Shown one piece after another: positions 1 to 39,002 of a stretch of 39,002 bases of DNA. Source of the stretch: a virus (Duplodnaviria; Caudoviricetes); the IMG/VR virus record IMGVR_UViG_3300020042_003012, positions 1 through 39,002 of that record; one strand, written 5' to 3'. The notes below the pieces were generated by a model. It did not search any database. It was not told where the DNA came from and saw only the letters and a program-made list of their open reading frames with translations. The translations under genes and the position numbers were made by a program. Numbering within the stretch: position 1 is the stretch's first letter; each line of letters starts with the position of its first letter.

Positions 1-73
1 TAGGTAATTACCAGTGCGATAGCTACAGATAGCAGCATGTTAGCGAATGTATACATCATGTTCCCCTTATATA
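1..73. repeat. 73-bp perfect inverted copy of 1670..1742
   Basis: taggtaattaccagtgcg...ttccccttatata at 1..73 is the exact reverse complement of 1670..1742. Confidence 0.95.
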
Positions 74-304
74 AAACCAACCCCCCTACCCCCCTTAGTG
101 GCTACGCCATAGTACGAAAGTACTCAGAATTGAAGAAGAAGTACTGAAATAGTATACATTATACATATATATATAATATACTATAGTAATATATATAGTT
201 ATATAGTATATAGTTATATTATATCTTTATATATACTATAACCGGATACTATATATAGTTATATACTTATTATTATATATAATTACTAGTAACATCATAT
301 AGTT

Positions 305-323
305 ATTGAGAATGATTCTCATT
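305..323. promoter_or_regulatory. Fur box
   Basis: ATTGAGAATGATTCTCATT: perfect 7-1-7 inverted repeat TGAGAAT-G-ATTCTCA (307-321), matching the proteobacterial Fur consensus TGATAATnATTATCA with a symmetric T>G change. Confidence 0.7.
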
Positions 324-340
324 TAGATTCACAATAATAG

Positions 341-360
341 TTATCCACAGGTTATTAACA
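341..360 (+). promoter_or_regulatory. Tandem DnaA boxes
   Basis: TTATCCACA (341-349, perfect) followed by TTATTAACA (352-360, one mismatch to TTWTNCACA). Confidence 0.6.
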
Positions 361-379
361 ACTGTATATCCATACTGTA
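361..379. promoter_or_regulatory. LexA (SOS) box-like site
   Basis: aCTGTATATCCATACTGta versus consensus CTGT-N8-ACAG; one mismatch in the right half-site, canonical TA-rich spacer. Confidence 0.45.
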
Positions 380-433
380 GTACGTAGATATACAATATAC
401 ACTAATATTATATACATGCGCCCGCACGCACGT

Positions 434-449
434 AGCAATAATTGTGCCA
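434..449 (-). promoter_or_regulatory. Sigma54 (RpoN) -24/-12 element facing left
   Basis: Minus strand reads TGGCAC-AATTA-TTGCT, an exact match to TGGCAC-N5-TTGCW. Confidence 0.6.
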
Positions 450-472
450 TAATAACCCTTGTCTCAATAGGG

Positions 473-506
473 TTGTAAGGTTGGTGTAAGGTTGATCGGT
501 TACATT
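473..506 (+). promoter_or_regulatory. Early promoter P1 with an OmpR/PhoB-type direct repeat in place of the -35
   Basis: TGTAAG at 474 and 485 (11-bp period), 10-bp gap, then -10-like TACATT (501-506). Confidence 0.5.
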
Positions 507-568
507 TCAGTCATCGGTTCAGCACTACAAGGGTTACTAGTAACAGCAAGGGGTGAATAACCCCTAAG

Positions 569-597
569 TTGCAAAGGTTATCTAGTTATGCTAATAT
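569..597 (+). promoter_or_regulatory. Sigma70 early promoter P2
   Basis: TTGCAA-N17-TAATAT with extended -10 TG at 589-590. Confidence 0.6.
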
Positions 598-634
598 CGG
601 TGCATCGGTTGATTGATCGGGGTTGACCGGATGG

Positions 635-668
635 TTGTAAGTTTCATGTAAGGTTTACATGTTAACAT
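635..668 (+). promoter_or_regulatory. Early promoter P3 with an OmpR/PhoB-type direct repeat in place of the -35
   Basis: TGTAAG at 636 and 647 (11-bp period), 10-bp gap, then TG-n-TAACAT (-10 at 663-668). Confidence 0.5.
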
Positions 669-904
669 GCAACGCATCAAACAAGGAATACGTTCCCTTT
701 ATAAAACGTGTAGGAAAGCTTTGACTATGGCACGCACACTGTCCATACGAGTTCCTGAGCAGTGCAGTGGTGAAAACCACAGGTAAAACCCTTATGGCAT
801 AGGGGATATGTTACCAAGAAAACCTAGGGTTTTCTACAGTGTGTTACTAGTAGCACATTGTTCAAGCCTTAGTAAATCAAATCAAACTGTAAAAGGAATT
901 CAAA

Positions 905-1420
905 ATGTCATACGAAACAGAATTACGCAATGCATTGTCAACTTCAAAAGATGCGAAAGACGCTAGTCGCAATGCAGGTGAAGGCATATGGGCAAATTAT
1001 GTACGTGCTACATGCTATCCATATACACCGCATAACATGGAAGGACTGGATGCTACTCATAAGAATCTAGTAGCAACTCTCAATAATATCCGAGAGTTAA
1101 CTAAGGATGAGAAAAATAGTCTGCGGTCTGCCAAATGTGTGGTAGGCAAAGCCATTACTAATAACGTAGAGGTGTGGAAACGCACTGAAGATGGCGGCTT
1201 TGAACGTGACGAGAATGAGAATCCAATGCCCAAGGGTAAATCAGAATTGAATGAAGCGAAGACTGACTTCGATAGAATGATGGCATTCATCGAGCAAGCA
1301 AGCAAGAAATATGACAGCGACACACGTGAGCAGTTTACACGTGAGCAAATGTCATCCATCGCTGATGCATATGCAGCCCTTGCACATCGCATGGTGGAAG
1401 ACTACTCTGCAACTAACTAA
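905..1420 (+). CDS. First early protein, unknown function (171 aa)
   Basis: ORF with AAGGA RBS, first gene after the promoter cluster. Confidence 0.85.
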   Translation: MSYETELRNALSTSKDAKDASRNAGEGIWANYVRATCYPYTPHNMEGLDATHKNLVATLNNIRELTKDEKNSLRSAKCVVGKAITNNVEVWKRTEDGGFERDENENPMPKGKSELNEAKTDFDRMMAFIEQASKKYDSDTREQFTREQMSSIADAYAALAHRMVEDYSATN

Positions 1421-1428
1421 GTGAACAT

Positions 1429-1446
1429 GCCCCTAGAAATAGGGGC
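1429..1446 (+). terminator. GC-rich hairpin with GAAA tetraloop (weak terminator or RNA stability element)
   Basis: GCCCCTA-GAAA-TAGGGGC just after the stop, followed by TGTTACTAGTAACA rather than a U tract. Confidence 0.5.
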
Positions 1447-1477
1447 TGTTACTAGTAACATTAATCAAGGGGATAAC

Positions 1478-1687
1478 ATGGCACATGAATTCTTATCAAT
1501 CACTGAACGTTACACAATCACGTCACATGGTAATGGTTGGGGATATGAGGTGGAAGACAACATAACTAATGAGACGCTGTGGTTTCAAGATTATGATGCA
1601 GAGCAATTGCAAAAGGATACGAATAATTTCGAGGACGACGATGTACTGCGTCAACACTTTGAATCTTTATATATAAGGGGAACATGA
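1478..1687 (+). CDS. Small acidic early protein (69 aa, MAHEFLS...)
   Basis: ATG at 1478 preceded by AAGGGGA; the track's upstream start lies in the hairpin region. Confidence 0.75.
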   Translation: MAHEFLSITERYTITSHGNGWGYEVEDNITNETLWFQDYDAEQLQKDTNNFEDDDVLRQHFESLYIRGT

Positions 1688-1848
1688 TGTATACATTCGC
1701 TAACATGCTGCTATCTGTAGCTATCGCACTGGTAATTACCTATTGCATGTACACTATTGATGGGTACTATGCACTGACAACGTTACTAGTAATGGGCGGT
1801 GCACTGCTAGGTATGCAAATATCTGATGTATTAGCAAGGGGTAAGTAA
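1684..1848 (+). CDS. Small membrane protein, two hydrophobic segments (54 aa, MMYTFANMLLSVAIALVITY...)
   Basis: Manual translation; AAGGGGA RBS; ATGA overlap with the previous stop; not in the ORF track. Confidence 0.7.
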   Translation: MMYTFANMLLSVAIALVITYCMYTIDGYYALTTLLVMGGALLGMQISDVLARGK

Positions 1849-1967
1849 TGAAAAGAATTTCATATAAAAAGGTAGGCGGTTTACACTTTGTTAAACTGTT
1901 CCGGTTTGGGTTCTCATTCTATTGGAGCAAAACTAATAAAGGGGTCTGTCATCATGGATTTAATTGA
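1848..1967 (+). CDS. Small basic/aromatic peptide (39 aa, MKRISYKKVGGLHFVKLFRFGFSFYW...)
   Basis: Manual translation; TAATG coupling; AAGGGG RBS. Confidence 0.6.
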   Translation: MKRISYKKVGGLHFVKLFRFGFSFYWSKTNKGVCHHGFN

Positions 1968-2040
1968 TACTGTAGTAGTATTTTTGGCATGTACATATGT
2001 GGGTTGGTTCTTTTGGGAGGTGTGGAATGACAACGAATAG
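1954..2040 (+). CDS. Single-TM microprotein (28 aa, MDLIDTVVVFLACTYVGWFFWEVWNDNE)
   Basis: Manual translation; fills the gap between coupled ORFs; AAGGGG upstream. Confidence 0.45.
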   Translation: MDLIDTVVVFLACTYVGWFFWEVWNDNE

Positions 2041-2206
2041 AACGCTTGAATTCAAATCTTTCGCTGAAGCTGATGCAGTTATGCATGAGATAGAAGAATT
2101 CTTTGAGAGTACACCGGCTGATGAGGTGGTAGAAAACTGGTTAGATAGCGAGTATCATCGTATATTCGTTACCTATATGTACCCTGATGTAACAAAGGTG
2201 AACTGA
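2027..2206 (+). CDS. Small acidic early protein (59 aa, MTTNRTLEF...)
   Basis: GGAGG RBS before ATG 2027; stop overlaps the next start. Confidence 0.7.
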   Translation: MTTNRTLEFKSFAEADAVMHEIEEFFESTPADEVVENWLDSEYHRIFVTYMYPDVTKVN

Positions 2207-3927
2207 TGAACTATCTAGATGTAGTCAACTTTGAGACGTATGTCGCAGGTTGTGCTAGAAATGGTGGCATTAAGGTTGTGTGGGATACACCATCCAGTAC
2301 ACCACGTACTGATGGACGCATAATGTGGTTGCCATCCATTACTAGTACTACACCGGCTGAGTGGCTGACACGTATGCGTTACTATGTAAAGCATGAGACA
2401 AGCCATGTGCAATACAGTGACTTTGGCGTACTGAATAAGTACAAGCCTGTAGGGTTATTGGCACTGATTAATAACCTTATTGAAGACCATCGTATTGATT
2501 ATATTAACGATAGTCAGTATATGGGTGATGCAATTACTAGTAACAACTACTGGGTGTTGTATACAGATGACATTGTTAAGCGTATTGTATCTACTGATAC
2601 AGAACTAGCAGAGCAGCAGCGTGTTGTGTTGCCCTTGTTTGTGTGGGATGCAGCACTGCGTACATGGATTACTAATGCGTCAGAAACACGTGATGTAATG
2701 GCTAACATGCTAGATGATGATGGTATTGACAAGCTCCACAAGCTTGAGAAATACACTGATGAGTTACTAGTATTACGGGCTGATACAGCGTTAGATGTAG
2801 GTGAACGTGTGTATGACCTAGCTGTACGTATCTTAGCTGACTTGTTCGACGGTAAAGCTGAGGATTACAGTGATGAGGGTGATGAGAAGGGTGAGGGTGG
2901 CAGTGGTAAAGGTAAGGGTAAGGGTGATAAAGGTGCTGATGATAGCGGTGATTCTGAGGGTACAGGTGGCTCTGATGAGGATAAGCTTGTAAATGTAGAG
3001 AAGCTTATCAAAGCCATAGGGCATGAGCATAAGCCTAGCCGTACAGGTATACACCTTGTAATGAGTGGTGCTGATCTTGATGGTGCATACACTATCCCTC
3101 ATAAGGATGAGTACGTCATCATTCACTTCCCTGAGTTGCATAGAGTAGTACGTGGGCATACCGGCTATATGAAAGATGATAGGGTATCTAAGTACATTAC
3201 TAGTAACTCTAAGCCCTTAGCTAATCAGTTGCGTATGCGGTTGCAGACACGTAGCAGGGACAGGTATGAGTACGGATTAAAGCGTGGTAAGTTACACACA
3301 GGTAGCTTGCACAAGCTGTTATCAGGTGACACTGATGCTAGTACACGTGTATTCCGTAAGCGTATTGTAAGTGACACGTTAGATACTGCGGTTACATTGT
3401 TGGTGGATTGTAGCGGTAGTATGTCAGGTAACAAGTTTGAGATGGCATGTAGTGGTGCAGGTGCTATGGCAGAGGCATTGAAACCACTGAACATAGCATT
3501 CAATGTGCTAGGGTTTACCAATGTAGAGGGCAATGATGAGCCTATGATATGGGTGTTCAATGACTTCGGTGAACGTGTATCTACACCTGAGCTAGTGTCT
3601 AGATTCAAGACTGCTAGTGGCTGTCTGTGGGAGAATACAGACGGTGATGCGTTAGCATATGCGGCATATGTGTTAAGCTTACGTAGAGAAAAGCGTAAGG
3701 TGTTACTAGTATTGTCTGATGGTAGTCCAGCAGGTCGTGACTCACACGGTGACATTACAGCATACACAGCACGTGTAGTTAAAGACATTGAATCAAGTGG
3801 GGTAGATGTATATGGTATTGGTATTCTTGACGATAATGTGCGTCATTTTTATAAGAAACATGAAGTAGTTAACAACGTGGACAATCTTTCATCAACAATT
3901 CTTTCAGTCTTAGATAGGAGTATTTAA
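2206..3927 (+). CDS. CobT-like vWA-domain protein with N-terminal HExxH domain
   Basis: HETSH and IEDHRI motifs; acidic/Gly linker; C-terminal vWA MIDAS (DCSGS...T...SDG). Confidence 0.85.
   Translation: MNYLDVVNFETYVAGCARNGGIKVVWDTPSSTPRTDGRIMWLPSITSTTPAEWLTRMRYYVKHETSHVQYSDFGVLNKYKPVGLLALINNLIEDHRIDYINDSQYMGDAITSNNYWVLYTDDIVKRIVSTDTELAEQQRVVLPLFVWDAALRTWITNASETRDVMANMLDDDGIDKLHKLEKYTDELLVLRADTALDVGERVYDLAVRILADLFDGKAEDYSDEGDEKGEGGSGKGKGKGDKGADDSGDSEGTGGSDEDKLVNVEKLIKAIGHEHKPSRTGIHLVMSGADLDGAYTIPHKDEYVIIHFPELHRVVRGHTGYMKDDRVSKYITSNSKPLANQLRMRLQTRSRDRYEYGLKRGKLHTGSLHKLLSGDTDASTRVFRKRIVSDTLDTAVTLLVDCSGSMSGNKFEMACSGAGAMAEALKPLNIAFNVLGFTNVEGNDEPMIWVFNDFGERVSTPELVSRFKTASGCLWENTDGDALAYAAYVLSLRREKRKVLLVLSDGSPAGRDSHGDITAYTARVVKDIESSGVDVYGIGILDDNVRHFYKKHEVVNNVDNLSSTILSVLDRSI
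3827..3855 (+). promoter_or_regulatory. Internal sigma70-like promoter upstream of the AAA gene
   Basis: TTGACG-N17-TATAAG. Confidence 0.35.
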
Positions 3928-3928
3928 C

Positions 3929-4975
3929 ATGGCAACAGAGATCAACGACAAAGTAGCTAAGGCTATCGCAGCACACTTAGGTAAAGTACCTACTACACCT
4001 GTAGCTGAGGCAGCACCTGATACAATCATTAAGTCAGTGGTTGTAGGTGATGGTCAGAAACTATTCAGTAAGGTGTTTGGCTATACACCTAGCTTCGGTG
4101 ACTTTGCTGTCACTGTATTGCCTAACAACACTGATGCAGAGGTAGCACGTCTTGTACCTAGCGCAGACCCTGACTATGTAGTGCAGAAGCAAGAGGCAGC
4201 ATTACTAGTAGCAGGTATCGAAGATGGTGACAAGAGCCTACTCACAGGGCCTACAGGTAGCGGTAAATCATCGCTGGTTAAGTATGTATGTGCTAAGCTT
4301 AATCGTCCCTTCATTCGTATCAACATGTCAGGTGATGTTGAGAGTGCGTCACTGTTTGGTATGCTCACTGCTAGTGTGGGTGTAGGTACTGAGTGGAAAG
4401 ATGGTGCTATCACTGAGGCATGTAAGTATGGTGCATTGTGCCTTGTAGATGAGTGGGAACTGATGCCCCCTGAGATTGCTATGGGTATGCAGAACTTGTT
4501 AGAAGACGGTGGTTATCTCTATCTCAAGGAAAAACCCGGCACATCTGCTGACCGTACAGTTAACCCTGATGCACACTTCCGTCTGGTGTTTGCAGGTAAC
4601 ACTGTTGGACAAGGTGACACTACAGGTGCATTCTCTGGTGTAGGTATTCAGAACAGTGCAACTATCGACCGATTCACTAACACTATCCGTCTTGCATATC
4701 TCGACCAGAAGCATGAGGTAGCCATCATTACTAGTAAGAGTAACATCGCTAAGGATGTTGCAACTAAGATGGTGCGTGTTGCAGCACTGGTGCGTAATGC
4801 GTATGACTCAGGTAAGATTGGTCTTACCATGTCACCACGTACACTGATTAACTGGGCACGTAAGTGTCAACGTTATGATGTTAAGTTTGCATTGCAGACT
4901 GCATTCACTGAGAAGCTTAACGCTGACGACGTTAAGTCTGTGCAAGAATTCTACACCAAGGTATTTGGTGAGTGA
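3929..4975 (+). CDS. CobS/MoxR-family AAA+ ATPase
   Basis: Walker A GPTGSGKS, Walker B LVDE, FRLVFAGN, ATIDRF, SPR motifs; adjacent to the vWA partner. Confidence 0.9.
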   Translation: MATEINDKVAKAIAAHLGKVPTTPVAEAAPDTIIKSVVVGDGQKLFSKVFGYTPSFGDFAVTVLPNNTDAEVARLVPSADPDYVVQKQEAALLVAGIEDGDKSLLTGPTGSGKSSLVKYVCAKLNRPFIRINMSGDVESASLFGMLTASVGVGTEWKDGAITEACKYGALCLVDEWELMPPEIAMGMQNLLEDGGYLYLKEKPGTSADRTVNPDAHFRLVFAGNTVGQGDTTGAFSGVGIQNSATIDRFTNTIRLAYLDQKHEVAIITSKSNIAKDVATKMVRVAALVRNAYDSGKIGLTMSPRTLINWARKCQRYDVKFALQTAFTEKLNADDVKSVQEFYTKVFGE

Positions 4976-4981
4976 TGTATC

Positions 4982-5001
4982 GGCAGACCGCAAGGTCTGT
5001 C
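4982..5001 (+). terminator. Hairpin with GCAA tetraloop after the AAA gene
   Basis: GGCAGACC-GCAA-GGTCTGTC; no U tract. Confidence 0.5.
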
Positions 5002-5022
5002 ATCATTAATTATGGAGGTTTT

Positions 5023-5205
5023 ATGGCTGACATTACAAAGTGTAAAGGTGCTGATGAGAAGCGTAATTTAATTTGTCCTATGCGGGACAATTGTTACCGA
5101 TTCACAGCAAAATCAAATGAATTTAGACAATCGTATTTTACTGTAGTACCATACGAAGCACCTGAGTGTAGTGAATTTTGGGATAACAGAGGGGATAATG
5201 AATGA
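5023..5205 (+). CDS. Small Cys-containing hypothetical protein (MADITKC...)
   Basis: GGAGG RBS before ATG 5023; four Cys (C..CP...CYRF...C). Confidence 0.75.
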   Translation: MADITKCKGADEKRNLICPMRDNCYRFTAKSNEFRQSYFTVVPYEAPECSEFWDNRGDNE

Positions 5206-6044
5206 CTACATTATATGGACAAAAGGCGTTGAATGAGCTTACTAGTAATGCACCCGACTACGAAGATATTGACGAAGGACATTCTGCTAAATACAATCAT
5301 GCTACTTGTCATATGGGTGTGGACACACGTAAACGGTTTGGTGTTAAGCATGTAGACGATGCATATCTGTGGCATTGTTTTAATTGTGGTGATAGCGGTT
5401 ATTATAGGACACGTGAAACAGTTAGCAGAATAAAGTTAATGACGGGCACTAGTGAAGACACTCATATAATTCGCCACTTAAGTGAGAAGTTTAAGCATTT
5501 TTCACAGAGAGACTTATATAAGTTTAATATTATGGGTCAGTTGTGGTTAGGTCAGTATGGTTTTAATGGTGATATGGTAGAAGAATATAATATTCGTGAG
5601 ATAGATGATGGTATTGTATTACCTTTTGGTGGATATACTGAAACTAATCGTGGTTATCAATTGCGTAGGTATGATAAGAAACCTAAATATATTACTAGTG
5701 TACCTAGAAGTATGAGTAAGTCACATTACATTAGAAGTACTGATACACGTATTGGTAGCACATTAGTAGTTGTAGAAGACTTATTAAGTGCATATAAGTT
5801 ACACTATGCAGGTTATTCTACATTGTGTTTGTTAGGTACTAAACTTGATACAGGTATACTGCCTGACATACTACTTGACAACCACAGTAGAGTTGTGTTA
5901 TGGTTAGACGACGATGTAGCGGGGCATGAAGGTGCTGTTAAAATATACAAAGAACTTAGTCCAGTATTTAAACACATTACTAGTATCAACATGCTTCAAC
6001 CAAAAGAAATATCTTTAGACAAGCTTAGAGAAATGGAATTGTAA
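5202..6044 (+). CDS. DNA primase (Zn finger plus TOPRIM)
   Basis: H..C...WHCFNCG zinc ribbon; TOPRIM VVEDLLSA and LDDD; precedes the helicase. Confidence 0.85.
   Translation: MTTLYGQKALNELTSNAPDYEDIDEGHSAKYNHATCHMGVDTRKRFGVKHVDDAYLWHCFNCGDSGYYRTRETVSRIKLMTGTSEDTHIIRHLSEKFKHFSQRDLYKFNIMGQLWLGQYGFNGDMVEEYNIREIDDGIVLPFGGYTETNRGYQLRRYDKKPKYITSVPRSMSKSHYIRSTDTRIGSTLVVVEDLLSAYKLHYAGYSTLCLLGTKLDTGILPDILLDNHSRVVLWLDDDVAGHEGAVKIYKELSPVFKHITSINMLQPKEISLDKLREMEL
5875..5904 (+). promoter_or_regulatory. Internal sigma70-like promoter upstream of the helicase
   Basis: TTGACA-N18-TATGGT with extended -10 TG. Confidence 0.4.
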
Positions 6045-7309
6045 TGTCATATGATATTGATTTACTAACTGTAGTTAGTGAGAAAGATACGTATAATAGA
6101 TTTAAAGAACATGTAAAGAAACACAATGTATCCTCTATTACATTAGATATATTTAATGTATTAGGTGAATATTGGGACAACTACCCTACTAGAACTAAGG
6201 TAGATGTAAATGAGTTTCATACATTCTTTAATATTGTACGTGGTAAGAAGTTAAAAGACCCTGCGCTATATGAGCAAGCATTCATGTGGTTAAGTCGGAG
6301 CATGGAGGTTGAGCCTCCAATCGTTAAAGATATTCTGGCTAAGTTAATTGAGGTTGACTATGCCACACGTATCTATGATGTGTGTATGAAGATTGGTACA
6401 GGGTCAGGTGGTGAGCTTACATCCATTGAGCCTATGCTTAACGATTACAAGAAAGAGATAGGTGCAAGTGTTGAAAAATCTGATGTATTCGTTAGTCCTA
6501 GTCTGTCTTATCTATCTAAGATTGTGGCTACAGGGGGTCTTGAATGGCGACTTAAAGAGTTGAATGTAGCACTAGGCCCGTTGCGTAAGGGTGATTTCAT
6601 TATCGTAGCAGCACGACCTGAGAGTGGTAAGACTACATTCGTAGCTAGTGAAGCTAGTTACATGATGAGCCAACTACATGATGATGAGCATGTCATATGG
6701 ATTAACAATGAGGAATCAAGTACCAAGGTTATGATGCGTGTGATACAGGCATACAATGGTGTAACAACAGGTGAACTACTATCTAACCCATCGAAGTATG
6801 AGACAGAGTTTACTAGTAACGGTGGTGAAAGATTTTTAGTGTTGGATGATGATAGCGGTATCAAGAGTGTTAATAAAATTAGCACACTGTTTGCTGAATT
6901 CAAGCCCGGACTTATTATCTTTGACCAACTTGATAAGGTGCATGGGTTTAGTAACGAGTCACGTGATGACTTACGCATTGGTAAACTGTACGAATGGGCT
7001 AGAGACTTAGCTAAAGAGTATTGTCCAGTGATTGCAATATCACAGGTGGATGGTACAGGTGAGGGTGAGAAGTGGATTCAAATGAATCAACTACGTGGTA
7101 GTAAGACAGACAAGATTGGAGAAGCAGATGCCATCATCACCATTGGTAAGAGTAACGAACCTGCGATGGATTTACAACGTTTTATCCATGTCCCTAAGAA
7201 CAAACTATTCGGAGGTAAGGATACCCTTGAAGCCCACAGACACGGATGCTTTGAAGTAGAGATTGAACCATCAAAAGCGAGGTACAAATCAAAATGGGCA
7301 ACACGCTAG
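6044..7309 (+). CDS. DnaB-like SF4 replicative helicase
   Basis: ARPESGKTT (H1), NNEE (H1a), IIFDQL (H2), IAISQ (H3), LRGS...EAD (H4), KNK. Confidence 0.92.
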   Translation: MSYDIDLLTVVSEKDTYNRFKEHVKKHNVSSITLDIFNVLGEYWDNYPTRTKVDVNEFHTFFNIVRGKKLKDPALYEQAFMWLSRSMEVEPPIVKDILAKLIEVDYATRIYDVCMKIGTGSGGELTSIEPMLNDYKKEIGASVEKSDVFVSPSLSYLSKIVATGGLEWRLKELNVALGPLRKGDFIIVAARPESGKTTFVASEASYMMSQLHDDEHVIWINNEESSTKVMMRVIQAYNGVTTGELLSNPSKYETEFTSNGGERFLVLDDDSGIKSVNKISTLFAEFKPGLIIFDQLDKVHGFSNESRDDLRIGKLYEWARDLAKEYCPVIAISQVDGTGEGEKWIQMNQLRGSKTDKIGEADAIITIGKSNEPAMDLQRFIHVPKNKLFGGKDTLEAHRHGCFEVEIEPSKARYKSKWATR

Positions 7310-9207
7310 TACTTGATTTAGAAACTACAATGGATTGTCCAGTTGGTAACAACAAGGCTAACCCTATGTGGATGGGTAATAAAATTATTGCCTCTGGTAT
7401 TAAATGGCTACGTGACGGGGCAGATGTACATATATGTTATGCAACTAAAGGAGTAGATACAGAACCTTTGTTAGATGAAATTAGTTTGGCTGCTTTAGTT
7501 GTAGGTCATAACATTAAGTTTGATTTGTTATACATCTACCGCAATACTAGTAATGTCTTGCCACGTGTGTGGGATACACAACTTGCAGCATATCTTTTAT
7601 CAGGACAGAGACATTTATATGCAAGTCTTGATGAGTTAACTGCTGAGTATATAGGCGACCATGCGTTGAAGGATGACAAGATTAAGGAGTATTGGAAAGC
7701 AGGTGTACGTACAGAAGATATACCCGGTGGTGAGTTGTTGGCCTATCTACGTGCAGACGTTAACAACACTGCGACTATCTTTGAGAAGCAATGGGAAGAA
7801 GCAGAACAGTTGGGTATCATGCCGTTGATGTTCACACAGATGGATGCACTACGTGCCACCATTGAGATGAACCGTAATGGTATGTCTCTGAATTGGTATT
7901 ATGTCGATCAAATGTGTAAACAATATGGTGAGGTAGTCAGAGGTACGGCAGAGACAATCAGACTTCTTGTAGGTGATGTTGACTACATGAGTCCTAAGCA
8001 ATTGTCATTGTACTTTTTTGGTGGTGAGGAGAAATATGTAGAACGTGAGTTGGTTGGTGAGTACAAGAATGGTAAGCCTAAGTACAAGAACGTAGACAAG
8101 GTACGCACTGTTAAGGGTAAATATATACCTACTATTGAGGCTGGTAAGAGTGGCTATTACAGTGTAGATGATGCAGTGCTTAAGGGACTGTCATCATCAG
8201 GTGATTTGTTTGCTGCTCAGTTATTAGTAATGCGTGATGCAAAGAAGATTAAGGAGACTTACTATGAAGGATTGAATGACTTACGCTTCCCTAGTGGTTT
8301 GATATACCCTAATCTAAATCATTGTGCAACTAAGACAGGTAGATTGTCTGCTACTAATCCTAACTTACAGAATCAAACTGATTCAGGTAATGTTAAGAGA
8401 GCCTACGTGAGTAGGTTTGTAGGCGGTAAGATACTAGAGCTTGACTATTCACAACTTGAGATGATAGCGTTAGCGTACTTAGCTAATGACAAACAGCTTA
8501 TCGAAGACATTAACAATGGCAGAGATATGCACAAAGAACTGTACAAAGGAATGTATGGACGCTACCCTACAGATGTAGAACGTAAACCATTCAAGCGGTT
8601 TAGTTTCTTGCTTGTGTATGGTGGAGGAGTTACAACTCTTATGGCACAGAGTGGATGCGATAGAGCAACAGCTAAGAAGTTTATTAGTACATTCTACACT
8701 AGGTATAAAGGAGTAAAGGAATACCATGAGTCAATAGTTAAGAAAGCAAATGATGACTGTGTAGTAAGTTATGATGAGAGTAAGAGTGGGCCTCAATACA
8801 CATACTTTCATTCTAGTCCTACAGGTAGACATTACTTATTTAATAAATATGCTAATGAATACAAGAAAGGAGAACTTACATTTAGTCCAACAGAACTAAA
8901 GAACTGGCCTATACAGGGCTTTGCAACAGGTGACGTAGTGCCTATGATGGTAGGTATCTTGTTACGTGAGTTAGAGAGTGCAGATATATCTGGTCAGGCA
9001 TTATTAGTAATGACTGTGCATGATAGCGTAGTACTTGACACAACTCAAGAAGTATGTTATAAAGCAGCTTCTATAGCAAAGAAGACACTGGAGAATGCAC
9101 CAATGTATTTGAAACAGTACTTCGACATAGACTTTCCATGCCAACTAAAGGTTGGTGTAGAAGTAGGTAAAAATTGGCAAGACAAAACAGAACTGGAGTT
9201 AATATGA
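7294..9207 (+). CDS. Family A DNA polymerase with 3'-5' exonuclease
   Basis: Exo motifs DLET, GHNIKFD, YLRAD; TGRLS...PNLQN; motif A DYSQLE; motif B KRFSFLLVYGG (Phe at the 762-equivalent position); motif C VHDS. Confidence 0.95.
   Translation: MGNTLVLDLETTMDCPVGNNKANPMWMGNKIIASGIKWLRDGADVHICYATKGVDTEPLLDEISLAALVVGHNIKFDLLYIYRNTSNVLPRVWDTQLAAYLLSGQRHLYASLDELTAEYIGDHALKDDKIKEYWKAGVRTEDIPGGELLAYLRADVNNTATIFEKQWEEAEQLGIMPLMFTQMDALRATIEMNRNGMSLNWYYVDQMCKQYGEVVRGTAETIRLLVGDVDYMSPKQLSLYFFGGEEKYVERELVGEYKNGKPKYKNVDKVRTVKGKYIPTIEAGKSGYYSVDDAVLKGLSSSGDLFAAQLLVMRDAKKIKETYYEGLNDLRFPSGLIYPNLNHCATKTGRLSATNPNLQNQTDSGNVKRAYVSRFVGGKILELDYSQLEMIALAYLANDKQLIEDINNGRDMHKELYKGMYGRYPTDVERKPFKRFSFLLVYGGGVTTLMAQSGCDRATAKKFISTFYTRYKGVKEYHESIVKKANDDCVVSYDESKSGPQYTYFHSSPTGRHYLFNKYANEYKKGELTFSPTELKNWPIQGFATGDVVPMMVGILLRELESADISGQALLVMTVHDSVVLDTTQEVCYKAASIAKKTLENAPMYLKQYFDIDFPCQLKVGVEVGKNWQDKTELELI
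9035..9063 (+). promoter_or_regulatory. Strong internal sigma70 promoter upstream of the putative SSB gene
   Basis: TTGACA-N17-TATAAA with extended -10 TG. Confidence 0.6.
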
Positions 9208-9710
9208 GTTATATTATTGAGAACATCATTGATAAAGAAGTTAATACCAAGTTTGGCCCTAAGAAAGCCTATTCGGTATTCGCAAATGGCGAACGCTATG
9301 GGTATGGATTCAAGAAGCCTACGTTCTCTATTGGAGATGAGGTTGACTTTCAATTCACAGATAGTACCTATGGTAAACAGGTAGATGAAAAGAGTGTACG
9401 GTTGCTTAGTAAGGGTAATCCCACACCACCCCCTAGCACGTCTGCTACAGCCCCTTCTAAGCCCTCCTATGGGTCGCCAAAGGTATTCCCCATCCCTGCC
9501 CTGCATGGAGATAGAGCCATTGTTCGTCAGAACTCTATTAGCAATGCAGTTAAGTTGATTACAGATAGCGTTAAGCCCACTGACAAATCTAATTGGGAAT
9601 CATTGGCTAATGAAGTTATTGAGATAGCACGTATGTTTGAAGCCTACTCATGTGGTGACTTAGATATGGAACAAGCTATCGCTATGGCTGACACTAAGGC
9701 TGATGAATGA
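9204..9710 (+). CDS. Putative ssDNA-binding / OB-fold protein
   Basis: GGAG RBS before ATG 9204; beta-rich N-domain (KEVNTKFG), Pro/Ser linker, acidic end; follows the polymerase. Confidence 0.5.
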   Translation: MSYIIENIIDKEVNTKFGPKKAYSVFANGERYGYGFKKPTFSIGDEVDFQFTDSTYGKQVDEKSVRLLSKGNPTPPPSTSATAPSKPSYGSPKVFPIPALHGDRAIVRQNSISNAVKLITDSVKPTDKSNWESLANEVIEIARMFEAYSCGDLDMEQAIAMADTKADE

Positions 9711-10531
9711 AAACAATTGACACGTTAGTAGCTGACATGTACTCAGTGGTATCTGGTGGCATTCCTAATGCTACTAGTAACACGAATGTATCTGTCAGTT
9801 ACGACAAGTGGTTTACACCACGAGGTAGTGAACGTGACGAGAAGGTATTGTACTTTAGTGAGGTAGGCACACCATGCCCACGACAGCTATGGTACAAATA
9901 CAATGCACCTGAGATTGCCACTAAACCTGATGGTAATCTATTGCTTAAATTCTTCTATGGTGATATACTTGAGGAACTGGTACTGAACGTAGCAGAGAGT
10001 GCAGGGCACAAAGTAGAAGCTAAGCAGGAACGTGTGTTGTATGAAGTGGGTGGTGGTTGGTATGTTCGTGGACGTATTGATGCCGTAATTGATGGGGTAG
10101 TGGTTGACGTTAAGAGTGTTACAAAGTACTCCGAAGAAAAATTCAAAGGAGGACTTGTCGATGACCCATTTGGTTACTATCAACAACTAAACGGATATGC
10201 TGCTGCTCTCAATAATGACACTGCTGGTTTTGTTACTATACAAAAAGAGTTAGGTCACATCAACTACTACCCTATCCAAGTGGATAGAGGTTTATTTGCA
10301 CAACAGGCAGACTTTGCTGTTGAGACAGTTACTAGTAACATTGCTGAGATTCCTAGACTCGAAGCAGTGCCACAAAGTAAGACGAGTAAGAATAAGAAAC
10401 TATGCACAGCGTGTAGCTATTGTTCTTTTAAAGGCGAGTGCTGGCCTGAGATGCGTACATTCTTGTACAGTCATGGGCCAGAATTTTTGGTAGATGTAGT
10501 GGATGTTCCACGTGTAATGGAGGTAGTATAA
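9707..10531 (+). CDS. PD-(D/E)XK Cas4-like exonuclease
   Basis: CPRQLWY, GRIDA..DVKS, QxxxY, C-terminal CTACSYC.....C Cys cluster. Confidence 0.85.
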   Translation: MKTIDTLVADMYSVVSGGIPNATSNTNVSVSYDKWFTPRGSERDEKVLYFSEVGTPCPRQLWYKYNAPEIATKPDGNLLLKFFYGDILEELVLNVAESAGHKVEAKQERVLYEVGGGWYVRGRIDAVIDGVVVDVKSVTKYSEEKFKGGLVDDPFGYYQQLNGYAAALNNDTAGFVTIQKELGHINYYPIQVDRGLFAQQADFAVETVTSNIAEIPRLEAVPQSKTSKNKKLCTACSYCSFKGECWPEMRTFLYSHGPEFLVDVVDVPRVMEVV

Positions 10532-10800
10532 TGTTTGGAATTCTTAATAGAAAAATTAAAGGTGCATCAGCACGTAAGTTTTTGGGTACAGATAATAACG
10601 CATACATCCAGTGGCAAGTAGACCATGATGGTGATGCTAGGCTTTCTGTCCATGATGGTCGTGAAACTGTTCACTTTAGTGAGTGGATTGCACATAACGA
10701 CCAAAAGGATGCGGCTGCGTTTGATAAGAAGATGGTTCTTATTGTTGATGAGATCAATGCAATGCGTAAAGCCATGAAAACCAAGACGGTTAAGAAATGA
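10531..10800 (+). CDS. Hypothetical protein
   Basis: Coupled ORF with GGAGG RBS. Confidence 0.75.
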   Translation: MFGILNRKIKGASARKFLGTDNNAYIQWQVDHDGDARLSVHDGRETVHFSEWIAHNDQKDAAAFDKKMVLIVDEINAMRKAMKTKTVKK

Positions 10801-11567
10801 AAATACTAGTAATACCTGATTGTCAAATTAAGGAAGGTGTTCCTACTGACCATCTGGTATGGGCAGGTAAGGCTATCTGTGAATATAAACCTGATGTTGT
10901 GATTAACATGGGTGACTTTGCAGATATGCCTAGCCTATCTACACATGATAAAGTTGGTAGCAAATACTTTGAGGGATTACGGTATAAGAAAGACATTGAC
11001 GTAGCTAAAGAAGCTATGGCTAAACTTCTTGCACCTATCAAAGATATGCAGAATAAGCAGAAGAAAAACAAGGAGAAGGTTTATAAGCCACGTATGGTGA
11101 TGCTTATGGGCAACCATGAGAACCGCATAACTCGTGCTGTAAACAACAATCCTACACTAGAAGGGCTTATATCAACTAAAGATTTGTGTTACGAAGACGA
11201 TTGGGAAGTGCATGAGTTTCTACATCCTGTGTTTATTAATGGTGTTGGTTTTAACCATTATTGGCCTGTTGGGGCGATGGGACGACCTGCGAGTAGTGCG
11301 GCTACTATTATTAATAAGCTACATATGTCTTGTGTTGCTGGTCACCAACAAGGTAAGCAAGTTGCCTACAGTAAACGAGCAGATGGTAAACCAGTATGTG
11401 CTATAATTGCGGGTAGTTATTATCTACATGATGAGAGCTACATGGACAAGCTTAGCAATAGACACTGGCGAGGTTTGGTTGTGTTGAATGAGGTTGAGGA
11501 TGGTCATTTCGATGAGATGTTCTTGAGCATTGAATATCTTGGGAGAAAATATGAACTACTCGGATAA
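10797..11567 (+). CDS. Calcineurin-like metallophosphoesterase
   Basis: PDCQ, GDFAD, GNHE, NH and GHQQ metal-binding motifs. Confidence 0.85.
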   Translation: MKILVIPDCQIKEGVPTDHLVWAGKAICEYKPDVVINMGDFADMPSLSTHDKVGSKYFEGLRYKKDIDVAKEAMAKLLAPIKDMQNKQKKNKEKVYKPRMVMLMGNHENRITRAVNNNPTLEGLISTKDLCYEDDWEVHEFLHPVFINGVGFNHYWPVGAMGRPASSAATIINKLHMSCVAGHQQGKQVAYSKRADGKPVCAIIAGSYYLHDESYMDKLSNRHWRGLVVLNEVEDGHFDEMFLSIEYLGRKYELLG

Positions 11568-11784
11568 GCTTCTTGCAGTAACTAGATTTGTGGAGGATAA
11601 TTTTGATGACCCAGTTGAACTAATAATTGCGTTAGGTGTATCAGTTGAAGACATAATCAAACTATTACCTGACGTACTTGTTGCAAACTATACTAACTTT
11701 TATCCGACACATGACTACACAGAAGAAGACACAATTGAAGAAGACGAAGCAGACCTTGGAACTGGAGAAGATTGGGAAGACTAG
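11551..11784 (+). CDS. Acidic hypothetical protein
   Basis: GGAG RBS before ATG 11551; very acidic C-terminus. Confidence 0.7.
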   Translation: MNYSDKLLAVTRFVEDNFDDPVELIIALGVSVEDIIKLLPDVLVANYTNFYPTHDYTEEDTIEEDEADLGTGEDWED

Positions 11785-11872
11785 GAAGCGTGCTGTTATT
11801 AATAACGCACAGACTAAAGAGTGGAATAAACAATTGCAAGACTTTAAACAAAGGGAACAAAATGAAATTTAA
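11711..11872 (+). CDS. Basic hypothetical protein overlapping the previous gene
   Basis: ATG 11711, MTTQKKTQLKK...; fills the otherwise empty 11785-11861 gap; weak RBS. Confidence 0.45.
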   Translation: MTTQKKTQLKKTKQTLELEKIGKTRKRAVINNAQTKEWNKQLQDFKQREQNEI

Positions 11873-12116
11873 ATTTGAACTTGAAGAATATGGCGTTAAA
11901 CACATAGTTGAGGGTGATCTTGGTGAGTGGACTACATATGCAGATGTAGCACAAAACTTTGCTAACCTGATTAGCGGTGCGTATGGATATACAATTTATA
12001 TTGATGCAACTACAGAAAACGGTAAGCCTCTTACAGAAGAAGAATTGTGGGACAAGTTGGCTGAACAAGAAGAAGAACCTGTCAAGTCAAAGAAACGCAA
12101 AGCTAAGTCCGAGTAA
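11862..12116 (+). CDS. Hypothetical protein (MKFKFELEE...)
   Basis: AAGGGA RBS before ATG 11862. Confidence 0.7.
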   Translation: MKFKFELEEYGVKHIVEGDLGEWTTYADVAQNFANLISGAYGYTIYIDATTENGKPLTEEELWDKLAEQEEEPVKSKKRKAKSE

Positions 12117-12119
12117 AGC

Positions 12120-12139
12120 AATACCCCTTCGGGGGTGTT
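12120..12139 (+). terminator. Hairpin with cUUCGg tetraloop
   Basis: AATACCCC-TTCG-GGGGTGTT directly after the stop; no long U tract. Confidence 0.5.
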
Positions 12140-12153
12140 AAGGAGAAGAACAC

Positions 12154-12339
12154 ATGACGCCCGATTTACAACAAATATTGCATGAAATAACAGTGCGGCT
12201 AACAAAACTTGAAGCACAGCGCACATGGGTAGGGCTGACGGTTGAAGAAATAGCGGCTTGTTGCATGGAGTCCACAACAACACAGCTTAGTTTTTATAAC
12301 GCTATCGAAGCCAAACTGAAGGAGAAGAACAATGGCTAG
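12154..12339 (+). CDS. Small phage protein with WVGLTxEE...AIEAKLKEKN motif
   Basis: AAGGAG RBS; motif recalled from small proteins of betaproteobacterial phages (not verified by search). Confidence 0.75.
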   Translation: MTPDLQQILHEITVRLTKLEAQRTWVGLTVEEIAACCMESTTTQLSFYNAIEAKLKEKNNG

Positions 12340-12478
12340 TTGGCTTATTGCAATGATAGGTGTTGTGTACACAATAGTAGCTATCCAGTTACTAGTAACA
12401 GGCAAGACAGGACTAGGCATAGCCTTCATTGGTTATGCACTAGGTAATGTAGGCTTATACATGGAAACTAGATTATGA
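12332..12478 (+). CDS. Small two-TM membrane protein (48 aa, MASWLIAMIGVVY...)
   Basis: Manual translation; AAGGAG RBS; ATGA overlap with the next gene; not in the ORF track. Confidence 0.75.
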   Translation: MASWLIAMIGVVYTIVAIQLLVTGKTGLGIAFIGYALGNVGLYMETRL

Positions 12479-12693
12479 AAACAATTATACATGTTAACCA
12501 ACATGTTATTAAATCTAACCGCAAGAACAATGAAGTTAATCCTGTGTTAACTGTTAAGACGTATAAAACAAATACATACGGGTCTAGCGTGTCCATTGCA
12601 GGGCCTTGCAAAGTAGTGTATAATCCAACTAAACCACTATCTTGTGGTGCACATGTGTGGATTGAAACTGAATCAGAGGTAATTGTTTCGTGA
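12475..12693 (+). CDS. Conserved phage hypothetical protein (IHVNQH...PLSCGAHVWIET)
   Basis: Coupled ORF. Confidence 0.75.
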   Translation: MKTIIHVNQHVIKSNRKNNEVNPVLTVKTYKTNTYGSSVSIAGPCKVVYNPTKPLSCGAHVWIETESEVIVS

Positions 12694-13082
12694 GAAACAA
12701 CGGTGAGTGGACAGAGGGTCGCTATCGTAGCTTCATTACTTCTACTCTGCGTGGTGGTATGCGTAGATGGCCTCCTAAATGGGTTGCACTTAAAACTGCA
12801 TTCGTAGGTAAGAAGATCAATAAGAAGACAGGTAAGCAAGCAATGCACTATAAGTGTGCTGCATGTAGTAAAGACTACGTATCTAAAGATGTTCAAGTAG
12901 ACCATGTTAATCCAGTAGTTGACCCCACTACTGGTTTTGTGTCTTGGGATGTATACATTGATAGGTTGTTCTGTGAAGGTGAGAACCTACAAGTGTTATG
13001 CTCTACATGTCATAAGAAGAAAACAGCTAAGGAGAAAGATGATGCAAAACGAGGAAGAAGCGTGGTTACACCACACGATTAA
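12690..13082 (+). CDS. HNH endonuclease
   Basis: CxxC...VDHVNP...NLQVLCxxCH. Confidence 0.85.
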   Translation: MRNNGEWTEGRYRSFITSTLRGGMRRWPPKWVALKTAFVGKKINKKTGKQAMHYKCAACSKDYVSKDVQVDHVNPVVDPTTGFVSWDVYIDRLFCEGENLQVLCSTCHKKKTAKEKDDAKRGRSVVTPHD

Positions 13083-13224
13083 AGCGTTTGATGAGATTGT
13101 GTGTTCAGGTAAGTATGGCCCTTTGTTCTATAAGATGTTGAGTAATGATGCTAAACAAATCTTATTTAACATGAAGATGTTAGAAGAAAACAAGATGGAG
13201 ATAAATCATGTCAACGGGATTTAG
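13039..13224 (+). CDS. Hypothetical protein (MMQNEEEAW...)
   Basis: AAGGAG RBS before ATG 13039. Confidence 0.65.
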   Translation: MMQNEEEAWLHHTIKAFDEIVCSGKYGPLFYKMLSNDAKQILFNMKMLEENKMEINHVNGI

Positions 13225-13342
13225 ATTTATGGGAGGTCTTGCATTTGGGTTTGAATTAAATGCAGGGCCGGGATTATATTTATGTATCTACTTAGGTATT
13301 GTAGAGATTGCATTTTTTAATGAAGATAAACTGGAGGATTAA
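13208..13342 (+). CDS. Small hydrophobic protein (44 aa, MSTGFRFMGG...)
   Basis: Manual translation; GGAG RBS; TAATG coupling to the RNR start. Confidence 0.6.
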   Translation: MSTGFRFMGGLAFGFELNAGPGLYLCIYLGIVEIAFFNEDKLED

Positions 13343-15234
13343 TGGATAGTTACCAAACATTTATTGCTAAGAGTCGTTACTCACGATTCATCGATACTAG
13401 TAACAGACGTGAGCATTGGCCTGAGACTGTAGATCGTTACATGGGTTTTATGCACAAGCATCTTGAAACTAAGATGAACTACCATATGCCACAAGAGTTG
13501 TTTAATGAATTGCATAGTGCCATTCTTAATCACGAAGTAATGCCATCTATGCGAGCTATGATGACTGCTGGTACAGCATTAGATCGTGACAACACTGCTG
13601 GTTACAATTGTAGCTATCTACCTGTTGATGATGTAAAGAGTTTTGACGAAGCCATGTACATTCTGTTATGTGGCACTGGTGTTGGTTTTAGTGTGGAGAG
13701 TAAATATGTTTCGAAATTACCTGATGTACCTGCGCTCATGTTTAACAGTGACACTACAATTGTGGTGTCAGACAGTAAAGCAGGTTGGGCAAAAGCTTTA
13801 CGACAAATTCTTGCACTTCTGTACAGTGGTGAAATCCCAAAATGGGACGTAAGTAAAGTACGTCCTGCGGGTACTCGACTTAAAGTGTTTGGTGGTAGAG
13901 CATCAGGCCCTGAACCATTGGTAGACTTGTTCAAGTTTGTTATTAGTAAGTTTCAGGGTGCTGCTGGTCGTAAGTTGAACAGCCTTGAGTGCCATGACAT
14001 TATGTGTAAGATTGGTGAAGTAGTTGTAGTAGGTGGTGTGCGTAGGTCTGCTATGATTAGTTTGTCTGATTTGTCTGACGATAGGATGAGACATGCTAAA
14101 AGCGGAAATTGGTGGGAGCGAGAGGGACAACGAGCTTTGGCAAACAACAGTGCCTCTTATAATGACAAGCCCACAGTTGGGGAATTTATGTCAGAATGGT
14201 TGGCGTTGTATCAGTCTCACAGCGGAGAACGGGGGATTTTCTCAAGGCAAGCTGCTAAGCATACGGTTGAAAAGAATGGAAGACGAGATAGCAACTTTGA
14301 CTTTGGAACTAATCCTTGTTCCGAGATCATTTTACGTCCATATCAATTCTGTAACCTTACTGAAGTGGTCGCCAGAGAAACTGACACTGAATCTAGCCTT
14401 CTCCGAAAAGTGCGACTTGCCACTATCTTGGGAACTTTCCAGTCTACTCTCACAGAATTTCCATATCTTAGAAAAATCTGGCAGAACAATACTGAAGCTG
14501 AACGACTTCTTGGAGTATCCATCACAGGAATCCTTGACTGCAAGTTGTTGAACGATGTAAATGATGTGGGTCTGTCATCAAGATTGGAGATGTTACGTGA
14601 ACAAGCAGTTACTAGTAATAAGGAGTTTGCTGAGACTCTCGGAATCCCTCAGTCTGCGGCAATTACTTGTGTCAAGCCATCTGGCACTGTGTCGCAACTT
14701 GTGGATAGTGCTTCGGGTATACATGCTCGCCATAGCCAGTATTATATTCGTCGTGTACGAAATGATAACAAAGACCCTATTACACAGTTTCTTAAAGATC
14801 AGGGAATACCTGCGGAAGTTGATGTAATGAAACCTTTGGATACAACTATCTTTAGCTTTCCTATGAAAGCACCTGACGGTTGTATTACACGTGATGAGTT
14901 AGATAGCTTTACTCACCTGAAGTTGTGGCTTGCCTACCAACGTCATTGGTGCGAACATAAGCCATCTGTAACTGTGTATGTCAAAGAAGAAGATTGGCCC
15001 TCAGTAGGTGCATGGGTGTGGGAACACTTCGATGAGATTAGTGGCATTTCATTCCTCCCTTGGGATGGTGGCACATATCGTCAAGCACCCTACGAGGAGA
15101 TTAATCAATCTGAGTATGAGGCTATGAAAGGTAAGATGCCATCTACAATTGATTGGGATGCATTCATTGAAACTACCGATAACGTTGAGGGAGCACAACA
15201 GCTTGCTTGCGTAGCGGGGGTATGTGAAATCTGA
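13342..15234 (+). CDS. nrdJ: Class II (adenosylcobalamin-dependent) ribonucleotide reductase
   Basis: NC, NPCSE, CNL, KPSGT motifs; C-terminal ACVAGVCEI Cys pair; no beta subunit gene in the window. Confidence 0.9.
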   Translation: MDSYQTFIAKSRYSRFIDTSNRREHWPETVDRYMGFMHKHLETKMNYHMPQELFNELHSAILNHEVMPSMRAMMTAGTALDRDNTAGYNCSYLPVDDVKSFDEAMYILLCGTGVGFSVESKYVSKLPDVPALMFNSDTTIVVSDSKAGWAKALRQILALLYSGEIPKWDVSKVRPAGTRLKVFGGRASGPEPLVDLFKFVISKFQGAAGRKLNSLECHDIMCKIGEVVVVGGVRRSAMISLSDLSDDRMRHAKSGNWWEREGQRALANNSASYNDKPTVGEFMSEWLALYQSHSGERGIFSRQAAKHTVEKNGRRDSNFDFGTNPCSEIILRPYQFCNLTEVVARETDTESSLLRKVRLATILGTFQSTLTEFPYLRKIWQNNTEAERLLGVSITGILDCKLLNDVNDVGLSSRLEMLREQAVTSNKEFAETLGIPQSAAITCVKPSGTVSQLVDSASGIHARHSQYYIRRVRNDNKDPITQFLKDQGIPAEVDVMKPLDTTIFSFPMKAPDGCITRDELDSFTHLKLWLAYQRHWCEHKPSVTVYVKEEDWPSVGAWVWEHFDEISGISFLPWDGGTYRQAPYEEINQSEYEAMKGKMPSTIDWDAFIETTDNVEGAQQLACVAGVCEI

Positions 15235-15733
15235 TAAAGAGCTTATCGCAGAGGCATTAGGGGGCAGTGAGAAGGCTTACGCCACCCTAGTGTCAATGTA
15301 TAGACAACGTATATACAGATTCATACGTAGGAGAGTGAATGATGATGCACAGGCAGAAGAAATAACTCAGGATGTATTGCTAGATGCATACAGGGGATTA
15401 GGGGCGTTTAAAGGCGATAGTCAGCTATACACATGGCTCTGTACCATTGCCAATAGAAAGTGCCTTAGACAGCCGTTTAACAGCCTTAAAACAGATGTTG
15501 AGATGGTAGACATGGTTACTCCTGAATCCTTGCTTGCAGTTAAGCAAAAGGTAGAAGGTGTAACTGCTGTCTGTAATACATTGCCTAACAAGCAACGTAG
15601 AGCACTGTTGTTAAAAGAATACGATGGGTTGTCTTACGTAGAAATATCTGCTATATTGGGTTGTTCGCCTAAGTATGCAAAGAAGCTTGTATGGAAGGCT
15701 AAGAAAACAATCAGAAAGGAAATGAATGACTAA
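15224..15733 (+). CDS. ECF sigma factor, RpoE-like
   Basis: Sigma2 region (SDKELI...AEEITQDVLLDAYRGLGAFKGDSQLYTWLCTIA) and sigma4 region (LPNKQRRALLLKEYDGLSYVEISAILGC). Confidence 0.9.
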   Translation: MKSDKELIAEALGGSEKAYATLVSMYRQRIYRFIRRRVNDDAQAEEITQDVLLDAYRGLGAFKGDSQLYTWLCTIANRKCLRQPFNSLKTDVEMVDMVTPESLLAVKQKVEGVTAVCNTLPNKQRRALLLKEYDGLSYVEISAILGCSPKYAKKLVWKAKKTIRKEMND

Positions 15734-15911
15734 CGATGATAGCTATAAAATGATGGACGCTATGCGTAGGCACATGGGTCTTAACGTGTACGAGACAGAT
15801 AAGACACTAGAAATTGTCTTGACATTCAAAACTACTGATGGTAAAGTACATCAAATCTGTAACAGTTTTAAGGAGAAGAAAGATGATTTTAAAAGTACTC
15901 AACGAAAATGA
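15726..15911 (+). CDS. Hypothetical protein
   Basis: Coupled ORF with AAGGA RBS. Confidence 0.6.
   Translation: MTNDDSYKMMDAMRRHMGLNVYETDKTLEIVLTFKTTDGKVHQICNSFKEKKDDFKSTQRK
15819..15847 (+). promoter_or_regulatory. Internal sigma70 promoter
   Basis: TTGACA-N17-TAAAGT with extended -10 TG, 36 bp before ATG 15883. Confidence 0.5.
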
Positions 15912-16062
15912 TGATGGTAGTGTTGATGTTCAACTAAATGACATTAGCCCAGAGATGCATCAACTAATCTTACAGACAGGGTTTATTAAACTTATACAAG
16001 ATGCAATGGATAAAGCAGAGAAAGAAGATAAGCTTCCTGCTCTGTTCAAGAAAGCAGAATGA
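15883..16062 (+). CDS. Hypothetical protein (MILKVLNENDDGS...)
   Basis: AAGGAG RBS before ATG 15883. Confidence 0.7.
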   Translation: MILKVLNENDDGSVDVQLNDISPEMHQLILQTGFIKLIQDAMDKAEKEDKLPALFKKAE

Positions 16063-16454
16063 TGGATAGTTATGAAGAAGTAATGAGTAAACAGTATGGC
16101 GGTAGTCATTACAAGGGTCATAAGATTCAGCCATGGGAGATTTGGGAAGCCTATGATATGAATGGTTGGGAAGCAAGTGCATTAAAATACTTGATACGCC
16201 ATAAATATAAGGGTGACTCTATAGGGGACTTAATGAAGGCTAAGCACAACATTGAGTATTTAATTGCAAGAGAAGAAAGGAAACAACGTGTACAAAATCA
16301 AACGAGTGAAGGGCAGTCTGCCAAAGTCTTTGAAAGCATTATTCGTGAGCTACGATCAAGCAAGATCAGCCCTACGGAAGCATCTGAGATTGCAAGCAAA
16401 GGTATCTGGAGGAGAACATCTAACTATGACGATGATGCGCCTCTTGGGATTTGA
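16059..16454 (+). CDS. DUF3310 (T7 gp1.7-like) protein
   Basis: QYGGSHY...IQP...ALKYLIR..YKG....DL.KA..NIEYLI signature. Confidence 0.8.
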   Translation: MMDSYEEVMSKQYGGSHYKGHKIQPWEIWEAYDMNGWEASALKYLIRHKYKGDSIGDLMKAKHNIEYLIAREERKQRVQNQTSEGQSAKVFESIIRELRSSKISPTEASEIASKGIWRRTSNYDDDAPLGI

Positions 16455-16473
16455 TGTGACTAAAGTAGCGTAA
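16288..16473 (+). CDS. Small basic protein overlapping the DUF3310 3' end
   Basis: AAGGA RBS and GTG at 16288; ends just before the terminator. Confidence 0.55.
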   Translation: MYKIKRVKGSLPKSLKALFVSYDQARSALRKHLRLQAKVSGGEHLTMTMMRLLGFDVTKVA

Positions 16474-16485
16474 TACTAGTAACAG

Positions 16486-16510
16486 AAAAGGGGCTTAATG
16501 CCCCTTTTTT
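16486..16510. terminator. Bidirectional rho-independent terminator between the two arms
   Basis: AAAAGGGGC-TTAAT-GCCCCTTTTTT between convergent genes. Confidence 0.9.
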
Positions 16511-16958
16511 ATTTTGTAAATCGTTCATCTAGATATGATCGTATCCTACTTATATAGTTTCTAGTCTCTGCTTTAGGTGGTTGCTTACCTTCTAACACTG
16601 CTTTAGCAGCAGCATTTCCACCATTATAGTGTGCAATAGCAGCTATGGGATTCTTATACTGCTTAACTAAGTCAGACATATATCTACCTGAAGCATCAAT
16701 ACTATCAAATGGGTCAGCCACATCATGTGGATATGTTTTACGAGTACTATCAATAAATTGCATAACACCTTTAGCACCTTTAGGACTAACTTGTCCTATG
16801 TTAGTGCGTTCACCAGCATTCTTCAAAGCAACAATCATGCCAGTAGGTAAGTTGTAACGCTTCTCAACATCCATAGCAAATGCATCTAAACGTGGGTCAT
16901 CATACTTGACTGTTGCCCACTCTTTAGGATTCTTAACTAAATCAGCATACTCACTCAT
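16509..16958 (-). CDS. Lytic transglycosylase (SLT), probably virion-associated
   Basis: AGE...VSPKGAKGVMQF...HYNGG motifs; probable start MSEY at 16958. Confidence 0.85.
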   Translation of the reverse strand: MSEYADLVKNPKEWATVKYDDPRLDAFAMDVEKRYNLPTGMIVALKNAGERTNIGQVSPKGAKGVMQFIDSTRKTYPHDVADPFDSIDASGRYMSDLVKQYKNPIAAIAHYNGGNAAAKAVLEGKQPPKAETRNYISRIRSYLDERFTK

Positions 16959-19845
16959 TTGGTTGCCACCATTTCTTAGTGGTAGATGTACGAGCAGGAG
17001 CGTTACTAGTAGCAGGGATAGCATCAGGCTGCAAGTCAGGTCTTTGACCAGACAAAGGGTTTTTCTTTGGGGCAATAATATCTGATGGTTTAGTTTGTTT
17101 AGATTGCTTACGTTCATCAATTAGTTTTCCTGTTGTTGTACGTGCTTTGTTTACTGGAACAGAAAAATACCTATCGCCAAACTTTCTAATCTCAAAACCA
17201 CGTTCTTGTTCTCCATCAACTGCTTTTTGCCAAGTTTCATGTTTACGCCCTTTTAATATTACATAGGACTCATCTGGCAATTTATACTTTTGTTTATCTT
17301 CTTTACTTGCTGGTGCTACAGAACCCCAATGACCAGCATTTTCACCTGTGCCATCCGGCCCCATACCATATTTAAGAGCAGTTTCATAGTCATATCCCTC
17401 TCCTTCAGGATTAAATTTAACAACTTTAGATTGGTCAGTAGGTGCGTTACTAGTAACTTGTGCAGCAGCAGGGGGTGCAGCAGGTTTAGCAGCATTAGCT
17501 TTTTCTTCTTCAATCCTCATTGCATCCATGTTAGCTTGTGCAGCAGCAGGTATTGATGCAGCACCAGTGAAGTCAGTGCTAGTAGTGGGTGCTACAGGTT
17601 CAGCAGGTGGTGTCTGTACAGCAGGTGTAGGTTTACCAGTAGTCATTGCTTGTGTTTGTGAAGTATATGCTTCACTAATACTACCTTGACTTGTAAATGT
17701 CTGTATAAACTTTTTACGCAATTCAAAAATAGATACATTAGTCAATGCTGCTTGAATTCGTAATGCATCATCAACAACTTTTAATTGTTTTTCTAATGTC
17801 CCCATAGCAGGTGGTGGTCGAGAAGAACCAACACGTTGCCAATCTTGTAATACACTAAGTTTATTTGGTGGTGTATTAGGAGTAGGTTTAGTAGGCATTA
17901 CTGATAGTGCACTAGCACCAGTAACATCTTTAAATGTAAGTGTAACACCAATATCTTTATACCTATCGTATTTAGCAAGTGCTTCTGTAAAAGCTGCTTT
18001 AGCTATGTCACCATTACCTAATGCACCATACACTTTACTTTCAACAGACATGTTAATTAAATTAAGAACATTAGGTCTATCTGCTTCTGGTACTCTGGTA
18101 TTAATAAACGCAGTAATGGTAGGCAAACCACTTTTTAACAGACGTTCTGTAGCAGCAGGTGTAAGCAAACCAAACTTAACTTGTTCGTTTACTAATCCTA
18201 TAGGGTCTTCTACAACTACGTTTTTATCAGTTACTGCTTTTCTAGTAGTATCAGCACATGCTTCATAACTCATACACACAGCAGTTGCTTCAGATATGTT
18301 AGTTGGTGTTTTATTAGATTTATTACCATCTGCTTTATATGCATCAAAGTCTTTTGCAAGTTGCATAAACTCTTGTGTGGATACTTGTTGCAAAGCAGCT
18401 TTTCTTAATGCTTGAATGTGTGCTAATTCCCTAGCAGAATTTGGATAACGTGCTATTGCATCGTTATATGCTTTTGTATCACCATTCAATATTAACGCAC
18501 CAGCTACATCTGGTGGTATACCTAACGTTTGTACAAATGTGTTAATAAATGTAAAACGTTTTTGCATTGTTTCTAGTGGGTCTTTAGGCTCAGCAGCAGT
18601 AGCAAGTAACCAACTAGTTTTATTTTCAGTATAGTATTTCTTTTCTTTGTCGTACCATGATTCTAAATCTTGCTGTGCTTGACGCACAATGTTTGCGTCA
18701 GCAGGTACAGCTTTGATTTTCTCAATCAGCTTATCGTTCATGGCTTTATACTGAGCATCCAATACATTGAGAATTTTAGTACCACCTTCGTCAATTAACT
18801 TTTTATATGCGTCACTATTTGCTATTTCAGGAGGAATTTGTCCTGACGCAATTTGTTGAGGCGACACACCCAACAGTTTTAATTGAGACATTATTCTGGT
18901 GTTCTCTCCAAGCAACTCGTTTTCAAAAGTAATTTTAGTAAGAGTTGTCAAATTGAGAAGTGCGTTACCACCAGCTCTCAGTGCAGCATCTGCATCTTTC
19001 GTACTTTGTGCATATGCAACAGAAGATTGTGCCAGTTCAAACTTTTCTTTAGGACTCTTTTGTTGCCACTCTAAAAGTGCTTGTGTCTCACTAACACCAC
19101 CAGCTTGCTTTCTATCGTTGACATATGCAGTACGCATCATGTCTTCTTGTTTCTGTGCAGCTTTACCAGCCTCTTGTTTTTGACGCTCAATAAAATTAAT
19201 GTCTTCATACAATTTATTAACACTGTATAAATCAACACGTTCTTTACCAGTAACTTGCTGTGCAATTTGTCTAAAGTTATTAGCAAGTTCAGGTGTTTCT
19301 GCAATGGCTTTCTTCAACAATGCTTCTGACCGCAACATCATTTCATGTTGACGTTGTGGCATAGCATCACGTGCTAACATAATGCGTTGTTGTTCATTTC
19401 TAAAATTAGATACGAATTTATTTTCGTTCTCAGTAGTGAATACATTTGCTACTTGTGCAGCAATAACAGGGTCAGCACCAGCAAGAATTGCACCAGTACG
19501 AATCTCGTCTTCGTTCCCCATCATCTGTGCTCGTTCTAACTCAGCCTTAGTTTTATTGGATGTATCCATAGCGATAATTTCATCCATCTGACTTCTTAAG
19601 TCATCTACACCAGTAGATATATCCTCACCAAGTTTTTTTACTTTCTTCTCAGCTTGTTGTGTACCATATGCTTTAGTTACACCACTAAAAATATCAGCAC
19701 CAACCCTAGAGAATGTTTCTGCTAATGCTGTCTCACTTCTTACTTGAGCAACTTGTGCCTCACTAATTTTAGCTAGTGTATTAGGGTTAGCCATTGCTGG
19801 CTCATCACTTCGTGTAATGTCTGTTCTGTACATACTATTCGCCAT
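16951..19845 (-). CDS. Internal virion (ejection) protein, 964 aa
   Basis: Large helical/Ala-Gln-rich ORF after the tail genes; Pro/Ala/Thr linker and small C-terminal domain. Confidence 0.65.
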   Translation of the reverse strand: MANSMYRTDITRSDEPAMANPNTLAKISEAQVAQVRSETALAETFSRVGADIFSGVTKAYGTQQAEKKVKKLGEDISTGVDDLRSQMDEIIAMDTSNKTKAELERAQMMGNEDEIRTGAILAGADPVIAAQVANVFTTENENKFVSNFRNEQQRIMLARDAMPQRQHEMMLRSEALLKKAIAETPELANNFRQIAQQVTGKERVDLYSVNKLYEDINFIERQKQEAGKAAQKQEDMMRTAYVNDRKQAGGVSETQALLEWQQKSPKEKFELAQSSVAYAQSTKDADAALRAGGNALLNLTTLTKITFENELLGENTRIMSQLKLLGVSPQQIASGQIPPEIANSDAYKKLIDEGGTKILNVLDAQYKAMNDKLIEKIKAVPADANIVRQAQQDLESWYDKEKKYYTENKTSWLLATAAEPKDPLETMQKRFTFINTFVQTLGIPPDVAGALILNGDTKAYNDAIARYPNSARELAHIQALRKAALQQVSTQEFMQLAKDFDAYKADGNKSNKTPTNISEATAVCMSYEACADTTRKAVTDKNVVVEDPIGLVNEQVKFGLLTPAATERLLKSGLPTITAFINTRVPEADRPNVLNLINMSVESKVYGALGNGDIAKAAFTEALAKYDRYKDIGVTLTFKDVTGASALSVMPTKPTPNTPPNKLSVLQDWQRVGSSRPPPAMGTLEKQLKVVDDALRIQAALTNVSIFELRKKFIQTFTSQGSISEAYTSQTQAMTTGKPTPAVQTPPAEPVAPTTSTDFTGAASIPAAAQANMDAMRIEEEKANAAKPAAPPAAAQVTSNAPTDQSKVVKFNPEGEGYDYETALKYGMGPDGTGENAGHWGSVAPASKEDKQKYKLPDESYVILKGRKHETWQKAVDGEQERGFEIRKFGDRYFSVPVNKARTTTGKLIDERKQSKQTKPSDIIAPKKNPLSGQRPDLQPDAIPATSNAPARTSTTKKWWQPNE

Positions 19846-22800
19846 TCACTTCTCCATATGGATTTGTTACTAGTAACCGATTTTTATGGCTAGACATTTG
19901 TGTAGCCCACTTATTAAATGCCTCTCTACCTACAGTGTCGTATGAAGTAGAATCTTTAACCATTCTTGCTATTTGCTTTTTATCTGCTTCAGGAAGTGGT
20001 GCAGTGATTGCACTAGCTGCCCTGTAGTTTGCATTCATAGACTCTGTGTCACCAGCAAGATATGCTTTACGTGCTAGACCCATCAATCTAATTTGTGCAT
20101 CTGCATAACGCTTCATTGTGTTGGTGTAGTCTTGCTTAGTTTTAAACACAGTGCTACTTTCATATGCCTCTGTACTTTGGAAACCAAGTGCTTGAAATAT
20201 CATCTCTGGTGTGGTTAACACAGCAACAGGGTCACCACGTTTGTTTAGCACCATACCATTAGCATGATAGGCCCAATAAGCCTTATCAATACCTCTCCAT
20301 GAAGACACCATAGTAGCACCAAGTGTAGACAGTGTTCTACCAAAATCAGCTAAGCTAAATTCATCTTTACTCAAGAAGTCTTGTAGCACTACAGGTACTT
20401 CCAGTATTGCTTTTAATGTAGAACCAGTAGGGCCAGCAAGTTTAGCTATGTCTACCTTATCACCACTGAGTAAACTACCCATTGCATCATACAAATCTTC
20501 GTACCATTGTAAAGAAGACAGACGACTACCTAGCGCAATGTTAGTACGTTGACCAGTTACTTCTTCACCAATAGTAGATATAATACCTGCAAGCAAACCT
20601 TGTGTAAAATATTGTTTTTGTTGTTCAGAAAGAACACCATTAAGTTTTTCACCTAACCAATCTTCAATAAAGTCTGGTGTAGCATTATTACTAATACCAT
20701 ACAACAGATAACTTCCCAACGTAAGTTGGAAGGCTTCTGAAGTAGTTAGTGTAGGTGATTTCTTTCCAATCAAACCTGACATAGCAGCAAAGATGTTTGT
20801 ACCAAGTCTAATGTTATGTTGCAAGAATTGTAATGGAATACCAAGTATACCTTTACTAAACCGAGCTTCATTAGTCTGTGCCATGTTCATAGACAAGTCA
20901 TCTGCACGTTGTACAATGGATTCTAATGCTGTGTTTGATTCCCAATTTAATCCGGGATTCTTTGCAATAAATTCTCTACGTGCAATTTCAAAAGCACCTA
21001 CTCGGTTAATTTCTTCACCAGTGTTAAAGAACATCATCTGTGCTTGTCTAAATCTATTCTGATTCTTAGCAAAGATGTTTACACTACCTTCACCACTATT
21101 GTATACAGAAGATGCACCAATGTTGTCTAACAAGCCTACACGTTTAATTGCAGAAGCAACCTTACTAAACTCAGACATATCCATGCCTGTATATTTAGCT
21201 ACGCTAGTCCACTTATGTACTTTACTCCACACAGTAGGATTGTCAGATGTTAACGCAATCAAGATTGGTCTAATTGAGAATGCTGCTTTAACACCATGTA
21301 TAGGACTTATAGTGGCTGCTAACAACATTCCTGATGCTTGCACAGCAAGTTGTGCAGGGGCAAACATACCTAGCATTAATGTTGAGCTAACACCTTTAGT
21401 CCACTCAATTACGTTTGCTCTACGTATCACTTGGCCTACGTGTGAGAATGCAGTTGGCACAACGTTATTAGTAATGGTGTTAACTGCGTGTTGAATCAGT
21501 TTCTCATCTGCTGTTTTAACAGCAAGTTGATTAATAATAAAATCCTTAGTGGACAACATCTGTCTAGGCATTGCGTCAGTAAGTGCATAACCCTTAGCAT
21601 TATTAACCACATTAAAGAACACATCTTCAGCAGTCTTTGTGTTCAACTTATCTGAAGAAGAAATAACATCTTCAAACGTATTGTACCAGCGTTGAATAGC
21701 ATTACGTCTCCACTCATTAATTGCAGTGAATCTAGATGTATTGCTAATCTCTGCTTCCAAGCTTTGTAACGGCCCTTGAATCTCTAAGTCACTGCTACCA
21801 GTGCTAATAGATTTAACACCTTGTTCTGTTCTTTCAGACCAAAATATTTTACCACCAGACATGTCATCACTACCAATACCAGTAGTGTCTCTAAAGAAGT
21901 TATCATCAAGTCTAGTATAGTTAAACTTAGCTGTAGCACCATCAAACACACCATTGTTAAGATCAGTGGCGAGTTTCTCTGCTTCTTTTTCAAACATACC
22001 TAATGCTTTAGACACATCATTACTAGTAATTACTTTTAGTCCTTTACGAACATTAAGTAAACTATTAAAGCCTTTTACATAAGCAGCAGCATCTTTCTCT
22101 GATGCAGCAGTACGGAAAGCATATTCCATGTCTTCTTGTACATCATTGACTAGTTGTTTACCTTTAATTTTAATAAAGTATTCTTCAGTGTAGATACGGC
22201 TATATGCACCGTCTGCTCTACCTACAACACTAGACAAATCCCCAACTCTTAATTTGTTAGGTGGTACAGCAACCACAGTTATGTGACCTCTACGACCTTC
22301 TATTTGTTGTGCTTTAGCATACTCATAAATCTGCAAACCTCTACTATCCAACTCATATACATTATCTAATGTAACTGTAACCATTTTATTATTGTCAACA
22401 TCATATACATTTTTGTACATGAAGTCTTCTAAGTTACGTTTCTTAGCAGGGCCTGACAATTGACCAAGTTCATCCAAGCCAACAAACACATTATGGTAGC
22501 CACGAGCTACTAGTGCATTAACAGCTTCTTTGTTTTTATAATAATATTGCACATTACGCATTGTACGGAATGCATAATAGGCTTCTTGTTCATTAGCTGT
22601 TTTAACACCATGTTCACCTAATTCAAACACAGTCATGTCACGCTTTAGTTTTTCTGTTTGTACCAGTGCTCTATTAACCTTGTCAATAGAATCACCGTTT
22701 AATCTGTCAAAACTAGTTTTAATAAAATCACTGTACACTTTACCGTACTTAGTTCTTTTGTACATGCTGGTAAGTGCCGGAGAATATATTGAATCAACAG

Positions 22801-25222
22801 ATGCTAAACGAGGATTAACCTTGCCCAACATAATGTGCATCTTATCTAATTCATCCTGAGATATTTTACCAATGTCTTCCAAGAAGACAGGCATATCTAC
22901 TTTCTGACGCACATAGAAACCTTCTGATGAAGGAGCAAACATAGGGTCTGCATCAATGCGATCAGCTACAGCACTTTCCCACTCTTTAAACACATTGTCT
23001 ACATGTTTGTTTACTACCACTTCACCATATTTAGGATAAACACGCAATACAGATGGGTTTAAGAAAGTATTGTCACCCGCTTTAAGTGATTCAGGAAGTC
23101 TTACTGTCAAACCTTGTTTAGACATTTCTTCAACCAAACCAAACCATTCAGATAGTGCAGTGTCTTTCTTACCAAATCCCAATAAATCTTTAAATGCATT
23201 CCACAATGCAGACAACACTGTAGTATTCTTATACTTAATAGAATCTAAAAATACAGCTACTTTAGGTATTTGATTAAGACTATACAAACCAGATGTACTA
23301 AATTCTTCTAAGTCTTTTGTTAAATATTCTAGTGTATCTTTTAAATCTTTATCTTTTACTTTTTTAATGTTGTCAATAACAACAGCACGTAAGTTGTCCA
23401 TATTAGAAACAATCTTACCTATGCTACTGCTAGGATTTACTTTACCATAAGCAATTTTATTAGATGTTACAGCATGAATTATTTCATGTGTAAATACATT
23501 CATATCTTTGTTGCCACCATACAATACCATTGTATCAGATGCTGCCATATAATATGATCTACCACCGCCATCTTGAATAATTACTTTAGTTTGTTTAGGT
23601 AAAGTTTCAAGTAAATTATCTACAACTAAACGTTCTTTTAAAAACACTGTATTACGTACAGATTGCCATACATCTTGCAACAATGGTTGTTGCTCAGTGA
23701 CTGCCCTAGCAGCAGGAATAACACGGCTATAGTCAGTTGATTGTGATCTTGTATAACTAAAGAAAGGTGATTCACGTTTTAAATCTATTAAGTTATTTGA
23801 TGTGCTTATTCTAGGCACATACTTTACCAATACAAGTTCATTAGTAAGAGATGTAATTTTACTGTCTAAGTCTTCCATGACACGAATCTTTTCAGCATCA
23901 GTGCCACCAACAGGTACTACTTCTAGTTCACCACGTTTCCATTGCTTGTAATAGTCTAATGCTTCTTCTGCTGTTGCGAATGCATTACCATTAGAGTCAC
24001 CATACAAAACATCTACATTCAACTTACCTGCTTGTACATCTGTAGTCACTTTAGATGATACAATGGAGGGGTTAGATTCCTTATTGTAAATACGCTCTAA
24101 ACGGGCCTTAGAAGCCATTATTTCATCTATGTTAGCCCCACCTGTGTACATGCTATTATCTAGGTCTTTAAGGGTGGTTTCAAGGCGTTTACGGAGGGCT
24201 GCTTGTATCTCAGGAGATGCTCCATCTAACTCATCTGACAAAAGGGTACGAGTAGACATAGCAGCATCTACAGAGTCTGCTTTACTAGCACCTAAGATAC
24301 CTTTACCATGCTCAATGGTTGTAGCCAAGTCAGCAGCCACTGCATCACTAGCACCAATGCTCTTACCTACAGACACACCTTTAGAAGCTTTTAATGACGC
24401 ACGAATACCTGCTTTAGTTAAAGCAGCAATTTGTAATGCATCTAAACTACCAAAAGCTATTTCTGATACAGGGTCTAATGTTAATTGACTACTAACAGCA
24501 GTCAAGAACCTACGTGCACCACCCTCACCCAACACAGGAATAAGCTTACTAGTAATGGTATTTATAAGTTTACCAACATCTTCTGCGGGAACATTACGTA
24601 ACAGTGTGCGTGTATTCTCAGCAGCGGTGGCAAATGTAAGTGCTCTACTGCCAGTAAAACCATTAGCTTCTAACATCTCATTGACAACAGGAGATACTCT
24701 ACTCCAATCTTGTACAGTTGTAAAACCAGTTACATCACGAAGCAGTTGATTAGCTATACCACGTTCATCTAAACTATCAATGTTTATTTCCAACAATGTG
24801 CGTAATGCAACATCATTCTTAAGTTGCAGTGTTCTACGATTAATCTCATCCAAACCCTTACCTGTTTTAATCATAGCGACTTCAATCTCAGGAGCAACAC
24901 TATCGGTTACATCATCATGGAAAGAAACTGGTTTAGGTACAGCAAGTTGTCTAAGTTCATTCAAAGCTGCTTCTACAGCAACACTATTTTGATCTTTAGC
25001 TAAGTTTAATGTAGCCTCTTTAAGAAGCTGCATTTCATCTGTACGAGCAAGTTTAGCACGTTCATTAGCTACGTGCGCTGGCCCTAGTGTGGCTTGCTCT
25101 TGTGCTGCCCCTAGAAAGTCGCCATTGTTTAAACCATACATTAAAGACAATGTGCCATTAGCTTTAGGCTCATTTTCTTTTTTGAGTGGTACTACTGTCT
25201 CATAGAGATCAAAGTCACTCAT
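19835..25222 (-). CDS. Large internal virion protein, 1795 aa, with zincin-like HEIIH motif
   Basis: Size and position typical of podovirus ejection proteins; VFTHEIIH...LEEF. Confidence 0.7.
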   Translation of the reverse strand: MSDFDLYETVVPLKKENEPKANGTLSLMYGLNNGDFLGAAQEQATLGPAHVANERAKLARTDEMQLLKEATLNLAKDQNSVAVEAALNELRQLAVPKPVSFHDDVTDSVAPEIEVAMIKTGKGLDEINRRTLQLKNDVALRTLLEINIDSLDERGIANQLLRDVTGFTTVQDWSRVSPVVNEMLEANGFTGSRALTFATAAENTRTLLRNVPAEDVGKLINTITSKLIPVLGEGGARRFLTAVSSQLTLDPVSEIAFGSLDALQIAALTKAGIRASLKASKGVSVGKSIGASDAVAADLATTIEHGKGILGASKADSVDAAMSTRTLLSDELDGASPEIQAALRKRLETTLKDLDNSMYTGGANIDEIMASKARLERIYNKESNPSIVSSKVTTDVQAGKLNVDVLYGDSNGNAFATAEEALDYYKQWKRGELEVVPVGGTDAEKIRVMEDLDSKITSLTNELVLVKYVPRISTSNNLIDLKRESPFFSYTRSQSTDYSRVIPAARAVTEQQPLLQDVWQSVRNTVFLKERLVVDNLLETLPKQTKVIIQDGGGRSYYMAASDTMVLYGGNKDMNVFTHEIIHAVTSNKIAYGKVNPSSSIGKIVSNMDNLRAVVIDNIKKVKDKDLKDTLEYLTKDLEEFSTSGLYSLNQIPKVAVFLDSIKYKNTTVLSALWNAFKDLLGFGKKDTALSEWFGLVEEMSKQGLTVRLPESLKAGDNTFLNPSVLRVYPKYGEVVVNKHVDNVFKEWESAVADRIDADPMFAPSSEGFYVRQKVDMPVFLEDIGKISQDELDKMHIMLGKVNPRLASVDSIYSPALTSMYKRTKYGKVYSDFIKTSFDRLNGDSIDKVNRALVQTEKLKRDMTVFELGEHGVKTANEQEAYYAFRTMRNVQYYYKNKEAVNALVARGYHNVFVGLDELGQLSGPAKKRNLEDFMYKNVYDVDNNKMVTVTLDNVYELDSRGLQIYEYAKAQQIEGRRGHITVVAVPPNKLRVGDLSSVVGRADGAYSRIYTEEYFIKIKGKQLVNDVQEDMEYAFRTAASEKDAAAYVKGFNSLLNVRKGLKVITSNDVSKALGMFEKEAEKLATDLNNGVFDGATAKFNYTRLDDNFFRDTTGIGSDDMSGGKIFWSERTEQGVKSISTGSSDLEIQGPLQSLEAEISNTSRFTAINEWRRNAIQRWYNTFEDVISSSDKLNTKTAEDVFFNVVNNAKGYALTDAMPRQMLSTKDFIINQLAVKTADEKLIQHAVNTITNNVVPTAFSHVGQVIRRANVIEWTKGVSSTLMLGMFAPAQLAVQASGMLLAATISPIHGVKAAFSIRPILIALTSDNPTVWSKVHKWTSVAKYTGMDMSEFSKVASAIKRVGLLDNIGASSVYNSGEGSVNIFAKNQNRFRQAQMMFFNTGEEINRVGAFEIARREFIAKNPGLNWESNTALESIVQRADDLSMNMAQTNEARFSKGILGIPLQFLQHNIRLGTNIFAAMSGLIGKKSPTLTTSEAFQLTLGSYLLYGISNNATPDFIEDWLGEKLNGVLSEQQKQYFTQGLLAGIISTIGEEVTGQRTNIALGSRLSSLQWYEDLYDAMGSLLSGDKVDIAKLAGPTGSTLKAILEVPVVLQDFLSKDEFSLADFGRTLSTLGATMVSSWRGIDKAYWAYHANGMVLNKRGDPVAVLTTPEMIFQALGFQSTEAYESSTVFKTKQDYTNTMKRYADAQIRLMGLARKAYLAGDTESMNANYRAASAITAPLPEADKKQIARMVKDSTSYDTVGREAFNKWATQMSSHKNRLLVTNPYGEVNGE

Positions 25223-25755
25223 TATGCAAATACCTTTGCAACTTTTTCGTAACCACCTACACCACCAAAAATAGAAGTCGCCATTCCCATTTGAGCACTA
25301 GCAAGTTGTTGTCTAGATGCAGCTATGGATGCATTAGCCATCTCATTACTATAACCTAACGCAAAACCACCAATAGCAGTATTTTGTTTTGCTATTTGTG
25401 ACATATAATCTATATTGCTACCTAGTTGACTACTAACACTAAACATACCACCTGCCATGGCACTACTACCCATGCCACCTGTTTGAGCACCTACGTTAAG
25501 CATACTACTTTGTGCAATACGTGATTGCCTAATTTGTTGCCTTACAGATCGTATATTTTGTATTTCTGCTTTCTTTGATTCAGCAGCATATTGTTGTCGA
25601 GCTTGTTCTTGTGCTCTCCTAGTAGCATCTACTTGTTTTTTTTGTTGTTCAACAACGTCTTCACCTTTACTATAGGCAACACCAGCAGCAGCACCAGCAG
25701 GGCCACCAATTAAAAATCCTACACCACCATAAACTAAATCTTTAAAAAACGACAT
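25222..25755 (-). CDS. Small internal virion protein (gp14-like)
   Basis: Gly/Ala-rich hydrophobic N-terminus, Gln-rich coiled coil; position after tail tubular B. Confidence 0.6.
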   Translation of the reverse strand: MSFFKDLVYGGVGFLIGGPAGAAAGVAYSKGEDVVEQQKKQVDATRRAQEQARQQYAAESKKAEIQNIRSVRQQIRQSRIAQSSMLNVGAQTGGMGSSAMAGGMFSVSSQLGSNIDYMSQIAKQNTAIGGFALGYSNEMANASIAASRQQLASAQMGMATSIFGGVGGYEKVAKVFA

Positions 25756-25764
25756 TATATACTC

Positions 25765-27975
25765 CTATACATTTTGGTTGCCAAGGAAGGTAGTTGTCCA
25801 ACCAACCATCTGCATATCTTTACCTGTTTCACTAGAGAACTTAAGCTGCAATGCTTTACCTCTGCCTCTTACCTTATTCTTATTAATGACTAATGGGTAA
25901 CCATCGTCAAACGTAGTTAGTGGTTCAGCAAAATAAGGTCTAAGTTGTCTATATATTTGTACTTCATCTTGCCACTTACCAGCATAACTGTTGTCTGTAA
26001 AATCCCATCTTGTTTGCATCATGCAACCACTAGCGTTAACAGGGTTTGTATTCTCATCAAAACTAGTTTCTGTACGTTTCATAAACGTAGTGATGTATTG
26101 AGCACTCTTAGAACGTGCAGGGCCTACTTCAGCCATCTCATAACCAGTAATGAAATAAGACGTTTGTTCTACACCAGCATCGTTATACGTATACCAATCT
26201 TTAAACTTAGTAGTAGTTGTACGTGTATTCTCAAAGTCAGCAAATGTAAACGAATAGTTGTTACTAGTAACAGGATGCAATGTTAAAAACTTAAACTGTT
26301 GCACAGTACCATTAACTACAGACAATGTAGCTACGACACTATCAGCACTCACTGCCACAGTGTCTGCACCAACCAACACATCGTATGTGCTACTGCTCAA
26401 TGTAGTTTCTTTTGTAATTTCTAATGACACAGGAATAACACCCAATGTTGTGTCAAAGTCAAACCAATACCAACTACCTAGCTTAACATCTAGTGCCAAC
26501 ACACTAGTTTTATTATAACGACCACTGCTAGTAGAACCAGTGTCTGTTTTAGAATATAACCAATAGATAAGTTTATTACTGACGTTGTAACTACCTTCAG
26601 CATAGATTTTATTTAACACAGGTATATTCTGATAGAAAGTTTTAATATTTTTATCACTAATATTTTGTGAGCTAAACTCAGCACCTGTGTTTCCGGGGGC
26701 AAGTGTATAGATACCAGTGTTACTCCAATAAAGTAAACTGTCTTCCACAGCTACAATGGATTTAGCAGATGTACAACCCACGTTACTAACACGAGCTACT
26801 GAGTAGTTAGACGCTGTAAATGCTGTGTCAAGTCCACTGATGAACCATACACCGTTACTAGCCAACACTGCAATACCACGACCAAGTGGTTGCAATCCAA
26901 TAATTTCACCAGCTTCAGGAATCTGGATAGTACCACCATCACTATCTAACAAGTCACTGAACACTTCTGATGTAGGGTCATTCTGTTGATAACACTTACC
27001 AACGTTTCCAATAACATCCAACACTTGACTAAAATATATAGTGCCTAGTTCTTTAGCACTACCTACACCAGCATACCATGCACGACCAGCAAAGAAGGCA
27101 CACACTTTCGGTCTAAACGCAGTGGATGTAATAATGCTACTTCTATCTTGATAGAAAGCATTTAATATGTTACGACCTTTAGGTGCAGGTGATGTACCAA
27201 AGTCTTGTTTATTTAATAGAGCAGCATCAAAGTCATCAGATGTATTCTTACCTGAAATCCAATTCTTACTATTGGCAGGAAGTTTACTAGCATTAGCTGT
27301 CTTGTATGTAGTTAGTAATGTTTCTGTCCATCCTTGGTTAAACAAGTTATATTTAGCTTGTGTAAGGAATGTAGGAGTTAATGCTGTCCACTGAGCTTCA
27401 GTACGCTCTTGGTCAACAGCTAAAGGGGATTCAAAGCCTTCAAAGTCACGTATGTTAATTGTAATTGTAGACACAGTAATTGTGTCAGTAGATGCTGTGT
27501 ACTCAACCAATATAGGATTAGTACTAGAGGTAGTTACAATGAGTCTACCATAAGTGGATGCAAAACTAGCTACATCTGTACCATCGGTAGCAGTAGTACC
27601 TGTGGCTTTATAAGAACGTAAATCAATTGTAAATGACTTTCTAGTTGAACTAACGCTTCCTGATAAGGAATCATAGAACGACAGAGTGTAGCCAGTTTGC
27701 ACCACAAAGAAATTTAAATTACCATTACCACCAACAGTAGACCAATTACCTACAGTGAATGCCCACAAATCTTTTTGGTCAGCAGTAATGGCACTAGCGT
27801 AGAGTTGATAAAGACTTTCATAGTCAATACCATTTCTACGCTGTAATACACCATCTGTGTTTGGAACTACATTAACGCCATCTTTCCAACTATTCTCAGG
27901 CGTAATGAAGTAGCCCCCTTCTGTGTTGAGGCCACCTACAAAAGTAAAACTGCCCTTAACACTAGGTGCTACCAT
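25765..27975 (-). CDS. Tail tubular protein B / nozzle
   Basis: 736 aa beta-rich; FVGGLNTE start, AFFAGRAWY, IYFSQ; position in the tail module. Confidence 0.75.
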   Translation of the reverse strand: MVAPSVKGSFTFVGGLNTEGGYFITPENSWKDGVNVVPNTDGVLQRRNGIDYESLYQLYASAITADQKDLWAFTVGNWSTVGGNGNLNFFVVQTGYTLSFYDSLSGSVSSTRKSFTIDLRSYKATGTTATDGTDVASFASTYGRLIVTTSSTNPILVEYTASTDTITVSTITINIRDFEGFESPLAVDQERTEAQWTALTPTFLTQAKYNLFNQGWTETLLTTYKTANASKLPANSKNWISGKNTSDDFDAALLNKQDFGTSPAPKGRNILNAFYQDRSSIITSTAFRPKVCAFFAGRAWYAGVGSAKELGTIYFSQVLDVIGNVGKCYQQNDPTSEVFSDLLDSDGGTIQIPEAGEIIGLQPLGRGIAVLASNGVWFISGLDTAFTASNYSVARVSNVGCTSAKSIVAVEDSLLYWSNTGIYTLAPGNTGAEFSSQNISDKNIKTFYQNIPVLNKIYAEGSYNVSNKLIYWLYSKTDTGSTSSGRYNKTSVLALDVKLGSWYWFDFDTTLGVIPVSLEITKETTLSSSTYDVLVGADTVAVSADSVVATLSVVNGTVQQFKFLTLHPVTSNNYSFTFADFENTRTTTTKFKDWYTYNDAGVEQTSYFITGYEMAEVGPARSKSAQYITTFMKRTETSFDENTNPVNASGCMMQTRWDFTDNSYAGKWQDEVQIYRQLRPYFAEPLTTFDDGYPLVINKNKVRGRGKALQLKFSSETGKDMQMVGWTTTFLGNQNV

Positions 27976-27976
27976 A

Positions 27977-28231
27977 TTATGCTACGCCCTCAATTGGAAT
28001 GTTTCTACGTTGTGCAATTGCAATGATACGATCACGCCTAGTAAACAAGCCCTTTAACTCATCAGGTACAGGGCCAGACATAGAGTAACGAACACTGTAC
28101 AATCCACTAGGAGTAGCTTCAATAACAAGGCTGTTAACTTCACCAGCTAACTCACGCATCTCTTTACGTTCTTTAGCCATCTGTTTCTGCTCAGCAGCTT
28201 TCTTCATTACTTTGTCAAAGACTTCGCTCAT
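27977..28231 (-). CDS. Hypothetical protein in the tail module
   Basis: Coupled ORF with RBS. Confidence 0.7.
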   Translation of the reverse strand: MSEVFDKVMKKAAEQKQMAKERKEMRELAGEVNSLVIEATPSGLYSVRYSMSGPVPDELKGLFTRRDRIIAIAQRRNIPIEGVA

Positions 28232-28410
28232 TTCATTTCACCTTTCCACTTGTGCTGATTCACATCTTTAATTTCTTTAGAATGCTTAAAAGCTTTTTGT
28301 TCCATCTCAACAGCTTTGTCGAGAAACATGTTGCGTGCTTCTTGAGGAATTGATTTATCATTAGCCATCTCCCTATATTTTTCTGGTGTCAATTCTTTTT
28401 TATTCTTCAT
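28228..28410 (-). CDS. Hypothetical protein
   Basis: Coupled at both ends; GGAG/AAGG RBS. Confidence 0.6.
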   Translation of the reverse strand: MKNKKELTPEKYREMANDKSIPQEARNMFLDKAVEMEQKAFKHSKEIKDVNQHKWKGEMK

Positions 28411-29117
28411 TACCTTCTCCCGTAATTAACTTTGTTGTTATACTTGGCTTCACCATTCTCATTACGCCAAGCTTCGTTACGCATAGTATTTCTACCACGT
28501 TGTGCTTTACGTTCTTCTCTACCATTAGCTTGTTGTTTCAAGTTAACAAATGCTTGGCTCTTAGCTTCTGCTAGGAGGGTAGGAAAGAACTTCTCAGGGA
28601 GGTTAGGAACAAAGGTGTCTACATGAGTCCAACTAGCTTGTACAACAGCGTATACGCTTGTTTTAGCCCCTACAAGGGTGCTTTCTACAGTATAGTCATA
28701 CCCATCAAAAGTAATGTACTTGTCATCATAGCTAGTCCAATATTGTGGGTCTGCATTAATTACATAACCATTAGCATCAATAACATTTGCTTGTGCTACT
28801 CTATTATCAATAAGATTCTTAAAGTCTTCTGGTGTAACATATTCTACTTCTTTTTTATTATACTTAATCCACTTAACTTTATTCCAAGTATCACTCATCA
28901 TCATCTTGGTAGGATTACTAGTATCACCTAAGCCAGTGAGTTGTACAAGTTGAAACAAAAAAGGCCAGTCTCGCTGGCTAATAAGTTCAAAGAAAGCTTC
29001 TTTAATTAAGTCTGCTACCTGCACTGATTCTACTGTTTCATCAATAGAGTCTACAGGGTCACTGTCCATTGCAGACAGAATGTTCTGCGTCATATCTAAT
29101 AGCGTTAGTTTCGCCAT
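28410..29117 (-). CDS. Tail tubular protein A / head-tail adaptor
   Basis: TLLDMTQNILSAMDSDPVDSIDETVES start typical of adaptors; size and position. Confidence 0.75.
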   Translation of the reverse strand: MAKLTLLDMTQNILSAMDSDPVDSIDETVESVQVADLIKEAFFELISQRDWPFLFQLVQLTGLGDTSNPTKMMMSDTWNKVKWIKYNKKEVEYVTPEDFKNLIDNRVAQANVIDANGYVINADPQYWTSYDDKYITFDGYDYTVESTLVGAKTSVYAVVQASWTHVDTFVPNLPEKFFPTLLAEAKSQAFVNLKQQANGREERKAQRGRNTMRNEAWRNENGEAKYNNKVNYGRR

Positions 29118-29118
29118 A

Positions 29119-29766
29119 TTATGCTCCTGCGAAAATAGCGTTCAATTGCATTGCATATAAACGAATATTACCACTTCCACCATTGTTTAAAATATAAAGT
29201 TCAACATAATCACCTGTAGCCATAGTAGTAACAGTAGTACCACACATAACGTGTTTTTGTCCTGTAGTAGTTGTAATTACAGACTGACCACCAACAACAC
29301 TACCATTTTCATAAATAGCCACAACAAGATCACGATCTGCACCAGATGTTTGATCTAATGATACAGAATAAAAAACAGAAACAGGTACAGTGTCTGTACC
29401 AGTGTATGTAAGACGACCAGTGGTCGATTCAGTAAAGTTAGAAGGAAATCCACCTGCTGTAGTTGTAGGAGCAAGTTTAGTAAATGAGGACGGATAGGTT
29501 AGTGTATAAGGTGTGCCTAAATTATAAAAGTCTACTTGACCATGGGGTGTACCTGAAAGTACAAAGTTACCTGCACCATCGACAGTAATAGTATCACCTG
29601 CTTGACCATTTGTAGTAAGTCCACTAAGTTGTGGAGGACTAAGTTTTTTCCATGTACCACTACCTGTACCATTAGAAACATAAAGCTTATTAACTGTAGC
29701 TGCTGCTACACCTTTAGGTTCATGGATGTTCGGGTCAGTAATTGCAGAGTGTTGTACCGTTGCCAT
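29119..29766 (-). CDS. Virion structural protein (short fiber-like)
   Basis: Thr/Gly-rich; N-terminal HSAITDPNIHEPKG, beta-rich C-domain. Confidence 0.55.
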   Translation of the reverse strand: MATVQHSAITDPNIHEPKGVAAATVNKLYVSNGTGSGTWKKLSPPQLSGLTTNGQAGDTITVDGAGNFVLSGTPHGQVDFYNLGTPYTLTYPSSFTKLAPTTTAGGFPSNFTESTTGRLTYTGTDTVPVSVFYSVSLDQTSGADRDLVVAIYENGSVVGGQSVITTTTGQKHVMCGTTVTTMATGDYVELYILNNGGSGNIRLYAMQLNAIFAGA

Positions 29767-29777
29767 TGTTTCTCCAA

Positions 29778-29810
29778 AATAAAAGAGAGGAGCATTACAC
29801 TCCCCCCTTT
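29778..29810 (-). terminator. Rho-independent terminator after the capsid genes
   Basis: Minus strand AAAGGGGGGAGTG-TAA-TGCTCCTCTCTTTTATTTT (stem with G-U pairs, then U tract). Confidence 0.7.
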
Positions 29811-29818
29811 ACGTTACA

Positions 29819-30286
29819 TTAAACGTATTCTACAAAAATTGTAGCTGTACCAGCAGTGAATGTACCTGCAACAGTAACATACAAGTCAGTAGCTGCTGCA
29901 TACGCTTTAGGAGGGAGTTGACCCTCTGTAGAAGTATATGCATAAGAGCCTTGAGCTTGAATAGCAGCATTTGCTGTAAGGTTAGCAGTAGCAGCTTGTG
30001 TAGCTGTAATCCAGCCAGCAGCAGTAGTTGCGTCACCAAACGTCAGTGAAGTGCCACCAACCCAAGCAGTACCAACTTTCATGTACACGTTTTTAACGAT
30101 AGAGCCAGCAGGAATGCTGATCTTAGCACCACTTGCACCAGAGGTGCTTTGGTAAGTGATGTTTAATTGAGCAGACTTGTCGTTGCCGTCAACTTCGTTG
30201 ACACCAGCATCATTACGCTCAGGGAAGTTATTACCAAAACCAACAACCAAACCGTCGGCATTAGTCCATGTAGAAGCACGAGTCAT
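29819..30286 (-). CDS. Head decoration / minor capsid protein
   Basis: Ala/Thr/Gly-rich 155 aa ORF directly after the capsid gene and before the terminator. Confidence 0.6.
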   Translation of the reverse strand: MTRASTWTNADGLVVGFGNNFPERNDAGVNEVDGNDKSAQLNITYQSTSGASGAKISIPAGSIVKNVYMKVGTAWVGGTSLTFGDATTAAGWITATQAATANLTANAAIQAQGSYAYTSTEGQLPPKAYAAATDLYVTVAGTFTAGTATIFVEYV

Positions 30287-30304
30287 TTTATTATCCTTTC
30301 AATG

Positions 30305-31270
30305 TTAGATGGTGTTCTTGGTGATAACAGAAACCAAACACTCAGGACGATAGAGCTTCAAACCAAAACGTGCATTCATAACGTATTCGTCACGACGCAG
30401 GTCTTTGTTACGCTCATACTCAACACGAGGCATCTGGCGGTATGCACCAACAAACGGAGTCAAATCACCACCAACAGACATGAACAAGTTCACGGTAGGG
30501 GTAGCAGGTACGGTAACACCACCAAGGGTAGAGGCAGCAGCTTCAGAGGCAGCAGGGAGGAAGTTAGACACGTACACATCGAAACCAAAGATGTTACGGA
30601 TAAAACGCATACCTGTTACTTCGTTAACAAATCCACCTTGAACAATACCTTCAAAGGCAGGGTTGTTAGTGAATGCTTGTGCTCCAACCAGAGTGTTAAA
30701 CACATACTCTTGTGAAGGGTCGATAATGGCAACACGTGCGCCACCTGCTTGAGCCTTGTCCAAAGCGTATTTAGCTTTAGCAAAGTCAGACAGAGCCAAC
30801 ACAGTGTTAGTAGAACCAGACGCAACAAAGCGGTGGTCAGCACCATTAATAGCGTTCGCATTACCAGATGTTTGTTGATTGGCAAGAGAGAATACAGAAG
30901 ATTCCAAATTCTCATCCAATGCACGACGCATCTTAGTAGGGAACATACCAATCAGTTGAGCAGCGTAGTAGCTGTCTTGTTTGGCTTTATCAGTGATGTA
31001 TGTAGCGGATTCCACATAACGATCAATTGTGAAAGTGAATTCACCAGTATCCATTGCGTCATACACAACAGGGGTAAGTTCACCAGTTTCACGCATTGGC
31101 AACTCGCCAACAGAGGGGATAGTAAATTGATTACCATCAGGAAAACCATTGAGCATACGAACATACTTCGTACCCATCAATTGTTCTTGCAACACATCTT
31201 TCAATTCGGCAGACCAAAGTTCTGTGCGAACTAGATGGTCATTAACCTTTGCATAATCTGTACCAGCCAT
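30305..31270 (-). CDS. Major capsid protein
   Basis: 321 aa; ELWSAEL, FTIPSVG, C-terminal RFGLKLYRPE; strong AAGGAG RBS; follows the scaffold. Confidence 0.88.
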   Translation of the reverse strand: MAGTDYAKVNDHLVRTELWSAELKDVLQEQLMGTKYVRMLNGFPDGNQFTIPSVGELPMRETGELTPVVYDAMDTGEFTFTIDRYVESATYITDKAKQDSYYAAQLIGMFPTKMRRALDENLESSVFSLANQQTSGNANAINGADHRFVASGSTNTVLALSDFAKAKYALDKAQAGGARVAIIDPSQEYVFNTLVGAQAFTNNPAFEGIVQGGFVNEVTGMRFIRNIFGFDVYVSNFLPAASEAAASTLGGVTVPATPTVNLFMSVGGDLTPFVGAYRQMPRVEYERNKDLRRDEYVMNARFGLKLYRPECLVSVITKNTI

Positions 31271-31280
31271 TTAAATCTCC

Positions 31281-32015
31281 TTATTGCCCAAAATATAGGG
31301 CGGGGTTTTTCGTAACAGTTTGTTGTAACTTATATTGGAAGTCTTGTGACCAGTACATAGAAGGATTCTCTTTACGAATCTTTGCAGCCCATGCTTTTGA
31401 GCCTTCAATGTTTGATCTATCACCACCAGTAGAAGGTACTGAAGTTGTATTCATAGAACCAGTATCCATAGTGTTAGAGTTATTTGGAGTAACCCCAACA
31501 AACAAAGATACAAACTCTTGCGGGTCATTAGCTGCTAGTTCCATCAAGATTTGTCCTTTAGCTTGTGTTGTTGCACGTTGCTTAAAGACTTCTTCTGCTT
31601 TCTCACCAAACTTATCTTTCATAAGCTTGTCAGCAAGCATCAAATTATCTTGTCGTACTTTAGCTGTTTCACGACCTACTAACGTCTTCTCTACAAGCTG
31701 TTGCACATCTTCAGGGGTATAACCCTGAGCAGGAGGATTGTCGTTCTCTGGTGCATTGCTTTGTTTCGACATACGTTCCAAAACATCATCAATTGTTTTA
31801 GCTGCCATTGTCTGCTCACGTAGTTTACGATTTTCCTCTTTCAAGGTTTCAATAAACTGGTCAGCATTAGTGTAAGCTTTAGCCAATTCTTCTGGTGTTT
31901 TGTATTTTTGCGTTTCACCAACAAGTGCGGTAAAAAGCTGTCCCTCAGTTGTCGCTGCGGGTGTATTGGTGTTCTGGTTGTCGTCAGAGCCACCGAAAAT
32001 TGATGCATTGGTCAT
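31281..32015 (-). CDS. Capsid scaffolding protein
   Basis: LVGETQKYKTPEELAKAY..AD.FI, coiled coil; between portal and capsid. Confidence 0.75.
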   Translation of the reverse strand: MTNASIFGGSDDNQNTNTPAATTEGQLFTALVGETQKYKTPEELAKAYTNADQFIETLKEENRKLREQTMAAKTIDDVLERMSKQSNAPENDNPPAQGYTPEDVQQLVEKTLVGRETAKVRQDNLMLADKLMKDKFGEKAEEVFKQRATTQAKGQILMELAANDPQEFVSLFVGVTPNNSNTMDTGSMNTTSVPSTGGDRSNIEGSKAWAAKIRKENPSMYWSQDFQYKLQQTVTKNPALYFGQ

Positions 32016-32068
32016 GCGGAATCTCTCCTAAAAAGTTGACTGCCTTAGTGTCATGTTCTTTAAAAACG

Positions 32069-32320
32069 TTACCCTTTGGCAGAATCAGGTAACAAAGAAA
32101 TGATAAAATCTATCATTTTAGTCTGTCCCATCTGATAGCTAAGTTTAGCATAATGGTTAGGACAATCAAAATCATCTTTCTTAACATTGTTAATATCTTG
32201 ACTCATATTACTTAATGTCTTATATAAAGCTTCAAATACATAACTACTATTATTCCAAGCTTTAATAAATTCTTCATTACTACTATCTATAGGTTTATTA
32301 TTAAGTAATAGTTTATTCAT
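32069..32320 (-). CDS. Hypothetical protein after the portal
   Basis: GGAG RBS before ATG 32320 (MNKLL...). Confidence 0.7.
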   Translation of the reverse strand: MNKLLLNNKPIDSSNEEFIKAWNNSSYVFEALYKTLSNMSQDINNVKKDDFDCPNHYAKLSYQMGQTKMIDFIISLLPDSAKG

Positions 32321-32321
32321 T

Positions 32322-34088
32322 TTACTCCATTCCTTCTTCCATGTCAAGTGGTGCACCCATCGGGTCTACAGCAGCTTCTGTTTGTACATCTTCAGAGGCT
32401 TGGTTCATCAATCGTTGAGTCTCTGCTGCTTCAAACACAGAAGCATTATCCTGTACAATCTTGTAGTTTGACCATCCCAAGTTCTCCTCAAGAGCCTTGG
32501 CAATAGCCTTGCCAGACATGTGTGCAGCCACACCGGGGATGCTTTGTACAGCAGCAATAGTTTGTGTCAACTCTTGTACAAACCTAGCTTGGTCAGCAAA
32601 GTGTCTAGCACCAACAGGGTATATCTTACCTTCAGCCATCAAATCTGCTTTAGTAATCTCCACAAAGCTTTCTGTGTTATACTGCTCATCAATGGCACGA
32701 ATACGTTCTACACCTTCAAAATTACGGATAGATTCAGCCAACATACCATTCAACAGGGGTTCAAGAATGTTACGTTCAAACCAACTTACCTTGCTTTGGA
32801 AGATACGTCCAGCAGCATTCTCAAGGGTCTGCACTTCATACTTGGTCTTTTCACCGGGGGTACGGATACCCATAGCTTGTTTAGGAGCACCTGCCAGTTC
32901 CTCCATACGACCCATCAGTTCAGCAATTTGCATGTCTGCTTGCAGTGCTGTAGCATCAGGACGAAGGAAGTCTACCTTACCCTCATCTCCCACAAAGATT
33001 GTAGCACCGGGTTCGTATTCAAACTCCTCTACAGTGTTGCCATAAATCACCATGACAGGGTAGGCAATCAAATCAAATACGTCAGCCTTCAAGTTCTCCA
33101 AATGGTCAATACGATATTGCATACCTACCAGTTGGTCTAATGGGCCTTGTGCCCACAGGTTGTCTGTACGCAATCTCCAACCACAGTGGTGCATAGGTTT
33201 GTTGCCTGTCCACAACGGATTAGGTTGTTTACGCAACACCCACTTACGATCAATAATGGTAATGAGTTGATTACGCAATAAGGTCTTAGTATCTGGGTCG
33301 TAAATGTCACCCCAGAATTCCAACAACTCAACCATGTCACTTTCTAAATATTCATCTGCACTACCAAAACCATCAATAGCCATATTAACTTCTTTCTTAA
33401 ACTCAGGGTCATCCCTATAGTTTTGACGGAAAGAAATAGCTTTATCTACCACAGCCTTGTTATAATTAAGGTTGGGTTTTGTTTCAAGGTCTGTCATTAA
33501 ATCGCCAATTGATTTAAGCATTCTCCGTACCACAGGAGTTTTACTAAAATCTTCAGCTAATGGATTAAATACAATGTCGTTAGGATTAATACGATAGGCT
33601 TTAGGGCCAATATATCTATTAACTACATTACCAGTATCATCACTAATAACATCACGTACATAATCATAAGTAACAATTACATTACCAAAATCAATATAGT
33701 CATATACTAATTGGGATACCAACAATTGAAAGTTAGATGCTTTAAGTTTCTGTTTTAGATAATTAACAATTGCTTGTCTTTTAGCAGCAAGGTCTTTATC
33801 TTTATTAGTAGCCTCAAAGAAAAACCAGTTCTCAGAAGGGAACAATGCAGCCATGTAATTGGCATGAAGATTGTCACGAATCTGTGTAAGTTTAGGTGTA
33901 ACAGTAGAGTTTTTCCAAGGGAGTTTACTATTACTTGTCTTACGTGTATCAGTGGCAAAGATATAATTACGTAACTCTTGTTGGTCAGTTTTCCATACGC
34001 TACGGGCAGTATCCCACCGCATCCACATGTCAGCAATCTTATTAGCCAAGCTATCATCATTATAACTTACTTGTACATTTTCATTCAT
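32322..34088 (-). CDS. Portal protein
   Basis: 588 aa following the terminase; DYIDFGN, MGIRTPGEKT motifs; acidic tail. Confidence 0.88.
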   Translation of the reverse strand: MNENVQVSYNDDSLANKIADMWMRWDTARSVWKTDQQELRNYIFATDTRKTSNSKLPWKNSTVTPKLTQIRDNLHANYMAALFPSENWFFFEATNKDKDLAAKRQAIVNYLKQKLKASNFQLLVSQLVYDYIDFGNVIVTYDYVRDVISDDTGNVVNRYIGPKAYRINPNDIVFNPLAEDFSKTPVVRRMLKSIGDLMTDLETKPNLNYNKAVVDKAISFRQNYRDDPEFKKEVNMAIDGFGSADEYLESDMVELLEFWGDIYDPDTKTLLRNQLITIIDRKWVLRKQPNPLWTGNKPMHHCGWRLRTDNLWAQGPLDQLVGMQYRIDHLENLKADVFDLIAYPVMVIYGNTVEEFEYEPGATIFVGDEGKVDFLRPDATALQADMQIAELMGRMEELAGAPKQAMGIRTPGEKTKYEVQTLENAAGRIFQSKVSWFERNILEPLLNGMLAESIRNFEGVERIRAIDEQYNTESFVEITKADLMAEGKIYPVGARHFADQARFVQELTQTIAAVQSIPGVAAHMSGKAIAKALEENLGWSNYKIVQDNASVFEAAETQRLMNQASEDVQTEAAVDPMGAPLDMEEGME

Positions 34089-34101
34089 TTCTTATTTCCT
34101 T

Positions 34102-35628
34102 TTAGTAGGCTACGCCACCGTATTTTGAATTAAAAGCAACCACATTTGTTCGTTTACCCCATGTCCGATTAGATATAGGAGCTTTACAAATTTCAATACA
34201 AGAAGCTAATGCATCCTTAATATCATCGTGTTCAGGATTATTCATCATTAATTCTTCTTCTAATGTTTGACAATTACCACCTTTATAATGCCAGATTTGA
34301 TTATTATTATATCTAGGTTCTAGAATGGTAGCAATACGTTCAGCTTTACGCATATTCTTAGGTGGGTTATATTCATCAATTGTAAATACAATGTTTTGAC
34401 TACGCATATAATCTTTAAATTGTCCTACAATAAGACGCTGTGCAGCTACTACTTCACAACGCATCTTTTTAAATTTCCACTTACGATATACTAATTCAGC
34501 CTTATCATACATTACAGATATTTTATTTGTTTTAAATCTATCAATATCTAAAACATAAAAGTTATTATCTTCATCTACTCCAACCACCATGATAACAGTA
34601 TAGTCAGAGTTTGCGCCAATAGAATAAGCAAAATCCATTGCAGAATAGATATGTAGAAGTTTGTCTCCAAAGTACCACGCTCCACTAAAGTTTTCAATCT
34701 TATCACGTTCATAGTAGTTGAATCTACTACGGTCGATTAGTTGTGTTTCTACAGCATTAGGATTGTTATAATATTGAGCATAGAACTGTGTTACGTCCAG
34801 ATATTTAGCCTTCTTACGTGCTAGTTCTCTAGCATCAAATCCAAATACTTTACTATCTGTTCTACGTTGTTTAGGCCAAAGGAACTCTCCTCCAGTTTCT
34901 ACAACACGTTCAAATACTTCATAAACAGGATTCTCAATCTCTGTCTCATCGTCATCAGACATGTACGTTTCAGTCATCTCCATCATGTCTTTATACAAAT
35001 CACCGGGATGATAGCGAGTACCTACAGCCCACTCTCTAGCACCTGTAGATTCAATTGAAGATAGTTGTGAGTAGAATGATCTAACCTGATCTCTACCTAG
35101 CTGTGTATAAGCATTGTCAGGCACTACAACGTCATCTAGCACAGCTACATTACAATGTAACCCTGTGACGTTAGCTGTAATACCTGCTGCTTTAATTGTA
35201 GCATCACGAACACCTTCTGCCTTACGCTTAGGGTGATCTACAGAAATCTCATCCATAGACCAACGCTCTCGTTTACCTTCCATCTCATTAACCATTTCAG
35301 GCCAATAGAATCTGTATATATCTGATAAGAATATATCCTTAACAGCTTTAAGTTGTTTCTCTGCTAAGTTAGCTGTAGCAGACACATACAGTACAGTTGT
35401 CTCAGGGTGCTTTGTAACCCACCAAGCAACCCTATAAGCAATCATAGCACTCTTTTGATGGTCACGTGGCAACAGGACAAGTTGGTTGTCTTTAGCGTCT
35501 TCTCTGCCCCACCATGAACACAATTCCTCATGCACTGCACCAAGCATACGATGAGGAGCTACAAGTTTGATAAACGTTAATAAGTCAGCTTCTGCTGCCT
35601 GTCTAACCAGTTCTTTTTCAGTCACCAC
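34102..35628 (-). CDS. terL: Terminase large subunit
   Basis: PRDHQKS Walker A variant, VLDD Walker B, GTRY, nuclease MDFA...SDYT...HDDIKD. Confidence 0.92.
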   Translation of the reverse strand: MVTEKELVRQAAEADLLTFIKLVAPHRMLGAVHEELCSWWGREDAKDNQLVLLPRDHQKSAMIAYRVAWWVTKHPETTVLYVSATANLAEKQLKAVKDIFLSDIYRFYWPEMVNEMEGKRERWSMDEISVDHPKRKAEGVRDATIKAAGITANVTGLHCNVAVLDDVVVPDNAYTQLGRDQVRSFYSQLSSIESTGAREWAVGTRYHPGDLYKDMMEMTETYMSDDDETEIENPVYEVFERVVETGGEFLWPKQRRTDSKVFGFDARELARKKAKYLDVTQFYAQYYNNPNAVETQLIDRSRFNYYERDKIENFSGAWYFGDKLLHIYSAMDFAYSIGANSDYTVIMVVGVDEDNNFYVLDIDRFKTNKISVMYDKAELVYRKWKFKKMRCEVVAAQRLIVGQFKDYMRSQNIVFTIDEYNPPKNMRKAERIATILEPRYNNNQIWHYKGGNCQTLEEELMMNNPEHDDIKDALASCIEICKAPISNRTWGKRTNVVAFNSKYGGVAY

Positions 35629-35894
35629 TTAACCTTATCTGCCCAATATGCAGCACTCATCTTACCTTTGGCAATGTTGCTTGCATGACGAGCTTTGAAA
35701 CTCTCTCTACGCTTACGTGCAGCATCAGATTCACCTTCTGTCTTAGGGCTACCTGACACACCCTTTTGACCAAATCGAATGAGTTTTTCTTTGTCACCTA
35801 CTTTAGCCAACACTGCATGACTCTTAGTAGGATGGCTAGGTGTACGCTTAGGTTTATTATATCCAGAAAACGATTCTGAACCTTTCTTAATCAT
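35622..35894 (-). CDS. Small basic protein (KLIRFGQ...RRESFKARH...SAAYWA)
   Basis: Probable start MIKKG at 35894 with GGAG RBS. Confidence 0.75.
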   Translation of the reverse strand: MIKKGSESFSGYNKPKRTPSHPTKSHAVLAKVGDKEKLIRFGQKGVSGSPKTEGESDAARKRRESFKARHASNIAKGKMSAAYWADKVKW

Positions 35895-36097
35895 ACTTCT
35901 TCTCCAATTACTTCTGGTAAACATTTATAACTAACTGTCAAGTTAGGACGTTCGTTCATCATGTACAGTTCTAATGCTTTGTAATAGGCAACTTGCATAC
36001 ATGCTTCTTTTGTCTCATGCCTAGTACGGGGTTTATCCACAATAGGCTCAATACACTCATTTATTGCTAAGCATAATACAAATTCTATTACAAACAT
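35891..36097 (-). CDS. Hypothetical Cys-containing protein
   Basis: Coupled ORF. Confidence 0.65.
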   Translation of the reverse strand: MFVIEFVLCLAINECIEPIVDKPRTRHETKEACMQVAYYKALELYMMNERPNLTVSYKCLPEVIGEEV

Positions 36098-36109
36098 AAT
36101 GTACCTTTG

Positions 36110-36340
36110 TTAACGGTGTCTAGCTGTTTTCTTAGCTATGTTTTTAGGTTGTGCAACAAACTGTTTTCCTTTAGCATTACCTTTAGCCTTAGCTTTGTTA
36201 GTAGCTGCTTTTTCTGCTGGAGACAAGTCTTTCCACGCTGAATCAGGTAAATAACGTTTCTTACCTTTAGATGGTTTTCCATCTGATGTACGCCACTTTT
36301 GTGCAGTCCAATCCTTTAAAGATTGTTGCGGGTTCTTCAT
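36110..36340 (-). CDS. Small basic protein (DUF5872-like, C-part)
   Basis: PQQSLKDWTAQKWRT...KRYLP motif. Confidence 0.65.
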   Translation of the reverse strand: MKNPQQSLKDWTAQKWRTSDGKPSKGKKRYLPDSAWKDLSPAEKAATNKAKAKGNAKGKQFVAQPKNIAKKTARHR

Positions 36341-36444
36341 TTCATTTTCTTAGCGCATTTGCCCATTGCCTTGCATTTACTTGGTGTAGGGCATCCAGCA
36401 CAAGGCTTGAATGATTTAGTTGATTTAATTTCAATGATACGCAT
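36337..36444 (-). CDS. Cys-rich basic peptide (35 aa, MRIIEIKSTKSFKPCAGCPTPSKCKAMGKCAKKMK)
   Basis: Manual translation; AAGGAG RBS; ATGA overlap with the next gene; not in the ORF track. Confidence 0.7.
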   Translation of the reverse strand: MRIIEIKSTKSFKPCAGCPTPSKCKAMGKCAKKMK

Positions 36445-36457
36445 AAGTTACTCCTTG

Positions 36458-36643
36458 TTAAGATTTATAACCACCACCTTTAGCTTTGTATTCTTTAGCT
36501 AAAAGTTGTGCTTTCCTTGCCGACCATTCACCGGGGTCGCCTCCCTTACTACCTGCTTTAATACGCTCAAACAACGCTTTACGCATTGTAGGTTTAGTGT
36601 AAACACCTGCTTGATTAACTTTAGATTTAGTGGTTTTCTTCAC
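36458..36643 (-). CDS. Small basic protein (DUF5872-like, N-part)
   Basis: YTKPTMR...GGDPGEWSARKAQLLA..YK..GGGY motif. Confidence 0.7.
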   Translation of the reverse strand: MKKTTKSKVNQAGVYTKPTMRKALFERIKAGSKGGDPGEWSARKAQLLAKEYKAKGGGYKS

Positions 36644-36906
36644 TTCATCTTCCCTGTTTTAGTGCGTGAGAAACTCCGATTGTTACTCTTACTAGTAACA
36701 CGTAAATTACTACGACTATTGCCACCACCTTTACTAAGCGGTTTCTTATGGTCTACATCTTTACCATCACCCTTACTTACTTTACCTTCATCCATAAGTT
36801 TACGCCTAGCACCATTACGTTTAGCCCTATCTTTAACAACAGAGGGCTTACCATCATATGCTTGTTGCTTCTTATAATCTCTTTTTCCTGCGGTCATGTA
36901 AGGCAT
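36640..36906 (-). CDS. Small HNH endonuclease (packaging-region type)
   Basis: DVDHKKPLSKGG.N...NLRV....NRS. Confidence 0.8.
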   Translation of the reverse strand: MPYMTAGKRDYKKQQAYDGKPSVVKDRAKRNGARRKLMDEGKVSKGDGKDVDHKKPLSKGGGNSRSNLRVTSKSNNRSFSRTKTGKMK

Positions 36907-37394
36907 TATTTCTTTCCTCCAGCAATGATACCAAGTCTAGCCATATCCCCTGCTATACGCCCTGTAGAGGGTGCTATAACCTCTTTAACCTCTTTAGGTC
37001 TACCTACAGGCTTCTTAACACCACCATCTACGTAACCCTTCTCAGCAAGCCATTTAGCAGCCGCTGTACCACCGGGTAGTTTAGCATGTTGCTTAATCTG
37101 TGCAATTGCTTCAGACTGTAGTTTAACAGCAAGTTCTGCTTGCCATTTGTCTACGTGTGGTTTAATGATGGGATGGTTACGTACTTCTTGCCAATGTTCC
37201 CAATCTCCTAACAATGTCATAGCCACTGAATACTCAGATGGGTCACGGCAGTCTAGGAACACGTCTTTACACTCTTGCAAGGTATAGACAGGTTTAAACT
37301 TTACATCAACACGAGCAAACTCCTTGAACAAGCCAAGGATAACACGTTTGCCGCTACCATCTAAGAATTTAGTTCTATCAGTCATTGTCATCAA
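36906..37394 (-). CDS. Putative terminase small subunit
   Basis: ~160 aa helical protein in the packaging cluster (AAAKWLAEKGY...GRP); start uncertain (37394, 37391 or 37385). Confidence 0.5.
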   Translation of the reverse strand: MMTMTDRTKFLDGSGKRVILGLFKEFARVDVKFKPVYTLQECKDVFLDCRDPSEYSVAMTLLGDWEHWQEVRNHPIIKPHVDKWQAELAVKLQSEAIAQIKQHAKLPGGTAAAKWLAEKGYVDGGVKKPVGRPKEVKEVIAPSTGRIAGDMARLGIIAGGKK

Positions 37395-37620
37395 TTATAG
37401 TTACGTTACGAATCATGCCTCTAGGTATTTGTGAACGACAACCTACTGTTCCATCACCAATAAAAGAGGATGTTAAAACCATACCTTCAGGCCCATCATA
37501 TAAAACAAATCCTACTTGGTGTGCAATTACAGGTACGTATACAAAAGGCTCATCATGGAATGCCCAAGGACTATCGTCCAAATCAGCAGCATCTTCCCAT
37601 TCCACGTAAGCCATCTTCAT
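37378..37620 (-). CDS. Hypothetical protein (VEWEDA...IPRGMI)
   Basis: Coupled ORF. Confidence 0.7.
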
Positions 37621-37784
37621 TTTTTAGCCTTGTTCTTAGCTGTACGTTGACCACGTTTAGGTAATGACTTACCTGCTTTACTCAACGCAATTGCAATTGC
37701 TTGTTTTTGTGGAACACCTTGTTTCATTTCTTTGCGAATATTTTCTGAAACTGTTTTATTACTACTTCCTTTTTTCATTGGCAT
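37617..37784 (-). CDS. Small basic protein ([23 protein letters not shown])
   Basis: Probable start MPMKKG at 37784. Confidence 0.7.
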
Positions 37785-37785
37785 A

Positions 37786-38124
37786 TTAAACATTCCTTTC
37801 AAAGTGTGGACAATCTACAAGTGACTTAAAATTACCACCCCAACGATTCTTAGGGTGGAGACTTTCCCAATATGCCCCTACTGGAGCAATAATTTCTTTA
37901 TCCCAAATAATCTTACCGTCTTTAAAGAAGTTCAAATCCATTGCACAACGTTTCAAGTGGATGGAGTTCATTGTCTTGCTACGACCTGTTTTAAAGTAAA
38001 TAGCCTGTTGTTCTGGTGTACGTGCAAGTTCTCCACCTGTCACCTTAAAGCCCTGTTCTGTAGCATACTGAATGAGCTTACACATATCTAACAGGAAAGC
38101 TGCTTGTTGGTCTGATAGGCTCAT
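37786..38124 (-). CDS. Endolysin, peptidase M15 family
   Basis: R..EQQ, SIH....AMD, WGGNF, DCPHFE zinc-peptidase motifs. Confidence 0.88.
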
Positions 38125-38633
38125 TTCTTACTCCTTAAGTCAGCTAGTTTCTCTACTGTTCTACCACCAAAGTATGCTCCCATAATAAGCATTCCCCAAT
38201 TTCCTAGCAAGGTAACGTAGCTTTCGTTAGCATTGTACCCATAGGCACTCATCATAGCAAACACAAAGTAGCCTGTAAAGATGGCTATAAGGCTCATAGG
38301 GCGTATGTTCTTAGACAGCCAAGAGTCACTGCTCATGTCTGCATTCCAGCGAGAAGATACGTTGTCTTCTTCGCTTTGTGCTGCCTTAGCAAACAACTCT
38401 AGCTCAGCCAGTTCCATCTTAGCTTTTTCAATGCCAAGTTCTAACAGACGTTCTTCATGGTCATACTGAAGCTGCCGTAAAGTTGCTACATCTGCGGGTG
38501 TTGGATTGTCAGCAATCTTTACACCAAGGGTTTTCTCTACAACTTCTTTGCCTTTAGCTTGGATAGCACTAGATAATAGTCCTAGACCATTCTCTGCAAG
38601 TGTTCCTAGTAATGCACCTATAATTGGAATCAT
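38121..38633 (-). CDS. Holin-like membrane protein (3TM holin type)
   Basis: DSWLSKNIRP, two C-terminal TM segments, YFGGRTVEK; next to the endolysin. Confidence 0.7.
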   Translation of the reverse strand: MIPIIGALLGTLAENGLGLLSSAIQAKGKEVVEKTLGVKIADNPTPADVATLRQLQYDHEERLLELGIEKAKMELAELELFAKAAQSEEDNVSSRWNADMSSDSWLSKNIRPMSLIAIFTGYFVFAMMSAYGYNANESYVTLLGNWGMLIMGAYFGGRTVEKLADLRSKK

Positions 38634-38923
38634 TTCTTATCCTTTTCTTGTTCAATTTCTTTACGAAGTTTTTCAATCTTTTTTACTTCATAACGTACTT
38701 CTTGCCTAGCAGTATTAATATCCATTAACATAAAACCTATTACAGGTAACATTATGACAAACACAGCCATCATTGCAATAAGACCTATTAAAAACCCCAT
38801 CTTATCTTCCTGTCTACTGTTATTAGCCAAAACAGGAGGAGGAGGTATATAGTAACTAGACTCACTGCTCCTATCTGTAGTGCTTTGTCTTGCAGGGAGC
38901 TTACTAATTGTCTTCGTTGCCAT
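38630..38923 (-). CDS. Membrane protein with one TM and coiled coil (lysis module)
   Basis: GGGAG RBS before ATG 38923; alternative start at 38800. Confidence 0.6.
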   Translation of the reverse strand: MATKTISKLPARQSTTDRSSESSYYIPPPPVLANNSRQEDKMGFLIGLIAMMAVFVIMLPVIGFMLMDINTARQEVRYEVKKIEKLRKEIEQEKDKK

Positions 38924-39002
38924 GCTGACTCCCTTGCTTTTTGTTCTGCTATAAGCCTTTCTTGTGTTTGTTCTTCCTCTAATCTTGCGTATTCTTCTTC
39001 AA
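38788..39002 (-). CDS. 3' part of a coiled-coil membrane protein truncated by the window edge
   Basis: Open frame ...EEEYARLEEEQ...LQIGAVSLVTIYLLLLFWLITVDRKIRWGF-stop (38788-38790). Confidence 0.6.
   Translation of the reverse strand, partial: EEEYARLEEEQTQERLIAEQKARESAWQRRQLVSSLQDKALQIGAVSLVTIYLLLLFWLITVDRKIRWGF

Follow-up and report, generated by a model that had tools for sequence, protein, structure and literature searches.

The window, by which we mean the whole stretch of 39,002 nucleotides of viral DNA that was analysed, raises the question of what role is played by a palindromic word, TACTAGTA, that recurs along it. The virus appears to be a Zobellviridae-like freshwater podophage, an assignment based on a capsid protein whose best match is to cobaviruses (47.5% identity), a terminase match to MEP402 (57%), and a layout of two convergent arms with a strand switch near 16.5 kb. 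A PHROGs scan of the 51 window proteins, from a record that is 85% complete, found no integrase or repressor family, and the sigma factor and endolysin matches named no host.

A preliminary description had counted at least 31 exact copies of TACTAGTA. The present count is 31, from 284 to 36697, and eight C-to-T variants occupy gaps in the grid, which gives 39 sites:

284, 535, 845, 1450, 1784, 2340, 2535, 2765, 3198, 3704, 4203, 4729, 5240, 5978, 6811, 7545; unstranded; starts of exact TACTAGTA cores 1 to 16
9772, 10330, 10804, 12390, 13395, 14610, 16474, 17004, 17448, 19868, 22021, 24547, 26262, 28916, 36690; unstranded; starts of exact TACTAGTA cores 17 to 31
1156, 8222, 9002, 11309, 11797, 13941, 20689, 21466 (span 1156..21473); unstranded; C-to-T variant cores with good flanks

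Dinucleotide shuffles gave a mean of 1.82 copies and a maximum of 6, and none of 100 reached 31. CTAG, which the preliminary description noted as commonly avoided, shows no depletion here, with 164 copies in the genome. The exact sites extend to TTACTAGTAA in 18 cases and to GTTACTAGTAAC in 7. The core given earlier stands, but the 12-mer that headed the preliminary description covers only 7 of the 31 sites, and the full word is the dyad RTTAYTARTAAY, in which C and T are tolerated symmetrically. Inner C/T changes are enriched (TTATTAGTAA 95 and TTACTAATAA 124 copies versus about 2 expected), as are all-T sites containing no C (52 versus 1.2), whereas other inner changes of the core occur 0–4 times. 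The flanks are soft and graded, and the word has no strand bias, its asymmetric variant being divided 19 to 22 between the strands of six genomes. This symmetric degeneracy combined with soft flanks fits a dimeric binder. A Chi-like reading was discarded: the word is a palindrome rich in A and T, and each of three Chi-like words searched for has 0–2 copies.

The preliminary description proposed that selection acts on the DNA rather than on the encoded proteins, pointing to copies both between and inside genes and to the use of both usable frames with avoidance of the third, and it named codon-preserving shuffles and synonymous conservation as checks. These points hold. Five exact sites are intergenic (284, 535, 845, 12390, 16474) and 26 lie inside annotated ORFs, though site 1450 is probably also intergenic because the ORF of a relative starts further down. 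The in-gene sites are read as xTS in 20 cases and as L/I-L-V in 6, and never in the TAC-TAG frame. Three codon-aware null models gave means of 2.8, 3.5 and 1.6 against an in-gene count of 27, in which one site is counted twice through an overlapping ORF, and in none of them did any of 400 replicates reach that count. Inside sites 1150 of 1414 synonymous bases are kept (81%), compared with 13301 of 29718 (45%), and 75 of 76 related loci are enriched for the word. At helicase columns 240 and 256, 29 of 53 sequences carry one site, 22 the other, 2 neither and none both; on the tree this swap needs 4 changes, of which at least 3 are forced. Synonymous conservation and neighbouring sites that replace each other without coexisting indicate that selection acts on DNA position. 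Codon nulls, conservation and swapping agree, and a dedicated cis-element under DNA-level selection is supported.

The arrangement of the sites follows rules of its own, and neither the even spacing nor the polar density gradient was mentioned in the preliminary description. Successive sites are evenly spaced, at intervals that grow from about 300 bp near the early end to several kb in the late arm; between 2.2 and 14.7 kb the coefficient of variation of the gaps is 0.32 versus 0.94 for random placement (0 of 5000). The window array is biased toward the left end, and the density pooled over six genomes falls across the strand switch as 2.07, 0.97, 0.97, 0.93, 0.57, 0.47, 0.27, 0.17 and 0.05 per kb. 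In G004 and G005 a Spearman test of the gradient does not reach significance (p 0.09 and 0.13).

A candidate for the protein that reads the word is encoded at the dense end of the array, in the following setting:

474..676; + strand; two early promoter-like units, at 474 and 636, each beginning with TGTAAG-N5-TGTAAG
845..852; unstranded; site before gp1, candidate autoregulatory operator, 60 bp upstream of the gp1 start
905..1420; + strand; gp1, first early gene, 171 aa, all-helical, uncharacterised family, candidate reader, carrying variant site 1156
2206..3927; + strand; CobT-like protein, candidate and possible gp1 partner, following gp1 in every gp1 locus that is long enough
3929..4975; + strand; CobS-like AAA+ ATPase paired with CobT, candidate and possible remodeller

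The promoter-like units likely drive gp1. A site at about −52 to −69 of gp1 is kept in most main-clade loci; in G006 no site adjoins the gene. The invariant residues of gp1 include K18, R22, R34, K67, K70, R74, K77, K82, K110 and K112. Homodimer prediction scored 0.57, with 0.00 for the best of three controls; the mark applied is one that 20 of 30 solved homodimers and 1 of 23 single chains attain. In the model, contacts agreed to at least 81% and pLDDT was at least 75. The protein is thus predicted to dimerize through residues of about 120–167, in the C-terminal helices, and the same model would leave free two N-terminal domains carrying invariant basic residues. No match to gp1 was found by sequence in Pfam, PHROG or PDB, nor by fold with Foldseek in PDB at E 0.001; structure comparison by VIA gave a best Z of 6.1 over 65 residues (rmsd 2.1), and the only matches in BFVD were uncharacterised phage proteins. 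A relationship of gp1 to T5 A2 (0.4%) was rejected, as was one to phiC31 repressor c, with which it does not align (0.9% and 0.2% by hhalign; resemblance is limited to Atlas feature scores of 0.80 and 0.77). None of the cultured phages searched has a gp1 match, and none of the papers listed by literature searches dealt with the word as a phage array, with gp1 or with such a grid.

The word and gp1 occur together across phages. Enrichment is seen in each of the 12 records that bear gp1, though it is weak in L279 (5 versus 1.3). These records represent few independent lineages, namely one main clade plus G006, G007, G169, L279 and L280, and a shared host could account for the co-occurrence. None of the eight complete comparison phages lacking gp1 is strongly enriched. 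Mild excesses of the loose core occur without gp1 in MEP402 (21 versus 12.5), ctOsX528 (15 versus 8) and ct2os315 (16 versus 6); one unrelated phage, G164, is an exception, with 14 copies of TACTAGTA versus 1.7 expected and no gp1 match. In G169, whose gp1 is distant (E 2e-25) and whose structural genes are non-homologous, RTTAYTARTA occurs 27 times versus 0.9 expected; the genome has no gradient (KS p 0.47), which a lack of fixed ends might explain. Two phages picked as its nearest relatives by terminase have no gp1 and 1 and 2 copies. ICP2 and PQ867845 have CobS/CobT and neither gp1 nor the word. A scan for pairs covered 109 loci, of which 25 have five or more cores, 12 of them in this clade; the 7 inspected among the other 13 were repeat-rich genes, G164, G165 and G169. 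Distant gp1 loci were scarce, and the core word stays almost unchanged as gp1 diverges to below 30% identity, so the loci give no evidence of co-variation between the two.

In view of the above, we suggest that the RTTAYTARTAAY grid is a set of docking sites for gp1, whose predicted dimer would coat and organise the entering phage DNA, a reading to which we assign a probability of roughly 40%. The preliminary description had left open a site for a phage or a host protein; binding by a protein fits best, and what was observed favours one encoded by the phage over one from the host. In this mechanism gp1 would read the word, and one site per interval would matter because gp1 may spread or bridge from each. 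The left end probably enters first, to judge from the position of the early genes, and sites would be densest on the DNA that arrives earliest, when gp1 is scarcest. Such a coat could protect the phage DNA against silencing or nucleases of the host and mark it as self, while the site at −60 would let gp1 limit its own synthesis. A bolder version, which we advance tentatively and consider doubtful, is that a lytic phage here has a sequence-programmed chromatin: a dimer of new fold, made first, on a self-written grid tuned to the order of DNA entry, possibly loaded or stripped by the CobS/CobT AAA+ pair, would hide the genome from host defences and allow phage and host DNA to be told apart.

The same sites could instead be bound by gp1 as a stoperator-like repressor or roadblock that shuts the early promoters and tapers expression along the arms. 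This is possible, if somewhat unlikely. The early promoter units have sites on either side, gp1 has one at about −60, density is lowest over the capsid, portal and terminase genes near the start of the late arm, and G164 clusters seven TACTAGTA at the start of its early region, some beside TTGACA. However, the sites do not follow gene starts (8 of 27 lie within 70 bp of one, versus 5.0 expected, p ~0.10), additive roadblocks are not expected to give even spacing or one-for-one swaps, and Cluster A stoperators are described as asymmetric and oriented (PMC4351075). Recruitment of a pre-existing host DNA-binding protein to protect or anchor the entering DNA is less probable. A host factor would not have to be made first, and this agrees with a gradient that begins at the entering end; the core TAYTARTA is near constant across very divergent phages, and G164 and G165, which are unrelated and have no gp1 match, both cluster TACTAGTA at early-region starts. 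Yet of 151 genomes in the candidate host family only 19 contain the 12-mer, most of them a single time, the host itself being unproven; flanks vary by lineage (TTAYYRRTAA in G007, others in G006); and in the comparisons made the presence of the word follows gp1. When prokaryote genomes were scanned with a 14-mer, 120 loci came up, almost all of them single matches and none resembling the window, and many fall in one conserved Flavobacteriaceae gene that we take to be ribosomal S17.

Two enzymatic roles are less probable still. A programmed nick site, at which one strand is cut during packaging as in tf and LUZ24-type phages, was a lead of the preliminary description and is now quite improbable. 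The tf consensus is TACT/RTGMC (PMC3517423), which has TACT-R in common with the word, and tf nicks likewise favour the left, 11 of 14 lying in that half of a genome with two arms (PMC3517423, PMC11780129). All 14 tf sites lie on one strand (14 versus 0) of an asymmetric word, whereas the present word is a dyad, so that cutting both strands at its centre would sever the molecule; its presence goes with an early gene and not with the packaging module, and the tf/LUZ24 consensus (TACT/RTGMC or WACTRTGAC) has one match in the window. A base-modification mark such as methyl-C, labelling phage DNA as self, is highly unlikely. If a 5-methyl group were read, C and T should be able to replace each other at position three of the core on either strand, as observed, but the C-free sites are enriched too, the graded flanks are unlike enzyme sites, and the PHROGs scan of 51 window proteins, from a record 85% complete, found no methyltransferase or other modifying enzyme.

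Lytic phages with dispersed dyad arrays biased toward one end are on record, but with neither a function nor a reader. The present array comes with measurable rules, namely even spacing, one-for-one replacement and a gradient across the strand switch, and with a small candidate protein, matching no known fold, that tracks the word, so that the question becomes one for a direct binding assay. In most of its replication genes the phage appears to bend codon choice to the needs of a DNA code, and a short dimer reading a 10–12 bp site that is rare in bacterial chromosomes could be a useful tool.

Several known systems resemble the grid in part. phiC31 has 15 copies of the conserved inverted repeats TACTCACGTGAGTA, to which its repressor c reportedly binds. 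That array is also a genome-wide dyad with TACT...AGTA half-sites, but it has a six-base spacer, lies mostly between genes and belongs to a temperate phage. The nick words of tf and LUZ24-like phages are likewise short, TACT-starting and left-biased in genes of two-arm podophages, but number 8–14 copies against about 40 here (PMC3517423, PMC11780129). Cluster A stoperators share many sites across the genome, genes included, for one phage protein, and differ in orientation with transcription and in serving lysogeny (PMC4351075). The closest known system is that of the Cluster O mycobacteriophages, with 17-bp dyad repeats TGTTCGG-N3-CCGAACA. Each of those genomes has more than 30 dyad sites that lack orientation, crowd toward one end and are in part intragenic; no stable lysogens were found, and a dimeric binder was predicted (PMC4351075). 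The present word is degenerate and 8–12 bp long, and roughly four fifths of its sites are in genes, compared with about a third in Cluster O. Its sites are evenly spaced and replace one another in a compensating way, and the word is tracked by a candidate reader family. The two arrays are alike in kind but are different elements.

The palindrome that recurs across the window, also inside its genes, is a real and strongly selected element. The genome-wide excess of the exact 8-mer core TACTAGTA claimed in the preliminary description is confirmed by 31 copies against 1.8 expected, and codon-preserving null models yield about 3 in-gene sites. Pooling of 76 related loci gives the true word as the core TAYTARTA with favoured flanks RT and AY. 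In these loci the C-to-T change at core position 3 and the mirror G-to-A change are each about 60-fold enriched, and other inner changes are absent. In six genomes the asymmetric core variant is distributed over the strands without bias (19 versus 22). Addition of eight good variants brings the window to 39 sites, and 75 of the 76 loci, which are helicase-related, are enriched for the palindrome.

The record (39,002 bases, estimated 85% complete) derives from freshwater metagenomes, and its capsid and terminase have their nearest match in Zobellviridae. Genes run rightward up to about 16.5 kb and leftward beyond.

Gene blocks of the window according to annotation
Up to about 16.5 kb, rightward: early genes, CobT, CobS, primase, helicase, polymerase, RNR, sigma factor
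After about 16.5 kb, leftward: virion, terminase and lysis genes

The two large internal virion proteins (16951-25222) are only about 25% identical to those of the related genome G002, in contrast to 97-98% for portal and capsid; the swapped genes retain palindrome sites.

Selection acts on DNA, as had been proposed from the use of both reading frames. Besides the codon nulls, this is borne out by the synonymous positions in relatives: where the amino acid is conserved, the codon is retained in 81% of cases in sites versus 45% elsewhere, the rows being related and not independent samples. It is also borne out by site exchange in the helicase, where sites at columns 240 and 256 coexist in 0 of 53 sequences and 51 carry one; the tree requires four changes, of which three are forced. 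Polymerase sites are re-tiled in a similar manner. What is conserved seems to be the presence of one site in each interval.

The layout of the sites is the main new fact about the array. At the left end the gaps measure 251, 310, 311, 294 and 334; they are 470-830 within the replication genes and reach 2.5 and 7.8 kb in the late arm, a trend with a Spearman coefficient of 0.73 (p 1.5e-7). The coefficients in five near-complete relatives are 0.67, 0.42, 0.52, 0.25 and 0.26; the final two fall short of significance. Over six pooled genomes site density drops from 2.07 to 0.05 per kb, strand switch included, and eight control palindromes average below 1 per 30 kb in the same comparison. In loci spanning the genome junction, sites are sparse just before the early end and abundant just after it. 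From 2.2 to 14.7 kb the sites are spaced much more evenly than at random (CV 0.32 versus 0.94, 0/5000).

The uncharacterised first early protein, gp1 (905-1420), is probably the reader of the palindrome. It has 182 relatives (16 representatives at 50% identity), and most main-clade loci carry sites at about −60, +251 and +545 relative to gp1, the internal one being present in 20 of 22 genes. Many of the invariant residues, which surround the motifs KNSLRSAK and PKGKSEL, are basic (Lys, Arg). The predicted structure is helical (pLDDT 82) and a search for a known fold gave no match. The best of three controls had a score of 0.00 and the two-copy model one of 0.57, a level attained by 20 of the 30 solved homodimers and by 1 of the 23 single chains; contact agreement was at least 81% and pLDDT at least 75. 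The model supports a predicted dimer with an interface at residues of about 120-167, leaves the basic N-terminal domains free, and is silent on DNA.

Early promoter-like units at 474-505 and 636-670 contain the tandem box TGTAAG-N5-TGTAAG, which precedes a TATAAT-like element in relatives and resembles an 11-bp repeat of the OmpR/PhoB family; the unit is repeated in most aligned relatives. Between these promoters and gp1 lies a conserved structured RNA (678-805), with compensatory changes in 10 of 31 predicted pairs across six relatives and without a match in Rfam; its ribozyme-like character is an impression only. A TATA-repeat tract of very high AT content at 140-350, with a DnaA-box-like word after it at 341, is a candidate origin or terminal region. 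The word AATGTATAC recurs at 46, 152, 1689 and 12951 and may serve the phage sigma factor (15224-15733) as a promoter element. A CobT-like protein that contains HETSH, an HExxH motif, and a CobS AAA+ protein (2206-4975) lie downstream of gp1 in every sufficiently long gp1 locus, very distant phages included; in the distant relative L280, a tRNA-like stretch was seen by eye between the gp1 homolog and CobT (1030-1310).

The word was enriched in all 12 gp1-bearing records tested, in one weakly. Judged from sequence, distant gp1 members appear to tune it: G007 has the form TTAYYRRTAA, G006 has other flanks and L280 has four sites within 2 kb. A separate paired-site scan over viral contigs led to G169. 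The structural arm of this phage matches nothing in the window clade, and the phage carries the same word and a distant gp1 immediately ahead of CobT and CobS; the two phages nearest to it by terminase have neither gp1 nor the word. Both are also absent from ICP2 and PQ867845, which possess CobS/CobT, and MEP402, ICBM1, ctOsX528 and tf lack gp1 and strong word enrichment, the loose core being mildly over-represented in three genomes of the gp1-less comparison. The enriched fragment G167 begins downstream of the gp1 position. As counter-evidence, G169 shows no gradient and G006 no site beside gp1, and the unrelated G164 (72.8 kb; L324 5968-9564; record 13626-29674) has 14 TACTAGTA cores without a gp1 match. 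Seven of these cluster at the start of its early region with widening gaps and CT/AG flanks, and a comparable cluster occurs in G165 at 18.0-20.3 kb. The top enriched 8-mers of ICBM1 (locus L078) are GC-rich, CCCAGCGC (9 versus 0.3) and CCACCGCC (8 versus 0.3, with 7 of the copies on the same late-arm strand); they may be Chi-like or coding repeats.

If gp1 is the reader, the regular spacing and the one-for-one replacement of sites are suggestive of a constraint on reach, as of a spreading or bridging protein, which favours coating and shielding of entering DNA (probability about 0.4 overall) over a transcription roadblock. In this mechanism gp1 would spread or bridge from each site and would coat and shield phage DNA during entry; we infer binding, entry order and protection. 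The roadblock is the less probable of the two, and gene starts have no tie to sites (8/27 versus 5.0 expected). That a host protein reads the word is unlikely; the 12-mer occurs in 19 of 151 genomes of a candidate host family, mostly once. Nicking at the word is improbable, and base modification there slightly more so.

Nick sites of Pseudomonas phage tf had been suggested as a parallel. This lead failed, and the palindrome is placed outside that family because the tf word is asymmetric and single-stranded (PMC3517423; PMC11780129); the left bias is shared. Our literature search found no description of the word, the grid or gp1. We counted 15 TACT-N6-AGTA dyads in phiC31, and gp1 gave no alignment with the phiC31 repressor. 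Cluster O mycobacteriophages have over 30 dyads of 17 bp, without orientation, more closely packed toward one end and of unknown function (PMC4351075). Their array is of the same kind as that of the window; its word differs, and no reader is named there. Dispersed dyad arrays are already known yet unexplained, and the array of the window is a new variant with a testable candidate reader.
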